Assembly: GCA_965199495.1 (NCBI GenBank)
Contig: CBDASK010000003.1
Span: 2,144,001-2,208,000, forward strand
Source: Abditibacterium sp.
GTDB taxonomy: Bacteria > Armatimonadota > Abditibacteriia > Abditibacteriales > Abditibacteriaceae
DNA length: 64,000 nucleotides
Direction of reading: 5' to 3'
The notes under the pieces were generated by a model. The model did not search any database and had not been told where the DNA came from. It was given only the letters and a program-made list of their open reading frames with translations. How positions within the stretch are numbered: position 1 is the stretch's first letter; each line of letters starts with the position of its first letter. Positions 1-64,000 of this stretch are shown one piece after another. Position numbers and translations under genes: made by a program.

Positions 1-687
1 TTGGTTTACGCGTGGCTGGGATTGGTGCCGATTATCGCCTGTTTGGAAGACGACCACCGCAGCCTGAGCGCGATGAGCCGTGCGTGGACTTTGATGAAAG
101 GCAGTTGGGGCCGCGTGCTGGGCCTTTCGACGCTTTTATCCATCGCGATTACGGCAGTTTCGGGCATCGTTATCGGCACATTGGCGCTGTTGGGAGAAAG
201 TCTTAACGTGTTTAGTTCCAATTCTTCTGTTTCGTCAATAATCGGCTTGGGTCTCGCTTACATGGGGTTTTTCGGCGCGTTCTTTTTGTTCTGGAACCCG
301 ATTCAAAACCTGATTTTGGCCGTGCTTTACCTCGATTTGCGCGTTCGCAACGAGGCGCTCGATTTGGAGTGGAGTTCCTACGCCTCGGCTCCCCTACCCG
401 TCGAAAACGCCGAATCCAACGCCGTTCAAGTGGCGCCGACTGCGCCCGAATTGGTGCAACAACTTGCGGCTAATCCGCTCGATATTAACGATTCGCCCGC
501 GTCCTTGTCTGCCGCACCGCCAATGAGACCGCCCGCTCCGACGCCAGCAAATATCGAAATCGAACCGGTTGTGATTGCCAAACCGCCCGCGCCGCAAGCA
601 GCCACTGCGCCCGAACCGTTCGATTTTTCGAGTTCGTTTAGCGCGGGAGCTGCGCCGGATGTCGAGGGAAAAGACGCATTGTCGTGA
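1..687 (+). CDS. Membrane protein (5'-truncated by window edge) of the MoxR/DUF4350/DUF4129 operon, with Pro/Ala-rich C-terminal tail
   Basis: Hydrophobic helices, A-x-x-R-A-W-x-L-x-x-G-x-W-x-R and YLDLRVRNEALDLE motifs typical of this operon's membrane protein; upstream of DUF4129/DUF4350/moxR. Confidence 0.7.
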   Translation: MVYAWLGLVPIIACLEDDHRSLSAMSRAWTLMKGSWGRVLGLSTLLSIAITAVSGIVIGTLALLGESLNVFSSNSSVSSIIGLGLAYMGFFGAFFLFWNPIQNLILAVLYLDLRVRNEALDLEWSSYASAPLPVENAESNAVQVAPTAPELVQQLAANPLDINDSPASLSAAPPMRPPAPTPANIEIEPVVIAKPPAPQAATAPEPFDFSSSFSAGAAPDVEGKDALS

Positions 688-700
688 TTTAATTTTCCTT

Positions 701-790
701 CGACAACAGCGGGGCTGACGCACCCTTCCAATCGGCGTGCTTGGGAAGAAATCCGCCGATTGGAAGGGTGCGTCAGCCCCGCTGTTGTCG
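701..790. repeat. REP-like inverted repeat, TTCCAATC/GATTGGAA family
   Basis: 37-bp perfect arms 701-737 and 754-790 (CGACAACAGCGGGGCTGACGCACCCTTCCAATCGGCG). Confidence 0.9.
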
Positions 791-855
791 CCTCTATGCT
801 GTATAGAAAGAGAGTCACGCCCCAACGAGTTTTGAGAAAATTCTCTCACACGATC

Positions 856-2043
856 ATGCGAACTTCTCCGCCTTCTCGCGCCCGTTTTTTCGCCTCGGTT
901 TTGTGCGCGCTTTTGGCGTTGGCGGCGCCGTCAAATGCGCAAACGCCGCTCGCGGCGGCGGGCAAAACGGCCAAGCCAATCACGGTTTCGGTTGACCAAT
1001 ATCGCGCGCAACGCGTCAAGGCGCGCGATGACCTGGCGAAGTTGGCGGCGCGCACGGGCGGCGGCGCGCGCAATGCGACCAAGATTGTCAAAGCGCTCGA
1101 CAAAGCGCAAATTGTCAAGCGCGCCGATGGGCAAACGCAAAGCGCCAACGGCAATCGCTGGAGCGCCCTGACGGCGGGCGTTTTGCCGCTCGGCGCGGGC
1201 GAGGATTACGATATCAAAGCGCTCCAGCGCGACGAAATTAAGCAATTACAACGCGACTTGGACGCCGAAATCGCCGAAGTTGACGCCTGGAACACGCGCA
1301 CGAACGGCGCTTATTACGCGCCGGTTGACGCGGGCGCGATCATTCGGGACTTGGAAAAGAGCGGGCAAATTCGCACTGGCCCGACGTGGTTGCAATTGCA
1401 GTGGCAGAACTTGAAAAAGTGGGGATTGGGCATTTTAGAAAAGTTTTTCAAATGGCTCGGCAGCCTGTTTCCCTCGTTTGCGCCGCGCGCGGGCGGCGGC
1501 TCGTTGCCCAATTTGAGTTGGCTCATTTTCGTATTCTGGGCGCTCATCGCGTCGCTATTGGCGTTTTTGTTGTTGGCGGCTTATCGCGCGTTCGCGGGCA
1601 ACATTCGCTGGGGCGGGCGCCGTCGCAAGAAAAACGAAGAACAACTCGAAGGCGAGGACGCCGAACTTTTGCTGTTGCCACCCGATGAATTGGCCGAGCG
1701 TGCCGCGCAATTCGCGAGCGAGGGCAACTTCCGCGAGGCGCTACGCCATCGTTATATCGCGCTTTTGCTGCGCCTCGACGGGCGCGGCGTGTGGCGCTAC
1801 GACACGCGGCGCACCAACTGGGAACACATCGCGGCGTTGCGGCGCGGCGACGCCGAATTGGTGGGGGCCAACGCGCAAATCGTGGCGCCGCTTTCGGATT
1901 TGACGCGCCGCTTCGACCGCGTGCGCTACGGTGGCGCGCCCTGCGACAGCGCGCATTGGCAACAGTTCGCCGCCGACGCGCACTCGCTCGAATCGAGCGC
2001 GGGCACAACTCAAGCGCGCGAAATGGTGGGGGCATCGCGATGA
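856..2043 (+). CDS. DUF4129 domain-containing membrane protein
   Basis: Signal peptide, TM helix, C-terminal A-x-x-G-N-F-R-E-A-L-R...RTNWEH...LTRRFDRVRYG motif; ATG at 856 downstream of the inverted repeat. Confidence 0.8.
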   Translation: MRTSPPSRARFFASVLCALLALAAPSNAQTPLAAAGKTAKPITVSVDQYRAQRVKARDDLAKLAARTGGGARNATKIVKALDKAQIVKRADGQTQSANGNRWSALTAGVLPLGAGEDYDIKALQRDEIKQLQRDLDAEIAEVDAWNTRTNGAYYAPVDAGAIIRDLEKSGQIRTGPTWLQLQWQNLKKWGLGILEKFFKWLGSLFPSFAPRAGGGSLPNLSWLIFVFWALIASLLAFLLLAAYRAFAGNIRWGGRRRKKNEEQLEGEDAELLLLPPDELAERAAQFASEGNFREALRHRYIALLLRLDGRGVWRYDTRRTNWEHIAALRRGDAELVGANAQIVAPLSDLTRRFDRVRYGGAPCDSAHWQQFAADAHSLESSAGTTQAREMVGASR

Positions 2044-3290
2044 AGAAATCCAACAAAAATCGCTGGCTGCTGGGCGGCTTGCTCGTCGTGCTTTTGCTGG
2101 TCGCGGGCGTGGTATCGCGGGCGCGACAAAACGCGTTCGTCTTGTTGCCCGCCGCCGCTTTCGCCGACGCCAAACCGACGGGCGGCAAAGGTTTGGCGCT
2201 CTTGCTCAATCGCATCGGCTACCAATCGAAAGTGCAGGACGCGCCGCTCCAAACGATGCCGCCGGACGCGCGCGTCTGGCTGATGCTCGGCCCCGACAAC
2301 AGCTTTACCGCGCGCGAATCGAAACTTTTGCTCGATTGGGTCAAGGCGGGCGGCACGCTGGTTTATAGCGTGGGGCGCGGCGATTTGTTCGAGATGCAGC
2401 TCAACCCGTATGCCGACAAAAAGCCCGCCGCGACGGGCGTCGAAAAGTTGGCCGACGAACTGAAAGTCAGCTCAACCGCGCCCGATTTCGGGGGCGCGGG
2501 CGTCGCCAGCGATTTGCCCGAACTGCCAAAAATCGCGCTCGACGTGCCCTCGAACGCGCGCGCGGGCGTGAAAAACGCGGTCGGCCCCGGCGGCAACTTC
2601 GGAGTCAAACGCAGCCACGTCGAAGTCGCGAGCGCGCCGGGCGGAACAATCGCGCGTATGCCTTTGGGCAAAGGTCAAGTGTGGGCCGTGCCCAACGCGT
2701 GGATGTTCACCAATTACGGCCTGTCCAAACCCGATAACGCCGTTTTGGTCACCAACCTTTTGCGCGCGCAATCGCCGCCGCTCGGCGAGCGCAAAGTCGT
2801 CTATTTTGACGAGCGCAACCACGATGAATCGGAGCGCCCGCCCGTGCCCGACACGCTTATTAACCGCTTGAAACAGCCGCCGATTTCGACGGCGCTATGG
2901 CAACTTTTTTTCGCCGGAGTTTTGCTATGGATTTTCGCCGCGCGTCGTTTGGGCGCGGCGGTTCCGCTCCCGACGCGTGGCCCGGTGACGCGTGCCTCGC
3001 AGTTCGCGCAAGCGATGGGCGCGCTGTTTTCCAAGAACTCGCGCCCCGCCGCCGCCGCCGACATCATCGGCCAAGATTTCCGCAAACGTTTGGGCGCGCG
3101 CGTCGGGCTTTCGCCGGGGGAAAACGACATGGTTTTGGCCCGCCGCGCGCACGAATTGAGCGGCGTGCCCATTGATGTCGTGGATCGTCTGCTGCTGCAA
3201 ACGCGCACGCCCGCGACCAGCGAAGCACAAGCGTTGCGCGACGCGCAGGAAATGGACGCGGTTTTGAAACGTTTGGAGGGCAAAGTTTAG
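2040..3290 (+). CDS. DUF4350 domain-containing protein
   Basis: N-terminal TM, PTGGKGLALLL, LLDWVKAGGTLV, FTNYGL..PDNA, VYFDE and RRLG motifs; ATGA overlap with the previous stop. Confidence 0.8.
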   Translation: MKKSNKNRWLLGGLLVVLLLVAGVVSRARQNAFVLLPAAAFADAKPTGGKGLALLLNRIGYQSKVQDAPLQTMPPDARVWLMLGPDNSFTARESKLLLDWVKAGGTLVYSVGRGDLFEMQLNPYADKKPAATGVEKLADELKVSSTAPDFGGAGVASDLPELPKIALDVPSNARAGVKNAVGPGGNFGVKRSHVEVASAPGGTIARMPLGKGQVWAVPNAWMFTNYGLSKPDNAVLVTNLLRAQSPPLGERKVVYFDERNHDESERPPVPDTLINRLKQPPISTALWQLFFAGVLLWIFAARRLGAAVPLPTRGPVTRASQFAQAMGALFSKNSRPAAAADIIGQDFRKRLGARVGLSPGENDMVLARRAHELSGVPIDVVDRLLLQTRTPATSEAQALRDAQEMDAVLKRLEGKV

Positions 3291-3309
3291 GGAAAATTTC
3301 CACGCAAAA

Positions 3310-3413
3310 GCTCGCTTACGTTTTGCGGGGCTTGCGCCCTCTTCCAATCGTTGGTCTTTCGAGAAACTTTTCTGATTGGAAGAGGGCGCAAGCTCCGCAA
3401 AACGTAAGCGAGC
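3310..3413. repeat. REP-like inverted repeat, TTCCAATC/GATTGGAA family
   Basis: 40-bp arms 3310-3349 and 3374-3413 with 1 mismatch. Confidence 0.9.
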
Positions 3414-3488
3414 GCACAAAGTGATGAACCGGCCTTCTTTTGAAGCCGCAACGAGCCGCCGCGCATATCGTAAAATTTCTCTCGGAAT

Positions 3489-4517
3489 ATGTCCCAAAAC
3501 CAATCGCCCCAAATCGAACCCGCAACCCCAGCCACGCCGACCGAAGTCGAAGTGAATCGCGGCACCACGACGCCTGTGCAAGAATTGGTCGCGGCGGTGC
3601 GCGGCGAAGTGCGTAAAGCCGTCGTCGGTCAAGACGATGTCATCGGCCAATTTCTCGTTGCCCTACTCGTCGGTGGCCACGTTTTGCTCGAAGGCGTGCC
3701 CGGCGTGGCTAAGACTTTGACCGCCAAATCGTTGGCGCAAAGCATCAACGCCGAATTCAAACGCATCCAATTCACGCCCGACTTGATGCCGTCCGACGTG
3801 GTCGGAACCAACGTTTTCAACGTCAAAACGCAGGATTTCAATCTCAAAGAAGGCCCGGTTTTTACCGACATTCTGCTGGCCGACGAAATCAATCGCACAC
3901 CGCCCAAAACGCAGGCGTCGCTGCTCGAAGCGATGCAGGAACGCAGCGTCACCATTGACGGCACTTCGCGCCCACTATCGCCGCTATTTATCGTTTTCGC
4001 CACGCAAAATCCCCTCGATTACGAAGGCACCTATCCTCTGCCCGAAGCGCAGGTTGACCGATTTTTGATCAAAGTTTTAATGGATTATCCCAGCGCCGAA
4101 CAAGAGATGCAACTGCTGGATCGCGTGCATCGCGGCTTCGATGCGCACGAGCTTTCGACAGTTGGACTTCGCGGCGTGACGAGCAAGGAAACGATTTTGC
4201 GCGCGCGTCGAGCGGTGCAACAAGTCACTGTCAGCGAGGGCATGGTGCGCTATATTTATCAGATTATCGCGCGCACGCGCAACATGGCGAACCTGACTTT
4301 GGGCGCCTCGCCACGCGCGGGCATCGCTCTGCTCGAATGTTCCAAGGCGCTGGCCGCGATGAACGGGCGCGATTACATCATTCCCGAAGATGTGAAGGCA
4401 ATGGCGCCGCCGGTTTTGCGTCACCGTTTGCTGTTGCGCGCCGAAAGCGAAATGGAAGGTCTGCGCGCCGACGACGTAATTCGCTCGCTCTTGGGCGCCG
4501 TCGAAGTCCCGCGTTGA
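3489..4517 (+). CDS. moxR: MoxR-family AAA+ ATPase
   Basis: GHVLLEGVPGVAKT, RIQFTPDLMPSD, LLADEINR, ATQNP..EGTYPLPEAQ.DRF. Confidence 0.95.
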   Translation: MSQNQSPQIEPATPATPTEVEVNRGTTTPVQELVAAVRGEVRKAVVGQDDVIGQFLVALLVGGHVLLEGVPGVAKTLTAKSLAQSINAEFKRIQFTPDLMPSDVVGTNVFNVKTQDFNLKEGPVFTDILLADEINRTPPKTQASLLEAMQERSVTIDGTSRPLSPLFIVFATQNPLDYEGTYPLPEAQVDRFLIKVLMDYPSAEQEMQLLDRVHRGFDAHELSTVGLRGVTSKETILRARRAVQQVTVSEGMVRYIYQIIARTRNMANLTLGASPRAGIALLECSKALAAMNGRDYIIPEDVKAMAPPVLRHRLLLRAESEMEGLRADDVIRSLLGAVEVPR

Positions 4518-4539
4518 TCAGGGAAAGAATGGCGCGACG

Positions 4540-4673
4540 TGTCATTTCGAGCGAAGCCGAGAAATCTTTCGCCCGCGCGGCAGCGCAAGTTCAAGCAGTT
4601 TTCATATTTCGGCTCTTGCATTCATTCCGCTGGCGCGGGGCCGAAAGATTTCTCGGCTTCGCTCGAAATGACA
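4540..4673. repeat. REP-like inverted repeat, GTCATTTCGAGCGAAGCCGAGAAATCT family
   Basis: 32-bp perfect arms 4540-4571 and 4642-4673 between convergent genes. Confidence 0.9.
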
Positions 4674-4725
4674 ACGTGACTTCAAAGCAAAAGCGCAAAT
4701 TTTTCCCTGTTCCCTGTTTCCCATC

Positions 4726-5499
4726 TCACCGATTCATCAGCCAAATCGTCGTGGCCAGAGCGGCGAACAAAATCGAATCGCACCTGTCCAGCACGCCGCC
4801 GTGGCCGGGGAGTAAGGTGCCCAAATCTTTGACGCCCAACTCGCGCTTCCAAAACGATTCGGCCAAATCGCCGAAGATCGTGGCGAATCCTAAAATCAGG
4901 CCCAAACCCAAGCCTTGCGCGACGGGAATATGCAGCATAAATCCCAGACCCGCGCCCACCAAAACCGAGAAGAAAATGCCGCCCAACGCGCCCTCGCGCG
5001 TTTTGCCGGGCGAAAGCGAAATCAATTTGTTTTTTCCAATCGCGCGCCCAACATAATAAGCGGCGGTATCGTTGGCCCACACGCAACCGAGCATCAGCCA
5101 CAGCCAATTGCCGTGTTCGCGGAGCGGCGGCAACAAGGCGAAAAGCGCCACGTAAACCGTCGCCAACAGCGTGACCGCAATCGAGGCGAGCGAAAATCGC
5201 GCAGTTGTATCGTAAAATAAGACGCTGACGATAAATAAAATCGCCAGCGTCGAAGCGGCCCACAGCGCCGAAATGCCCCACCAGACCGCGCAAAAAACCG
5301 AGACGTAAGCCACAGCGCCCATCAACTGCGTGCCGCGATAATCTTCGCTACGCCCCATCGCGTTTTGCAGCTCGCGCAGTCCCATCAACGAAAGCGCCAA
5401 AACGAACAGTTTGAACGGCGCGCCGCCCCACCAGACGAGTGCCAGCACGAGCGGAATGCCGACGAGCGCAGTGAGAATTCGCGGAGAAATTTTGGACAT
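4726..5499 (-). CDS. cdsA: Phosphatidate cytidylyltransferase
   Basis: WANDTAAYYVGR, LSPGKTREG, GDLAES.WKR..GVKD.G.LLPGHGGVLDR.DS. Confidence 0.95.
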   Translation of the reverse strand: MSKISPRILTALVGIPLVLALVWWGGAPFKLFVLALSLMGLRELQNAMGRSEDYRGTQLMGAVAYVSVFCAVWWGISALWAASTLAILFIVSVLFYDTTARFSLASIAVTLLATVYVALFALLPPLREHGNWLWLMLGCVWANDTAAYYVGRAIGKNKLISLSPGKTREGALGGIFFSVLVGAGLGFMLHIPVAQGLGLGLILGFATIFGDLAESFWKRELGVKDLGTLLPGHGGVLDRCDSILFAALATTIWLMNR

Positions 5500-5583
5500 A
5501 AATAGCGGAAGCTGCGTTTGCGGCGCGGTGGCTGCTCTTGAGTTAAACGCAATCGCGTCCGGCGACAAACGCAACGTATTTCT

Positions 5584-6459
5584 TCACCCGTCTAACCGCG
5601 CAATTAACTCGTTCAAATCGTTCAACAAAACATCCGGCTTTTCCTCGCCCTGCGCCGCGCGCGCGGTTTCCCAACCGACAACGCCCGTCGCGACCCACAC
5701 GCTGGCGATGCCCGCGCGATGCGCGCACGCGATGTCGGTATCGAGGCGGTCGCCGACCATCACGACTTCGCTGAATTGCAAACCGGCATCGGCGACGATT
5801 TGCTGCAACATCGTCGGCTGCGGTTTGCCCATTGTCGCGGGCGCTTGGCCGCTCGCGGTTTCGATGGCGGCGACGACGGCGCCCGCGCCCGGTAATACGC
5901 CGTTTTCGACGGGGAAAGTCGCGTCGCGGTTGGTCGCCACCCAAAGCGCGCCGCTCAAAATATAGGTTTGTGCGCGTGCCAAGTCGGCGTAACAAAACTC
6001 GCGCGCCAGACCAGCCACGACGGCGATGACATCTTCCAAATCGCCGCTATTGCGCTGCGTGACTTCAAAACCCGCGCTTTCCAGTTGCGCGCGAAGTCCG
6101 GCCTCGCCGACGATGAAAATGCGCCCGCCTCCAGGGAACTTGGCGCGCAAATACGAAACGGCGATGGTCGTCGAAGTTACGATGTCGGCGGGCGCAGCAC
6201 GAATGCCCAGCTTGCCCAGTTTGTCGGCGAAGTATTGCGGCGTGCGCGTCGAATTGTTGGACGCAAACATCGCGCGGCAACCGCGCGCCTGCAATGCAGC
6301 CACGGCGGCGGCGGCGCCGGGAATGACGCTGTCACCGCGCCAGATTACGCCGTCCAAATCGAAGACCCAAATTTTAAATTGCGAAAGATTCACTGCGCCT
6401 AAATTTAGCACATTTTCCAAAGGCGGAATCGAAAATTGCAATTGTAGAAAGCGCGCCAA
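5584..6459 (-). CDS. HAD-superfamily subfamily IIA (NagD-like) hydrolase; true start probably near 6393
   Basis: FDLDGVIW, SNNS, ATNRD, GKP, MVGDRLDTDI motifs. Confidence 0.9.
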   Translation of the reverse strand: MARFLQLQFSIPPLENVLNLGAVNLSQFKIWVFDLDGVIWRGDSVIPGAAAAVAALQARGCRAMFASNNSTRTPQYFADKLGKLGIRAAPADIVTSTTIAVSYLRAKFPGGGRIFIVGEAGLRAQLESAGFEVTQRNSGDLEDVIAVVAGLAREFCYADLARAQTYILSGALWVATNRDATFPVENGVLPGAGAVVAAIETASGQAPATMGKPQPTMLQQIVADAGLQFSEVVMVGDRLDTDIACAHRAGIASVWVATGVVGWETARAAQGEEKPDVLLNDLNELIARLDG

Positions 6460-6476
6460 TCAGGGAAAATAGAGCC

Positions 6477-8954
6477 ATGTCTTTTGCTCCTGAGACGATT
6501 AATCCTGAGATGAACCACGCGCCCGATTCGGCGCAGTTGAGCGCCGAACTCGCGGCCTCAGAAGATCGCTATCGCACGCTGTTTTTGCAGGAACAACGGC
6601 GCGCACGCCATTTGTCGCTGATCAACGAGGTGCAAAAATGCGCGCTCGCCACGCGCGAAATTCGGGCATTTTTGCCGCAGGTCACGCGCGCGATTTCTTC
6701 GCATTTTCCCGACTGCGATGTCGCGTTTTATATGTCGCACGCGCTTAGTCTGGGCTTGACTCAGGCGAACGAGGAAAACGTTCAGGAGGGCGCCGACCGC
6801 AGTTGGCGCGTAGACAGTTGGGACGACGGTGACGATAATTTTCAACTCACGGTCGTCGCCAGCTATGGCAAATTTGGCTTGCGTCCGCCCGTGGGCGCGC
6901 ATCTCTCGCTGCGCGATGTCGGCGATGACGGCGAAATTTCCGCACCCGGCGCGCGTTCGGCGCTGACGGTGCCGGTTGCGCTCGAAGGCGAAACTATTGG
7001 TCTGATTTCGGTGCAAAGTCCTGAATCCGATGTGCTCGATGCGCGCGACGTGGCTGCTCTGCACACGGCGGGCGCCATCATCGCCGCGCACGTCCAAAAC
7101 TCGCGTTTGTTTCGCCACATGAACGAGATCAACGCCTTCAACCAGAGTCTGCTCGATTCGATGTTGCACTCGATGATGGTGGTGGATGACAAAGGTTGGA
7201 TCCAGTTCGTCAACGAGCGCTTGCTTTCGATGTCGGGCAAATCGCGCGCGGAGTTGCGCTATCAACCGCTCGAAACGATTTTCGGCGAAAACCCGGCCTA
7301 CCATCACAATCTGCGTGGTGCGATTCAGCGTGTTTTAGAAACCGGCGAAGGACAGGAGTTGACTGACGTTCACATCTGGACGCCCAAAGGCCCGCAGATT
7401 TTCGATTTGCGTATGTTTCGCGTTTTCTTTCGCGGCCAGGCCGAAACCGCGATTCTATTGATTAATTTAACTGACCGTTGGCGTCAGACCAATCAATTGC
7501 AAATGACCCACGAAATCGGGCGATTATTTCAGCAATCGCTCGACATCGAACGCGTTTTAAGCACGGTCTTGACCTGCATCACCGCCGGTTCGGCGCTGGG
7601 ATTTAATCGGGCTTTCGTTTTTTTATTGGACGAAAGCGGCACGCGCCTCGAAGGGCGCATGGCGTTGGGGCCGAGTTCTCCCGAAGAAGCCTCGCGCATT
7701 TGGGGCGAAATCTCGCAGCGCGATTTATCCCTCGAAGAAATTTTGGCCGATAGCGAAAAAGTCGCCTCGCAAATGACGCCGCTTCAGGAGCGCACAGCGC
7801 AACTGGCGATTCGGTTGGACAATCCGTTTATCCCCAATTTGCAGCGCGCGCTCGAAACCAAAAGCGCGCTGCAACTAACGCACTCCGAGCTAATTTCGCC
7901 CGACTGCCATAGCGATGAAAGTGGCGATTCGCGCGACTGTCACGAAGCGCGTCAGTTCGCGGCTTTGCTTGATGCCTACGACGTGGCTATCGCGCCGCTC
8001 ATCGCCAAAGACCGCTTTATCGGCGTAGTTTTCGCCGATAATCTCTATTCCAGCGCGCCCATCGAACCCGAAGACGTTCAACTGCTCGACACCCTCGCGC
8101 AACAGGCGGCGCTCACCATTGACAACGCGCTGACTTATCAGGCTTTGCAGGACGCGCAGCGCGAATTGGTGAGTGCCGAACGCTTGGTCGCCGTCGGCGA
8201 AATGGCGGCGCGCGTGTCGCACGAAATCCGCAATCCCCTCGCCACCGTCGGCGGTTTCGCCAATTCGATTTTGAAAAAGCCGACCGACGAAAAATCCGTG
8301 GTGCGCAAATCGCGCGTCATCGTCGCCGAAATCGCGCGATTGGAAGAATTATTGACCGATTTATTGGATATGGCGCGCACTCGCCCGCTCAAACGCGAGC
8401 CGGAATCCATCAACGAAATTCTCGAACATTCGTTGCTGTTGGCGCAGGCCGACATCAAAGCGTATAACGTGCAGGTCGAACGCGAATTCGCCCCCGATTT
8501 GCCGATGACCTGCGTTGACCGCGCCCGCCTGTTGCAAGCGTTTCTCAATACCATCCGCAACGGCGCGCAGGCGATGACCGATGGCGGCGTTTTGCGCATC
8601 GCCACGCGTTTAATCGAACATGCGGACGCAATGAATGAGGCGGGCGAACCCACCGAATCCATCGAAATCCAGATCGGCGATAGCGGCCACGGCATCCCGC
8701 AACGCGCGCTCGATCAGGTTTTCGACCCGTTTTTCTCGACCAAAGTTTCCGGTTCGGGATTGGGATTGCCCGTGACTCAGCGCATCATCAAAGATCACGG
8801 TGGCTACGTCGTAGTCGCCAGTCGTGAAGGCGAAGGCACGACCTTTATTTTTACGCTCCCAATTGAACGCGTGGAATTAACCGAAGAGGGCACGCCGATT
8901 TGCGCACAGGCCGTCTGTGAAGAGGCTAACGATTCAGAAATTTCGCTCGAATAA
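6477..8954 (+). CDS. Cytoplasmic GAF-PAS-GAF sensor histidine kinase
   Basis: H-box VSHEIRNPL, N-box NTIRNGAQAM, DSGHGI, FDPFFSTK, GSGLGL; GAF-like segments (LTVPV...IGLI; GFNRAF...IAPL...GVVFADN). Confidence 0.9.
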   Translation: MSFAPETINPEMNHAPDSAQLSAELAASEDRYRTLFLQEQRRARHLSLINEVQKCALATREIRAFLPQVTRAISSHFPDCDVAFYMSHALSLGLTQANEENVQEGADRSWRVDSWDDGDDNFQLTVVASYGKFGLRPPVGAHLSLRDVGDDGEISAPGARSALTVPVALEGETIGLISVQSPESDVLDARDVAALHTAGAIIAAHVQNSRLFRHMNEINAFNQSLLDSMLHSMMVVDDKGWIQFVNERLLSMSGKSRAELRYQPLETIFGENPAYHHNLRGAIQRVLETGEGQELTDVHIWTPKGPQIFDLRMFRVFFRGQAETAILLINLTDRWRQTNQLQMTHEIGRLFQQSLDIERVLSTVLTCITAGSALGFNRAFVFLLDESGTRLEGRMALGPSSPEEASRIWGEISQRDLSLEEILADSEKVASQMTPLQERTAQLAIRLDNPFIPNLQRALETKSALQLTHSELISPDCHSDESGDSRDCHEARQFAALLDAYDVAIAPLIAKDRFIGVVFADNLYSSAPIEPEDVQLLDTLAQQAALTIDNALTYQALQDAQRELVSAERLVAVGEMAARVSHEIRNPLATVGGFANSILKKPTDEKSVVRKSRVIVAEIARLEELLTDLLDMARTRPLKREPESINEILEHSLLLAQADIKAYNVQVEREFAPDLPMTCVDRARLLQAFLNTIRNGAQAMTDGGVLRIATRLIEHADAMNEAGEPTESIEIQIGDSGHGIPQRALDQVFDPFFSTKVSGSGLGLPVTQRIIKDHGGYVVVASREGEGTTFIFTLPIERVELTEEGTPICAQAVCEEANDSEISLE

Positions 8955-9249
8955 ATTGTTACTGTCTCACCTGTTGAAAACGAAAATTAGCGCAGTGCGC
9001 CGCATTTATTCGAGAAAATACTGAGAAAATCATTAAAATACGCGTTGGAAAAACGGGCGCCCGCGTTCTAACGTTGCTGCATCAAGAAAAAATTAAATTT
9101 CTGAGTAATTTGTTGGGCTAAACTGCGGCTTAATCCGCATTTTTTGCAATCGCGGTGTTTATTTTGCAGATTACCACGCAGACTTAATTTCTGTTTTACT
9201 ACTTCCGGCATTAAACCGCCATAAATTTGCAAAACAAGAGGTCACTCCC

Positions 9250-9648
9250 ATGAACGAATCCCCATCCGAATCTCTCATTTTGCTGGTTGAAGATGATGTC
9301 AACCAGCGCGCCCTGTTTGAAGAAGAATTGTGCGACGAAGGTTATCGCGTTGTCACCGCAGGCGATGGTCGCGAAGCATTGAGCGTCGCTTCCAAGCATA
9401 AACCCGATTTGGTCGTAATGGACGTTAACATGCCTGTGATGGACGGCCTTGACACGATGGCTCGTCTTCTCGAAGAGGATCGCCATATTCCGGTCATCAT
9501 CCATACGGCTTACGCTTCCTACCGCGAATCGTTTTCGTCTTGGTCAGCCGATGCTTACATCGTGAAAAACTCGGATTTGACCGAATTGAAGAATGCCGTG
9601 CGTGAATTACTCGCCAAACGTTCCAATTCAGACGAAAAAGTCGCTTAA
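9250..9648 (+). CDS. Single-domain response regulator (receiver only)
   Basis: LLVEDD, PDLVVMDVNMPVMDG, HTAY, YIVK. Confidence 0.92.
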   Translation: MNESPSESLILLVEDDVNQRALFEEELCDEGYRVVTAGDGREALSVASKHKPDLVVMDVNMPVMDGLDTMARLLEEDRHIPVIIHTAYASYRESFSSWSADAYIVKNSDLTELKNAVRELLAKRSNSDEKVA

Positions 9649-9675
9649 TTTTAAAACTTTCCTGTTCCCTTTCCT

Positions 9676-11052
9676 ATGAACAATCCCGCTTCCACAGAAT
9701 CGCCTTCCGAAACCTCTTCCCATTCCGCTTCCCTCTCGCCAGTGGACGCTTACGCCAAGCCAAGCGATGTGCACTTCGCGCCAACGATTTCTCGTGGCGC
9801 GCTTGTGCGCGGTCAGCAATCGCATCTGCAAAACACCGTCGTAATGCTGTTGGCGGGCGGACAGGGCGAGCGACTTTATCCCCTCACGCGCGACCGCGCC
9901 AAACCTAGCGTTCCCATCGGCGGCAACTATCGCATCATTGATTTCGCGCTTTCCAACTGTATTAATTCCGGATTGCGTCGCATTTTAGTGATGACACAAT
10001 ACAAATCGTTTTCGCTGCAACGCCATATTCAGGCGGCGTGGGAGCTTTTCAACCCGGTGATGGGCGAATATATTGATGTGATTCCGCCGCAGCAACGCAA
10101 CGTGAAACGCTGGTATCAGGGCACCGCCGACGCGATTTTCCAGAACATTTATATGCTGGAGCAGGAAAAGCCCGCTTACGTCGTGATTTTGAGCGGCGAT
10201 CATATTTACAAAATGGATTACTCCAAGATGTTGGAGTTTCACATCGAGAAGGGCGCCGACTTGACGATGAGTTGCACCAAGGTGCCGCGCGCCGAAGCCT
10301 CGCGCTTTGGCATTGCAGCCACCGACGCCGACAACCGCATCACCGCCTTCGTCGAAAAGCCCAGCGACCCACCCGCCATTCCCAACGACCCAGATTATTC
10401 TTATTCTTCGATGGGCGTTTACATTTTTTCCACCGAAAAATTGGTGCGCCGCGTTATTCAAGATGTCAAGCAAGAAACCGAACATGATTTCGGCAAAAAC
10501 GTGATTCCGCGTATGGTTGAAAATGGCGACCGAGTTTACGCCTACGAATACGAAGATGAGAACCACTCGATTTCTGTGCCCCAAGGCGAGGTTTACTGGC
10601 GCGACATCGGCACCATCGCTTCCTACTACGAAGCCAACATGGATTTGGTGAAAGTCGCGCCGCAATTCGATCTTTACGACGATAATTGGCCGATTCATCG
10701 CCGCTCGCAACCCGGCCCCCCCGCTCGTATTCTTTCGCATGGCGAAGACCGTGTTCCAGTTATTGTTGATTCGATTCTCTCGACGGGCGTCATCGTTTCG
10801 GGGGCGCGCGTCGAGCGTTCGATCATCGGGCCACGCTCGTTTATTCATTCGTGGGCCAGCGTTGAGGATTCCATTTTGTTCGATGATGTCGAAGTCGGGC
10901 GCAACTGTAAGATTCGGCGCGCCATCATTGATAAGCACGTCAAAATTCCCGCTGGCACTACCATCGGTTATGACTTAGAGGAAGACGCCAAACGTTTCAC
11001 GGTTTCGCCCGAAGGTATCGTTGTTGTGCCAAAAAGCATGGCGCTGACTTAA
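9676..11052 (+). CDS. glgC: Glucose-1-phosphate adenylyltransferase
   Basis: LAGGQGERLYPLTRDRAKPSVP, WYQGTADA, LSGDHIYKMDY, FVEKP, DFGK, YWRDIGT, C-terminal beta-helix. Confidence 0.97.
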   Translation: MNNPASTESPSETSSHSASLSPVDAYAKPSDVHFAPTISRGALVRGQQSHLQNTVVMLLAGGQGERLYPLTRDRAKPSVPIGGNYRIIDFALSNCINSGLRRILVMTQYKSFSLQRHIQAAWELFNPVMGEYIDVIPPQQRNVKRWYQGTADAIFQNIYMLEQEKPAYVVILSGDHIYKMDYSKMLEFHIEKGADLTMSCTKVPRAEASRFGIAATDADNRITAFVEKPSDPPAIPNDPDYSYSSMGVYIFSTEKLVRRVIQDVKQETEHDFGKNVIPRMVENGDRVYAYEYEDENHSISVPQGEVYWRDIGTIASYYEANMDLVKVAPQFDLYDDNWPIHRRSQPGPPARILSHGEDRVPVIVDSILSTGVIVSGARVERSIIGPRSFIHSWASVEDSILFDDVEVGRNCKIRRAIIDKHVKIPAGTTIGYDLEEDAKRFTVSPEGIVVVPKSMALT

Positions 11053-11121
11053 ATTGGGCAGAGAAATTCTGCCGTGAATCGGAGAATGGTGTAAAATTAA
11101 AGCGCGTTGTTTCACAGGGAT

Positions 11122-11137
11122 TGTTTCACGTGAAACA
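11122..11137. promoter_or_regulatory. parS centromere site upstream of parA
   Basis: Perfect TGTTTCACGTGAAACA; half-site TGTTTCACA at 11108. Confidence 0.95.
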
Positions 11138-11213
11138 ACGCGTTTTTCTGTTTTGTGTTCAGTCTGTCTTTTGTTCACGCCGTATAAATGCGTCTTTTGT
11201 TGGCAATATCCTT

Positions 11214-12050
11214 ATGATTCTGAGCGTGATTAACCAAAAAGGCGGCGTCGGCAAAACGACGACTGCCATCAACGTGGCGGCGGCACTGGCACTTTGGGGC
11301 CACGAAACGCTGTTGATTGATTTAGATCCGCAAGGCAATGCAACCAGTGGTTGCGGCGTCAATCCCGGCGAAATCGCTGGCCCCAGCCTTTATGAAGCGC
11401 TGCTCGCCGTTCAGGAAAAAAACGCGGAAATCGTGCGTCCCGGCATCGCTTCAACGGGCATCGCCGGATTATCGGTTGTGGGTGCCTCGCCCGAATTGGC
11501 GGGATCAGAAGTTGAGCTGGCCGACAACGCGCGCCGTGACGGACTCCGTCGAATTTTAAAAGATTTCGGCGACGAGTATTCTTTTATCATCGTAGATACG
11601 CCGCCCTCTCTGTCGTTGCTCACAGTCAATTCGCTGGTGGCTGCTGATCGGTTGATTATTCCCGTCCAATGCGAATATTTCGCGCTCGAAGGTTTGGGAC
11701 AATTGCTGCGCACACTGGAAAAGATTCGCCGCTTTCTTAATCCCGATTTGGCTGTAATGGGTTTGTTACGCACCATGTTCGATTCGCGCGTTGCGTTATC
11801 GGGCCAGGTTTCGGCGGAGCTGGAAAAGCATTTTTCGCAGTTGGTCTTCAGAACCATCGTCCCCCGCAACGTGCGATTGGCCGAAGCTCCTTCGCATGGT
11901 AAACCCATCGCCCTGCACGATCGTCGCTCGGTCGGCGCGGACGCTTACCGCCGTCTGGCGCTTGAAGTTTTGGCGCGCGCCGGGAAAAAGCCGAAAGTGG
12001 CTGGTTCCGATGTTGCCGATGATAATTCCGTTGGAGAAACCAATAAGTAG
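11214..12050 (+). CDS. parA: Chromosome partitioning ATPase ParA/Soj
   Basis: NQKGGVGKTTT, IDLDPQGNAT, DTPPSL, PVQCEYFALEG, PRNVRLAEAPSHG. Confidence 0.97.
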   Translation: MILSVINQKGGVGKTTTAINVAAALALWGHETLLIDLDPQGNATSGCGVNPGEIAGPSLYEALLAVQEKNAEIVRPGIASTGIAGLSVVGASPELAGSEVELADNARRDGLRRILKDFGDEYSFIIVDTPPSLSLLTVNSLVAADRLIIPVQCEYFALEGLGQLLRTLEKIRRFLNPDLAVMGLLRTMFDSRVALSGQVSAELEKHFSQLVFRTIVPRNVRLAEAPSHGKPIALHDRRSVGADAYRRLALEVLARAGKKPKVAGSDVADDNSVGETNK

Positions 12051-12087
12051 CTGAGGACTTCTGATTTTCGACTATAAATCTCAAATT

Positions 12088-13149
12088 ATGGCAAACAAAA
12101 CTACCGCTTCCCCTCCTAAACGCGCCCTGGGACGAGGGCTTTCTGCGCTTATTCCCGAATCCGATTTCGATTTGCTTTCGGGCGTTGCTCGCGGCACTAT
12201 TCAACCTTCGCCCGTTGATTCATCGTTTGCAGCCAACGCAGGCGAACCCATCAACACGAAGAAATTCGATGACAAAAAAGCGGAAACGGACAAAGAGAAC
12301 TCTGTGACGGAAAGCGCACATCGGCCCATGCAAATGGAAGACGGGGCGGTGCAATACATCGCACTGGAGCAGATCGAAGCGAATCCCTTCCAGCCACGTC
12401 AGGTTTGGAGCGAAGAAGAATTGGAAAATCTGGCGGATTCGATTCGCGAACACGGTGTTTTGCAGCCGGTTTTAGTGCGTCCCCTGCCCGACCGCCAGCC
12501 TTCAGATGTCGTTCAATTTCAATTAATCGCGGGCGAACGCCGTTGGCGCGCCGCAACGCGCGCTCAATTAAAGCAGATTCCCGCCATCGTACGCGATGTA
12601 GATAACAAGTCGGCGCTCGAATTGGCGATAATCGAAAATGTCCAGCGTCACGACATCAGCGCTGTCGAATCGGCGCAGGCCTATCGGCGTTTATCCGATG
12701 AATTTAATCTGTCGCAGGAGAAAATCGCGGCGCGCGTGGGAAAAAGCCGCGCCGCCGTGGCTAACACGATGCGCTTGCTTGACCTTCCCGAAGAGGCATT
12801 GGAAGCCATTCGTAACAACAACATTAGCGAAGGACATGGCCGCGCCTTGTTGACTGCTTCCGACGATGGCACGCGCCGTGCGCTTCTACGCCGCACTTTA
12901 CGGGATCACTTGACAGTGCGCGAGGTCGAACGCTTGGCACGCGAAGCCACCGCATCCACTGCGCCTTCAGTTCGATTGCCGCGTTCAAATGCTGCCGATA
13001 TTACGCGTTTAGAAGATACCCTCCAACGCACATTGGGTATGCGCCTCAAACTGCGCGTGCGCAAAAGCGGTGGACAATTGATCATTGAATATTCTTCGAC
13101 CGAAGAGCTGCAACGTTTGGCCACCAATTTAACTAACGCCGCAAAATAA
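12088..13149 (+). CDS. parB: Chromosome partitioning CTPase ParB/Spo0J
   Basis: LGRGLSALI, NPFQPR, GVLQPVLVR, LIAGERRWRA, IENVQR, HTH VGKSRAAVANTMRLL. Confidence 0.97.
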   Translation: MANKTTASPPKRALGRGLSALIPESDFDLLSGVARGTIQPSPVDSSFAANAGEPINTKKFDDKKAETDKENSVTESAHRPMQMEDGAVQYIALEQIEANPFQPRQVWSEEELENLADSIREHGVLQPVLVRPLPDRQPSDVVQFQLIAGERRWRAATRAQLKQIPAIVRDVDNKSALELAIIENVQRHDISAVESAQAYRRLSDEFNLSQEKIAARVGKSRAAVANTMRLLDLPEEALEAIRNNNISEGHGRALLTASDDGTRRALLRRTLRDHLTVREVERLAREATASTAPSVRLPRSNAADITRLEDTLQRTLGMRLKLRVRKSGGQLIIEYSSTEELQRLATNLTNAAK

Positions 13150-13156
13150 ATCAGAT

Positions 13157-13172
13157 TGTTTCACATGAAATA
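13157..13172. promoter_or_regulatory. Degenerate parS site between parB and nrdR
   Basis: TGTTTCACATGAAATA, 2 mismatches to consensus. Confidence 0.7.
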
Positions 13173-13199
13173 AAGGCCTGAAATAACTATTCCCGTAAA

Positions 13200-13679
13200 A
13201 TGAAGTGCCCTCACTGTCAGCATCAAGACACGCGCGTCGTTGATTCGCGCCCCATCGAAGATGGGGCGCTGTTGCGTCGTCGGCGCCAGTGCGATCATTG
13301 TGGCGCCCGATTTTCTACGCACGAACGGGCGATTAGTTCGCCCTTAGTTGTTGTTAAAAAAGACGGTCGCCGCGAAGAATTTTCTGGGGCAAAACTGCGC
13401 GGTGGAATTGCCAAAGCCTGCAATAAACGCCCGGTCGCGACTGCCGACATAGAGGGCGCCGTCGAAGAAATCGAGGCGGCTCTACGACGTGAAAACAGTA
13501 GCGAAGTACCGGTTGAGCGTGTCGGCGAACTGGTCATGGAAAAATTATTGGCCCTCGATCAAGTGGCTTACGTGCGTTTTGCCTCGGTTTATCAACAGTT
13601 TGATGATGTCAAATTGTTCGCTCAACTACTCGAACGAATGAGCCGTCGCAACCGGAGCAAAACTGCGCAAAATGAGTAA
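13200..13679 (+). CDS. nrdR: Transcriptional repressor NrdR
   Basis: MKCPHC..DTRVVDSR, RRRRQC..CG.RFST.E, ATP-cone, VAYVRFASVY. Confidence 0.97.
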   Translation: MKCPHCQHQDTRVVDSRPIEDGALLRRRRQCDHCGARFSTHERAISSPLVVVKKDGRREEFSGAKLRGGIAKACNKRPVATADIEGAVEEIEAALRRENSSEVPVERVGELVMEKLLALDQVAYVRFASVYQQFDDVKLFAQLLERMSRRNRSKTAQNE

Positions 13680-13726
13680 AGCCATTGTTTTTTAATACAC
13701 CTCCGAATGGCAAAAACTTTTTCCGA

Positions 13727-14731
13727 ATGAACCACTCGTCCTTTATGACACCCAACTTATCTCATGCGTCAAATCGTGCTGCACATAAAGCCCGCGTCCT
13801 TGAATTTTGCGAGGTCGCTCCTTTGCATTATCAACTGCGGCTGCAATGTCCACAATTAGCGCAATCCGCTCAGCCCGGCCAGTTCGTGCATATTCTCCCT
13901 TCACCTAATTCTGATTCGTTTCATTTCGATCCATTATTACGTCGCGCTTTTTCCATTATGAGCGTGGGCAAAAGTGAAGATTCACAGACCAAAGAGACAA
14001 TTGACGTTTTATTTCGGGTTGAGGGTCGCGGAACAAAATTACTGGCCCAATCCCAAATTGGCGATGAAATAGATTTGATTGGCCCGCTCGGACTTGCTTT
14101 TGACATTTCTTCCTATGGCATATCATTCGATGTGGAACATTCATTGTTTCACGTGAAACAATCTACGGCTGACCGGCGGGTCATCGTTGTGGGCGGTGGC
14201 GTTGGAGTGCCGCCCTTAGTTTTTCTGAGCGATGTTTTATCAAAGGCGGGCGTTGAAGTCGAAGGAATTATTGGCGCTCGGACATCCAACGAGATTATTG
14301 GATGGGACGAACTCGATACTTTCTGTCAGAGAGTGAGCGTAACTACGGACGATGGGAGTCGGGGGCATCATGGGCGCGTCACGGATATTTTGGCCGATGT
14401 TTTGAATCAATCGAATGAAGAAGATAAAGCGGTAATTCCCATCGTTTACGCGTGTGGGCCTCTGCCGATGCTACGGGCCGTCGCGCAAATGTGCGCTTCA
14501 TTGGGTGTGAAATGTCAGGTTTCAATGGAAGAGAATATGCCCTGCGGCATTGGTGTTTGCAATGGCTGCGTCGTTCGCGTTTGCCAGAAAGAGAAGGAAT
14601 TGAAGGATCGAGAAGGATCGAGAATTGATCGTCAGGAAGATTGGTCGGCCTACCATTCCTATCGCAGAGTGTGCGTGGAAGGCCCGGCTTGTTGGGCGGA
14701 TGAAATCGATTGGGAGCATAATCATGGTTGA
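13727..14731 (+). CDS. pyrK: Dihydroorotate dehydrogenase electron transfer subunit (start approximate)
   Basis: PGQFVH, LRRAFS, GPLG, VGGGVGVPPL, YACGP, EENMPCGIGVCNGC...RVCVEGP. Confidence 0.93.
   Translation: MNHSSFMTPNLSHASNRAAHKARVLEFCEVAPLHYQLRLQCPQLAQSAQPGQFVHILPSPNSDSFHFDPLLRRAFSIMSVGKSEDSQTKETIDVLFRVEGRGTKLLAQSQIGDEIDLIGPLGLAFDISSYGISFDVEHSLFHVKQSTADRRVIVVGGGVGVPPLVFLSDVLSKAGVEVEGIIGARTSNEIIGWDELDTFCQRVSVTTDDGSRGHHGRVTDILADVLNQSNEEDKAVIPIVYACGPLPMLRAVAQMCASLGVKCQVSMEENMPCGIGVCNGCVVRVCQKEKELKDREGSRIDRQEDWSAYHSYRRVCVEGPACWADEIDWEHNHG
14145..14160. promoter_or_regulatory. parS site inside the pyrK coding sequence
   Basis: Perfect TGTTTCACGTGAAACA encoding LFHVKQ; degenerate neighbour ..TTCGATGTGGAACA at about 14124-14139. 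Confidence 0.92.
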
Positions 14732-15632
14732 TTTAACAACGAAAATTGGCGATTTGACGCTTCGTAATCCGGTGCTGACAGCTTCGGGAACGTTCGGTTA
14801 TGGCGAGGAGATCGCCGATTTGATCTCGTTGGATGGGTTGGGGGCGATTATTTGCAAAACGGTGACGCGGCGACCACGCGAAGGTAATCCGCCGCCGCGC
14901 ACCTGTGAGACGGCGGCGGGTATGCTCAACGCCATCGGCTTGCAAAACGTCGGGGTCGAAACGTTTATTCGGGAAAAAATGCCGTTTTTACGAGAATGCG
15001 CGACACCAATCGTGGTTAATATCGCGGGCGAATCGGTTGAAGATTTCGGGTTTCTCTGTCGCGCTTTAAGCGAAGTCGAAGGTATCAGCGCACTGGAATT
15101 GAATATCTCCTGTCCCAACGTGGCTCATGGTCTCGACTTCGCGACCGATCCTGCAATCACCGAAGATGTAGTGAACCACGCGCGAAATTCCACTCATTTG
15201 CCGATTTGGATAAAATTATCGCCGAACGTGACGGACATCGCTTCCCTTGCGCGTGCGGCAGAGCAGGGCGGAGCCGATGCACTCTGCGTCGCCAATACTT
15301 TCGTGGGAATCGCGATTGACATTAAACGGCGGCGCCCACGACTTTCCAACAAAACGGGCGGGCTTTCTGGGCCAGCGATCAAGCCACTGGCACTGCGTGC
15401 GGTCTGGCAATGCGCGGGCGCCGTCGAGATTCCGATTCTTGGCATTGGCGGTATCGCCACTGCTTCCGATGCCATCGAATTTTTGCTGGCTGGAGCGAGC
15501 GCCGTGCAAGTCGGAACCGCGACTTTTGTGCAGCCATGCGCAGCGACTGATGTCGCGCAGGGCATCGCTAATTACTTAGAGCAAAACGGGCTCAATTCGC
15601 CCGCAGAATTAGTGGGATTGGCGCGAGAATAA
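14724..15632 (+). CDS. pyrD: Dihydroorotate dehydrogenase, family 1B catalytic subunit
   Basis: LRNPVLTASGTFG, GNPPPR, NAIGLQN.G, ELNISCPN, KLSPN, GGLSGPAIKP. Confidence 0.97.
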   Translation: MVDLTTKIGDLTLRNPVLTASGTFGYGEEIADLISLDGLGAIICKTVTRRPREGNPPPRTCETAAGMLNAIGLQNVGVETFIREKMPFLRECATPIVVNIAGESVEDFGFLCRALSEVEGISALELNISCPNVAHGLDFATDPAITEDVVNHARNSTHLPIWIKLSPNVTDIASLARAAEQGGADALCVANTFVGIAIDIKRRRPRLSNKTGGLSGPAIKPLALRAVWQCAGAVEIPILGIGGIATASDAIEFLLAGASAVQVGTATFVQPCAATDVAQGIANYLEQNGLNSPAELVGLARE

Positions 15633-15634
15633 AC

Positions 15635-15679
15635 GCGAAAGGCGACAATTTAATCGAATTGTCGCCTTTCGCTGTTTTT
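15635..15679. terminator. Intrinsic (probably bidirectional) terminator
   Basis: GCGAAAGGCGACAATT / AATTGTCGCCTTTCGC hairpin followed by a T-run, between convergent genes. Confidence 0.8.
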
Positions 15680-15680
15680 A

Positions 15681-16661
15681 TTAACCCCACGGGTTAGTTT
15701 TCTCATCGGGCACTGCATCCAAAACGGGCTGTGCGATCTTGGTGATCGCTTCAATATCCTGCGAACTCAATTTTAAGGAGGCGGCCTGTGCGGTATCCTG
15801 AATTTGTTCGGCGTTGCGCGCGCCCACAATAGGCGAAGTCACTCCGGGCTGCGCGATGAGCCACGCCAAGGCGATTTGCGCCGTATTGGAATCGTATTTT
15901 TCGGCAATCGGTTTGAGTTGATTAGTGGCTTCGAGGGCGATTCCATAAGCCGGGTCTTTGAAGAGGTGATTGCCCTCGCGATTGTCCGTCGGACGATTGT
16001 CCATATTGAACTTGCCCGTTACCAAACCCTGCGCCAAAGGCGAGTAGGGGATGATGCCGATTTCGTTCTTGATGCAAAATTCGACGGTGCCATTAGCGAC
16101 ATACGGCTGAAAAAACAACGAGTAGGGTGGCTGCAACGCGTCCACGCGTCCATATTGCAGCGCTTCTTCAATGAGCGATTTATCGAAGTTAGAAACGCCA
16201 ATCGCCCCAATCTTTCCGGCTTCCTGCAATTTGACCAAAGCCGACATCGTCTCTTCGAGCGGAACTTTATCGCCGCCCCATGTTCCACTGGGCCAGTGGA
16301 TTTGGTAAAGATCTATTTTGTCAACGCCCAAACGTTTGAGGGAGTCTTCGCAGGACTTGTTCAAATTTTCGGAGGCCAGCGAACCCGCCCCGACTTTGGT
16401 GGCGATAGTCAAATTATCGTAGCCTACTTCGCGGATGAACTTACCGACAATTTCTTCGGAGTGGCCGTCGCCATAGCCTTCGGCAGTATCATAAGAAGTG
16501 ATGCCGCTTTCGTAGGCAGCACGCATCGCGGCCAGAGAATCGTCGTCGTTGGTGTCAGTCCACTGCTTGCCGCCAGCCTGCCAACAACCGAAAGTAAGAA
16601 CCGTAAAATCGAGGTTTGAACGCCCCAATTTGCGCGTGGGAATGGAATTATGTGTTGCCAT
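15681..16661 (-). CDS. Aldo/keto reductase
   Basis: YDTAEGYG.G.SE, IATKV, SLKRLGVDKIDLYQIHWP, GKIGAIGVSNF, YSPLAQG. Confidence 0.93.
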   Translation of the reverse strand: MATHNSIPTRKLGRSNLDFTVLTFGCWQAGGKQWTDTNDDDSLAAMRAAYESGITSYDTAEGYGDGHSEEIVGKFIREVGYDNLTIATKVGAGSLASENLNKSCEDSLKRLGVDKIDLYQIHWPSGTWGGDKVPLEETMSALVKLQEAGKIGAIGVSNFDKSLIEEALQYGRVDALQPPYSLFFQPYVANGTVEFCIKNEIGIIPYSPLAQGLVTGKFNMDNRPTDNREGNHLFKDPAYGIALEATNQLKPIAEKYDSNTAQIALAWLIAQPGVTSPIVGARNAEQIQDTAQAASLKLSSQDIEAITKIAQPVLDAVPDEKTNPWG

Positions 16662-16736
16662 AGAAGCATTTGTTTATTGCAACTCGCGAACCAATAATCT
16701 TCCCATAGAGGCGTTCGTCAAGGGAAAACTCCCCGT

Positions 16737-16752
16737 TGTTTCACGTGAAACA
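16737..16752. promoter_or_regulatory. parS site in divergent intergenic region
   Basis: Perfect TGTTTCACGTGAAACA. Confidence 0.93.
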
Positions 16753-16797
16753 ATGGATAGAACAGGATTGGAATGCGCTTTGCCGTTGTATCAAAAA

Positions 16798-18036
16798 ATG
16801 AGTTCTCCTTTGATATACGTTTTAATTGGTGGTTATGCTGCCGTTCATGCCGCGCGTAACATTCGTGAGCGCGATTCGCGCGGACGCATCGTTTTGATCA
16901 ATGCCGAAAAGTGGGCGCCCTACGAGCGTCCGCCGCTTTCCAAAGATTTGCTTTACGACGCTGATTATAAGACTGAAAATACTTTTGCCGAACCGGAGAC
17001 ATTCTATCGCGAACATAATATCGAATTGCGCTTGAACACGAGGGCGGCTTCGATTGATCGGGAAAAATGCGAGATTGCCTTGGATGATGGCTCCGTTTTG
17101 GGTTACGACAAATTGTTGCTGGCGCCCGGATCGAGCGCCAAAAAACCGGATTTTGAGGGCGGCGATTTCTCGAATATTCGTGTAATTCGCACTTTAGATG
17201 ACAGCCTAACTTTGCGTGAGGAGTTGGGGCGAGTTGAGAATGTCGCCATCGTCGGTGGTTCTTATCTGGGCTTGGAAGTCGCATCGGGCGCCCTCAAAAT
17301 GGGCGCCAAACCAACGATTATTGATTCTAACGAGGGGCCGTGGAGCAAATTCGCCTCACCGGATTTGCAGGAGTTTTTGGTTGGCGAGTTTGAAAAGGCG
17401 GGGGCAAAGTTCGTGTGGAATCAACGCGTGAAAACTCTGGGCGGGGATAAAAACGGCAAAGCCAACGCGGTTCAAACGGACGAAGGGCCGATTCAAGCTG
17501 ACTTAGTTGTGGCGGCGATTGGCGCGACTTTGCATACCGAATTGGCGAAAAACGCGGGCTTAAAAGTTCACGAAAAGCATGGCATTGTGGTGGATGCGAC
17601 TCTTCGCACCGATGACCCCAATATTTGGGTGGCGGGCGATTGCGCGGCTTATCCCGAAGCGTTCGTTGGGACTTTGTGGCATAACGAGCATTATCGTAAC
17701 GCGCAGTGGCAGGGCGAAATCGCGGGCGCCAATATGGCGAGTGCAGACGATAAGGCCCAGAAGTTCGCGCGCGCACCTTACTTCTTTTCGGATGTTTTGG
17801 ATTTGCACATGATTTTGCGCGGCAACCCGGCGGGCGGCAAACCCGCGAAGGTTTTGGGCGATAGGAAGGCGGGCGAGTTCGCCGAATTATATGCGGACGA
17901 TGAGGGAATTGTCGCGATGGTCGTGATGATTTCACATGATAAACCTAAAACGCGCGCCGTGGCTGATAAATTGGAGCCTTGGTTATGGGAAAAGAAAAAA
18001 ATCGGAGACTACAACGCCGAAATGTTGGAATTGTAA
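16798..18036 (+). CDS. FAD/NAD(P)-dependent oxidoreductase (ferredoxin-reductase/MDAR-like)
   Basis: PYERPPLSK, YDKLLLAPG, IVGGSYLGLEVA, WVAGDCA, PYFFSD. Confidence 0.88.
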   Translation: MSSPLIYVLIGGYAAVHAARNIRERDSRGRIVLINAEKWAPYERPPLSKDLLYDADYKTENTFAEPETFYREHNIELRLNTRAASIDREKCEIALDDGSVLGYDKLLLAPGSSAKKPDFEGGDFSNIRVIRTLDDSLTLREELGRVENVAIVGGSYLGLEVASGALKMGAKPTIIDSNEGPWSKFASPDLQEFLVGEFEKAGAKFVWNQRVKTLGGDKNGKANAVQTDEGPIQADLVVAAIGATLHTELAKNAGLKVHEKHGIVVDATLRTDDPNIWVAGDCAAYPEAFVGTLWHNEHYRNAQWQGEIAGANMASADDKAQKFARAPYFFSDVLDLHMILRGNPAGGKPAKVLGDRKAGEFAELYADDEGIVAMVVMISHDKPKTRAVADKLEPWLWEKKKIGDYNAEMLEL

Positions 18037-18069
18037 TCCTGCGCTCTGACAACAAAAAACTTTTATCCA

Positions 18070-18329
18070 ATGAATAACATTTCCACAAACACAGCCACGG
18101 CGCACAAATTAACGAGAAGAATGTTGGCGAAACGAAGAAAACGTTTCTTATTTTGGTTATCGCCAAAAATCCCGAAGTCGAAGGGTTGATGAAAACCTTG
18201 CTCAAGGCTTCGGGATTCGAGTGCCAGTTCGCGCCGCAGGGCGGATTGGGTTTATCTATGTTCGAGAATAATCCCGCTGATCTGGTTCTGAATTCGACCG
18301 AATTGCTGAGGTCGGTTGAGCGAACTTAA
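18070..18329 (+). pseudogene. Truncated, frameshifted receiver-domain remnant
   Basis: A frame not in the ORF track reads ..FLILVIAKNPEVEGLMKTLLKASGFECQFAPQGGLGLSMFENNPADLVLNS.. (N-terminal half of a REC fold); the ATG at 18070 is in another frame. Confidence 0.55.
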
Positions 18330-18330
18330 T

Positions 18331-19209
18331 TCAAGCTGGATGAACGAGTTGGTTCCATAACGTAAGCGGCGAATTGCAAGATAGCCCCGCGAATTGAGCG
18401 TCGCCAACTTCAATAACGATCCAGCGCAAATCTTCGCGTTGGCCGATGTCAACGGCGATGTAAGGCACTTCAAGTCGCCGGGCGGATTCGAGCGCCAGTG
18501 CGCGCACGGCTTGTTCTTCGGCGTGGCTGAGTGCGGATAGTGAATCTTCGCCGGGCCAATAATAGCCCACACTGAGAATTCGATTGTTCAAAACGAAAAC
18601 GCGATATTCGCGGCCCAGAGGAAAATCTTGGTGCGAGCGCGTGTGGCGCAGTTTCGCCAATTCGCGCGCAATGACGCGGCCCCGCGCGCGGTTTTCCAGC
18701 GACCATAAATGGGCGGATAATTCATTTAACTCGGCTTCGTTATTGGCGACGCACGCGCGCCAGCCGCGCGCTTTGCGCGATTGAACGGCACCTTTGAGGA
18801 ACATCGGAAAACCGATTTCTCGCGCTGCGCGGTTGCAGTCTTCGGGCGTCCACATCGTCAGGCTGCGCGGCGTTAAATCCTCGATGAACGGATAAGCCAC
18901 GTCGAACTCCTGCGCGCGTTGATGTTGGTTGGGCGCGTTGAAAAGGCGCACGTTTTTGGCGTTGGCGGCCTCGTGAATCGCGCGATAACGCGCGGCGTCG
19001 GGAATATAGCCAAGCCAAATTGCGGGCGTTGGTTGCGATTGAGCCGGGATATGCCAGAGCGCGTTTTCGGCGGTTTCGCACTGCGAGAAGTCGGGCGCGA
19101 TGGTGAATATGTGCGCGCCCGCGATGCGCGCGGCTTCGAGACTGCGCGCGATGTCGTCGCGCGACGAAGAGGCCGCGAGCAGTTGTGGGTCTTCAGCGAG
19201 TAAAATCAT
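18331..19209 (-). CDS. ATP-grasp domain protein (DUF4343/R2K-like)
   Basis: FPMFLKG..QSRK, REYRVFVL....LS..YYW, YIAVDIG......IVIEVGDAQFAGL. Confidence 0.8.
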   Translation of the reverse strand: MILLAEDPQLLAASSSRDDIARSLEAARIAGAHIFTIAPDFSQCETAENALWHIPAQSQPTPAIWLGYIPDAARYRAIHEAANAKNVRLFNAPNQHQRAQEFDVAYPFIEDLTPRSLTMWTPEDCNRAAREIGFPMFLKGAVQSRKARGWRACVANNEAELNELSAHLWSLENRARGRVIARELAKLRHTRSHQDFPLGREYRVFVLNNRILSVGYYWPGEDSLSALSHAEEQAVRALALESARRLEVPYIAVDIGQREDLRWIVIEVGDAQFAGLSCNSPLTLWNQLVHPA

Positions 19210-19292
19210 TGAGTTGGAAAATTTGCGCGCGTTTTGGGCGCCGGGTTTGCGGTGATGGGGCGCACTCTCCATTTTAACGAGTAGGAAAAATC

Positions 19293-19742
19293 ATGTTGAA
19301 CGAACAAAAAATTAACGATAATATCAGTATCGGCGGCGCCCTGCGCGATGGCGATGCGCAGGATTTAGAAAATCGCGGCTTTAAAACCGTGGTGAATTTG
19401 ATGATGCCCGAAGAATCGAGCGACGGCGAGGAGGAACTCGTCAAAGGCGTCGGCCTGACCTACGCACCGATTCCGACTTCGCCCGCGACGCTCGACGATA
19501 TTACCGTCGCGCGCTTTTTACAGGCCATCGAAAGCTCCGAGGGGCCGGTGGCTGTTCATTGCAAAGGCGGCGGGCGCGCTGGTTTAATGACCCTCGTCGC
19601 GTTGGCCATCGAACACGGTTGGTCGCTCGATCAGACTTTTGAAGAAGGCGAGAAAATGGGCATTAAAATCGAAGCTAAGTCGCCCTATCGCAGCTTTTTT
19701 GAAAGTTACATCAAACGCCATTCGGCGGGCGAACGTTCGTAA
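19293..19742 (+). CDS. DUF442/beta-lactamase-hydrolase-like CX5R phosphatase or sulfur transferase domain protein
   Basis: GFKTVVNL...EE, PVAVHCKGGGRA. Confidence 0.82.
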   Translation: MLNEQKINDNISIGGALRDGDAQDLENRGFKTVVNLMMPEESSDGEEELVKGVGLTYAPIPTSPATLDDITVARFLQAIESSEGPVAVHCKGGGRAGLMTLVALAIEHGWSLDQTFEEGEKMGIKIEAKSPYRSFFESYIKRHSAGERS

Positions 19743-19873
19743 AGGAGCAAGGAACAAGTGGCAGGGAGCAAGAATCTCGGTGGATTAAGGTTTATCGGGG
19801 TTGCGATTCCAGGCAGTCAGCAAACCGTAGCGCGCCAAAATTCTTGTCCCTTGTTCCTTGCCACTTGTTCCCT
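19743..19873. repeat. Inverted arrays of heptamer tandem repeats (GGAGCAA/GGAACAA/GTGGCAG units)
   Basis: Left arm GGAGCAA-GGAACAA-GTGGCAG-GGAGCAA; right arm TCCCTTG-TTCCTTG-CCACTTG-TTCCCT. Confidence 0.8.
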
Positions 19874-19874
19874 A

Positions 19875-21434
19875 TCACATGACGCCGCGACTTTTCATGT
19901 TGAGATAGCGATTCACTGTCGCGACTGAAAGTTCGCGGGCCTCGACATCCAAAATACCGACACCAAAAGCGCGCAAGTTTTCCAGCGCGCTTTCGCGTTG
20001 ATTGAGCATACGCCTCGCCATCGCTTTTTCGTAAAGTTCGCCCGGCGTTTGCGGAGTTTGCGCGGCTAAATCGGTCACGTCACGATTGTTGATCGTCACA
20101 CACAAAGCGTTATGATGCCGCCGCAAAGCCGCCGACGCGTTGAGCAATTCGCGTGAGGCTTCGGGGTCTATGATGTCGGTGAACGTCACGATTAAGCTGC
20201 GACGCAAACGGCGCGTCAGCAGATATTCGTAGGCGACTTGATAATCCGGCTCGACCAGCGACGGTTGCGCGCCATACAGAGCTTCGATAATTTGGCCGGT
20301 TTGGATGCGGCCTTTGCGCGGCGGCAGATAATTGAGAACCGTATCGGAGAACAAAAGCAAGCCGACGTTGTCGCCCATCGAAGCCGAAACGTGCGCCAAT
20401 AAAACCGTGGCGTTAATCGCGCAATCGAGCTTGGAAAGCGGCGTTTCGATGACGGGCGCGGTCATGCGTGGCGCTTCTCTTCCCCAATCCTCGTCCGCTG
20501 TGGCTGCTGTTTGGGCGATGGGAATTTCGGCTTTGGAACTCGCCATCGAAGTCATCATGCGCCCGCAATCGAGACAAATCACGACGGTTTGATCGCGCTC
20601 GATTTCGTAGTTGGTCGCGATGAGTTTGCCGCTACGCGCGCTCGCTTTCCAGTTGATGGACTTGAATTCGTCGTCGCTGGTGTAATCGCGCAAACTCTCG
20701 AACTCTGTTCCGCGTCCGCGCAGTTTGAGCAAGTGCAGACCAATGTCGCGCATTTTGCCTTCGCGTAGCGCCAATTCGTAGCGGCGCACGCCAGTCGTAT
20801 CGGGATAAACGCGCGCGCCGTCGCCTTCGGTTTGACGTTTGAATTGGCGAAACCATAAACCGAGCGTTGTGCCATAACGCCCGGATAAATCGCCGAAACG
20901 GAAGTCGCCGCGCCGATTGGGCGTGAGCTTATATTGGCCGCTTTCTTCGTCTTGCGTTTCGAGTTTGAGCGTCGCGCGCGGCAATGGCGGCAAAGGCACA
21001 TTGTCCTGAAATCGCGGCAGCTCGTCCGTAGCCACGGCGAAGGAGTCGGGCACTTCGTCGCGCACGATAAGCGTGGATTTCTGGCGCGACTGGCTGCGCG
21101 CGTGCAACGTGACGACGTTGGGCACGCCCAAATTCATCTTCGGCTCGAACGTGCGCCAGACCTCGAAATCGGTGGGGCGAGGCGAAAGATAAACGTCGGC
21201 GACGGCAATCGCCAGCAAAGCCAAATCGTAGACGATAGCGAGCAAACGAAAGCCGGGCAACCATGCTGAAACCAGCCACAATACCGCGCCCAATCCGACG
21301 TAAATCGCCAGCCGGGGCGAGGGCAAAATCGAGTTCCACAGTGCGCCGAGCGCGAGAAGTAAACGTTTCAAATTTGGGCCTTGTTCTGCGCTTGCAGTTT
21401 GGGCGAGATGTGCAGTTAAAGCAACCAAAATCAC
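19875..21434 (-). CDS. DUF58 (VWA-like) protein, usual MoxR partner; start uncertain, perhaps near 21371
   Basis: P.RRGDFRFG, RVYP, G.GTEFESLRDY...D....INWKASAR, LDCGR.M, D.VGLL.F, RRSLIV.FTD. Confidence 0.9.
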   Translation of the reverse strand: MILVALTAHLAQTASAEQGPNLKRLLLALGALWNSILPSPRLAIYVGLGAVLWLVSAWLPGFRLLAIVYDLALLAIAVADVYLSPRPTDFEVWRTFEPKMNLGVPNVVTLHARSQSRQKSTLIVRDEVPDSFAVATDELPRFQDNVPLPPLPRATLKLETQDEESGQYKLTPNRRGDFRFGDLSGRYGTTLGLWFRQFKRQTEGDGARVYPDTTGVRRYELALREGKMRDIGLHLLKLRGRGTEFESLRDYTSDDEFKSINWKASARSGKLIATNYEIERDQTVVICLDCGRMMTSMASSKAEIPIAQTAATADEDWGREAPRMTAPVIETPLSKLDCAINATVLLAHVSASMGDNVGLLLFSDTVLNYLPPRKGRIQTGQIIEALYGAQPSLVEPDYQVAYEYLLTRRLRRSLIVTFTDIIDPEASRELLNASAALRRHHNALCVTINNRDVTDLAAQTPQTPGELYEKAMARRMLNQRESALENLRAFGVGILDVEARELSVATVNRYLNMKSRGVM

Positions 21435-21492
21435 GGGTTGTCAAGTCGGATCGGTTCTGATCTAATATCTTTAGAAAAAGTTTTCGCCCCTT

Positions 21493-23382
21493 ATGAACAA
21501 AGCCACTCAAATAGTCGCGCCCGCCGAAATCAGTTATGAACAGTTTTGCGGGCAGTGGATCGCCGATGTCAAAGCGGTTTTTGCGCCCGACGAAAAGCCG
21601 GCGGGAAAAGAGTTGCGCCGCGAGACCATCGCCCAACTTTTGCGCGACGGTTTGAACAACGATTTCGGCGACGAAGAATTGGTCTGGATCGAAGACGGTG
21701 CGGCGGGCATTGACGCTTATTTCTGGGACAACGACGAAGAGGACGCGCCATTGATGCGCGTTGTGCGATTTCTGCTGTCCGCCGATTTGCCAACGGATGG
21801 GCGCGCCGTGACACGCGAAATCAGTGCGCTTTGTAACCTGCTCAACGAAGCGCCCGCGAGTGGCGAATTGGAGCCGTTATTAGATTTCTGGCGCCGCCCC
21901 GAAGCGAACGCGCGTTTGGTCGTGACGTTCGTTTCGCCCAACCAATTGCCTACAAAAGAACGCGACGCTTTGCCTGATGCGGCGGCGATTCTGGCGTCGA
22001 ACGCCAATTTGGAAACCAGCGTCGAAACGATTTCGCTTCACACGATTTACACGCGCGATTACGTGGACATCAGCGTCGCCGTCCCGCTTCGCGTGCGCGG
22101 CGAGTTGGACGCGGGTTTTATTATCGGCGCGGTTTCGCTGCCCGATTTGTATGAGTTTTTGAAGGAATTTCGCGGCGCCCGCGGCGACTTAGATTCGCTT
22201 TATGATAAAAACGTGCGCGTTTTTCTGGGGCGCAACGGCAAAACTAACAAAGGCATCTCGAAAACTCTGCGCGAAGAGCCGGAAAACTTCGGGCTATTCA
22301 ACAACGGTTTGACAATCGTGGCGCGCGCGATTGAAGCGGGCGAAAACGGCGCGTTTGTGTTGACCGATCCAGCTGTTGTCAACGGTTGCCAGACGACACG
22401 CACGCTGTGGGACACGCTTTCCGAGCAGTTGCGCGCGCCGGTGGCTACTGATGTCGAACTGATCGAAAAGCATCGCGATTGGCGCGCGCGTTTGGAAAAG
22501 GGCAGCGTCGCCGTGAAGATCGTGCGCGTCGCGCCCGGCGAAGACGAAAGTCTGGACGAAGACGACGCTTTGCTGGGCAAAATCACGCGTTTCACCAACA
22601 CGCAAAACACGGTTCAGGAAAAAGATTTCATCGCGCTTGACCGCGACTTTCGGCGCTGGAAACGCGAGTTAGCGACGCGCGGCGTGTTTTTGGAAATTCT
22701 GCGCAACGAGGGCGCGCGCCAGAAAGTTCGCCAGAGCAAGCGCGGTTATCAAGGCACGCATTACGAGCAAATCGCTAAAGCGTTTGAACTGCTCAAAGTT
22801 TACGGCGCCGGTTGGATGAACGAGCCGGGCGCGGCGTGGAACAAAAACGCGGCGTTCGTGCCGCCGCGCGGCAAAATTTTCCGCGAAATTATGCGCGACG
22901 ACAACGCGATGGCGGGTGACGATTTTTTAGCCGCGTTGTATCTGCAAAATGCGGGTTTCGAGCGCTTTTTTGGTCGGCGCGGCAACGCGGTGCCCGACGC
23001 ACGCAAGCTGACCAAACATCTGTTTTATCGCACGACGGTGGAACTGACGCGCCGCGTGTTAAAGCATTTCGATTTGCCCGCCGAGCGCGGCGATTGTTCG
23101 CGGGCACTGTTAAAAATTCATAATAGCCGCGACGATTGGCGCATTTTTGTGGATTATGCAACTGATGCGATTGACGATTATATGAAGCGCGACGGCGATT
23201 ATTCGGTGCAGCAAGAGCCGATTTATAGCGGCGATTTCAACGCGTTTTTCAAGCGCGAAGATTTGGCGAAATCGCAGGGCAACTATCCGCAATTGTGGAG
23301 TTTGTGGAATTTGACTGAACGTTTGATGGTGCGCAATAACGAGGCGTTCGCCGGACGATTGGAGAAGTTGCTGCGCGATTGA
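21493..23382 (+). CDS. AIPR (abortive infection phage resistance)-family protein
   Basis: GIDAY, L...NVR.FLG....NKGI..TL...PENF...NNGLTIV, VVNGCQTT, IT..TN.QN.V...DF.ALD. Confidence 0.88.
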   Translation: MNKATQIVAPAEISYEQFCGQWIADVKAVFAPDEKPAGKELRRETIAQLLRDGLNNDFGDEELVWIEDGAAGIDAYFWDNDEEDAPLMRVVRFLLSADLPTDGRAVTREISALCNLLNEAPASGELEPLLDFWRRPEANARLVVTFVSPNQLPTKERDALPDAAAILASNANLETSVETISLHTIYTRDYVDISVAVPLRVRGELDAGFIIGAVSLPDLYEFLKEFRGARGDLDSLYDKNVRVFLGRNGKTNKGISKTLREEPENFGLFNNGLTIVARAIEAGENGAFVLTDPAVVNGCQTTRTLWDTLSEQLRAPVATDVELIEKHRDWRARLEKGSVAVKIVRVAPGEDESLDEDDALLGKITRFTNTQNTVQEKDFIALDRDFRRWKRELATRGVFLEILRNEGARQKVRQSKRGYQGTHYEQIAKAFELLKVYGAGWMNEPGAAWNKNAAFVPPRGKIFREIMRDDNAMAGDDFLAALYLQNAGFERFFGRRGNAVPDARKLTKHLFYRTTVELTRRVLKHFDLPAERGDCSRALLKIHNSRDDWRIFVDYATDAIDDYMKRDGDYSVQQEPIYSGDFNAFFKREDLAKSQGNYPQLWSLWNLTERLMVRNNEAFAGRLEKLLRD

Positions 23383-23469
23383 TTCTCGATTATAGGGCAG
23401 GGCGTGGCTGCATTGGCTTAGGAAAACAGGGGTGAACTTTGGCGTCCAAGAAGCATCTAATTTCTCGCT

Positions 23470-23913
23470 ATGAAACTTCAAAAATCCAAAGCCACGCTTC
23501 TCGTCGCGGGCGCGCTGGTATTCAGCGCGGGCGCGGCCAGCGCGCAATTAGGCTCATTAGGCTCGATTCTCAAAATCGGCGGCACCGCTTTAATCGTCAA
23601 ACAGTTCGGCGGCACGATTAATAACGTTCTCGACAAAGTGACTGGCCAGAACAAGCTCAGCGACGAAGGTATCGTCACCAAAGTCGTGCCGGTTTTGTCG
23701 GCGGGTTCGCGCGGCGCCATCGGCATCGTGCAGGTGGCTGGGCCGCGCGAACAAGTGGATCGGGTCAAAGCCGTCGCGCAATTGCAAACGCAAGTCAAGG
23801 CTTTGAGCACGTTGCAGGCGCGCATCTTAATTCCGATTGACGCCGATAATTTGACGCATATCAACCGCGTTTCGGGCGTCGGTGTCAGCGCCATTGTCGA
23901 TATTAAGTTGTAA
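23470..23913 (+). CDS. Secreted hypothetical protein
   Basis: Signal peptide (ASA-Q cleavage); TKVVPVLS.G...IG..QVAGP...V..VKAVAQL, RV.GVGVSAIVDIKL. Confidence 0.75.
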   Translation: MKLQKSKATLLVAGALVFSAGAASAQLGSLGSILKIGGTALIVKQFGGTINNVLDKVTGQNKLSDEGIVTKVVPVLSAGSRGAIGIVQVAGPREQVDRVKAVAQLQTQVKALSTLQARILIPIDADNLTHINRVSGVGVSAIVDIKL

Positions 23914-23919
23914 AATTCG

Positions 23920-24036
23920 GTTCACACAAAGATACAAAGTTCACACAAAGAATACAAAGGGTTTGAAGAGAATTATATTTTTATCTTCTTCAAACCCTTT
24001 GTATTCTTTGTGTGAACTTTGTATCTTTGTGTGAAC
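23920..24036. repeat. Long inverted repeat built from ACACAAAG/ATACAAAG units
   Basis: 50-bp perfect arms 23920-23969 and 23987-24036 between convergent genes. Confidence 0.92.
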
Positions 24037-25461
24037 TCAATGCCCGTGTTGGGTCGCTTCGTGATAACCGGGTTTATCGTGATAGAAAAACGTCACCCAA
24101 ATCGTGAACGCGGTCATAATCGCGGCGATAACTCCTACCCAGAATAAGCCAATGGTATCAACCAGCAGATAGACGTTGAGTGCCGCGATGATGGTGCAAA
24201 CCAGATAACCGATGATTTTCGTCGGCAGATTGTTGACGAATTGGCCCATGCGATTTTTGTCCGAAGTAAACATCATCAGCGGGAAAATCGCGAACGAGAG
24301 TTGCATCGAAAGCACGACCTGCGAGAGAATCAGCAATTGAACCGTATTCTTGCCGCCCGATGCCGAAATGAGAAACAGCGCGGGAATAATCGCCAGACCG
24401 CGCGTAATCATACGACGTAACCACGGCGCAATACGAATGTTGAGGAAGCCTTCCATCACGATTTGTCCGGCCAAAGTTCCGGTAATCGTCGAAGATTGGC
24501 CCGACGCTAAAAGCGCGACGGCGAACAATGTGGAAGCCAGCGATGCGCCCATCATGGGCGAGAGTAGTTTGTAGGCGTCCTGCAGTTCTTCGACATCGGC
24601 GTGCGCCGTGCCGTGAAAGACCGCGCCCGCCAGAACCAAAATCGCCGCGTTGACGAAAAACGCTGCGCCCAACGCGACAATCGTGTCCCAAGTGTTGAAC
24701 TTGATCGCCTGCCGTACGCCTGCGGGCGTTTTATCGGTGTTGCGCGTTTGCACCAGCGACGTATGCAGATAAAGGTTGTGCGGCATCACCGTCGCGCCCA
24801 GAATGCCCAGCGAAACGATGAACGCTTCTTTGTTGGGAATCGAGGGGACTAAACCAGCAGCCACGTCGCCCCACACGGGTTTGGCGAAGAAGATTTCGAC
24901 GCCAAAACAAACCGCAATTGTGGCGACGAGGGTAACAATAATCGCCTCAATTTTGCGGAAGCCAAAGTGCGTCATGCCCAAAAGCAGCAACACGTCGAAG
25001 CCGGTGATTAAAACTCCCGCCATCAACGAAATGCGTCCGCCCGACAGCAAGTTCAGCGCGACCGCCGAACCGATAACTTCGGCTAAATCGCAGGCGACAA
25101 TCGCGATCTCACATAAAATCCACAAAACAATCGCCGCTGGCTTTTTGTAATAATCGCGGCACGATTGCGCCAAATCTTTGCCGGTCACCAGGCCGAGGCG
25201 CGCGCACAAAACTTGAAGCAACATCGCCATTAAGTTGGAGGCCAAAATGACCCACAACAGCGCGTAGCCATATTTGCCGCCGCCCGCGAGGTCAGTGCCC
25301 CAGTTGCCCGGATCCATGTAGCCGACCGAAACCAAATAGCCCGGCCCGGCAAAAGCCAAAAACCGTTTGATCCAATTGCTTTTTTCAGTCGAAATGCTGC
25401 GATAGGCTTCGGGCAACGAAGGCGCCGCGTTTTCTTTTTCTTTGAATTCTTGTGTTGCCAT
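24037..25461 (-). CDS. mntH: Nramp-family divalent metal (Mn2+) transporter
   Basis: VGYMDPGNW.TD, CDLAEVIGSA, GATVMPHNLYLH, SSTITGTLAGQIVMEGF. Confidence 0.96.
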   Translation of the reverse strand: MATQEFKEKENAAPSLPEAYRSISTEKSNWIKRFLAFAGPGYLVSVGYMDPGNWGTDLAGGGKYGYALLWVILASNLMAMLLQVLCARLGLVTGKDLAQSCRDYYKKPAAIVLWILCEIAIVACDLAEVIGSAVALNLLSGGRISLMAGVLITGFDVLLLLGMTHFGFRKIEAIIVTLVATIAVCFGVEIFFAKPVWGDVAAGLVPSIPNKEAFIVSLGILGATVMPHNLYLHTSLVQTRNTDKTPAGVRQAIKFNTWDTIVALGAAFFVNAAILVLAGAVFHGTAHADVEELQDAYKLLSPMMGASLASTLFAVALLASGQSSTITGTLAGQIVMEGFLNIRIAPWLRRMITRGLAIIPALFLISASGGKNTVQLLILSQVVLSMQLSFAIFPLMMFTSDKNRMGQFVNNLPTKIIGYLVCTIIAALNVYLLVDTIGLFWVGVIAAIMTAFTIWVTFFYHDKPGYHEATQHGH

Positions 25462-25476
25462 TATTTAAATTCTCGC

Positions 25477-26049
25477 TCACGAACTGCCGAACGCGATGCC
25501 CACGCCCAGCACCAATAATCCGCCCAGAACGACTTGAACGACCGATTTCCAAAACGGCGTTTCCATGAAGTGATAACGAATCCACGCGATTAAAATCAGC
25601 TCGACGCCGACAACTCCGTAAGCCGCCAACAGCGCGACGTGCAAACTGGGAATCAAGAATGGCAACGTATGAAAGATGCCGCCGAAGAAAGTCGCCACGC
25701 CGCAAATAATGCCGCGAATCGTTCCGCTTCCGCGCCCGGTTAATTCGCCATCGTCGCTCAAACCTTCGCTCATACCCATGCTGATGCCCGCGCCAAGCGA
25801 CGTGGCTGCTCCAATCAAGAACGCCGTGTGCGGATTGCCCGTCGCATAGGCCGTCGCGAAGAGCGGCGCCAAAGTCGAAATCGAACCATCCACTAAACCA
25901 ACCAGAGCCGGTTGCACCACGCGCAACACGAATTCGCTACATTTGCCATCGGGCGCGACTTGACAATCGCGCACGCCCAATTTGTGTAACATCGAACAGC
26001 CCGCGTGGCGCGGTTCGGGCTGAATGACGGGTAATTCTTGAAGACTCAT
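25477..26049 (-). CDS. VIT1/CCC1 (MbfA C-terminal-like) metal transporter with short Cys/His-rich N-tail
   Basis: VQPALVGLVDGSISTLAPLFA, GAGISMG.SEGLSDDG.LTGRG, HTLPFL; ATG at 26049. Confidence 0.85.
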   Translation of the reverse strand: MSLQELPVIQPEPRHAGCSMLHKLGVRDCQVAPDGKCSEFVLRVVQPALVGLVDGSISTLAPLFATAYATGNPHTAFLIGAATSLGAGISMGMSEGLSDDGELTGRGSGTIRGIICGVATFFGGIFHTLPFLIPSLHVALLAAYGVVGVELILIAWIRYHFMETPFWKSVVQVVLGGLLVLGVGIAFGSS

Positions 26050-26078
26050 TTCGGTTGTTATGGACGCTCTAATTTTTG

Positions 26079-26096
26079 ATTTAGCTCCGACTAAAT
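26079..26096. promoter_or_regulatory. Putative DtxR/MntR-family operator upstream of the VIT-mntH operon
   Basis: Palindrome ATTTAG-CTCCGA-CTAAAT about 30 bp upstream of the ATG, followed by an ACCTAAA half-site. Confidence 0.55.
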
Positions 26097-26205
26097 TTCT
26101 ACCTAAAATATAAATCCAGTTTCGCGTTGGGCGTTGCGAGCGAAACTGGAAATTTCTAATACGAACGGGACAAGGTGAAAACACGGTTTTCAGCGAAAGC
26201 CCAAG

Positions 26206-26232
26206 GATTGGAAAAAGGACGTTAGTCCCGCT
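26206..26232. repeat. Solo arm of the TTCCAATC-family repeat
   Basis: GATTGGAAAAAGGACGTTAGTCCCGCT is nearly identical to the right arm at about 30344-30369. Confidence 0.7.
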
Positions 26233-26239
26233 CTTTTTA

Positions 26240-26345
26240 AATAGGAGTTACGCAGTTGAAGATTTTCACGCTTGAGCGTGGAGCGAAAAGATGCAAAAAC
26301 GGCTCACGTTCACGCTCAGATTTTTCCAACTGCGTAACTCCTATT
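26240..26345. mobile_element. MITE-like element of about 98 bp flanked by TA
   Basis: TA|GGAGTTACGCAGTTG (26244-26258) ... CAACTGCGTAACTCC|TA (26327-26341); no coding capacity. Confidence 0.65.
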
Positions 26346-26454
26346 AAAAAAGCTATTTTTCGGGTTCGCTATTGCCGATTTAAGTGAATCCGAATTGTCA
26401 AGTAAGACAACGCTCAATCGGAACTTTGGCGCCTGATTTGGCGTTGAAGAGCGC

Positions 26455-28386
26455 ATGCAATCCCTTCTAAAGACCACCGGCGTCGCGCTTCTGCTCGGCG
26501 GCGCTTTATTAATCGCTCAACCCGTTCACGCTATGCCCGAAGCCATCCAAGTCGCCGCGCCCGCCAAAAATTTGGTGCGCGCGCCCGAATTCCCCGCCGG
26601 TTTAACGTGGCTCAATACCGACAAACCGCTTTCGATCAAAGGCCTACGCGGCAAAGTCGTGCTGCTCGATTTTTGGACGTATGGCTGCATCAACTGCATT
26701 CATATTATTCCCGATTTGAAAAAGTTAGAAGCCAAATATCCCAACGAATTGGTCGTTATCGGCGTGCATTCGGCCAAGTTCGCCACCGAATCTGATGCGG
26801 GCAATTTGCGTCAGGCCGTGATGCGTTATGGTTTGGAACATCCGGTTGTTTCGGATAAAGACCTGCGCATTTGGAACGAATATGCGGTGCGCGCGTGGCC
26901 GACGCAGATTTTGATCGATCCCGATGGCCGCATCGTCGGGCAGGTCGCGGGCGAAGGCAACTACGACACGCTGGACAAGGCCATCGCGCAGACGATCCAA
27001 ACTTTTGGCAATCGCTTGGACAAAACTCCATTGAAAATCGCGCTCGAACGCTCTAAAGTCGCGCCGACTCCGCTTTATTTTCCCGGTAAAATCGCCGCGC
27101 AAAACGGAAGTCTGCTGATTTCCGATTCGAGCCACAATCGTGTCGTGTGGGCGTTGGGCGGCAAACTTGAGGCGACAATTGGTTCGGGCGAAGCCGGATT
27201 AAAAGACGGTGATTTCCAAAGCGCGCAGTTCTTCAATCCTCAAGGAATAGCGATGGACGGCGACGTTTTTTATGTGGCCGATACCAACAATCACGCGATT
27301 CGGTGCGTAAACTCAATAGACAAAACGGTGACGACCATCGCCGGGAACGGTCATCAGGCTGCTTATGGAGCGAAAGGTGGCGTCGGCACCAAAGCCGAAT
27401 TATCGTCGCCGTGGGATGTTTTGAGAATTGGCAGAACACTTTATATCGCGATGGCCGGGCCGCACCAGATTTGGCGCATGGATTTGGACACCAAAAAAGT
27501 GGACGTTTTCGCCGGTTCGGGCGCCGAAGCTCGCAAAGATGGCCCGCGTTTGCAAGCGGCGTTCGCGCAACCGTCGGGCTTGGCGAGCGATGGCAAAACT
27601 CTGTTCGTCGCCGATGCCGAAACTTCGACGATTCGCGCGATTAATCTGGCGAGCGGCGAAGTCGTAACATTAGCGGGTGGCGATTTGTTCGATTTCGGCG
27701 ACCGCGACGGACGCGGCGATGCGGCGCGTTTGCAGCACCCGCTCGGTCTGGATTATCACGATGGCGCGTTGTATTTGACCGATACGTATAACTCGAAAAT
27801 CAAGCGTTTAAATCCAGAGACGGGCGACGTGGCTACTGTTTTCGGCGGCGCGGGGCAATTGGACGAACCGGGCGGTCTGGCCTTCGATGGCGACACGCTT
27901 TATGTCGCCGACACCAACGATAGCGCGCTTAAAACCGTGGATTTAACCGCGAAAACCGCGACTCCACTAAAATTAATCGGATTGAGCGCGCCGAAGTTAG
28001 GCGCGGCGCCGGTCGAAATCGCTGTCAAAGAGGGCGCGCAAATTTTGGCACCGGGCGCGACGGTGAACTTGGTTTTCACGCCGCAAATTCCCAAAGGTTA
28101 TCATCTCAATTACGAAGCGCCGATTAAAGTCGAACTTTCGACAACCGGTTCGGGCGTCGTGCCTTCGACGATGAAAGTGCGCGGCAAAGACGTGAAATTG
28201 ACGACAACGATTCCGCTCAAAATCGCCAAATCTGGCAAAGGCACCATCGAAGTGAATGCGCTCATCGCCTATTGCAACGACGGCGACGGCGCGGTTTGCA
28301 AGGTTGATTCGGTCAAACGCTCGATTCCATTCGAGATTCGAGCGGGCGGCGCACAGGAAATTCGCGTCGCAGCTTCGTTTAAATAG
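26455..28386 (+). CDS. Secreted thioredoxin-like + NHL-repeat protein (NHLRC2/SOQ1-like architecture)
   Basis: Signal peptide; LDFWTYGCINC, GVHSAKF, AWPT; NHL repeats (YVADTNNHAIR, AQPSGL, LQHPLG); C-terminal YC...VC domain. Confidence 0.9.
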   Translation: MQSLLKTTGVALLLGGALLIAQPVHAMPEAIQVAAPAKNLVRAPEFPAGLTWLNTDKPLSIKGLRGKVVLLDFWTYGCINCIHIIPDLKKLEAKYPNELVVIGVHSAKFATESDAGNLRQAVMRYGLEHPVVSDKDLRIWNEYAVRAWPTQILIDPDGRIVGQVAGEGNYDTLDKAIAQTIQTFGNRLDKTPLKIALERSKVAPTPLYFPGKIAAQNGSLLISDSSHNRVVWALGGKLEATIGSGEAGLKDGDFQSAQFFNPQGIAMDGDVFYVADTNNHAIRCVNSIDKTVTTIAGNGHQAAYGAKGGVGTKAELSSPWDVLRIGRTLYIAMAGPHQIWRMDLDTKKVDVFAGSGAEARKDGPRLQAAFAQPSGLASDGKTLFVADAETSTIRAINLASGEVVTLAGGDLFDFGDRDGRGDAARLQHPLGLDYHDGALYLTDTYNSKIKRLNPETGDVATVFGGAGQLDEPGGLAFDGDTLYVADTNDSALKTVDLTAKTATPLKLIGLSAPKLGAAPVEIAVKEGAQILAPGATVNLVFTPQIPKGYHLNYEAPIKVELSTTGSGVVPSTMKVRGKDVKLTTTIPLKIAKSGKGTIEVNALIAYCNDGDGAVCKVDSVKRSIPFEIRAGGAQEIRVAASFK

Positions 28387-28397
28387 AATCGCGATTT

Positions 28398-28479
28398 GCG
28401 CCAACAGAACCCGGAGCGGAAGCGACGCGGCTAACGAACATAAAAGCCGCGTTGCTTCCGCTCTGGGTTCTGTTGGCGC
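28398..28479. repeat. REP-like inverted repeat (CAGAACCCGGAGCGGAAGCGACGCGGCT)
   Basis: 35-bp arms 28398-28432 and 28445-28479 with 2 mismatches, between convergent genes. Confidence 0.88.
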
Positions 28480-28494
28480 GTGAAACGCGCTTGT

Positions 28495-29128
28495 TTACTC
28501 GCCCCGCACCGCAGCAACGCCCGATTTACTCTGCTGCGCCAATTCGCGAATGACCTTAACCGTCACCGCGTAATCTTCACCGAAATCGAATTGGATCAAT
28601 CCCAACGCTTCAGGAAAACGCCCCAGTTCGCGCGCGATTTCGGCGCGCAACATCCGATGTTCGGGCTTCACGCGGTCGAGCATCGTGAATAACGCTTTCA
28701 TGTTCGATGCAGCCACGTCGGACAACTCATTCAATTCGGCGGCGTTTTTCTCGTCGCGTCGCGCGTCGTTGAAGCAGTGCCACGCGTGAATGCGGCAATA
28801 AATTTCGCGTTCTTTGTCGGGCGCCAAACCCGATTCGATGGCTTCGAGATAATCGATTTCGGTTAACGCAATCGGCGCGCGCGCCCGGCACATTTTGGAA
28901 CGTTTGCGGCGGCGTCTCAAATGGATGTTCGCGCGCTTCGGGCAACCACAGCAACGTTTGGCAGTGTGCGCACCGCACCAAGGCCGGAGTTTGCGCAAAC
29001 ATCGGCGCGTCCATTTTGCCGTCCGTCCAATAACGCGCGCCGATGATGTTGCCCGAAAGCAACGTGCGTTCAATGAGCAAACCGTCGCACGACGGACATT
29101 CGCGATAAATCGTTTCGCCGGGCATCAT
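28495..29128 (-). pseudogene. Zinc-ribbon (CxxC...CxxC) + helical-domain protein split by a frameshift at a (GC)n run near 28875-28884
   Basis: N-half MMPGETIYRECPSC..SGN..GA..WTDGK..P....RCAHC (ORF 28727..29149) joins C-half APIALTEIDYLEA..RIHAW..FND.RR..AEIARELGRF.EA (ORF 28495..29073) if one GC is added. Confidence 0.75.
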
Positions 29129-29168
29129 AAGTTGGCGCGCTGGGGGCAAAACGGGCGCCGCGAATCAT

Positions 29169-30035
29169 TCAAAATAAGCTCATCTGCTGCGCGCCCTCTT
29201 CGCCCGTCGCCGGAAAGCTGAGGCCGCCATCGAAAAGTTGCACGCCGCCGTGCGCCGAAATCGTGCTGCGCACTTCGCCCAGACATTCCGCCATTTCGTG
29301 AACGATTTGCTGCGTATTGAATCGCAAAACCGCCCAACCTTCGTGCGTCAGGGCGTTGTTGCGCTGGTTATCGTCGCGACTTTTTTCGGGATTGGCGTGA
29401 TAAGTGTCGCCGTCGCATTCGATATTCACGTTGCCGCGCGGACAGAAAACCGCGAAATCGAGGCAGTAATTGCGCTTGGCGATTTTGAGCCGCCATTGCC
29501 CTTCGGCTTCGATATTTCCCTGTTTCAGGCCGCGCCACATCGCGTCTTCGAGCGGCGATTCGTGCCACAAATCGTTGAGTTCGCGCGCGTTTTGCAGCTT
29601 GCGTAGCGTCGTCGCAAAGAACACCAGAAATCGCTGGCGCCGCGAAACTATCGGTTGTGGCAACGCTTGCAAAAGACCCAGATTAATTTTCAAATACGGT
29701 AAATCGGCGCGCGGATGAAATGGCTCGGACGGAAATAAATCGCGGCGCAAAACGGTGCGCTCGCTGGCGACGCGCGCCATCCACGCGATTGTGTAGGCGT
29801 CGGGGCCGAACTTTTTGCTGCCAAAATAAAACGCGATATGCTCGTAATTCGAGGGCGGCGCGCTCTTGCACGGAATCCAATACCAGCCCTGCGATTTGAC
29901 CATTTGCCAGTTGCGCGGTTCGGGCAGAATCGCCACCAGAACGCGCTCGGCGGGCGCAACACGCGCATACTCGGACGAACGCGCGAACAGATGATTCGTT
30001 GAATTTGCCGATGGATTCGTGCGCCGTGGCTGCAT
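29169..30035 (-). CDS. PUA/EVE-like domain + DUF559/Vsr-like endonuclease
   Basis: N-terminal VLVAIL....W.....GWYWIP..SAP....IAFY; C-terminal ESPLE..MW, Y.LDFA......NIECDG.TYH, D..R...L...GWAVLRF. Confidence 0.8.
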   Translation of the reverse strand: MQPRRTNPSANSTNHLFARSSEYARVAPAERVLVAILPEPRNWQMVKSQGWYWIPCKSAPPSNYEHIAFYFGSKKFGPDAYTIAWMARVASERTVLRRDLFPSEPFHPRADLPYLKINLGLLQALPQPIVSRRQRFLVFFATTLRKLQNARELNDLWHESPLEDAMWRGLKQGNIEAEGQWRLKIAKRNYCLDFAVFCPRGNVNIECDGDTYHANPEKSRDDNQRNNALTHEGWAVLRFNTQQIVHEMAECLGEVRSTISAHGGVQLFDGGLSFPATGEEGAQQMSLF

Positions 30036-30100
30036 TGGCTCAGTGTGACACAAATCGGAGCATTGTGTTCACTGATTTGAGATTAAGCAATGTCATTGTA

Positions 30101-30373
30101 TGAAAGCGGGACTAACATCCAGGGCAAACGCACACCGAATTGAGCGTGAATCGTAGGGTCACCGGCTTGCCGTGACCGCAAAGGTCAGTTGACTTTGTTG
30201 TTTGGCAAGAGCTTGGACTTGACCTGAAGCCGTGACTTTGCGGTCACGGCAAGCCGGTGACCCTACGGTTCACGCTCAATTCGGTGTGCGTTTGCCCTGG
30301 GACTAACATCCTCTTCCAATCTCTGGTTTTCTCGATAGCCAAAGATTGGAAGAGGACGTTCGTCCCGCTTTCA
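30101..30373. repeat. TTCCAATC-family inverted repeat interrupted by a MITE
   Basis: Reconstructed TGAAAGCGGGACTAACATCCTCTTCCAATCT ... AGATTGGAAGAGGACGTTCGTCCCGCTTTCA. Confidence 0.85.
30120..30299. mobile_element. 180-bp MITE with long TIRs and an 11-bp (or 9-bp) target duplication
   Basis: TIR CAGGGCAAACGCACACCGAATTGAGCGTGAA / TTCACGCTCAATTCGGTGTGCGTTTGCCCTG; direct repeat GGACTAACATC at 30109-30119 and 30300-30310. Confidence 0.88.
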
Positions 30374-30402
30374 CTTACAGGCGCATAGCAGCGCGATTTA
30401 CT

Positions 30403-31365
30403 TCACCACGAATAGCCTTCGGGCGAGGGTCTGTAACCGGGGAAAATCTCGTTTATCTGTTTGAGCGTTTCTTCGCTCAACTCGATTTCGGGCGCGCGTA
30501 GGGCACCTTCGAGTTGCTCCATCGTGCGCGGCCCGATGATGGGCGCTGTCACGACGGGATTGTGCAGCAACCACGCCAGAGCCACGTCGGCGGGCTGTTC
30601 GCCCAAATCGCGGCATAAACCTTCCCATTTTTCCAGCGATTCGCGGTTCTCTTCGATGCGTTCGCTCATGCCCGCGCGCCGACCTTCGCTGGGCTTATCT
30701 AACACGCCTCCTAACATTCCACCGCCGAGGGGACTCCACGGAATCAGGCCCAAACCGTAGGATTCGCACGCCGGAATCAGGTCGCGTTCGGCGGTGCGTT
30801 GCATCAAATTGTAGTGGGTTTGCTCGGAAACCAAGCCCAGAAAATTGCGGCGTTTGGCGATTTCGTTGGCCTGCGCGATGTGCCATCCGGCGAAGTTGGA
30901 CGAGCCGACGTAAATCACTTTGCCCTGCGAAACCAACAGTTCCATCGCCTGCCAGACTTCAGCCCACGGCGCCTCGCGCCAAACGTGGTGCATTTGATAC
31001 AAATCCAGATAATCGGTCTGCAAGCGCTGAAGCGATGCCTCGCACGCGCGCCGAATGTGCAGCGCCGAAAGCCGCGAAGTGTTGGGCCAATCGCCCATAT
31101 CGCCATAAACTTTGGTCGCCAAAACGACTTTCTCGCGTCGCCCGCCGCCCTGCGCGAAATAGCGCCCGATGATCGCTTCGGTGACGCCTTCGCCCTTTTT
31201 GTTGCCGTAAACGTTGGCGGTGTCCCAGAAATTGATGCCTTCATCGAGCGCCCGATCCATGATGGCGAACGCGTCCTTTTCTTCGGTTTGCGGCCCGAAA
31301 TTCATTGTGCCCAGACAAAGCCGACTCACCTTGAGGCCGGTGCGGCCCAGATTTGTGGTTTTCAT
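30403..31365 (-). CDS. Aldo/keto reductase
   Basis: LGRTGLKVSRLCLGTMNFG, WDTANVYG, LATKV, SLQRLQTDYLDLYQMH, YVGSSN, WSPLGGG. Confidence 0.93.
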   Translation of the reverse strand: MKTTNLGRTGLKVSRLCLGTMNFGPQTEEKDAFAIMDRALDEGINFWDTANVYGNKKGEGVTEAIIGRYFAQGGGRREKVVLATKVYGDMGDWPNTSRLSALHIRRACEASLQRLQTDYLDLYQMHHVWREAPWAEVWQAMELLVSQGKVIYVGSSNFAGWHIAQANEIAKRRNFLGLVSEQTHYNLMQRTAERDLIPACESYGLGLIPWSPLGGGMLGGVLDKPSEGRRAGMSERIEENRESLEKWEGLCRDLGEQPADVALAWLLHNPVVTAPIIGPRTMEQLEGALRAPEIELSEETLKQINEIFPGYRPSPEGYSW

Positions 31366-31435
31366 AATATTTATTTTCGATTCGGAACTGAAACTCGCCA
31401 CCTACTGCGCGATTCGCGCGCCAACATCGCGGATT

Positions 31436-32374
31436 TTAACCACGCGCCACGCGAAAACCGCAATGCGCCGTCGTCGAATCGGGCGTGTTGCCCGTCCGCG
31501 CGGCGCAACGATAACGATTGCAATAGCTGGCGTGACACAAAAACGAGCCGCCGCGAATCGCTTTGAGCGTTTCGTCGCGCTGCGTCGGCGTGAAAAACCA
31601 ATCACTCGTCCAATCCCAAGTGTTGCCAGTCATGTTATAAAGTCCAAAACCGTTGGGCGCGAACGCGCGCGCGGGCGCCGTGCTTTTGTAGCCGTCGGCG
31701 CCGGTATCCAAATCGGGGAATTTGCCCTGCCACACGTTCATGCGATGATCGGGTTTGCCCTTTTGGGTCGGCACCAACTCGTCGCCCCACGGGAAAATTT
31801 TGCGTTCCAAACCGCCGCGCGCCGCGAATTCCCATTCGATTTCGGTCGGCAGACGCGCGCCCGCCCACGCGCAAAACGCGACGGCATCGTTCCACGAAAC
31901 GTGCGTCACCGGATAATCTTCGCGTTTTTTGATGTTGCTGCCCGGCCCTTCGGGATGCCGCCAATTGGCGCCTTCGACGCCAACCCACCACTGCGCGCCA
32001 CCAGCCACGCCGCGCGCGTGTTCGCGCGCTTTGGCCGTCAGGTGCTTATGAAAAACGTAAGACCAACCGAATTTCTCGGCTTCCGATTGGTAGTTCGTCG
32101 CCGCGACAAACTGCGCCCACTGCGCAATCGTGACGGGCGCGATGCCGATTTCAAATGGTTCGACAAACGCGCGGCGCACTGGCCCTTCGGCGTCTTCGGG
32201 GCGCGCGACGCCCTTGCGGTCTTCGCCCATCCAAAATTCGCCGCCGGATAAGGGTTTCAAGCCCAGATCGAATTCGGCGGGCGCGCGTTTCTCGGTCGAA
32301 GCGGAGCCAGAGCAAGACGGCGTGGCTGCATCCGCGGGGCGGGCGGGCGCGCAACACGATTGGCGGGAATTCAT
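31436..32374 (-). CDS. Formylglycine-generating enzyme (SUMF1/FGE)
   Basis: WRHPEGP, PVTHVSWNDA, RLPTE.EWE.AARGG, NGFGLYNMTGN, catalytic RGGSFLCHASYCNRYRCAAR. Confidence 0.92.
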   Translation of the reverse strand: MNSRQSCCAPARPADAATPSCSGSASTEKRAPAEFDLGLKPLSGGEFWMGEDRKGVARPEDAEGPVRRAFVEPFEIGIAPVTIAQWAQFVAATNYQSEAEKFGWSYVFHKHLTAKAREHARGVAGGAQWWVGVEGANWRHPEGPGSNIKKREDYPVTHVSWNDAVAFCAWAGARLPTEIEWEFAARGGLERKIFPWGDELVPTQKGKPDHRMNVWQGKFPDLDTGADGYKSTAPARAFAPNGFGLYNMTGNTWDWTSDWFFTPTQRDETLKAIRGGSFLCHASYCNRYRCAARTGNTPDSTTAHCGFRVARG

Positions 32375-32424
32375 GCGTGGAAGTATCCGATATTTTGTTT
32401 CGACAAAATGGCTCGGCTCAAGAT

Positions 32425-32932
32425 TTAATCGAGCCACCATTCATAAAGATTGCCGGGATCGAAGAGAAAAATTAAAACCGAAATTATCGTCAGCCCGATG
32501 AAAATGCGGCGCCAACTCAGGGGAAATTTGGGTTTGGCCGCGAAAAATAGCGCGATAAAAATAATCATCCACGCGCCGGAAAACGCGTCGAGATAATCAA
32601 CGATGCGATAGAGCGCATCGTATAATGGCGTGGCCGAACCAATTTTTCGGATCGTCCGCCATCACTTGCGGCCAATGGCCGCTAAGATGTTGAAGTTCGC
32701 GCGCCAAAAAGAGTAATCCCAAATTGGGTAAAATCGGCCACAAACTTAAAAGCGACATCAGCGCGATTAAACCCGGCGTCGCTTTCTTTTGTGGCGAGTG
32801 GAACAGCAAACACGCGCCGCCAATTCCCACGATTAAGCTCACCAATGGCAGGAAATCTTGCCAGTCGGTGAAGTCGAAACTCAAGAATATCAGCAGCGGA
32901 CGAAACAGCAGCAAAACAAGCGAGAACAACAT
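32425..32932 (-). pseudogene. Membrane protein split by a frameshift near 32620
   Basis: ORF 32597..32932 continues in another frame as YDALYRIVDYLDAFSGAWMIIFIALFF...LIFLFDPGNLYEWWLD* (stop at 32425). Confidence 0.6.
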
Positions 32933-33089
32933 CGGACGCTCAGCTTACGGGAAAATTTTCGGGGCGTCAAACGCGAAACGTCGGTTTCTTGGCGAATTTT
33001 ATATGGCGCGTCAGCGAGTCGGACGAGTTCAACCTGAGAAAACGGACAGCCCCAGAGAACTGGCGCGCCAATTGACGGTCTCAGCTTTT

Positions 33090-34046
33090 GTGAAGCGAAA
33101 TCTGTTGTTTGTGCCGCTAACGCTCTGCCTTGTCGGGTGCAACGCGGACGTGAAAGGCGCGGCGCCAAATGCTAACGCGAATGTAAACATGAAGACGCAA
33201 GTTTTAACGTCGGGCGAAGAAATCGAGCATGGCGTGTGGCGCAGCGAAGTTGTCTTGCCCGTCGGCGGCGATGCGCCGCGCGCGTGGGTTTATCGGCCTG
33301 CGGCGGCGCTAAAAGTCGGGACGAAAAAACATTTCCCCTGCGTTTTCATCGCGCCCGCCGGAACCGACGTGACGGGCGGCGCAGCGTTGCGCGACGACGA
33401 GCGCGCTACCCATATTCCCTACGTGCGCGCTGGAATGATTGTCGTGGCCTACGAAATTAACGGTTTATCGAACGATAAAGCCGTCGCCGCGCGCGATTTT
33501 TGGAAGGCCAATTTCGGTTTAGATAACGCCAACGCCGCGATTTCATGGGCACTAAAAAACGTGCCGCACGTTGACCCGTCGCGTTTGTTTGCCGTCGGCC
33601 ATTCGTCGGCGGGCGCCTTGGCGCTGGAGGTCGCGCAACACGACGCGCGCATTCGGGCGTGCGCGGCCTATGCGCCCGCGTGCAATTTCGTGTGGCCCGA
33701 TCCGGGCGGCAGCGTTTTGGACATCGCCGCGCGCGAAGACGACGAAGTGCCCGGATTTTCGAGCGCATTGCGCGCGATTATGCCGCAAAGCAATTTGAAT
33801 TCGCTGAAATGTCCGCTCTTTCTGTTTTGCTGCGACGACGATAATGTCGTCAACCCGCTCGAAGTGCGCGGCTTTGCGGCTTCCGAACAAACGGTGGGCA
33901 AAAAAGTGACGTTGCTACGCCGGCCCAACGGCGGCCACGTCCGGGGCATGAAACAAAACGGCATTCCCGCCGCGATTAAATGGCTTCAGGAATTTCACCA
34001 TCAGAAAAAGATCGTTGCCGAAGTGGAGCCATCCGAAAATAAATAA
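33090..34046 (+). CDS. Alpha/beta hydrolase (peptidase S9-like) lipoprotein
   Basis: GTG start, lipobox LVGC, VDPSRLFAVGHSSAG, PLFLF...DD.VV, GGH. Confidence 0.75.
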   Translation: MKRNLLFVPLTLCLVGCNADVKGAAPNANANVNMKTQVLTSGEEIEHGVWRSEVVLPVGGDAPRAWVYRPAAALKVGTKKHFPCVFIAPAGTDVTGGAALRDDERATHIPYVRAGMIVVAYEINGLSNDKAVAARDFWKANFGLDNANAAISWALKNVPHVDPSRLFAVGHSSAGALALEVAQHDARIRACAAYAPACNFVWPDPGGSVLDIAAREDDEVPGFSSALRAIMPQSNLNSLKCPLFLFCCDDDNVVNPLEVRGFAASEQTVGKKVTLLRRPNGGHVRGMKQNGIPAAIKWLQEFHHQKKIVAEVEPSENK

Positions 34047-34055
34047 AATGAAATT

Positions 34056-35027
34056 TTATGCGCCCGCGCTTTCGCTGGCCGTCGCGCGCGCGAAATCTTC
34101 GCCCGCGTGATAACTGCTGCGCACGAACGGGCCGCTCGCCACCATCTCAAAACCCATCGCTTCGCCGATGACGCGCAGTTCATCAAATTCGGCGGGCGGA
34201 ACATAGCGCGCGACCGGCAAATGGCGCGGCGTCGGGCGCAGATATTGGCCAATCGTGATGAAATCCACGCCGTTGGCTTTCAAATCTTTCAACACTTCGA
34301 CGACCTGTTCCTTGGTTTCGCCCAAGCCCAACATTAAGCCGCTTTTGGTTTTGATTGTCGCATCGAACTCTTTGACACGGCGCAAAAGTTCCAGACTGCG
34401 CTCGTATTTGGAGCCGGGGCGCACCCATTTATAAAGCGACGGCACGGTTTCGATGTTGTGATTATAAACATCGGGCCGCGTGGCAGCCACGGTGAGCAAG
34501 TCGTCCCATTTGCCGCGCCAATCGGGCGTGAGAATTTCGACTTTGGCGTCGGGCAATTCGGCGCGCACGCGCTCGATGGTTTCGACCCAGTGCGCCGCGC
34601 CGCCATCGGGCAAATCGTCGCGGTCAACCGACGTAATCACGACATACTTCAAGCCCAACTTCGCCGCCGAACGCGCGACGCGCGCGGGTTCAGATTCTTC
34701 CAAGGCTTCGGGTTTGGCGGTCGAGACGTTGCAAAATCCGCAGTTGCGCGTGCAGTGTTCGCCGCCGATCATGAAGGTCGCGGTTTTGTGGCTCCAACAT
34801 TCGCCGATGTTGGGACAGCGCGCCTCCTGACAAACCGTCACGATGTCGTCCTCGCGTAGCATCGCGTCGGTCGCGGCCATCTGGCGAAATTTGCCCGCTT
34901 TGGTTTTGAGCCAATCGGGGAGTTTTTCGGCGTTGGGCAAATCGCGGTGCGCGTTGTTGGCTCCGGCGCGCCACGCGGCGCGGGCTTGACTTCCGTCTTC
35001 CAGACTTTCCAGCGAAATAAGTTGCAT
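34056..35027 (-). CDS. lipA: Lipoyl synthase
   Basis: TVCQEARCPNIGECW, CTRNCGFC, VITSVDRDDL, HNIETV, GQYL.P, VRSSYHA. Confidence 0.97.
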   Translation of the reverse strand: MQLISLESLEDGSQARAAWRAGANNAHRDLPNAEKLPDWLKTKAGKFRQMAATDAMLREDDIVTVCQEARCPNIGECWSHKTATFMIGGEHCTRNCGFCNVSTAKPEALEESEPARVARSAAKLGLKYVVITSVDRDDLPDGGAAHWVETIERVRAELPDAKVEILTPDWRGKWDDLLTVAATRPDVYNHNIETVPSLYKWVRPGSKYERSLELLRRVKEFDATIKTKSGLMLGLGETKEQVVEVLKDLKANGVDFITIGQYLRPTPRHLPVARYVPPAEFDELRVIGEAMGFEMVASGPFVRSSYHAGEDFARATASESAGA

Positions 35028-35121
35028 TTGGTGCAAAGTCTAACGATTGGGCGGGCGCCGTGGCTGCATCGGCGCGCGGGCGAATTGGATAATGCTGTTT
35101 CGGTTGGAGAAGATCGCTGAG

Positions 35122-35306
35122 GTTTATCCCTCACCCGACCTCGCACGGCTCGGTCACCCTCTCCCGGCTCGGTCACCCTCTCCCGGAGGGAGAAGGTTAT
35201 TCGCTCGCAAACGGCAGAGAGCTTTCTTTTACGCTAAAGCGCCAAAATAACCTTCTCCCTCTGGGAGAGGGTGACCGAGCCGTGCGAGGTCGGGTGAGGG
35301 ATAAAC
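35122..35306. repeat. REP-like inverted repeat, CCCTCACCC...CCCTCTCCC family, with a 19-bp tandem duplication in the left arm
   Basis: Arms of about 60 bp; GGCTCGGTCACCCTCTCCC occurs twice on the left and once on the right. Confidence 0.9.
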
Positions 35307-35315
35307 GTCGCGTTT

Positions 35316-36083
35316 TCAACTCACTAACGTTTCCGCGCCATCAATCCAGATCGGCGAACCGGTGATATGCTCGGAATTAGAACTCGCCAAAAACAGTGCC
35401 AATTGCGCGACCTGATTGGAGACGCCTTCATTAAGCGGCGTGCGGCCTTTGGGATATTTCACCGGCAAACCGACTTCTTTCACGTCTTTGGCAATCGTCG
35501 AATCGTCAATTTGCGTGTCAATGGCGCCCGGACAAATCGCGTTGATGCGCACATTGTGCAGCGCGAACTCGACCGCCAACGATTTGACCAAAACGACTTG
35601 GCTGGCTTTGGTGCAGGAGTAAGCGATGCGCTCGCCTTTGAAAACGCGCGTGCCATTGACGCTGGATGTGACCAAAATGCTGCCGCCATTCTTCTTTAAG
35701 TGCGGAAAGGTATATTTCAGCGTCATGAAAGTGCCCTTTAAATTGATGTCAATCGTTTTAGAGAAATCTTCGTCCGATATTTCTTCGATGGGCGCCCACA
35801 CGCCGTTAATTCCGGCGTTGGCGAACACGATGTCAATGCCGCCAAACGCTTTGATCGTCGCAGCCACGGCGCGTTGAATGTCTTCGGATTTGGCAATATC
35901 GGCGTCAATGGCGATGGCCTGACCGCCGGTTTCGGTGATCTCGTCGGCGGTGCGCTGCACTTCTTCGAGCGTGCGGCTGATGCAGACGACTTTGGCGCCT
36001 TCCTGCGCGAATAGCAAGGCCGAGGCTTTGCCGATGCCCGAACCGGCGCCGGTGATGAACGCGACTTTATCGTGGAGTTGCAT
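35316..36083 (-). CDS. Short-chain dehydrogenase/reductase
   Basis: TGAGSGIG, NAGING, YSCTK, RINAICPG. Confidence 0.93.
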   Translation of the reverse strand: MQLHDKVAFITGAGSGIGKASALLFAQEGAKVVCISRTLEEVQRTADEITETGGQAIAIDADIAKSEDIQRAVAATIKAFGGIDIVFANAGINGVWAPIEEISDEDFSKTIDINLKGTFMTLKYTFPHLKKNGGSILVTSSVNGTRVFKGERIAYSCTKASQVVLVKSLAVEFALHNVRINAICPGAIDTQIDDSTIAKDVKEVGLPVKYPKGRTPLNEGVSNQVAQLALFLASSNSEHITGSPIWIDGAETLVS

Positions 36084-36119
36084 AGTTGGGCTGCTTTTGT
36101 TTCGACTTGCGTGCCAGTG

Positions 36120-36869
36120 TTACGGCGTGCTGCGGTCGCGCACGATGTTGAGTTGCAAATCGTTCACATCCAAATTAGTATAGGGCGCGAATTCGGGCGA
36201 ACTTTGCGTGGTAAACGACGGGTCAACATCGAAACGTTGGTCGTTGGTTTCGTCCATGTTATCGGTGCGGCGCGTGGCAGCGATCTGAAAATCAATGATC
36301 GGCGTCGAGGCTGTGGCTGGGCCAAACGAATCAATCGGTTTAATGCGATTGTCTTGCGCCGAACGCAAAATCGTGGATGTGGTGACGAAGTTCAAATCCA
36401 AACGGTCGGGCGCCAAGTTCGCCGCGCTACGTGGCAAGAAGAACGTGCCGTTGCCCAGTCGCGCGTCCAAATCGAGCGTGAATTGGATGCCGTTTGTCGT
36501 GGCGCGTGGCTGCACAAAAAACGGCGAATCCAAAACCTGCCGTTCGGTCGCTGGGTCTTTCGGATCGGTGCGATAGAACACCTGAAACTGGTTGAGATGA
36601 TAAATCACCGCCAGCCGAAAATTGCCGCCGACGACGCCGTTGAGAACCGATGTGTTGCCCAGAATGGCGACCGGCCCGACGCCATCGCCGGTTTGGTCAT
36701 CGAAAGCCACGGCGTAGTAAAAATTGGGGTTAATCGGGCCGACCGTTGTCAGATTAACTTCGAGACGATTGGCCGAATTGGTCGTCGGGCCAGTTCCGCG
36801 CGGGTCGTTGGCACAGCCGGAAACGAGTAAAATCGCGGCGAGAGCGGCGAGAGAGAAGGTGAATTTCAT
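36120..36869 (-). CDS. Hypothetical lipoprotein
   Basis: Signal peptide with lipobox VSGC; beta-rich mature region. Confidence 0.7.
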   Translation of the reverse strand: MKFTFSLAALAAILLVSGCANDPRGTGPTTNSANRLEVNLTTVGPINPNFYYAVAFDDQTGDGVGPVAILGNTSVLNGVVGGNFRLAVIYHLNQFQVFYRTDPKDPATERQVLDSPFFVQPRATTNGIQFTLDLDARLGNGTFFLPRSAANLAPDRLDLNFVTTSTILRSAQDNRIKPIDSFGPATASTPIIDFQIAATRRTDNMDETNDQRFDVDPSFTTQSSPEFAPYTNLDVNDLQLNIVRDRSTP

Positions 36870-36916
36870 GTGTGGTCAATGGTTGACAGTGGGGGATTGT
36901 AAAAGTTTGAGTTTCT

Positions 36917-37070
36917 GCGAACAGGGAAATTTGTCGTCCGTAGAGACACCGACCGGGTGCCCCCTGGGCGGATGTCTAAAACGTTAGATTTGCCGTGACG
37001 TTATGGGAATGCCAGCCTTTTTAGACACGACAAGTCGGTGTCTCTACGGACGACAAATGTCCCTGTTCGC
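36917..37070. repeat. REP-like inverted repeat, CGTAGAGAC family
   Basis: GCGAACAGGGAAATTTGTCGTCCGTAGAGACACCGAC ... GTCGGTGTCTCTACGGACGACAAATGTCCCTGTTCGC. Confidence 0.85.
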
Positions 37071-37076
37071 ATCAAC

Positions 37077-37871
37077 TCAAACCTTGACCAACACCGCGAA
37101 ACTGCAATGCACGAGCGCGTGCGTGAAAAACGCGGGCACAAACGATTTCTCGCGCCAGCATAATATTCCCAAAACCAAGCCGCCGCCAAACGCGCTAATC
37201 ATTTCGGCTTGCGGTTTTCCCGTGTGCGCGAGGCCAAAACAGACCGCGCCGATGCCAATCGAGGCCCACGGCCCAAATCCCTGCGCCATGCCGAACAAGC
37301 CGAACCCGCGAAAAAACCATTCCCAGCAGAACATATAAATCGTCAGCGAAATTAGCAGCCACGCCCACTCGATGGCGTTGGTTGTCGGCGGCAAATAAGT
37401 CGCATAGGAATCGCGCACGTCGGGCATTCGCGAGAAATAAAAGATGAATGGCAGCATCACAACCCACAAAATTAACGCGATTTTGAGATGTTTGCGCCAA
37501 TCCGACCATCGCCAACCGTAATCCCACGCGTTATGTTTTTGGTCGCGGAGCCAATCTTGATGCACCAAGCCTTGGCCGAAAAGCATCCACACCATGCCGA
37601 GGGGCAACGCGAAATTAAATAAAACGCTGGTATAAACCCAGCGATTCCACTGCGGCCCAATGTCGCCGATGGGGCTGCGCCACTGCGCCCATGCGAGCAA
37701 ACCGCCGATAACCAAAACGCAGGCCGAGCGCAACCATCCGGTCGCGAACGTTTCGTCGTCTTCCCATGTCGCCGTTTCATCAACAAGCACATCGGGCGCG
37801 AGGATGTCGGCGGTTTTGTGCGCGGGGATTTCGGACAAATTTTCGGGCGAAGACGGATTATCGAAGGCCAT
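37077..37871 (-). CDS. CPBP (CAAX/Abi) intramembrane metalloprotease
   Basis: WEWFFRG, F.LAH.GKP..E, H..VH motifs, multiple TM helices. Confidence 0.85.
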   Translation of the reverse strand: MAFDNPSSPENLSEIPAHKTADILAPDVLVDETATWEDDETFATGWLRSACVLVIGGLLAWAQWRSPIGDIGPQWNRWVYTSVLFNFALPLGMVWMLFGQGLVHQDWLRDQKHNAWDYGWRWSDWRKHLKIALILWVVMLPFIFYFSRMPDVRDSYATYLPPTTNAIEWAWLLISLTIYMFCWEWFFRGFGLFGMAQGFGPWASIGIGAVCFGLAHTGKPQAEMISAFGGGLVLGILCWREKSFVPAFFTHALVHCSFAVLVKV

Positions 37872-37957
37872 ATATAAGGGAAAACGAATTGCTGAGAATA
37901 GCGCTGGAGAGGTAACCTTGTAAGAGGGCGCACCTTTTGTGGCGCGCCCGAAAAATC

Positions 37958-39148
37958 ATGTTATCGGAACGAATTAACCGCATTCAACCTTCGCCGACTT
38001 TAGCGGTTTCGGCCCGCGCCAAAGCGATGCGCGCGGCAGGAAAAGACGTTTTGTCGTTCGATGTCGGAGAACCCGATTTCGACACGCCCCAACACATCAA
38101 AGACGCGTGTATCGCGGCGCTGCAAAACGGCGATACCAAGTATACCGCCGCTCCCGGCACGCCCAAATTACGTCAGGCCATCGCTGACAAACTGGGGCGC
38201 GAAAACGGCTTGGAATACAGCTTCGATCAAATCGTGGTTTCGTGCGGCGGCAAGCATTCGCTGTTCAACATTTTTCAATCGGTGATTAATCCCGGCGACG
38301 AAGTTTTGATTCCGACGCCGTATTGGGTTTCGTATCCCGACCAAGTTTTGCTGGCGGGTGGCGTCCCGGTTTTTCTGCCAACGACGCAGGAAAGCGGCTT
38401 CAAAATCTCGCCCGCCCAATTGGAAGAATGTCTCCAAGAACATCCGGGCGCGCGCGCGTTCGTGATGAATTCGCCGTCGAATCCGAGCGGCGCGGTTTAT
38501 CCGCCCGACGAATTGAAAGCGCTGTGCGAAGTGTTGGACAAATATCCCGACGTTTTGGTGATAACCGACGAGATTTACGAACACATGGTTCACGCGCCCA
38601 ACACGCAATGGAGCATGGCGAAGTTTTCGCCCGAATTCCAAAAGCGTTGCGTCATTGTGCAGGGCGTTTCAAAAACGTATTCGATGACTGGCTGGCGCAT
38701 CGGCTGGACGGCTTCGACTGGGGAACTCGCCAAAGCGATGGGCAAACTGCAATCGCAAAGCACCTCGAACCCGACGAGTTTCGCGCAGGCGGGCGCCGTG
38801 GCTGCTCTTGAGGGGCCGCTACCGACCGAAATGCTGGAAACGTTTCATCGTCGTAGCGGCATTATGCGCGAACTGTTGAAAGATGTGCCCGGCTTTGAAG
38901 TACCCAAACCCGAAGGCGCGTTTTATCTGTTCCCCAAAGTTTCGGGCGTCTTCGGGAAAATGGTCGCCGGTGGGAAACAGATCAATTCGGCGCAGAATTT
39001 GACCGATTACCTGCTGGAAACGGCGGGCGTCGCGTGCGTGCCGGGCGAAGGTTTTGGCGCCCCCGAACACGTTCGATTTTCGTATGCGGCTTCGCTCGAA
39101 GACATCAAAGCGGGCGTCAATCGTATTTTGCAAGTGTTGCCGGAATAA
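37958..39148 (+). CDS. Aspartate aminotransferase-like class I PLP aminotransferase
   Basis: GEPDFDTP, PYWVSY, NSPSNPSGAVY, DEIYE, SKTYSMTGWRIG, P.GAFYLF. Confidence 0.93.
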   Translation: MLSERINRIQPSPTLAVSARAKAMRAAGKDVLSFDVGEPDFDTPQHIKDACIAALQNGDTKYTAAPGTPKLRQAIADKLGRENGLEYSFDQIVVSCGGKHSLFNIFQSVINPGDEVLIPTPYWVSYPDQVLLAGGVPVFLPTTQESGFKISPAQLEECLQEHPGARAFVMNSPSNPSGAVYPPDELKALCEVLDKYPDVLVITDEIYEHMVHAPNTQWSMAKFSPEFQKRCVIVQGVSKTYSMTGWRIGWTASTGELAKAMGKLQSQSTSNPTSFAQAGAVAALEGPLPTEMLETFHRRSGIMRELLKDVPGFEVPKPEGAFYLFPKVSGVFGKMVAGGKQINSAQNLTDYLLETAGVACVPGEGFGAPEHVRFSYAASLEDIKAGVNRILQVLPE

Positions 39149-39151
39149 CGA

Positions 39152-39255
39152 CAGGGACAAGTGGCAGGGAGCAAGGAACAAGGCAGAGATTTTACTTGGC
39201 CGGTTAATTTTAAATTCTCCTTTCCTTGTTGCTTGCCCCTTGTGCCTTGTTCCCT
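39152..39255. repeat. Inverted heptamer tandem arrays (same family as 19743-19873)
   Basis: GGGACAA-GTGGCAG-GGAGCAA-GGAACAA ... TTGCTTG-CCCCTTG-TGCCTTG-TTCCCT. Confidence 0.8.
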
Positions 39256-39276
39256 TAAAAAAAGGAAAAATTAAAA

Positions 39277-40410
39277 ATGAGCGATAAAAAACCGTCTGGA
39301 TTGGAAGATGTCGTCGTAGCGCAATCGTCAATTTGCTATATTGATGGCCAACGCGGGCAACTGGTGTATCGGGGCTACGATATTGACGATCTCGTCGAAA
39401 ACGCCTCGTTCGAGGAAGTCGCGTGGCTTTTGTGGCACGGCGATTTGCCCACACAAACCGAGTTGGACGGCCTCAAAACCGACCTCGCTCATTCGATGAT
39501 CTTGCCGCAGCATTTGCTCGATTTGCTGCACACCTTGCCGTTCGATGCCAACCCGATGCGCGTTTTGGCGATTGGCGCCGCCGCGATGGGCACGCTCGAT
39601 CCCGCCGCCGATGACATGAGCGGCCCAGCCAACAACGCCAAAGCCGTGCGATTGACCGCGCAGTTGCCGCTGATTATGAACGCGTGGCATCGCATCAGTT
39701 CGGACATGGAGCCAATTGCGCCCGACGTGACCAAATCGCTCGCCTACAACATGCTTTATTGCATGAACGGCGAAGTGCCCGATCCGTATGCTGTTGAGAC
39801 GATGGACGCCGCGCTGATTTTGCACGCCGACCACGAACTCAACGCCTCGACATTTTCGGCGCGCGTGACGGCAGCCACGTTGTCCGACTTGCATTCGGCA
39901 GTTGTCAGTGCGATTAACACGCTCAAAGGCCCGCTTCATGGCGGCGCCAACGAAGCTGTAATGAAAATGCTCGAAGAGATCGGCGAGGTCAGCCACGCCG
40001 CCGACTATGTCGAAAACGCGGTGGCGAACAAAAAGAAAATCATGGGATTTGGCCATCGCGTTTACAAGGCCAAAGACCCGCGCGCCGTGATTTTGGAGCG
40101 CATGAGCGAAGAGTTGGGCAAACGCGCGAACAACACCAAATGGTTCGAGATGACGCACGCCGTCGAAGAGGCGTTTCAGCCCAAAGTCGCCGCGAAACAG
40201 TTGTTTCCCAACGTGGACTTTTACAGCGCCTCGGCGTATCAGGTCATGGGCATTCCGCACAGTTTGTTCACGCCGATTTTCGCCTGCTCGCGCGTCGTCG
40301 GCTGGACGGCGCACTTGCTCGAACAATACGCCAACAATCGCTTGTTCCGTCCGTCGAGCGATTACATCGGCGCAACTGGACGCAAATACGCGCCGATTGG
40401 CGAGCGGTAG
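39277..40410 (+). CDS. gltA: Citrate synthase (short, CitZ/PrpC type)
   Basis: LVYRGY, ADHELNASTF, GPLHGGANE, MGFGHRVYK..DPR, PNVDFY. Confidence 0.93.
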   Translation: MSDKKPSGLEDVVVAQSSICYIDGQRGQLVYRGYDIDDLVENASFEEVAWLLWHGDLPTQTELDGLKTDLAHSMILPQHLLDLLHTLPFDANPMRVLAIGAAAMGTLDPAADDMSGPANNAKAVRLTAQLPLIMNAWHRISSDMEPIAPDVTKSLAYNMLYCMNGEVPDPYAVETMDAALILHADHELNASTFSARVTAATLSDLHSAVVSAINTLKGPLHGGANEAVMKMLEEIGEVSHAADYVENAVANKKKIMGFGHRVYKAKDPRAVILERMSEELGKRANNTKWFEMTHAVEEAFQPKVAAKQLFPNVDFYSASAYQVMGIPHSLFTPIFACSRVVGWTAHLLEQYANNRLFRPSSDYIGATGRKYAPIGER

Positions 40411-40413
40411 TCA

Positions 40414-40455
40414 AAGAGGCGAGAGAGACGACTTGTCTTTCTCGCCTCTTCTTTT
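40414..40455 (+). terminator. Intrinsic terminator after citrate synthase
   Basis: AAGAGGCGAGAGAGAC / GTCTTTCTCGCCTCTT hairpin followed by CTTTT. Confidence 0.7.
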
Positions 40456-40468
40456 ATCTTCAAATAAA

Positions 40469-40687
40469 ATGTCGTTATTCAAGAAAAAAGCGCCCGTCGA
40501 ACAGCGCCCCGATTTGGTGGCGCTCCGTCTGCGCGAAGCCGAACTCGTCGCGCAACAACGCGCGTTGGAATCCGAGTTTTTGGACACAGAAGATATTGAG
40601 CGCAGCAACGAAATCACGGCGGAAATCAACGATTTGAATGCGCGCATCGGCGTGTTGCGCGACAAAATCGGCGAGTTCCCGGTTTGA
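40469..40687 (+). CDS. Small helical-hairpin/coiled-coil hypothetical protein (72 aa)
   Basis: ATG after an A-rich leader; heptad-like pattern; host-like codon use. Confidence 0.6.
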   Translation: MSLFKKKAPVEQRPDLVALRLREAELVAQQRALESEFLDTEDIERSNEITAEINDLNARIGVLRDKIGEFPV

Positions 40688-40728
40688 ATTTGCGCGGGTT
40701 AAACTAAAGAATAGGAGGAATCATAATC

Positions 40729-41208
40729 ATGGCAACTTTAACCGCAGTTGATCCGCTTGTTGAAGAGTTGATGCGAACCGAAGGCAAAGCCGAAATTGTT
40801 GGCGGACGCGTCGTCCTATTGACGGATGAATATATTCCTCTGGGCGCGGTAACGAAATAGCAGGCAACGATAATAATTGGGAATTCGCTTTCTGCTCATC
40901 GAACAAGCAACACAGACGGAGACGAAACCCCGTCGCCAGTTTTGGCCGTCGAAGTGCGCTCCGAGAACGATTATGGGCGCCGCGCCGAAGCCGCGATTAC
41001 TCAGAAAATCGCGGATTATTTCGCGGCGGGCACCCTCGTCGTGTGGGACGTTGATTTGCGCAACGACGAAACCATCGCCAAGTTCACCGCGCCCGATGCG
41101 GATAATCCGCAAATCTTTCGGCGCGGCGACGTGGCTAATGCGGGCGACGCCGTGCCCGGCTGGACGTTTGAAGTGAACGCGCTGTTTCCCGCGACGCGCG
41201 CCAATTAA
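40729..41208 (+). pseudogene. Uma2 (DUF820) family endonuclease remnant
   Basis: RBS AGGAGG; N-terminal KAEIVGGRVV and C-terminal LAVEVRS...KIADYFAAGTLVVWDVD...VPGW are in the same frame, separated by TAG at 40858-40860 and a degenerate, shortened middle. Confidence 0.8.
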
Positions 41209-41221
41209 AATTGGGTTTTCC

Positions 41222-41255
41222 AAAAATCGCTCGTGCTTTGCGTGGGCGATTTTTT
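41222..41255 (+). terminator. Intrinsic terminator
   Basis: AAAAATCGCTCG..GGGCGATTTTTT hairpin. Confidence 0.6.
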
Positions 41256-41309
41256 CACGTTTGTCGTGCGGTATTCAAGGCACGCGAGTTGCGAAACCGA
41301 ACCGCAAAT

Positions 41310-42590
41310 ATGGCCATTCTCGAAAAAGACAACACCGCGCGCCCTCATGTCGTCATTATTGGCGGCGGATTCGGCGGACTTTACGCGGCGCGCACGCTCG
41401 CCAAACATCCGGTTGACATCACGATTATTGATCGCGACAATTATCATCTGTTTCAGCCGCTTTTGTATCAAGTTGCGACTGCCGCGCTTTCGACGGGCGA
41501 CATCGCGTCGCCGATTCGCTCGATTCTGCGCAAGTTCAAAAACGTGCGCTGCATCATGGCCGAAGTCACCGACATTGACCTCGACGGCAACCGCATCATG
41601 ACGCGCGATGGCGATTATCATTACGATTATCTCATCAACGCGGCGGGCGCGACCAAAACTTATTTTGGCCACGACGAATGGGAAAAATATGCGCCCAGCC
41701 TCAAAACGATGTCGGACGCGCTGGAAATTCGGCGGCGGATTTTCTGCGCCTACGAAACCGCCGAGCGTTTGCCCGAAGAATCGGACGAGCGCGATGCGTA
41801 TCTCACCTTCATTTGTATCGGCGGCGGCCCGACCGGCGTGGAGATGGCCGGTTCGATTGTCGAGGTTGCCACGCAAACTTTGAAGGCGGATTTTCGTTCG
41901 ATTGACCCGCGCAAAACGCGGGTGATTTTGCTGCAATCGGGCGACCGCATTTTGCCGGAATATCCCAAAGATTTGTGCGATAGCGCGCGGCGACAGTTGT
42001 TGGAATTGGGTGTCGAAGTGCGCACTCATTCGCGCGTGACTGACATCACCAAAGACGGCGTTTACTGCGGCGAAACCTTTATTCCGTGCAAAACCGTGGT
42101 GTGGACGGCGGGCGTGGCGGCCTCACCCATCGGCGCCAAAATGGGCGCCCCAACCGACAAAGGCGGACGCGTCGTCGTCAACGCCGATATGAGCGTGCCC
42201 GGCCATCCCAATGCCTTTGTTATCGGCGATTTGGCCAGTTTCAACCACGGGCCAAAAGGACAATTACCCGGCATCGCGCCCGTCGCGATTCAGATGGGCG
42301 TCGCCGTGGCTCGTAACATCGTCGCCGAAGTTGACGGCCAGCCAATGAAAGATTTCGACTATTTCGACAAAGGCCAAATCGCGACCATCGGGCGCAACTC
42401 GGCGGTCGGCCTGCTGTTTGGCGTTCACGCCAAAGGCTTCATTGCGTGGCTGATGTGGCTGTTGATTCACATCTACTTTCTCGTTGGCTTCGAGAACCGA
42501 GCCTTCGTGATGTTCAACTGGATTTACTCGTATTTGTCGTATAACCGCTCGGCGCGCTTGATTACCGATGTCGGGCATCCGAGCGATTGA
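41310..42590 (+). CDS. ndh: Type II NADH dehydrogenase
   Basis: IIGGGFGG, FQPLLYQVAT, IGGGPTGVEMAG, VWTAGV, FVIGD, Y.DKG.IATIGR. Confidence 0.93.
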   Translation: MAILEKDNTARPHVVIIGGGFGGLYAARTLAKHPVDITIIDRDNYHLFQPLLYQVATAALSTGDIASPIRSILRKFKNVRCIMAEVTDIDLDGNRIMTRDGDYHYDYLINAAGATKTYFGHDEWEKYAPSLKTMSDALEIRRRIFCAYETAERLPEESDERDAYLTFICIGGGPTGVEMAGSIVEVATQTLKADFRSIDPRKTRVILLQSGDRILPEYPKDLCDSARRQLLELGVEVRTHSRVTDITKDGVYCGETFIPCKTVVWTAGVAASPIGAKMGAPTDKGGRVVVNADMSVPGHPNAFVIGDLASFNHGPKGQLPGIAPVAIQMGVAVARNIVAEVDGQPMKDFDYFDKGQIATIGRNSAVGLLFGVHAKGFIAWLMWLLIHIYFLVGFENRAFVMFNWIYSYLSYNRSARLITDVGHPSD

Positions 42591-42598
42591 GAATTATA

Positions 42599-42642
42599 AA
42601 AACAGAAGCGCGGCCAACAATCGCTGGCCGCGCTTCTGTTTT
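42599..42642. terminator. Bidirectional intrinsic terminator
   Basis: AAAACAGAAGCGCGGCCA / TGGCCGCGCTTCTGTTTT between convergent genes. Confidence 0.82.
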
Positions 42643-42645
42643 GCT

Positions 42646-43095
42646 TTAGCGCAAATCGCTCGGTTTCAATCCCAAAACATTGAGCGGCACGTCGGGATGT
42701 TTGTGTGCCCAGTCTATTTCGATGACATCGCCATGATAAGCCCATTCGACGACGTGCCATTTGCCGTTGACCAAATGCAACAGCGCCGAAAAATCCAGCT
42801 GCATTTCGGTTTCCATCGGGCGACCTTTGGAATCCACTACTTCACAGCTTAAATGCGCCCAACCGCCGCCCACGCGAAAATCGCGAACATCGGTGAAAGT
42901 CGGGCGCCTGCCGTGATACGATTTTTGCACCGGCACGCGCAAAGCGTTCATAATCGCGCTGCGTTCGACGCTCCCCGGCTTAGGCGTATGAACCGCGACA
43001 TTCGCGGGCCGCGCATAGGCAATTTGCGCCGTAAAAAGCGCAGGCGCCGATGCAGCCACGCCCAACAAAACCAGCGAAAGTTTGAGTTGTTTCAT
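42646..43095 (-). CDS. Secreted hypothetical protein
   Basis: Signal peptide; P.PGS.ER.AIM.ALR, ALL....GKW.V motifs. Confidence 0.72.
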   Translation of the reverse strand: MKQLKLSLVLLGVAASAPALFTAQIAYARPANVAVHTPKPGSVERSAIMNALRVPVQKSYHGRRPTFTDVRDFRVGGGWAHLSCEVVDSKGRPMETEMQLDFSALLHLVNGKWHVVEWAYHGDVIEIDWAHKHPDVPLNVLGLKPSDLR

Positions 43096-43148
43096 GATGC
43101 TTCCTCCGCAAAAGTAACGCTTATTTCGTCCGAGAGTTCAACGGCAAT

Positions 43149-43543
43149 TCATTTCGGCAAGGCCGAATTTGATTCTACGCGGCGCCGTTTTATCAACATT
43201 CGTCGCGCCCAGCGCACAATTTCGTAAATCAGCGCGAAGAGCGCGTAATAAATCAAGGCATAGAAGCCGCCGAATAAAACGCCGAACACGCGCGCCGCGC
43301 CGTCCGATGTGCAGTTTTCGATAATGTTTTGCGGCGCGTTATCGCCGTAAGCGTTCATCGTTTCGCACGCGTCTTCAAACGAGAAATAGATGGCGATGTT
43401 GACCAAAATATAACCCAGAAAAGCGACAATCCCAAAAGCCAAAATCCCCGTGAACCAGCGCGGCCCGAAAGCGCGCAATAGCAACATCGCAAGGGGCAAA
43501 AACCCAGCGCGGTGAGCGCGGCGGCGAAATAAATTTGTGTCAT
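43149..43543 (-). pseudogene. Small membrane protein with a frameshift in an A5/T5 run (43498-43502)
   Basis: ATG at 43543 gives MTQIYFAAALTALGF, which joins LPLAMLLLRAFG... (ORF 43149..43646) if one T is added. Confidence 0.6.
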
Positions 43544-43642
43544 GTTCGCGCGCAGTGTGCAGCCACGGCGCGCGCTCATCCAACACTTGAGTGCGCGAAT
43601 AACGGCACGCGCTATCGAATTGACATGGTTTACTCGAAAAAA

Positions 43643-44273
43643 TCACAACGCGCGCAATCGAACGATTTCGACCTGAATTTGCGCCACAACTTCGGCGTTA
43701 GCGATAGTTTTCTGCGCGCCTTCTTTGACCGAGACAACGGAAAACCGCGCCCCCAAACTTTTTCTCGAACTTCGCGTGTGACGTGGCTTGCACATCGCGC
43801 CATTTGTAAAACTCGCTGGCGTTATAAAACGACATCGGCTTAATCTGCAAACCGATGAAAAATTCGCCGACTGGAATCGCGAAATCCACGTTATAACGCC
43901 TGTCCCACAAGTCGGGCGCAACTTCGATTGGCGCATCCAACAGCTTTTGCAGTTGGCTATAAATTGTAGTTTTCTCCGTCAGGTATCCGGCGAAAGTGCG
44001 ATCAATTACGAGGTTGCGAATGTAATTGATGCAATCATCTTCGGTGATGGATTCGACTTCGGTTTGCACCACCTCGGTGACTTTCATATAAAGTTTTTTG
44101 CCCAGTTCTTCCAGGTGTTCGGGTGGATAAACCGAGGCGAAGTAATAGTTTTGCCAATCTTCCAAAGTTTGCGGCTCGCACTTGCGAATCTCTTCCGCCA
44201 CGGCGCCTACGCTGCGTTTGAAGTTGAACTGAAACCGCCTGGTCGCGGCGTTGAGAATCCATTCTTTAGACAT
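43643..44273 (-). pseudogene. MjaI-family type II restriction endonuclease, frameshifted about 30 codons from its C-terminus
   Basis: MSKEWILN.A..R..., VG.V.E.IRKC.P....W..YY, D....VDF.I.V....IGLQIKP; C-terminal SVKEG..K.I.N.EVV..I..EI.RL lies in another frame (ORF 43643..43936); shift near 43737-43745. Confidence 0.8.
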
Positions 44274-45543
44274 GATTTGACTCCTGTTGATAAGTGCAAA
44301 AGCGCTTCAAATGACGATGCTCGATTGTTTCATCTACTTTACATAATCCCTGTTTAATTAGTTTCGCATTGATAAAAGTTTTGTTCGCCAGATAAACGTA
44401 GGCTCCCGTTGTTGTCTGAGAATCGAATTTGAGAAAAATGGGATTGCCCAAAACCATTTTTTCCAGATAATCGAGCGCCTCGTCTGCTTTGGTTTCGAGC
44501 GGTTCAATACCCAACAATTGAATTTCGCTGCCGTCGATGAGGCGCAGACGATTGGGCGACAAAATTTGGCGCACTCGCACGCCTTTGGGGTTCTTCTCGT
44601 CCTCGGCTTCGACGATGGATCCAAAGCGGTTAATCTTGGAATCGGCGACGCGCTGCAAAGAGTTGGAGTTTTCCGCGATTATAGAATTATCTGTCGAGTT
44701 AGAAAACGCAAATTCGGAGGTCATGAATTCGACTTCCTGTTCGGCGAATAAAACTGGTTCGTCAATGCCCAGACGTTTGCGAATCGCGGGTTCAAATGCC
44801 GGGTTGATCTCGTAACCGATGCCGGTGCGGCTCAAATCCATCGCGGCTCTGATTGTCGTGCCGCTTCCGGCGAACGGGTCTAAGACGGTTTCTCCGGCGA
44901 ACGAGAACATTTTTATCAAACGGCGCGGAAGTTCGTGGGGGAACATGGCGATATGGCCGTCGCCTTGTTTTTCTCCAACGAAATTCCAGTGTCCGCTAAA
45001 ATATTGATTCCATTCTTCGGTTGTCATGGCGCTTTGAACTTTTTGTTCGGGCGTGACTTTCGGTTGTTTGCCCAACTTTTTGAAGAGCAAAATGAACTCG
45101 TAATCAATCTTCAATATGCCGTTGCGCGGATGAGGAAACGAACCCATGACCGCGCCGCCGCCCGACGTGTTCATCGTCGTGGCTTTTTGCCAAATGACGG
45201 CGCCCATATAATCGAAACCGATTTGCTCGCAACCATTGACGATGCGCTCGCGAATCGGAATGACTTTATATCGCCCATAATGCGCCGCGCGCGCGAACTG
45301 ATCGCCGATGTTCACGCACAAACGACAGCCTGGACTCAAAACGCGATAACACTCGGCCCAAACCTGATTCAAGTTAGTGATGTATTCTTCATAGGAATCG
45401 TGAAAACCGATCTGCTCGGCGGTGCCGTAATCTTTGAGTTGCCAGTAAGGCGGCGAAGTCACGACCAATTGCACGCCGCCGGGCGCGAGTTCGCCCATTT
45501 GTCGCGCGTCGCCAAAAATAATGCGATGTTTGGATGCGTTCAT
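44266..45543 (-). CDS. Beta-class amino (N4-C/N6-A) DNA methyltransferase with C-terminal thermonuclease(SNase)-like domain
   Basis: VTSPPY, NIGD, H.AMFP.ELP.RLI.MFS..GETVLDPFAGSGTT; C-terminal V..IL.P..L.L.DG..I.LLGI...AYVYL....FINA.LIK.GL. Confidence 0.9.
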   Translation of the reverse strand: MNASKHRIIFGDARQMGELAPGGVQLVVTSPPYWQLKDYGTAEQIGFHDSYEEYITNLNQVWAECYRVLSPGCRLCVNIGDQFARAAHYGRYKVIPIRERIVNGCEQIGFDYMGAVIWQKATTMNTSGGGAVMGSFPHPRNGILKIDYEFILLFKKLGKQPKVTPEQKVQSAMTTEEWNQYFSGHWNFVGEKQGDGHIAMFPHELPRRLIKMFSFAGETVLDPFAGSGTTIRAAMDLSRTGIGYEINPAFEPAIRKRLGIDEPVLFAEQEVEFMTSEFAFSNSTDNSIIAENSNSLQRVADSKINRFGSIVEAEDEKNPKGVRVRQILSPNRLRLIDGSEIQLLGIEPLETKADEALDYLEKMVLGNPIFLKFDSQTTTGAYVYLANKTFINAKLIKQGLCKVDETIEHRHLKRFCTYQQESNHV

Positions 45544-45548
45544 GAAAA

Positions 45549-48266
45549 TTACCCGCGCGCCAGCTTCTGCAACTGCTCCAACTTAATCATCGCTTGAACT
45601 GGCGTCATTTCCGAGATTTCGAGCGACTTTAATTCGGCCACAACCGGGTTTTCGGGCGCGGGTTCGCTAAACAAATCGCCGTTAACCGGCGCGCGCGGGG
45701 CTTCGACGTGGCTGGTGTCGGGCGACTGGCCGCGCAGCTTTTCTTGCGAGAAACTTTCGAGCAATTCGCGCGCGCGACTGACGACCGACGCGGGCAAACC
45801 GGCCAATCGTGCGACTTGAATTCCGAAACTGCGGTCGGTGCCGCCGCGAATGATGCGGCGCAAAAAGATGATGTGATCGCCGTCTTCTTTGACGGCGATG
45901 CGATAGTTTTTGACGCGCGGCAAGCGTTCTTCGAGTTCGTTGAGATGATGATAATGCGTGGCGAACAGAGTTTTTGGCCCCAATTCGTGCAGAAATTCGG
46001 CGACGGCCCACGCGATGGACAAGCCGTCGTAAGTCGAAGTGCCGCGCCCAACTTCGTCCAAAATCACCAGACTGCGCGGCGTGGCGTTGTTGAGAATGTT
46101 GGCGGTTTCGTTCATCTCGACGGTGAAAGTCGATTGGCCGGTCGCCAAGTCGTCTTGCGCGCCGACGCGCGTAAAGATGCGATCAACGAGTCCGATTTTG
46201 GCTTCCCGCGCGGGCACGAAACTGCCGATTTGCGCCATCAACGTAATCAACGCGACCTGGCGCAAAAACGTGGATTTGCCCGACGCGTTGGGGCCGGTGA
46301 TGATGATTTCTTGCTGCGATTCGCAGTCTAAAACCGCGTCGTTGGGCACGAACGGTTCGGTCGTGTGCGCCTCGACAATCGGATGGCGACCAGAGCGAAT
46401 ATCCAAAATCGGCTCTTCTTCGATAATCGGGCGCACGTAATCGCGGCGCGAGGCAACTTCGGAAAGCGAGGCGTAAACGTCCAAATGCGCCAGAGCGCGC
46501 GCGGTATCGAGTAAAGCGCTCGAATGGCCGACGACTTGATTGCGCACGTTCTCGAATAAGCGCCGCTCCAAATCTTTGATTTTGTCTTCGGCGCCTAAAA
46601 TCAGTTCCTCTTTTTCCTTGAGTTCGCTCGTGTAAAATCGCTCGCCGTTGGCGGTCGTTTGCTTGCGCGTATATTCGGGCGGGACTTTCGACAAGTTGAT
46701 TTTGGTGACTTCGATAAAGTAACCGAAAACGTTGTTGAAACTGACTTTCAAACTGGAAATGCCGGTTCTGGCGCGCTCGGTTTCTTCCAAAGCCGCCATC
46801 CAGTTTTTGCCTTCGCGCGACGCGACGCGTAACTCGTCCAAACCTGCGTCGTAGCCCGCTTTGATTAATCCGCCGTCGGTCAAAATCGCAGGCGGATCGT
46901 CGGCCAAAGCGCGTTCGAGCAATTCCAATAAGTCGGGCGCCGGGTCGAGATGTTGGTCTACATTGACGAGGGCGCCCGCTTTGGCTTCGGTTAAGGCGAC
47001 TTTGAGCGCGGGCAAAGTCAGCAAGGCGTCTTTGAGCGAAACCAGATCGCGCGCGTTGCCGGTTCCCGAAACGCAGCGCGCCACCAACCGTTCGATGTCG
47101 CCGACGCTTTTGAGCAAACCCCGGCAATCGCGGCGCAAAAGCAAGTTGTCGCGCAGTTCAGCCACGGCGTCGAGGCGGCGCTCGATGCGTTCTTTGGACA
47201 AGAGTGGTTGCAGAATCCATTTGCGCAGTAATCTGGCTCCGGCGCCCGTCCGCGTTTCATCGAGTAGTTCGAGCAAAGTGCCTTTGGATGAGCCGTCGCG
47301 CATAGATTGCGCGAGTTCCAAATTGCGCCGTGTCGCGTTGTCCAAAATCATCCAGCCATCGGTCGCCAAAAGCGTGATGCGGCGAATGTGGCCCAATGCC
47401 GACAAATGCGATTCTTTGAGATAATCGAGCGCCAACGACGCGGCTTCTTGCGCCAAATGTTGTTCTTCGATGCCGAACCCTCGTAGCGACATCGTTTTGA
47501 AATGGCGCAGTAATTTATCGTGTGGCGCGTCAAATCCGGTAGCGTCGAACGCCGTTGTGCGCAGATGCAAATTCTCCAGCATTTCCATGAAACCGGGACA
47601 TTCGCGCAACTTTTGCGGCACCAGAACTTCCGAGGGCGTGAAGCGCAACAGTTCCTCGCGCAACTTGGAAAAACGCGCCGAGCTTTCGGCGTTTTCGGGC
47701 GTGACATCGGTGCCGCTCACTGCTTCGTCGTCGGTTTCGCACGGTTCATCGGTTCCGGCGACGCCTTCGATTTCGCCGGACAAAAATTCGCCGGTCGAAA
47801 CATCAATCAGAGCCAAACCAAAGCGCGTCATTTTGGCGTTGCAGCCCAGCGCCGCCAGATAGTTGTTGCCCGTGGCTGCTCCGACGCCGGTTAAAAACGC
47901 GTCTTCCATGACGGTGCCCGGCGACAAAACGCGCACGACTTCGCGCTTGACCAGACCGCGCGCATATTTGGCGTCTTCCATCTGCTCGCACACAGCCACG
48001 CGGAAGCCGCGCGAAAGCAAAGTCGCGAGATGACGTTCGACGGCGTGGTATGGCACGCCGCAGAGTGGAATTGGGATTTGTCCCTCTTTTTTGCCGCGTG
48101 CTGTGAGAGTGAGGCCGCATTCTTTGGAGACGATTTCGGCATCGTCGTTGAATAGCTCATAAAAATCGCCCATGCGGAATAATAAAAGCGTGTCGGGATA
48201 TTGAGATTTGGTGCGTTCCCATTGGCGCATAGATGGCGTGAGTTTGTCTTTGGTTTCGACGGGCAT
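45549..48266 (-). CDS. mutS: DNA mismatch repair protein MutS
   Basis: FRMGDFYELF..DA, GVPYH, ITGPN.SGKST.LRQ, STFTVEM.E, LDEVGRGTST, FATHY, DRSFGIQVARLAG. Confidence 0.98.
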   Translation of the reverse strand: MPVETKDKLTPSMRQWERTKSQYPDTLLLFRMGDFYELFNDDAEIVSKECGLTLTARGKKEGQIPIPLCGVPYHAVERHLATLLSRGFRVAVCEQMEDAKYARGLVKREVVRVLSPGTVMEDAFLTGVGAATGNNYLAALGCNAKMTRFGLALIDVSTGEFLSGEIEGVAGTDEPCETDDEAVSGTDVTPENAESSARFSKLREELLRFTPSEVLVPQKLRECPGFMEMLENLHLRTTAFDATGFDAPHDKLLRHFKTMSLRGFGIEEQHLAQEAASLALDYLKESHLSALGHIRRITLLATDGWMILDNATRRNLELAQSMRDGSSKGTLLELLDETRTGAGARLLRKWILQPLLSKERIERRLDAVAELRDNLLLRRDCRGLLKSVGDIERLVARCVSGTGNARDLVSLKDALLTLPALKVALTEAKAGALVNVDQHLDPAPDLLELLERALADDPPAILTDGGLIKAGYDAGLDELRVASREGKNWMAALEETERARTGISSLKVSFNNVFGYFIEVTKINLSKVPPEYTRKQTTANGERFYTSELKEKEELILGAEDKIKDLERRLFENVRNQVVGHSSALLDTARALAHLDVYASLSEVASRRDYVRPIIEEEPILDIRSGRHPIVEAHTTEPFVPNDAVLDCESQQEIIITGPNASGKSTFLRQVALITLMAQIGSFVPAREAKIGLVDRIFTRVGAQDDLATGQSTFTVEMNETANILNNATPRSLVILDEVGRGTSTYDGLSIAWAVAEFLHELGPKTLFATHYHHLNELEERLPRVKNYRIAVKEDGDHIIFLRRIIRGGTDRSFGIQVARLAGLPASVVSRARELLESFSQEKLRGQSPDTSHVEAPRAPVNGDLFSEPAPENPVVAELKSLEISEMTPVQAMIKLEQLQKLARG

Positions 48267-48310
48267 AATTGTGGGGTTGAGTTTAGCGCGCGTAGGTTTT
48301 GCCTGTGTTC

Positions 48311-48453
48311 CGTAGGTTTCACCTACGGCAGAGGGCTTTGCGCCGGACGTGCTTCGCACTTAATGCAAAAATTTTCAAACCCTCGACTCATCTTTCTATT
48401 CAGTGCGAAGCACGTCCGGCGCAACGCGACTTCTGCCGTAGGTGAAACCTACG
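48311..48453. repeat. REP-like inverted repeat, CGTAGGTTTCACCTACGG family
   Basis: Arms of about 50 bp (48311-48360 and 48402-48453), each with an internal hairpin. Confidence 0.88.
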
Positions 48454-48537
48454 ATTGACAATCAAAATATTCCCATTAACAACGCGTGCCCTTTCCGAAA
48501 CCAAAACGCCGCAAAAAGTCGCTATAATTAAAGCGAA

Positions 48538-50961
48538 ATGAACATTGCTTTTGGAGCGCCCGGCATCGAGCCGCGCTGGACAAATGGCGCCAAAGAAGGC
48601 GTCGGAACCGCTTACGCCGCCTCGTGCCGCGTGTGGTTTACCCTGTGGCGCGGCGTTTTGACCGAAGTCTATTATCCCACCGTTGACCTGCCGCAAATCC
48701 GCGATTTGCAGTTTTTGATTACCGACGAACGCAACTTTCTCCACGAAGAAAAGCGCGATTTGGAAGTTTCAATCGAGCGCATCGAACCAAGTCTGGGTTA
48801 TCGCATTATCAATTCCGACCCGCAGGGCCGCTATCGGTTGGTCAAAGAGATCATCACCGAGCCGCATCTGCCCGCCGTTTTGATGCGCGTGCGTTTGGAA
48901 TGCGACGACGCCAAATTAATGAGTCGCCTGAAGATTTATGCTCTGTGCGCGCCGCATCTCAACGGCGGCGGCATGGAGAACAATGCAGCCACGGCGACTG
49001 TGGCGGGCAAAAAAGTCTTGGTCGCGCACCGCGATGGCGGCGAATTGACATCGGAAACCGTGTGGATGGCGATGGCGCCCGATTGCGAGTGGGGCAAAAC
49101 TTCGGTCGGCTACGTCGGCCAGAGTGACGGCTGGACGGATTTGGATTCGGATTACTCGATGGACTGGGAGTTTGATTCAGCGCCCAACGGTAATCTGGCT
49201 TTGACGGGCGAAGTTTTGGCGCCGCTCGTAGATGGCGCGCGCGAGTTCACGTTGTCGCTGGCGTTTGGCGACGGACGCCACGCGGCTTTGACGACATTGC
49301 TGCAATCGCTGAGTGTGCCGTTTGCCGAGCAACGCGCAAAATTCGTGGCGCAGTGGGCGCGCCCGCAACGGCGCTTGCAGAATTTGGACGATCAATCGGG
49401 CGACGGCGGCAAATTGTTGCGCACTTCGTTCAACGTGCTTTTGGCGCACGAAGATAAGCGTTATCCGGGCGCTTTGATCGCTTCGATGTCGATTCCGTGG
49501 GGCGAGGCCAAGGGCGACGAAGACACCGGTGGCTATCATTTGGTGTGGCCGCGCGACATGGTCAATTCGGCGACCGGTTTGATGGCAGCGGGGCAATCGG
49601 AAACCGCTTACCGTGCCTTAATTTATCTGGCGGCGTCGCAAAGTCCCAACGGTTCGTTCGCGCAAAACTTCTGGATTAACGGCACGCCCTATTTTCGTTC
49701 TTTGCAGTTGGACGAAGTCGCGTTTCCGATTTTGCTGGCGCGCCAGCTTCAGCGCGCCGATTCGCTGGGCGGCTTCGATCCGACCTATTTGGTGACGCGC
49801 GCGGCGCGTTTTTTGGCGTTGAATGGCCCAGTCACGCAGCAAGAACGCTGGGAAGAGGCGAGCGGACTTTCGCCTTCGACGCTGGCTTCGGTTATCGCTT
49901 CGCTGACGGCGGCGGCGGCGTTTCTGCGCGATACCAACGATCCCGATTCGGCCTTAGTTTTGGAAGATTACGCCGATTGGATGGAAGGCAATTTGGACGC
50001 TTGGTGCGCCACGACAACCGGCGAATTGGTCGAGGGCGAACCGCATCATTACGTGCGTATTAATCCGCTCCAAGTTGGCGCGCCGCTCCCGATGCAGCCA
50101 CCGGGCGACGAAACCTATGAACTGACTTCGCAGGAACCCGGTGCGCCGCGCCTTCGCAAAGCGCGCGAGGTGTTCGACGGTGGATTTTTGGAACTGGTGC
50201 GCTACGGAATTCGGCGCGCCGACGATCCGCTCGTTTTGGCGAGCGTGCGCGTGATGGACCAAGTTCTGCGCGTCGAAACGCCGCGTGGCGTCTGCTTTTT
50301 GCGCTATAACGGCGACGGCTATGGCCAACGCGACGATGGCACCGCCTATCACGATCACTGGGGCGTCGGGCGCGCGTGGCCGCTCTTGGGCGGCGAACGC
50401 GGCCACTATGAAATCGCGTTGGGCGCCGAAAACGGCGGCGATCCGCAACCGTATATTTGGTCGCTCGAAGGCTTCGCGTCCAAAACGCATTTGTTGCCCG
50501 AACAGATTTGGACGGAAGAATCGCTGCCCGAAATGCACCTCGAAACGGGCCGCGCGACCGGTTCGGCGCGCCCACTCGCGTGGGCGCACGCCGAATATAT
50601 CAAGTTGCTGCACTCGCGGCGCGAGGGCGCGATTTTCGATTGCGTGCCCTCGGCCAGCGAGCGTTACGTTTCGGGCGCCATCGCGCCGCGCCGCGATTTG
50701 ACGATGTGGGGCCATAACTTTCCCGCGCAAACCGTCGAAGCGGGCACAACGCTGCGATTGATTGGCGGCGATCCGTTTCGCGTGCGCTGGACGAGCGATG
50801 GTTGGAAGAACAAGCGCGATTTCAAGGCGATTGAATTGAAAATGGGCTTGTTTTACGCCGACATTGTGGTGCCCAAAGGCGCCACCAAGTTGGAGTGGAC
50901 GTTCTTTTATACCGAAGCGCTCAAGTGGGACGGCGAGAATTTCGAGATTGACGTCGTTTAG
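48538..50961 (+). CDS. Glucoamylase/glucodextranase (GH15) with N-terminal beta domain
   Basis: VWFTL..G.LTEVYYP, IASMSIPWG, GGYHLVWPRD, QLDEVAFP, QERWEE, LPEQIW, PLAWAHAEY. Confidence 0.93.
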   Translation: MNIAFGAPGIEPRWTNGAKEGVGTAYAASCRVWFTLWRGVLTEVYYPTVDLPQIRDLQFLITDERNFLHEEKRDLEVSIERIEPSLGYRIINSDPQGRYRLVKEIITEPHLPAVLMRVRLECDDAKLMSRLKIYALCAPHLNGGGMENNAATATVAGKKVLVAHRDGGELTSETVWMAMAPDCEWGKTSVGYVGQSDGWTDLDSDYSMDWEFDSAPNGNLALTGEVLAPLVDGAREFTLSLAFGDGRHAALTTLLQSLSVPFAEQRAKFVAQWARPQRRLQNLDDQSGDGGKLLRTSFNVLLAHEDKRYPGALIASMSIPWGEAKGDEDTGGYHLVWPRDMVNSATGLMAAGQSETAYRALIYLAASQSPNGSFAQNFWINGTPYFRSLQLDEVAFPILLARQLQRADSLGGFDPTYLVTRAARFLALNGPVTQQERWEEASGLSPSTLASVIASLTAAAAFLRDTNDPDSALVLEDYADWMEGNLDAWCATTTGELVEGEPHHYVRINPLQVGAPLPMQPPGDETYELTSQEPGAPRLRKAREVFDGGFLELVRYGIRRADDPLVLASVRVMDQVLRVETPRGVCFLRYNGDGYGQRDDGTAYHDHWGVGRAWPLLGGERGHYEIALGAENGGDPQPYIWSLEGFASKTHLLPEQIWTEESLPEMHLETGRATGSARPLAWAHAEYIKLLHSRREGAIFDCVPSASERYVSGAIAPRRDLTMWGHNFPAQTVEAGTTLRLIGGDPFRVRWTSDGWKNKRDFKAIELKMGLFYADIVVPKGATKLEWTFFYTEALKWDGENFEIDVV

Positions 50962-51009
50962 GTATGAACTGTTGGGGGCAGCACCTTTTTCCGATGTTAG
51001 GAATTGCCG

Positions 51010-51504
51010 TTAGTCAAAACTCCGAGAAACATAATAGGTGTTGCCCTTCAACTTCTTTTCAAGAATAATTTCAGTTTGTCTCTGCGCTGGCGGGACGCGA
51101 AATTGCGGCGGAGTTGAAGGGACACTCCAAGCGCCGGGAGCGAAGAGGTTGACAGCATTATATTTCTGCTCGTACTCATCCTTGTGCATATCGGCTGGAG
51201 TTAAAGGACGATTGGACAGCAAGTAACCCTTCAAATTGGAACCTTTGCCTCGCCATATAGAAAAAAGCACCAGCAATAATTTTCCTCTTCGAGTGACATA
51301 AATCTTGCCATCAGAAGTCGCAGACGCCAAATTGGTCGGAAGAGTAACAACTCCTGCGGAATCTGGCTTTAATTTTCGATTCGCTACTGAGGAATAGATG
51401 CGCTCAAATTGCGCCTGTGTGGGTTTAGCCTGACCGTAATTAAAACAGCACGCCAACACAATTCCCATCAGTGAAGCGGCTGCGATGTTTTGAAACTTAT
51501 TCAT
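51010..51504 (-). CDS. Secreted hypothetical protein with atypical (AT-richer) composition
   Basis: Signal peptide; AGA/ATA/TTA codons unlike flanking genes. Confidence 0.6.
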   Translation of the reverse strand: MNKFQNIAAASLMGIVLACCFNYGQAKPTQAQFERIYSSVANRKLKPDSAGVVTLPTNLASATSDGKIYVTRRGKLLLVLFSIWRGKGSNLKGYLLSNRPLTPADMHKDEYEQKYNAVNLFAPGAWSVPSTPPQFRVPPAQRQTEIILEKKLKGNTYYVSRSFD

Positions 51505-51629
51505 GTCATTCTTCTTGGAGTATGGCACATTTAGCTAAGTCACACTTTGCGAAAAACAACAAAATGAGAGCAGTAATATCAACGCTTTTCGCTTTGCGAT
51601 TTCCCCTCCATCTTGTCCCATACTTCGTC

Positions 51630-53336
51630 TTACTCTAAAGGCACGCCGTCGCTAATATGATAGCGATAACCCTGTTCCGTCAAAAATATCTGCCGATTAG
51701 CCGCGAACTCCTGATCGCGCGTGTCGCGTGTCACGAGCGTATAAAAACTCGCCGGGCCGCCGTCTTTTTTCGGGCGCAAAATCCGGCCCAATCGCTGCGC
51801 TTCTTCTTGGCGCGAACCGAACGTGCCGCTCACTTGAATTGCCACGTTCGCTTCGGGCAAATCGAGCGAAAAATTAGCGACTTTGGAGACGATTAATAGC
51901 TTATTTTCGCCCGTGCGAAAATTCTCGAACAGTTTCTCGCGCTCGGCCAATTTGGTTTTGCCGGTCACAATCGGCGCGCCAAAATGCTGCGCAATCGCTT
52001 CCAATTGCTCGATATATTGGCCGATAATCAAAACGTTATCTTCGCTGTGGCGTTCGACTAATTGCTCGGCGATTGCAATTTTGCCCAAATTTCGCGCGGC
52101 GATGCCATACTTCTCCTTGGCAGGAGCCACGGCGTAAGCGGTGCGTTCTTCGGCGGGCAAGGGCAAGCGAATTTCGTAACACGACGCGGCGGCGATCCAG
52201 CCTTGTTTTTCCAAATCGCGCCACGGCACGTCGTATTTGCGCGGGCCGATTAAGGAAAACACGTCGTCTTCGCGGCCATCTTCGCGCACTAAAGTCGCGG
52301 TCAAACCCAATCTCCGGCGCGCCTGAATCTCCGCCGTCACGCGAAAAATCGGCGCGGGCAACAGATGGACTTCGTCGTAAATGATCAAACCCCAATCGCG
52401 CGCGCCGAAAACTTCGAGGTGCGGAAACTCGGCGACATCGGCTTCGGCCTCTTTGGTTTTGGTGCCGCGCTTGCGATAGGACAGGCATTGATACGTCGTG
52501 ACCGTCACCGGTTTAATCTCTTTCTTTTCGCCCGAATATTCGCCAATCGCTTCGGCGGGCAGCGAAGTTTTATCGGCGATTTCGTTCATCCACTGGCGCG
52601 CCGCCACGATATTAGTGCAGACGATCAAAGTGTTGGTATTGGAAACCGCCATCGCGCCGATGCCGACCATCGTTTTGCCCGCGCCGCACGGCAATACGAT
52701 CACGCCGCTCCCGCCGCGCGCTTGGCCGTTTGACCAATACAATTCGACGGCGCGCTTTTGATAATCGCGCATCTGCCACGGTTCGCCATCGGCGCGCGTC
52801 GCTTCCAGTTCGATTTCGAGCGGCGCGCCTTCGACGTATCCGGCCAAATCTTCGACGGGAAAACCAATTTTAATCAGCGCCTGTTTCAAATGCCCGCGCC
52901 GCGACGGTTCGATCTGCAAAGCGCGCCGCGTCGGTCGGCTGATTAAATACGGTTTTATCGCTTTATGATGCTCGATTTCGGTGATAAGCAAATCGTCGTC
53001 GCAGCACAGCCACAGTTCGCCGTCGTCCTGCTTTTCGAGCTTGACTTTGCCATATCTTTCGACCGAATCGAGCAAATCAATGCGCACGTTAGGCGGCAAA
53101 GGCCATTTGCCATATTCGTCCAAAGTGTCGAGCATATCGGCGGAAGAGATGCCCGCCGCCGCCGCGTTCCACAGCGACAACGGCGTGATCCGATAGGTGT
53201 GAACGTGTTCGGGCGCTTTCACCAGTTCGCAAAAGCGGCCCAGCGCGTCGCGCGCGGCTTCGTAGTGAGGATTATCTACTTCGAGTAAAACGGTTTTGTC
53301 GGACTGAACGATGAGCGGGTTAGAAGGTGCGGCCAC
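51630..53336 (-). CDS. xpb: XPB/Ssl2/Rad25-family SF2 helicase/translocase
   Basis: N-terminal PLIVQSDKTVLLEV...PEHVHTYRITPLSLWNA; LPCGAGKT, DEVH, LGLTAT.VRED, SKVANFS.DLP, GSRQEEAQRLGRILR. Confidence 0.96.
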   Translation of the reverse strand: MAAPSNPLIVQSDKTVLLEVDNPHYEAARDALGRFCELVKAPEHVHTYRITPLSLWNAAAAGISSADMLDTLDEYGKWPLPPNVRIDLLDSVERYGKVKLEKQDDGELWLCCDDDLLITEIEHHKAIKPYLISRPTRRALQIEPSRRGHLKQALIKIGFPVEDLAGYVEGAPLEIELEATRADGEPWQMRDYQKRAVELYWSNGQARGGSGVIVLPCGAGKTMVGIGAMAVSNTNTLIVCTNIVAARQWMNEIADKTSLPAEAIGEYSGEKKEIKPVTVTTYQCLSYRKRGTKTKEAEADVAEFPHLEVFGARDWGLIIYDEVHLLPAPIFRVTAEIQARRRLGLTATLVREDGREDDVFSLIGPRKYDVPWRDLEKQGWIAAASCYEIRLPLPAEERTAYAVAPAKEKYGIAARNLGKIAIAEQLVERHSEDNVLIIGQYIEQLEAIAQHFGAPIVTGKTKLAEREKLFENFRTGENKLLIVSKVANFSLDLPEANVAIQVSGTFGSRQEEAQRLGRILRPKKDGGPASFYTLVTRDTRDQEFAANRQIFLTEQGYRYHISDGVPLE

Positions 53337-53367
53337 GGTTTTCAGGATAGCAAATGCGCGAGCGCCA

Positions 53368-53468
53368 TTCGTAGAGACGCCGATTTATCGCGTCTAATAT
53401 GTTGAAGTCGTCGCAAAATTGGCGCGTTCATTGACATTTTAGACGCGATAAATCGGCGTCTCTACGAA
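53368..53468. repeat. REP doublet, CGTAGAGAC family
   Basis: TTCGTAGAGACGCCGATTTATCGCGTCTAA ... TTAGACGCGATAAATCGGCGTCTCTACGAA. Confidence 0.92.
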
Positions 53469-53471
53469 AAC

Positions 53472-56171
53472 TCATCCAAATTGTGCCGGGTTAAATTTCT
53501 CGTCTAAAATCGCGATGCGTGTAATACGGTCAACGCGAAACACGCGGCCCGCTTTGCGCCAGTGATCGTAAGCGCCGATGTAGATGTGCCCGCCATCATT
53601 AAATATCTCTATCGGGTTGATTTTGCGGAGCGCCAGACGCGCTTTGCTTTGATATTCGATGACGACACAACGCGATTCGTCGAGCGCGATTTGCAGCAGA
53701 TTCTCGGTTTGCGTTTCGTCCAATCCGTTTTGCAAATCCACTTCGGTTTCGTCGGGATGCGCGGGCACGAGCGTCTTTTTCTTACGGCTGGCCTGCCCGA
53801 TTTCAATCGAACGATGCGCGGGCTTCGAGCGGCACGGCGTGGCTGCTATCGTCGTTGGTCTGGGCGCTTTGAGATGCGTTTCGGCTTTGCCATCGAACGC
53901 AATGCCACGTTTTTTGAGTTGCGCTTTCAATGCAGCCACGTCGCCTGATTGCACCAAAACGATGCCATCGCTTGCCAGCCACAACAGCGATTTGAGTTCT
54001 TCGATGCTCGCCATTTGCTCGATGATTTCGGGCGCGGCGACCAAAACCTGCATCGAACCCAGCGCGACGGGTTTGACTTCGCCTCCCCAGCCGCGAATCG
54101 TTAGCGTGACGTTGGCTGGAACCGGCGGCGTGCCGCTCGTTTGCAAAAACTTTAAAATATCTTCGGCTTTGACGCCGATTTTCGTCGCGCGCGCGACCGA
54201 TTCGCGCGTGATTTGAAAGCGCGCGGCGGTTGTGCTGGCGGGCAATTCGTCGGCGCATTGTTCGATTTTGGAGCGCAACCACAAATCTAAATTGCCTTTG
54301 GGCACGACGATTTCCAGATTTTCGTTCGTCGAAAACGCCTGTTCGGTTTCGATGCTATAATCGAAAGCGCGCGCGCCTTTAGTCGCTAAAAACGTGCGTG
54401 CCGCCTCCAAATAACGCGGCTCGACGACCACCCACAATGGCGAAAGTCGCGTCGCGGCGCCATCGGGCAAACTCGCCATGAACGCGTCCATTTCGGCGGG
54501 GGTGTCGGATTCGAGTATTGTCGCCGAGGGCCGAATCGTCTGGCTTTCCCACAAACTTTCCCAATCGTTGAGCGAATACTCGATGTTTTGCGGCACGCCG
54601 CTGCGACTGTGTTGCGCCAAAAAATCGCGCATTTGCGTGGCGGACAAACCGTCTTGAAACCCGCGATAAACCGATTCGCGATCCAACTTGTAATGCGCCA
54701 CGCGCTCGGCGCTCTCGCGCGTGGCGAAGCGTTCGAGTTGATATAAAGTCTGCAAATGATGGGCTTCGGTGTAGGCCAAAATCTCGAAATTGGGCTGAAT
54801 AATCAACGGTTTTTCGCCCGCCGTTTCGTCGTCGCTGGCGGGCAATTCGGTCGTGAGACCCAGCAGATGCGCGCCCGACGGCGAGAGGCGAAACGCCACG
54901 GCTTCGCCCGATTTGTCGCGCGCGATGGCGACAATTCCCAGCCAACTGAGCGGCTCAGTAAGCATTTGGCGCACAAAACGGCCTTCCACGTTGTCCCAAT
55001 CTATCGTGCGCTGAAATTTATTTTCCCAGCGGTTCGCTCCGACGGGCCAAAATCCCCGATAAAATCCGCCGTCGCGTTGACCGCTGTAATAATGGTGCTG
55101 GTTTTCGCGCGGAATCAGAAATTCGGAATTCTCGGTTTTAATTAAACTTCGCAACGAAGCCAGCGCTTGCCACTGCCCCAGCGTTTCGCGCCCGGCGCGC
55201 TTCAAAATGCCGACCAAATAGGCACGCGCGGTGGGCAGGGCTTCGCTCGTGGGAATGTCGTTGCTGCCATAACCCCACTGCTGCGTTTGGCGGCGCGGCA
55301 CGATTTGCGATTCGGTTTCAATTTCGGGAATCCGAAAAAACTCGCTCCAATTTTCTAATTTAATCCACGCCTCAAACAATCTTTCGACCTGCTCGCGCGC
55401 CGGGCGCGCGAAGAATGCCGAAGCGTCTGGTGCGGGCGCAATCTTCTCGCGTTTCTGTTTCAATAATCCGGTTTCAAACGCCAGCGCGAGGGCGAAACCT
55501 TTCATATTGACTTGTTCTTTGAGATGATTGTCGAGCGCTTTCAAATCGGTTTTACGCAATGTGCCCGCCGTTTTGGTGAGCGTGATTTCGCGTTCGCCCG
55601 CCCAGCGCACGACGCTCCACACGACGTGCAAGAGCGGCGTGGCTGCCTGTTCCTCGATGGAATACGGTTCTTCATTATAGGCTTCGAGCGCGTGCGTTGG
55701 TTTGGGCAATTCGATGGAATCGTTCGCCAATTCGAGCGCGGTTTTGGTACCCTCAATGCCATATTGCGCGTCCAAATCCCAGTTGGAGTAGCGCCCGTCG
55801 GCGACGCGCCAGATTTCGTGGCGCACGTTGCCGGGCGTGTTAAACAGCACCAAAGCCTGCCGCATCAGTTCGTGCAGATGATTATCGAAATTGCCGATGC
55901 CGACCGCGTTCGCCTCGACTTTGAGCGCGTGAACGGTACTGCTGCCGCCCTGCTCGCGCAACAATCGCAGCAAAACTTTCTGCTGCGCGCTCAGTTGCTC
56001 GAAAGCCGCGCGCGTGCCGTCTTCATCGCCGATGACTTTGACCATCGCGTCAATTACGTCGCGCTTGGTGGTCTGCTTTTGATACGCGCCGCGCGCCTTG
56101 ACCATCATCGCCAGCGACGGGCCAGCATAAAGATCGAGTTGCTGCTTGAGATTTTGAGTATTTTGCGCCAT
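53472..56171 (-). CDS. XPB-associated protein (899 aa): winged-helix-like region, two Helicase_C_3 (XPB-NTD/p52-clutch-like) domains and a C-terminal WYL domain
   Basis: LIIQPNFEILAYTE...YKLDRESV..G...G......FL..HS...VPQNIEYSL.DW; second copy FQITRESV.RA...G.....IL.FL......PVPANV..TI..W; WYL IEY......R.I.P.......YIGAYDH.R...R.FR.DRI. Confidence 0.9.
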   Translation of the reverse strand: MAQNTQNLKQQLDLYAGPSLAMMVKARGAYQKQTTKRDVIDAMVKVIGDEDGTRAAFEQLSAQQKVLLRLLREQGGSSTVHALKVEANAVGIGNFDNHLHELMRQALVLFNTPGNVRHEIWRVADGRYSNWDLDAQYGIEGTKTALELANDSIELPKPTHALEAYNEEPYSIEEQAATPLLHVVWSVVRWAGEREITLTKTAGTLRKTDLKALDNHLKEQVNMKGFALALAFETGLLKQKREKIAPAPDASAFFARPAREQVERLFEAWIKLENWSEFFRIPEIETESQIVPRRQTQQWGYGSNDIPTSEALPTARAYLVGILKRAGRETLGQWQALASLRSLIKTENSEFLIPRENQHHYYSGQRDGGFYRGFWPVGANRWENKFQRTIDWDNVEGRFVRQMLTEPLSWLGIVAIARDKSGEAVAFRLSPSGAHLLGLTTELPASDDETAGEKPLIIQPNFEILAYTEAHHLQTLYQLERFATRESAERVAHYKLDRESVYRGFQDGLSATQMRDFLAQHSRSGVPQNIEYSLNDWESLWESQTIRPSATILESDTPAEMDAFMASLPDGAATRLSPLWVVVEPRYLEAARTFLATKGARAFDYSIETEQAFSTNENLEIVVPKGNLDLWLRSKIEQCADELPASTTAARFQITRESVARATKIGVKAEDILKFLQTSGTPPVPANVTLTIRGWGGEVKPVALGSMQVLVAAPEIIEQMASIEELKSLLWLASDGIVLVQSGDVAALKAQLKKRGIAFDGKAETHLKAPRPTTIAATPCRSKPAHRSIEIGQASRKKKTLVPAHPDETEVDLQNGLDETQTENLLQIALDESRCVVIEYQSKARLALRKINPIEIFNDGGHIYIGAYDHWRKAGRVFRVDRITRIAILDEKFNPAQFG

Positions 56172-56194
56172 AAAATCAGTTCGTGTCGCGCGCT

Positions 56195-56410
56195 TTACTG
56201 GGCCGTTGGCGCGACGATGCGCGGCAAATGTCCGTTTTTGCGCAGGGCTTTGATGAGCGGCTCGGCGGCGCTGGCATCGAGCAAAACCGCGCGCGGCGAG
56301 ATGACTTTGACCAATTGCGATTGCAAGCGGCTTTGCTGAAGCAATTCTTCCCACGCGGCGTCGCGCGTCACGGTGAGCAGGGCGAGTTTATCGTGGAGCG
56401 TAAATGACAT
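56195..56410 (-). CDS. 71-aa protein resembling the XPB DRD / TFIIH p8 fold
   Basis: ATG at 56410; LALLTV..D...EELL....L...LVKVISPRAVLL......LIKALRKNG.LP parallels the XPB segment LWLCCDDDLLITEI...IKPYLISRPTRRALQI....GHLKQALIKIGFP in this same operon; ends 23 bp before the next ATG. Confidence 0.72.
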   Translation of the reverse strand: MSFTLHDKLALLTVTRDAAWEELLQQSRLQSQLVKVISPRAVLLDASAAEPLIKALRKNGHLPRIVAPTAQ

Positions 56411-56693
56411 TTGAGAAAATGAAGTATTCCACTTTCGACCAGCCACGCCGACCCATCGCGCCCGCACAACTCTTCCCTGTCAACACGCAAAAACTTATCC
56501 ATATCAGGGAAAACCCCTGCCGAAAAATAAATTTTTACCAGTGGCCCGCGTTATCTCACAAAAGAAAATCAAAGGGTCTCGTGCCATTTGCAGCGGCAGC
56601 ACCGACACTCAATTTCATAATCGAGTGCCCGCCGTAGCGTCGTGGCGCTTTAAATTAGAAAGAGTGTGCGCAGGGGAAAAGCGGAACAGATGG

Positions 56694-56702
56694 TGGTATA
56701 AT
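56694..56702 (+). promoter_or_regulatory. Extended -10 promoter element for dnaB
   Basis: TGGTATAAT (TGnTATAAT) about 85 bp upstream of the ATG. Confidence 0.6.
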
Positions 56703-56787
56703 TGCATCTTCACCTGTCCGCCGTTCCGCGATTTACGACGCCCATTCGCCGCCCACACGAAGTCGAAATCGCCAGCGCGAAAATTCC

Positions 56788-58281
56788 ATGAACAACTCGT
56801 CCGTTATTCCGTTTCCCCAGCGCAACGCCAACAACAACCGGCCCGAATCGCGCGAGAAACTGACGCCCCAATCGCTCGAAGCCGAGCAATCCACTCTGGG
56901 CGCCATGCTCATGGAGCGCGACGCCGTCGCGCGCGCCGTCGAAATCCTCACCGTTGACGATTTCTACCGCGAACTGCACAAAAAAATCTTCAAATCGGTT
57001 CTCAAACTCTTCGACAAGGGCGAACCGATTGACATCGTCACCATCGCCGAAGATTTGCGCCGCAACGGAATGTTGGAAGAAGTCGGCGGCAGCGAATATC
57101 TGTCGGCCCTCATCGAAGCCTGTCCGAGTTCGGTCAACGTCGAGGCTTATGCCAAAGTCGTTTCGGAAAAGAGCGTTTTGCGCCAACTCTTGCGCGCCGC
57201 CGACCAAATTTCGGGCATGGTCTACGCCGAAGGCGACGAAGTGGATAGTTTGGTTGACCAATCGGAAAAGTTGATTTTCAACATTAATCAGACGAAATTA
57301 AAAACTGGTTTTTCTCCAATTAAACAGTTGTTAATGACGGCTTACGATCAAATCGAAAAGCAATTTCAACATAAAGGCGAAGCCACCGGTATTTCAACAG
57401 GTTTTAACGAGTTAGATGATATAACTTCGGGATTGCAGCCGACCGATTTTATAATTGTGGCTGCTCGGCCTTCGATGGGGAAAACGGCGTTATGTTTAAA
57501 TATCGCGCATCATATCGCTTTAAAAGAGAATCAACCTGTTGCTATTTTTTCTCTGGAGATGTCGAAAGAACAGTTGGTGCAACGATTAATTTGTAGCGAA
57601 GCCAGTATTAAATCGCAGGATTTGAGGCGTGGACGCGTGCAAGATGGCGACTGGCATCGCATCACCAACGCGGTCAACCGCTTGTATCAGGCGCCAATGT
57701 TCATTGACGATCAGCCGGGGCAAGGCACCTTTGAGATGCGCGCCAAGGCGCGTCGCCTCATGGCAGAACATGGTCAACTCGGACTTATCGTCGTAGATTA
57801 TTTGCAGCTCGCCCACTCGTCGGGCAAGTCGGAAAACCGCGTGCAAGAAATCTCGGAAATCGCGCGCGCCTTTAAATCAATGGCACGCGAGTTGAAGTGT
57901 CCGCTCATCGCTCTCTCGCAGCTTTCGCGTGCCGTCGAGCAACGCGAAGACAAGCGTCCGATGCTCTCGGATTTGAGAGAAAGCGGATCGATTGAGGCCG
58001 AAGCGGATTTGGTCGCGTTCATTTATCGAGCGAGTTATTACAAGCGCAAGGCGCTGCACAAAAGCTCGGACGAGGGCAAGGGCGGCAAAAAGTCGTATTC
58101 GTCGCAAAGTTCCGCGCCCGTCAGCGACGATGATCCAGAATTTGATCCCGACGAGGGCAAAGCCGAAATCATCATCGGTAAGCACCGCAACGGGCCAGTT
58201 GGAACAATTAAGCTGGGCTTTCAACCGGAATTCGCCAGATTTACCAATTTGGCGCAAGATGATTACGGCGGCGGATATTAG
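56788..58281 (+). CDS. dnaB: Replicative DNA helicase
   Basis: PQSLEAEQS.LG, TGF.ELD, AARPSMGKT, FSLEM, VDYLQL, LSQLSR.VEQR.DKRP.LSDLRESGSIE, KHRNGP.G. Confidence 0.98.
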   Translation: MNNSSVIPFPQRNANNNRPESREKLTPQSLEAEQSTLGAMLMERDAVARAVEILTVDDFYRELHKKIFKSVLKLFDKGEPIDIVTIAEDLRRNGMLEEVGGSEYLSALIEACPSSVNVEAYAKVVSEKSVLRQLLRAADQISGMVYAEGDEVDSLVDQSEKLIFNINQTKLKTGFSPIKQLLMTAYDQIEKQFQHKGEATGISTGFNELDDITSGLQPTDFIIVAARPSMGKTALCLNIAHHIALKENQPVAIFSLEMSKEQLVQRLICSEASIKSQDLRRGRVQDGDWHRITNAVNRLYQAPMFIDDQPGQGTFEMRAKARRLMAEHGQLGLIVVDYLQLAHSSGKSENRVQEISEIARAFKSMARELKCPLIALSQLSRAVEQREDKRPMLSDLRESGSIEAEADLVAFIYRASYYKRKALHKSSDEGKGGKKSYSSQSSAPVSDDDPEFDPDEGKAEIIIGKHRNGPVGTIKLGFQPEFARFTNLAQDDYGGGY

Positions 58282-58285
58282 TCGC

Positions 58286-58400
58286 GTCTCCCGTAGAGAC
58301 GCCGATTCATCTTCATCGCGTCTAAAACGTTGGAGTCACCGCGAAATTCGCAGATTCATTACCGTTTTAGACGCGATAAATCGGCGTCTCTGCGGGAGAC
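58286..58400. repeat. REP doublet, CGTAGAGAC family
   Basis: GTCTCCCGTAGAGACGCCGATTCATC(TTCATC)GCGTCTAAAACG ... CGTTTTAGACGCGATAAATCGGCGTCTCTGCGGGAGAC. Confidence 0.9.
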
Positions 58401-58404
58401 ATTT

Positions 58405-59937
58405 TCAATTCGCGCTCTCCAAAATGACTTCGTGCCCAAACGCCGCTTCCATTAAATCCACGCCACTACGCGCGGTCACCCACATTTCGACTTCGGCGTT
58501 ACGCGCGACGAGCGTGAGCGTCAACTGTTTTTTGTCCCAACTCGCCTGCACATCGCGCACGACGCCACTGCGCCCGCGCTCCAAATATTCCGAGATGCGC
58601 AGCAACGCGGCTAACACTTGCAAACGGTTTTCGTCGCCTTTTTCCAACAGCGATTCCCATTCGCCCGCCATCGGCGTGCCCTTGCGATGATAACGCGTCA
58701 AAAGTGCGATAATCGCGGTTTCGCGCGGTGAAAATCCGGGCAAACCGTTGCTGATAATCAGCATTTGCGAATGCTTGTGATGATCGTTGTAGCGAATCGC
58801 CGTGCCGATGTCATGTAATGTCGCGGCGGCCATCAGCCACTCGCGTTCGAGCGCGCCGTAGCCATGAAGCGGTTGCAATTGGTCGAACAATCGGCCCGAC
58901 AAAAATTTGACGTGCGCGGCGTGGCTGGCTTGATAGTCGAAGAATCGCGCCAGATTTAGCACGCTAAATCCGCGCAAGTCGGGCGCGACCGGAGTGGGCA
59001 TATCGCGCCAGAACTCCTCGAAGAATAAACCTTCGCGCAGGCCAGCGCCCGAAATCGTCAGTTCATCTTGGTCTAACCGCTCCAAAATTTCGCGGATGAC
59101 GAGGGCACCCGGCAGAATAATATCGGCGCGGTCGCTCGATAATCCCGAAATGACACGGCGCTTTTCTAAGGGCAACTCGCACAGTTCACCGATAGTTTCG
59201 TCCAATGAATCCGCCGATAAATGAAAGCCGCCGATGTTTTGCAGGGGAAACTTCTGGCGTGCCGCCCCGATTTTGGCGAGGTTGCGAATCGTGCCGCCCA
59301 ATCCAACGATTTGTTCCCTGTCGCCTGCCAACCAAGCCACGCCGTCGAGTTGGCGATTGATTTCGGTGTTTATCGCTTTCAATTCGGCTTTACTAATCGG
59401 ATCGCTTTTGACAAAACGTTCGGTCAAAGCCAGCGCGCCCAGCGTGAGGGCTTGGCCGCGCACGAAACGGCGCCCGCGCACCTGCGAAACCTGCGCGCTG
59501 CCGCCGCCGATGTCAACCACGACGCCGTTTTCCAACTGCACCGCGCCCAGCGCGCCCAAAACGCCGTAACGCGCTTCTTCGTCGCCGTCCAGAATTTGGA
59601 GCGAAAGCCCGATTTCGCTTTCGACTTGTTCCAAAAACTGCGCGCCGTTGGCTGCCTCGCGCACCGCGCTGGTCGCCGTGGCTATGATGTGGTCAACCTT
59701 CAAACTCTCGCAAAACTGCTTGAATAATCGCAGCGTAATTAAGCCGCGCTGAATCGCATCGGGCGCCAATCCGCCCTGCGTCATACCCTCGCGTAGGCGC
59801 ACGATTTCGCGGATTTCGTCTTCCAGATGATAGCTCCAACCCGCGATAGAATTCATCACGATCACGCGCGCGCTGTTGGAACCTAAGTCAATTATCGCCG
59901 TGCGACGCGGCGCATCGGCGGCAGAACGAATAAGCAT
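58405..59937 (-). CDS. ppx: Exopolyphosphatase Ppx/GppA with C-terminal HD domain
   Basis: IIDLGSNS, ATSAVREA.NG, G.EEA, DIGGGS, GLGGT.R, RADII.PG, GLREG, LHDIG....HHKHS. Confidence 0.94.
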   Translation of the reverse strand: MLIRSAADAPRRTAIIDLGSNSARVIVMNSIAGWSYHLEDEIREIVRLREGMTQGGLAPDAIQRGLITLRLFKQFCESLKVDHIIATATSAVREAANGAQFLEQVESEIGLSLQILDGDEEARYGVLGALGAVQLENGVVVDIGGGSAQVSQVRGRRFVRGQALTLGALALTERFVKSDPISKAELKAINTEINRQLDGVAWLAGDREQIVGLGGTIRNLAKIGAARQKFPLQNIGGFHLSADSLDETIGELCELPLEKRRVISGLSSDRADIILPGALVIREILERLDQDELTISGAGLREGLFFEEFWRDMPTPVAPDLRGFSVLNLARFFDYQASHAAHVKFLSGRLFDQLQPLHGYGALEREWLMAAATLHDIGTAIRYNDHHKHSQMLIISNGLPGFSPRETAIIALLTRYHRKGTPMAGEWESLLEKGDENRLQVLAALLRISEYLERGRSGVVRDVQASWDKKQLTLTLVARNAEVEMWVTARSGVDLMEAAFGHEVILESAN

Positions 59938-60048
59938 CGCGCTAAGTGTGGCGCACTTTTGGGTTTTGGCCCACTCTCAGACACAGAAATTTCGAGGCGT
60001 AATCGCGATTAAAAAGATAAACTGCTCGCAGTTTTTAGAGAAATTGCC

Positions 60049-61047
60049 ATGAAATCAGCCTCGGCTTTCAGCCTGTTTTTCACCGGAGTCACGTTGTGCC
60101 TTTCGTCCCTTGCCAGTGCGCAGAACGGCGGACAAAACGTGACGCCCGAAACGGCACCGCCGGTTTTGGTGCCAATTGCGCCCGCGAAACGGCGGCTAAC
60201 CGCGATCAAAATTCGCAATGTGCCTTCGGCTTACCTCGCTTGGCAACTCGATCCCGCGCATAACCCGCCGCCGGTCGGCGTGCAATTGGCGCAATTGAAG
60301 CGCGACGGAACGCCCGATGCGCAGCGGCTCGATTTAATGGCGCAGTGGATTCAAATTGACGACGAAACTCTGGCGCGCGCACTGCCCGCATGGAACGCGC
60401 TGGGCGCCTCGAATTGGACGCGCATCGCGACCTATAAAGAACGCGTTGCGCTCGAAACCTTGAACGCTCTGGACGTAATCGCGCCGGTCACGCAGCGAAT
60501 TTTCGCGCGGGACAAACAGCCCAGCTTTTTGTCTTATTTGCCGTTGCGTCCGATTGTCGAGTCTGTCGCTCCGATGCAGCCACCGGCACCGGCGCCCGCC
60601 ATCAAATCGCAGCCGAAAATGGATTCGCTGTTCGCCGATCCACCTTATATTCCCAATTACGCCGAGATGATGCCGATGTTGCCTTATATGGCGCCAATGC
60701 CGAATATGGGAAGTGCGCCCCCGCTTTCTTCGATGACGCCCGACGTGTTATCCGAATTAAATGTCAATCCGTATTTGCGCCTGAATCCGGGCGGCATTGA
60801 CGAAATGCAGGGCGCCAAATTTGGGTTGACGCCCGCCATCAACGCCGACAAAACAATCGCGCTGACTTTGCATCGTTTAAGCGCGTTTCCGGGAGCGGAT
60901 GCCACGATTCAAATGGGCGAGAATGAAACGGCGATATTCTCGTTGCCCGATGTGACCTCGCCCGCCCCAACCAAAATACGCCGCACGTTTCTGTTGGTCA
61001 CACCGCGCCTAATGCCGCCCGCCCCGACCGATTTGCCCACGCCATGA
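60049..61047 (+). CDS. Secreted hypothetical protein with secretin-like fragments
   Basis: Signal peptide; IKIRNVP...LA..L; G....LTPAINAD.TI.L.L, T.....NET, TFLLVTPRL. Confidence 0.55.
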   Translation: MKSASAFSLFFTGVTLCLSSLASAQNGGQNVTPETAPPVLVPIAPAKRRLTAIKIRNVPSAYLAWQLDPAHNPPPVGVQLAQLKRDGTPDAQRLDLMAQWIQIDDETLARALPAWNALGASNWTRIATYKERVALETLNALDVIAPVTQRIFARDKQPSFLSYLPLRPIVESVAPMQPPAPAPAIKSQPKMDSLFADPPYIPNYAEMMPMLPYMAPMPNMGSAPPLSSMTPDVLSELNVNPYLRLNPGGIDEMQGAKFGLTPAINADKTIALTLHRLSAFPGADATIQMGENETAIFSLPDVTSPAPTKIRRTFLLVTPRLMPPAPTDLPTP

Positions 61048-61142
61048 ACGAAACCGCGTCCGCCAGTTCTCCGAGCCAAATTCGAGGAAATCGCGGCGTG
61101 TGTGGCGGCGATAGTGTCAAACTCTGAGGCGATTTAGCTCCG

Positions 61143-62420
61143 ATGAAAATTCTCGTTTTAGGAAGCGGCGGGCGCGAACACGCTCTCGTCTGGAAAATTA
61201 AGCAGTCTCCGCTCGTAACGCGGCTCGTTTGCTCGCCCGGCAACGCGGGCATCGCGCAAATTTGCGAATGTTTGAGCGGCGAACCGGTGGATGTCGCGCA
61301 TAAAATTGACGCCGATTTGGTGATTATCGGCCCCGATGGAATGCTCGCCGATGGCGTCGCCGATAGACTTCGCGCCGCCGATATTCCTGTTGTTGGGCCG
61401 GGACAAAGCGGCGCGCGCTTAGAAAGCTCTAAGATTTTCACCAAGAAACTGCTGCAAAAATATAAGGTTCCGACCGCCAAATTCGCCGCTTTTGAAAGCG
61501 CTGACGAAGCGAAAAATTATCTGCAAAGCCAGCCCGACGGCCCGATTGTCGTGAAGGCCGACGGTTTGGCCGTTGGCAAAGGCGTCGTCGTGGCTGCTAA
61601 TCGCGCGCAGGCGTTGGCGGGCGTGGACGAAGTCACCCTCGTCGCCGGTTCGACGACGCTGGGCGACAAAGGCCGCATCGTCATCGAGGAAATGATGAGT
61701 GGCCCGGAAATCTCGTTTTTCGCGTTGACCGACGGCGAAACGCTGTTGCCTTTAATCGAGGCGCGCGATTACAAACGCGCTTACGATGGCGATAGGGGGC
61801 CAAACACGGGCGGCATGGGCTGCTTTTCGCCGGTTCCCGAATGGACGCCGGAGTTGAAGGAACAGGTTCTCGAAACGATTTTGAAACCGACGTTGGCCGG
61901 ACTTCAATCCGAAAAAATTGAATATCGCGGCGTTTTGTATTGTGGCTTGATGCTAACCGAAGATGGCCCGAAAGTCGTCGAGTATAACGCGCGTTTTGGC
62001 GACCCGGAATGCCAGTTGATTATGGCGCGTTTGAAAGACGACATCGTGCCGATTTTCATGGCGTGCGCGGGCATTGATGTCGGTATGCGCGACCGCAAAA
62101 TGAGCGATTTCAAACTGCACTGGCGCGATGAGGCGGCGGTTTTGGTGGTGATGGCGGCCTCAGGTTATCCCGGCGCGCCGCGCAAGGGCGATCCGATTTT
62201 GGGATTGAATCAAGGCATGACCGACGAGAAGATGATTTTTCACGCGGGCACCAAGTTAGTAGACGCTCAATTCGTGACGAATGGCGGGCGCGTGTTGGGC
62301 GTAACAGCCCTTGGCGCCGATGCAGCCACGGCGCGCGCGCGCGCGTATGAAGCTGTCGAAACGATTACGTTCGATAGCGCGCAATATCGCACGGACATCG
62401 CGGCGCAACCGGTGCAATAG
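61143..62420 (+). CDS. purD: Phosphoribosylamine-glycine ligase
   Basis: MKILVLGSGGREHAL, PGNAG, VVKADGLA.GKGV, DYKR..DGD.GPNTGGMG, EYNARFGDPE, TNGGRVL. Confidence 0.98.
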   Translation: MKILVLGSGGREHALVWKIKQSPLVTRLVCSPGNAGIAQICECLSGEPVDVAHKIDADLVIIGPDGMLADGVADRLRAADIPVVGPGQSGARLESSKIFTKKLLQKYKVPTAKFAAFESADEAKNYLQSQPDGPIVVKADGLAVGKGVVVAANRAQALAGVDEVTLVAGSTTLGDKGRIVIEEMMSGPEISFFALTDGETLLPLIEARDYKRAYDGDRGPNTGGMGCFSPVPEWTPELKEQVLETILKPTLAGLQSEKIEYRGVLYCGLMLTEDGPKVVEYNARFGDPECQLIMARLKDDIVPIFMACAGIDVGMRDRKMSDFKLHWRDEAAVLVVMAASGYPGAPRKGDPILGLNQGMTDEKMIFHAGTKLVDAQFVTNGGRVLGVTALGADAATARARAYEAVETITFDSAQYRTDIAAQPVQ

Positions 62421-62592
62421 GCTCGTTTGGAGCGTCTGCACGATTAGCCATTGGCCTAAACGGTGAAATTTTATAGCCTTACGGCGCGTTTTTCGCTACA
62501 ATTGTTTGCGGTGATTCATTTCGCTGGCTCCAAATTTTACAAACCGCCGTCTTAAACAGGGCGAAATGGTGGCGCCGGTTTTCCTTTTTCTC

Positions 62593-63315
62593 ATGCCTCT
62601 TGCCGAAGTTCATGTCACGCTCAAGCCCGCGCTTTTCGATGCGCAGGGCGAGACGATCAAAAAAGCTCTGCACCAGTTGGGGCATACCGACGTGCAAAGC
62701 GTGCGCATCGGCAAGCTCATCACCGTCGAACTTGCGGGCGACGAGGGCGCGGCGTTGCAGGGACAGCTCGATTTGATGTGTCGCCAACTTTTGGCCAATC
62801 CCGTCATCGAAGATTACGAAGTCACGATGGACGGCGCCGATCCCATCGCCCTCGCCGATGCGACGGCGATTCCGCTTTCGCCCGGCACGCCCAACACCGA
62901 TAACAGCGTCGCGACCGATTTGCCCGGCGAGGCGCATTTGCAGCCCGCGCACGTCGAGGGCGTTGTGACTTCGCGTCAACCTGTCAGCAACAGCGCGGCA
63001 GCCACGGCGGCGGCGGGCTTGGAAGCGGTTTCGACGCCCGGCGGAGTGACCGACCCGTTTCAGGTGGACTTTCGCTCTTACGAAGCGATGCCGACCGAGG
63101 CCAAACAGTCGTTGCGCATTCTGGCGCTGCGCAAATATGGCAACTGGATCGAAAGCCAACTGCGCGCGCGCAATGCCAGTTGGATTTTGTGTCTGGGCCA
63201 AAGCGTCCTCGAATACGGTAACGACATCGAAACCTCGCCCACCGATCAGCATCTGCTCCAAATGGGCATCGAACATGACCGCGTGCCGTGGGTTTTCAAT
63301 CGTCCGCACGCGTAA
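62593..63315 (+). CDS. purS: PurS fused to a low-complexity linker and an extra C-terminal domain
   Basis: First ~80 aa: V.VTLKP..FDAQG.TI..AL..LG...V.SVRIGK......MC.QLLANPVIEDY; about 160 additional residues follow in frame. Confidence 0.9.
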   Translation: MPLAEVHVTLKPALFDAQGETIKKALHQLGHTDVQSVRIGKLITVELAGDEGAALQGQLDLMCRQLLANPVIEDYEVTMDGADPIALADATAIPLSPGTPNTDNSVATDLPGEAHLQPAHVEGVVTSRQPVSNSAAATAAAGLEAVSTPGGVTDPFQVDFRSYEAMPTEAKQSLRILALRKYGNWIESQLRARNASWILCLGQSVLEYGNDIETSPTDQHLLQMGIEHDRVPWVFNRPHA

Positions 63316-63317
63316 CC

Positions 63318-63424
63318 AAAGTGGCAAGTGACAGGTGGCAAGTGACAGGGAAAAAGCGATTTAACTTGCCGTCGTAAGTTCCACCTTCCGAACTTGCCAC
63401 CTGTTACTTGTTACTTGTTACTTG
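63318..63424. repeat. Inverted heptamer tandem arrays
   Basis: GTGGCAA-GTGACAG-GTGGCAA-GTGACAG ... CTTGCCA-CCTGTTA-CTTGTTA-CTTGTTA-CTTG. Confidence 0.8.
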
Positions 63425-63428
63425 AATT

Positions 63429-64000
63429 ATGCACTTTGGTATTCTCGTTTTTCCCGGCACTAACTGCGAACACGACACGCTCCACGTTATCGAGCGCGCG
63501 TTGGGCCATTCGGGCGCGCTCGTCTGGCACACGGCCACCGATCTCTCGATGTTCGATGCGCTGGTTTTGCCCGGTGGCTTCGCGCACGGCGATTATCTGC
63601 GGACGGGCGCCGTCGCCCGCTTTTCGCCGGTAATGGACAGCGTCGCCGAATTCGCGGCGGCGGGCAAACCGGTTTTGGGCATTTGCAACGGATTCCAAAT
63701 TCTGTGCGAAGCCGGACTTTTGCCGGGCGCCCTACGCCGCAACAATACCTCGCATTTTATCTGCAAAGATGCGTATTTGAGCGTGACCGACATTCGCAAT
63801 CCGTTTTTGCAATTGGCCAACATCGGCGACGTGTTGCGAATGCCGATTCGTCACGGCGAAGGTTCGTATTTCGCTGACGGCGAAACGTTAGCGCAAATGA
63901 ACCGCAATCACCAAATCGTGCTGCGCTATGCCAACCGCGACGGCTCAATTGACGACGGCTCCAACCCCAACGGCAGCTCGAATAATATCGCAGGCATTTG
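63429..64000 (+). CDS. purQ: FGAM synthase glutaminase subunit (runs off the window; absent from the ORF track)
   Basis: Manual translation MHFGILVFPGTNCEHD...LPGGFAHGDYLRTGA...PVLGICNGFQILCEAGLLPG...MPIRHGEG..NPNGS. Confidence 0.96.
   Translation, partial: MHFGILVFPGTNCEHDTLHVIERALGHSGALVWHTATDLSMFDALVLPGGFAHGDYLRTGAVARFSPVMDSVAEFAAAGKPVLGICNGFQILCEAGLLPGALRRNNTSHFICKDAYLSVTDIRNPFLQLANIGDVLRMPIRHGEGSYFADGETLAQMNRNHQIVLRYANRDGSIDDGSNPNGSSNNIAGI

What the first reader, a model, noticed from the sequence alone, without database searches (positions are those of the whole stretch)
598..63005. Strand-symmetric, highly over-represented motif (C)GTGGCTGC(W): candidate DNA uptake sequence or genome-wide binding signal
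Seen: 34 exact GTGGCTGC copies, 17 on each strand, about one per 1.9 kb. Of these, 26 extend to CGTGGCTGC and most are followed by A/T; dozens of one-mismatch variants (CGTGGCTA, CGTGGCTGG, CGTGGCTGA) also occur. A zero-order estimate at an assumed ~57% GC gives about 3 for the 8-mer and about 1 for the 9-mer. The motif is read in several frames (VAA, AAT, QPR at 30026/36506, RSH at 2611, AWL at 37355), forces GCT/GCA codons where GCG/GCC dominate, and also occurs in non-coding DNA (23404, 35060, 43559), so it looks like a DNA-level signal. It is absent from the R-M cassette and the AT-rich gene at 51.0-51.5 kb and sparse across the parS zone. Established: Neisseria DUS and Pasteurellaceae USS are non-palindromic 9-12-mers of similar density without strand bias, whereas Chi and KOPS are strand-polarised and HIP1 is palindromic. 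Inference: an uptake-sequence-like system or nucleoid-protein site, to my knowledge not described for this lineage.
Basis: partly seen in the sequence, partly recalled or inferred. Interest (0 to 1): 0.85.

Follow-up and report, generated by a model that had tools for sequence, protein, structure and literature searches.

The report
Hyper-abundant oriented DNA signal in Abditibacterium
One small clade of soil bacteria from a little-studied phylum has written the short word CGTGGCTG about 3,000 times into its chromosome, even inside essential genes, much as the DNA uptake sequences of Neisseria and Haemophilus are spread, but with a spacing rule on each strand that a Neisseria-type sample does not show.

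Summary
The window has 35 GTGGCTGC (17+/18-) and 41 CGTGGCTG; shuffles give about 2. The chromosome has 3,083 CGTGGCTG (13x an order-3 Markov model) and 690 CGCCGTGGCTGC against 3 expected. Enrichment survives synonymous-codon shuffling (2,776 against 253), occurs in all six frames and in uncalled DNA, and shows no replichore polarity.

It is depleted on the two small contigs and in recombinase-bearing islands. It is confined to three related genomes of 41 searched. G000 and G011 read CGnCGTGGCTGct; G004 reads TAGGACGTGGCTGGTGTC. Sites arise by point substitutions, partly synonymous, and are kept about twice as well as other 8-mers.

New here: same-orientation copies avoid each other out to about 1 kb (0.32 of expectation at 100-500 bp), while opposite-orientation copies do not. 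Seventeen other frequent 8-mers and a Neisseria-type DUS sample lack this pattern.

ComEC, ComEA, DprA and pilus genes are present. No ComP, RecC or AddAB was found.

Best reading (0.42): a transformation-linked self-DNA signal spread by molecular drive but read one strand at a time. Rivals are a Chi-like repair signal without RecBCD/AddAB, or another DNA-level process. Nothing was tested at the bench.

The parts
11..18 (+). CGTGGCTG core copy
598..605 (-). GTGGCTGC copy without the 5' C
2612..2619 (-). CGTGGCTG core copy
3529..3536 (-). CGTGGCTG core copy
5528..5535 (+). GTGGCTGC copy without the 5' C
6012..6019 (-). CGTGGCTG core copy
6297..6304 (-). CGTGGCTG core copy
7049..7056 (+). CGTGGCTG core copy
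10315..10322 (-). GTGGCTGC copy without the 5' C
11637..11644 (+). GTGGCTGC copy without the 5' C (in ParA gene)
12391..12398 (-). CGTGGCTG core copy (in ParB gene)
16127..16134 (+). GTGGCTGC copy without the 5' C
17958..17965 (+). CGTGGCTG core copy
18092..18099 (-). CGTGGCTG core copy
18522..18529 (+). CGTGGCTG core copy
20500..20507 (+). GTGGCTGC copy without the 5' C
23403..23410 (+). CGTGGCTG core copy, between called genes
24858..24865 (-). CGTGGCTG core copy
25801..25808 (+). CGTGGCTG core copy
28710..28717 (-). CGTGGCTG core copy
30025..30032 (+). CGTGGCTG core copy
32002..32009 (-). CGTGGCTG core copy
32321..32328 (+). CGTGGCTG core copy
34484..34491 (-). CGTGGCTG core copy
35059..35066 (+). 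CGTGGCTG core copy, between called genes
35861..35868 (-). CGTGGCTG core copy
36505..36512 (+). CGTGGCTG core copy
37356..37363 (-). CGTGGCTG core copy
38797..38804 (+). CGTGGCTG core copy
39872..39879 (-). CGTGGCTG core copy
39990..39997 (-). CGTGGCTG core copy
42445..42452 (+). CGTGGCTG core copy
43053..43060 (-). CGTGGCTG core copy
43560..43567 (-). CGTGGCTG core copy
45707..45714 (+). CGTGGCTG core copy with G004-type flanks, shared with G004 (in MutS gene)
47159..47166 (-). CGTGGCTG core copy in MutS gene, shared with G011 only
47871..47878 (+). CGTGGCTG core copy in MutS gene (read GCA GCC ACG on the coding strand); 9 of 9 aligned non-carrier genomes have other codons here
47993..48000 (-). 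CGTGGCTG core copy in MutS gene, shared with G011 only
48986..48993 (-). CGTGGCTG core copy
50094..50101 (-). GTGGCTGC copy without the 5' C
53838..53845 (+). CGTGGCTG core copy, shared with G011
53933..53940 (-). CGTGGCTG core copy, shared with G011
55638..55645 (+). CGTGGCTG core copy, shared with G011
56440..56447 (-). CGTGGCTG core copy
57457..57464 (+). GTGGCTGC copy without the 5' C (in DnaB gene)
58920..58927 (+). CGTGGCTG core copy
60576..60583 (-). GTGGCTGC copy without the 5' C
61589..61596 (+). CGTGGCTG core copy (in PurD gene)
62323..62330 (-). CGTGGCTG core copy (in PurD gene)
62999..63006 (-). CGTGGCTG core copy

Best explanation
CGTGGCTG is a 'self-DNA' signal of one Abditibacterium clade. 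The extended forms are CGnCGTGGCTGct in G000 and G011, and TAGGACGTGGCTGGTGTC in G004. It works like a DNA uptake-enhancing sequence in its population genetics. DNA that carries it is favoured during natural transformation and recombination between clade members. New copies made by point mutation therefore spread by molecular drive, even inside essential genes, while foreign DNA lacks it.

Unlike Neisseria DUS, it seems to be read in an orientation-specific way, one strand at a time. A reader would act where DNA is single-stranded or is tracked in one direction: passage through ComEC, or protection and RecA/DprA loading in the cytoplasm. It would not be a duplex-binding pilin. A copy then adds nothing when a same-oriented copy lies within about 1 kb, so such copies are not maintained.

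Shown here: the enrichment, its independence from coding, its clade limits and dialects, its conservation, its depletion in mobile DNA, the same-strand exclusion, and the presence of competence genes. Inferred: the link to transformation, the drive, and the single-strand or directional reading.
For: Enrichment and coding control
- 3,083 copies against 234 expected; CGCCGTGGCTGC 690 against 3.15.
- Synonymous-codon shuffles give 152+101 against 1,548+1,228 observed. All six frames are enriched 3 to 22 times, and 304 copies lie in uncalled DNA.
- No replichore polarity in 24 bins.
- Core one-mismatch words stand at 0.0 to 2.6 times expectation against 53 times for the perfect word. A steep drop is also reported for H. 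influenzae and N. gonorrhoeae (PMC1939737, passages).

Clade limits and dialects
- 3 of 41 genomes are enriched: G000 1,783, G011 1,411 and G004 972, against reversed-word controls of 135-146. They are each other's nearest kin.
- The core is shared and the flanks differ.

Origin and conservation of sites
- Sites arise by substitution. 0 of 37 aligned non-carrier rows carry the word. At window 47871 GCA GCC ACG stands where the non-carriers read other codons, in five of nine GCC GCG ACG.
- 111 of 140 G011 sites and 111 of 167 G000 sites are shared, against 36% for any 8 columns.

Depletion in mobile DNA
- Small contigs carry 0.08-0.09 per kb against 0.65 on the chromosome. The longest motif-free gaps hold serine recombinases and transposase-like genes.

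Spacing
- Mean spacing is 1,529 bp, close to the 1,150-1,500 nt reported for Neisseria DUS (PMC2397512, passages).
- At 100-500 bp there are 129 direct pairs against 403 expected and 381 inverted against 403. 17 of 17 other frequent 8-mers give 1.0-1.55 for direct pairs. G011 and G004 repeat the pattern.

Other
- G004 also carries the word in intergenic hairpin pairs: 67 of 98 paired copies lie outside ORFs.
- Present: ComEC with three domains, ComEA, DprA, prepilin peptidase, secretins and 48 prepilin-type ORFs.
Against: - No member of this phylum is known to me to be transformable (recalled). The paper listings and searches turned up nothing on competence or such a motif in this lineage.
- No ComP_DUS domain was found (best E 0.998).
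- Competence genes are common in bacteria that lack uptake sequences, so their presence is weak evidence.
- In G000 only about 10% of copies lie outside called genes and terminator-side DNA is not preferred: 0.40 per kb in convergent spacers against 0.72 in genes. A preprint puts about half of DUS/USS in predicted terminators (10.1101/2025.10.24.684340, passages).
- The single-strand or directional reading is inferred from spacing alone. I found no directional footprint. GC-skew asymmetry around sites is mostly matched by letter-permuted control words, and divergence from G011 is symmetric.
- The three carriers are one clade, so every gene-content correlation rests on a single evolutionary event.
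Confidence: 0.42

Rival explanations
1. A Chi-like break-repair signal that has nothing to do with uptake. An end-resection machine tracking along DNA meets the word on one strand and switches from degradation to recombination. Random two-ended breaks (desiccation, radiation) would call for both orientations everywhere. The first properly oriented copy shields those behind it, which gives same-strand exclusion. Copies could spread by biased gene conversion between genome copies.
For: - Same-orientation exclusion occurs without any cross-orientation effect, in both the +- and the -+ order. This is what first-encounter logic predicts.
- The core is a G/T-rich 8-mer.
- G004's form contains a word one letter away from the E. 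coli Chi octamer (recalled).
- Carriers differ from their congeners in end-processing genes. An AddAB-like operon is present in 10 of 10 non-carrier congeners and was not found in 3 of 3 carriers. A 1,421-aa Cas4/RecB-like nuclease plus SF1B helicase occurs within the genus only in carriers.
Against: - No replichore polarity, whereas the Chi sites I know of are co-oriented with replication (recalled).
- No RecC in 13 of 13 genomes of the genus and no AddAB-like genes in carriers.
- The candidate nuclease-helicase is cut down to its C-terminal half and split into three ORFs in G011, which still keeps the motif.
- G016 has a 45% homologue and no strong motif in the 143 kb sampled.
- The 13-18 nt consensus and the roughly 200-fold enrichment exceed any Chi I know (recalled).
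- No directional composition or divergence footprint.
Confidence: 0.2
2. A classical DUS/USS: a surface receptor (a minor pilin or similar) binds the duplex word in either orientation. The strand-specific spacing is then a side effect, for instance selection against deletions between close direct repeats of the 13-18 nt word.
For: - All DUS-like features listed under the best explanation apply here too.
- The Neisseria-type sample also shows depletion of direct pairs only, below 100 bp: 10 observed against 47 expected, while inverted pairs at 60-100 bp stand at 0.88.
- 48 prepilin-type ORFs offer many candidate receptors.
Against: - In the DUS sample, direct and inverted pairs at 100-1000 bp are alike (286 against 310). 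In G000 they are 461 against 915.
- Duplex reading predicts that a second copy in either orientation is redundant, yet inverted pairs stand at 0.85-1.26 of expectation.
- No ComP_DUS match.
Confidence: 0.15
3. Another DNA-level process creates or retains the word. Candidates are sequence-directed mismatch or very-short-patch repair tied to a methyltransferase (as proposed for cyanobacterial HIP1; recalled), or an abundant DNA-binding protein whose sites are under selection.
For: - The enrichment is at the DNA level and specific to one clade.
- Another genome of the family (G017) has its own hyper-abundant word, a 22-24 bp palindrome. This family therefore produces such words more than once.
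Against: - The likeliest deamination precursor, CGCGGCTG, stands at only 40-139 per Mb in non-carriers, against a gain of about 600 per Mb.
- No Vsr above cut-off.
- The word is not palindromic.
- A repair bias acting inside the cell does not by itself explain the 7-fold depletion on the resident small contigs.
- No promoter-side preference: 0.21 per kb in divergent spacers.
Confidence: 0.15
4. An artefact of protein sequence and codon or codon-pair usage, or the spread of a small mobile repeat (REP/MITE).
For: - Two frames dominate: xxC GTG GCT GCx (Val-Ala-Ala) and GCA GCC ACG (Ala-Ala-Thr).
- In G004 a third of copies lie in a hairpin repeat that starts with GTAG, as REP elements do (recalled).
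Against: - Codon shuffles that keep each gene's protein and codon usage give 253 against 2,776 observed, and all six frames and uncalled DNA are enriched.
- Sequence information fades within 5 nt of the core in G000.
- Sites align without insertions to other codons in relatives, except for a few gapped rows at two sites.
- Single copies in G004 lie in ORFs in 138 of 168 cases.
Confidence: 0.03

Closest known systems
DNA uptake sequences of Neisseriaceae (DUS, with dialects; receptor ComP)
   Same: - A non-palindromic short word at about one per 1.5 kb, equal on both strands and without replichore polarity.
- Found in all reading frames.
- A sharp fall from the perfect word to one-mismatch words.
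- Depleted in acquired DNA.
- A conserved core with flanks that differ between lineages.
- Inverted pairs in intergenic hairpins (in G004).
   Basis: PMC3630211 (abstract), PMC2397512 and PMC1939737 (passages).
   Different: - No ComP_DUS domain.
- A different phylum, with no known competence.
- About 90% of copies lie in genes in G000.
- Same-orientation copies exclude each other to about 1 kb while inverted copies do not. A Neisseria-type DUS sample shows equal, mild depletion of both.
Uptake signal sequences of Pasteurellaceae (USS)
   Same: A core of 8-9 nt with weaker flanks, thousands of copies, fairly even spacing, and copies inside genes that shape encoded tripeptides. Basis: PMC2817400 (abstract), PMC7811141 (passages).
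   Different: No AT-rich flanking tracts here. Close pairs in G000 lie mostly inside genes: 70 of 86 inverted pairs within 40 bp have both ends in called genes. I could not test orientation-specific spacing in a USS genome.
Chi sites (RecBCD/AddAB)
   Same: A G/T-rich 8-mer that is over-represented. The orientation-specific behaviour fits a reader that tracks along one strand.
   Different: No replichore polarity. No RecC and no AddAB-like genes in carriers. The consensus is longer and the enrichment far higher.
HIP1 of cyanobacteria and REP/REPIN elements
   Same: Hyper-abundant short words that are specific to a lineage. G004 embeds the word in a GTAG-led hairpin repeat.
   Different: HIP1 is a palindrome and REPs are intergenic hairpins moved as units (both recalled). 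Here the G000 word is asymmetric, about 90% genic, and made by point substitution.

Membership tests
DUS/USS (DNA uptake-enhancing sequences) | Preferential uptake or transformation by DNA that carries the word | not testable with these tools
   Needs a bench assay. No paper on competence in this lineage appeared in the listings.
DUS/USS (DNA uptake-enhancing sequences) | Hyper-abundant non-palindromic word, equal on both strands, no replichore polarity | tested here: met
   3,083 copies against 234 expected; 1,525+/1,558-; flat across 24 bins.
DUS/USS (DNA uptake-enhancing sequences) | Enrichment independent of coding; steep fall to one-mismatch forms | tested here: met
   Codon shuffles give 253 against 2,776 observed. 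Core one-mismatch words stand at 0.0-2.6 times expectation against 53 times for the perfect word.
DUS/USS (DNA uptake-enhancing sequences) | Rare in recently acquired DNA | tested here: met
   Small contigs 0.08-0.09 per kb against 0.65 on the chromosome. The longest gaps hold recombinase and transposase-like genes.
DUS/USS (DNA uptake-enhancing sequences) | Cognate receptor (ComP-type minor pilin in Neisseriaceae) | tested here: not met
   PF16732: best E 0.998, below the cut-off. Other pilin-like ORFs exist (48) but none is tied to the word.
DUS/USS (DNA uptake-enhancing sequences) | Competence machinery encoded | tested here: met
   ComEC (DUF4131 + Competence + Lactamase_B), ComEA (SLBB + HHH_3), DprA, prepilin peptidase and secretins.
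DUS/USS (DNA uptake-enhancing sequences) | Many copies as inverted pairs in terminators | tested here: inconclusive
   G000: 86 inverted pairs within 40 bp, 70 of them inside called genes; no 3'-side preference. G004: 49 hairpin pairs per 400 kb, with 67 of 98 paired copies outside ORFs.
DUS/USS (DNA uptake-enhancing sequences) | Action independent of orientation (a second nearby copy is redundant in either orientation) | tested here: not met
   At 100-1000 bp, G000 has 461 direct and 915 inverted pairs. The DUS sample has 286 and 310.
Chi | Read by RecBCD or AddAB | tested here: not met
   RecC family found in 0 of 13 genomes of the genus. The AddA-like protein is present in 10 of 10 non-carriers; carriers give only weak hits to an unrelated helicase of about 800 aa.
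Chi | Co-oriented with replication | tested here: not met
   The + share stays between about 44% and 60% in all 24 bins.
KOPS / other polar architecture motifs | Strong strand skew that flips at origin and terminus | tested here: not met
REP/REPIN | Intergenic hairpin units that move as copies | tested here: not met
   G000: no sequence information beyond 5 nt from the core, about 90% genic, sites aligned to other codons in relatives. The G004 hairpin element may be of this kind.
HIP1-type palindromes | Palindromic word | tested here: not met
   CGTGGCTG is not its own reverse complement. Only 77 of 3,082 neighbour pairs are inverted within 30 bp.

The most novel reading that the evidence does not exclude
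A new kind of oriented genomic self-signal. A strand-specific word is read by an unknown machine that tracks along DNA, in a lineage that lacks both RecBCD and AddAB. Each copy 'covers' about 1 kb of its own strand and makes further copies there useless. It would then be either the first Chi equivalent for a non-RecBCD/AddAB system, or the first uptake-type signal read after uptake on single-stranded DNA. Either way it would also be the first such system in Abditibacteriota.
Probability: 0.3. Interest if true: 0.9.

Novelty: new variant of a known kind. Interest (0 to 1): 0.78.

Why it matters
To my knowledge (recalled), uptake-type signals are established in only two proteobacterial families. 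A third, unrelated case in a barely cultured phylum would show that sequence-biased genetic exchange evolved more than once. It would also point to natural transformation in dry-soil and surface bacteria.

The strand-specific exclusion rule is a simple, testable signature. It separates readers that track one strand from readers that bind the duplex, and it can be applied to any genome.

The clade is young. Two dialects exist, and sites are gained at different places in sister genomes. The build-up of such a signal can therefore be followed step by step.

Tried and rejected
- Deamination origin (CGCGGCTG to CGTGGCTG). The precursor stands at only 40-139 per Mb in non-carriers against a gain of about 600 per Mb, so I rejected it as the main source.
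- 'Dialects in every congener'. Samples of 180-200 kb from G006, G009, G010 and G012 show no comparable 8-mer. Rejected for those four; the other six non-carrier congeners were not sampled for words of their own.
- Second strong words. In G000, GTAGAGAC belongs to a separate REPIN-like repeat of about 100 bp. In G004, the extra words vanish once GTGGCT is masked.
- Link between the 1,421-aa nuclease-helicase and hyper-abundant words. G017, with a 42% homologue, does have its own word, but it is a palindrome of another style. G016, with a 45% homologue, has none in 143 kb. G011's copy is truncated. I keep this only as a weak lead.
- Apparent strand polarity of the G017 word in the listing. My own count on G017:C2 100-200 kb shows mixed strands. 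It was an effect of how the rows were listed.
- Directional footprints. GC skew is higher 3' of the word (differences 0.019, 0.006 and 0.004 in three bins), but 60 letter-permuted control words give 0.009, 0.004 and 0.000, and a gradient within genes explains the shared sign. Identity to G011 is symmetric, 0.848 against 0.842. Not conclusive.
- Exclusion tied to genes rather than to distance. Direct pairs are depleted both within one gene and across genes: direct-to-inverted 50/181 and 16/44 at 40-300 bp. The rule is therefore mainly one of distance.
- Rfam scan of the window: no match.
- A same-orientation test on E. coli Chi was not run, because it would have cost about 25 calls for modest power.
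- Both were rewritten and rerun.

Full report
**What is there**

The window is G000:C3:2144001-2208000 of a 4.81-Mb assembly. The assembly has a 4.72-Mb chromosome (55.7% G+C) and contigs of 24.7 and 64.6 kb. The window holds 35 GTGGCTGC (17+/18-), 26 CGTGGCTGC and 41 CGTGGCTG. Dinucleotide shuffles give means of 1.8, 0.7 and 1.9 and never more than 6.

Genome-wide, the most over-represented 8-mer under an order-3 Markov model is CGTGGCTG: 3,083 against 234, z = 186. CGTGGCTGC stands at 1,780 against 77, and CGCCGTGGCTGC at 690 against 3.15 under an order-2 model. A logo of all 3,083 sites reads C-G-n-CGTGGCTG-c-t. Information vanishes beyond five bases on either side, so the word is not a piece of a longer repeat.

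MutS of the window is 91% identical to that of a MAG titled Abditibacteriales, and 76-80% identical to Abditibacterium MAGs.

**It is a DNA-level signal**

I called genes with a crude codon-usage caller of my own: 3,341 genes covering 82% of the chromosome. Of the 3,083 copies, 2,776 lie in called genes (1,548 sense, 1,228 antisense) and 304 in uncalled DNA. Twenty shuffles of synonymous codons within each gene keep protein sequence and codon usage. They give 152 + 101 copies, with maxima of 182 and 115. All six frames exceed their shuffles 3 to 22 times. Uncalled DNA carries 0.36 copies per kb against 0.72 in genes.

Convergent, tandem and divergent spacers carry 0.40, 0.31 and 0.21 per kb, and copies are spread evenly along genes.

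Across 24 chromosome bins the two orientations stay near parity. The word is therefore not Chi-like or KOPS-like in polarity.

**Where it occurs**

Of 41 genomes of the phylum searched, including G000, three are enriched for CGTGGCTGC:

| Genome | Copies | Reversed-word control |
|---|---|---|
| G000 | 1,783 | 141 |
| G011 | 1,411 | 146 |
| G004 | 972 | 135 |

The other 38, nine congeners among them, are at control level. A tenth congener, G003, is too. G011 (85-90% nucleotide identity) and G004 (77-87%) are the nearest relatives, while other congeners are 67-78% identical. The carriers are thus one clade.

Samples of 180-200 kb from four non-carrier congeners show no comparable word.

G000 and G011 share the flanks. 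G004 reads T-A-G-G-A-CGTGGCTG-G-T-G-T-C, in single copies as well as in pairs. That is a dialect pattern, as described for Neisseriaceae DUS (PMC3630211, abstract).

**How sites arise and persist**

I examined 13 sites in window 45,000-63,800. Eight could be aligned to relatives and five lay outside the fetched loci. None of the 37 aligned rows from non-carriers has the word. 5 of 7 G011 rows and 1 of 7 G004 rows do. Most rows align without gaps; a few at sites 45707 and 48986 carry small gaps.

At 47871 the MutS coding strand reads GCA GCC ACG. Five of the nine non-carriers read GCC GCG ACG there, the same Ala-Ala-Thr, and the other four read further variants. The frame follows from the ORF ends. 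Two synonymous changes therefore made the word at this site.

Over about 214 kb aligned with G011, 111 of 140 G011 sites and 111 of 167 G000 sites are shared, against 36% for any eight columns. With G004 the figures are 44 of 87 and 44 of 170, against 27%. Unshared G000 sites differ from G004 at 1 to 6 positions. The word is thus maintained, and it was gained at different places in sister lineages.

Single-base variants of the core are at or below expectation, while flank variants stay enriched. Their per-Mb counts are close to, or up to about two-fold below, those of non-carriers. The likeliest deamination precursor is far too rare in non-carriers to be the source.

**Depletion in mobile DNA**

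The two small contigs carry 2 and 6 copies (0.08 and 0.09 per kb) against 0.65 on the chromosome. An earlier, unchecked note of this scan reads one piece of this assembly as a phage.

The longest motif-free gaps cluster at 1.12-1.26 Mb. Several have 48-50% G+C. The ORFs I scanned there include two large serine recombinases, transposase-like HTH proteins, DUF3854 and an AAA_25 protein. Six of the 14 have no Pfam match.

**The spacing rule**

Overall spacing is slightly more even than random. CV is 0.93 and the median is 1,198 bp against 1,060 for an exponential. Split by orientation, the picture sharpens. Same-orientation pairs, as observed over expected:

| Distance (bp) | Observed / expected |
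|---|---|
| 0-30 | 0.07 |
| 30-60 | 0.13 |
| 60-100 | 0.15 |
| 100-200 | 0.29 |
| 200-300 | 0.29 |
| 300-500 | 0.35 |
| 500-750 | 0.54 |
| 750-1,000 | 0.78 |
| beyond 1,500 | about 1 |

Opposite-orientation pairs stay at 0.77-1.26 at all distances above 60 bp, in both the +- and the -+ order. They show an excess only within 30 bp (77 against 30 expected), mostly with 4-7 nt between the arms.

At 100-500 bp there are 129 direct and 381 inverted pairs (binomial P = 7e-30). The 9-mer is stricter still, at 0.18. All 17 other frequent non-palindromic 8-mers tested give 1.00-1.55 for direct pairs.

Depletion holds within and across genes. It is repeated in G011 (direct 0.16-0.48 at 100-750 bp, inverted 0.80-1.13). 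It is also seen in G004 (direct 0.23-0.40), where inverted pairs at 300-1,000 bp are mildly depleted too (0.45-0.68).

As a control I fetched metagenome contigs that hold inverted pairs of the Neisseria DUS. They yielded 766 kb of non-redundant sequence with 788 10-mer DUS. At 100-1,000 bp, direct and inverted pairs are alike (286 and 310) and both mildly depleted. Only below 100 bp are direct pairs specifically rare. In G000 the same range gives 461 and 915. I found no paper on orientation-specific spacing of DUS, USS or Chi.

**Genes that could read it**

- Present in G000: a three-domain ComEC, ComEA (SLBB + HHH_3), DprA, a prepilin peptidase followed by four prepilin-type genes, eight secretin matches, and 48 ORFs with the N-terminal methylation motif, many of the DUF1559 kind.
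- No ComP_DUS domain and no Vsr above cut-off.
- No RecC in any of the 13 genomes of the genus.
- An AddAB-like pair was defined in G009: a UvrD-type helicase of 1,079 aa next to a PD-(D/E)XK protein of 1,072 aa, with best NCBIfam matches to AddA and AddB models but below their cut-offs. The helicase is found in all 10 non-carrier congeners and in none of the three carriers.
- A 1,421-aa protein with an N-terminal Cas4/RecB-like nuclease and a C-terminal SF1B helicase lies next to a topoisomerase IB gene. Within the genus it occurs only in the carriers. The G004 copy is 85% identical. In G011 only residues from about 708 onward remain, split into three ORFs. Homologues of 45% and 42% occur in G016 and G017 of other genera.
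- These correlations rest on one clade and so on one evolutionary event, and the G011 copy argues against this enzyme being required.

**Reading**

The size of the enrichment, its independence from coding, its conservation, its absence from mobile DNA, its clade-specific dialects and its mean spacing near 1.5 kb match DUS/USS better than any other known system (PMC1939737, PMC2397512 and PMC7811141, passages). A drive through biased exchange of DNA explains a roughly 200-fold excess more easily than selection on each site does.

The duplex-receptor model, however, predicts that a nearby second copy is redundant in either orientation. That is what the DUS sample shows and what this genome does not. 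Independence of the two orientations, in both orders, fits a reader that sees one strand or tracks in one direction, so that the first copy met makes later same-strand copies useless.

My best reading (0.42) is therefore a transformation-linked self-signal read at a single-strand or tracking step. A Chi-like repair signal independent of uptake (0.20) explains the spacing equally well. It lacks polarity, lacks the known enzymes, and would need a new reader. A classical duplex DUS with a secondary cause for the spacing (0.15) and other DNA-level processes (0.15) remain open. A coding or mobile-repeat artefact is all but excluded (0.03).

**Limits**

- The gene calls are my own and crude.
- Relatives were sampled at 143-400 kb each.
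- G011 is a fragmented assembly.
- The DUS control is a mixed sample chosen for inverted pairs.
- No bench test of uptake, binding or methylation is possible here.

Noticed in passing
window 53369-53470: A palindromic repeat of about 100 bp. It begins with GTAGAGAC followed by a short hairpin, then the mirror image ending in GTCTCTAC, so it looks like a REPIN. Dozens of copies on both strands occur in G000, G004 and G011. The 8-mer occurs 294 times against 24 expected.
   Followed up: partly
window 48307-48454 and 58290-58398: Two further intergenic stretches with repeated copies elsewhere in G000. Several copies match on both strands.
   Followed up: no
G017 (another genus of the family), e.g. 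L244-L253 and L264-L268: This genome has its own hyper-abundant word, a 22-24 bp palindrome GTACGGTCGAATTCGACCGTAC centred on GAATTC. The 10-mer half-site occurs 2,567 times in 3.6 Mb against 5 for the reversed control. The other 26 genomes of the family have 0-8 copies.
   Followed up: partly
G004:C8:1000001-1400000 (L151-L170): 49 hairpin elements, all in the order CAGCCACG...CGTGGCTG and most with 25 nt between the cores. The arms extend to about 22-29 nt and include GTAGGA. 67 of 98 paired copies lie outside ORFs.
   Followed up: partly
G009 L238:4065-10544 versus G000: The AddA-like helicase of an AddAB-like operon was found in 10 of 10 non-carrier congeners and in 0 of 3 motif carriers. 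No RecC was found anywhere in the genus.
   Followed up: yes
G000:C3:4111365-4115630 (L237:7365-11630, - strand): A 1,421-aa fusion of a Cas4/RecB-like nuclease with an SF1B helicase (best PADLOC matches MkoA and DpdJ, helicase part only), next to a topoisomerase IB gene. Within the genus it occurs only in motif carriers. It is truncated in G011.
   Followed up: partly
whole chromosome of G000: Alternating CG runs are extremely common for a 55.7% G+C genome: GCGCGCGC occurs 7,552 times. This is in line with its own 7-mers and so reflects composition.
   Followed up: no
window 51630-56354: An XPB/ERCC3-type helicase (568 aa) lies beside a 960-aa protein with Helicase_C_3, Tfb2-like and WYL domains.
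   Followed up: no
window 43698-45543 and 21493-23382: An MjaI-family restriction enzyme with an N4/N6 methylase that carries a SNase-like tail, and a separate AIPR-family protein.
   Followed up: no
G000:C3:1119000-1257000: A zone of about 140 kb with the longest motif-free gaps. Several stretches have 48-50% G+C. It holds two large serine recombinases, transposase-like proteins, DUF3854, an AAA_25 protein and very large ORFs without Pfam matches. It is probably one or more integrated elements.
   Followed up: partly
G000:C3:2736877-2740598 (L272:11877-15598): A fused HSDR_N + N6 methylase + Eco57I-like protein followed by a specificity subunit, next to a Tad-type secretin cluster.
   Followed up: no
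output: The row listing of a pattern search showed only + strand matches over 230 kb of G017:C2. My own count on that stretch shows both strands. Such listings should not be read as strand maps.
   Followed up: yes
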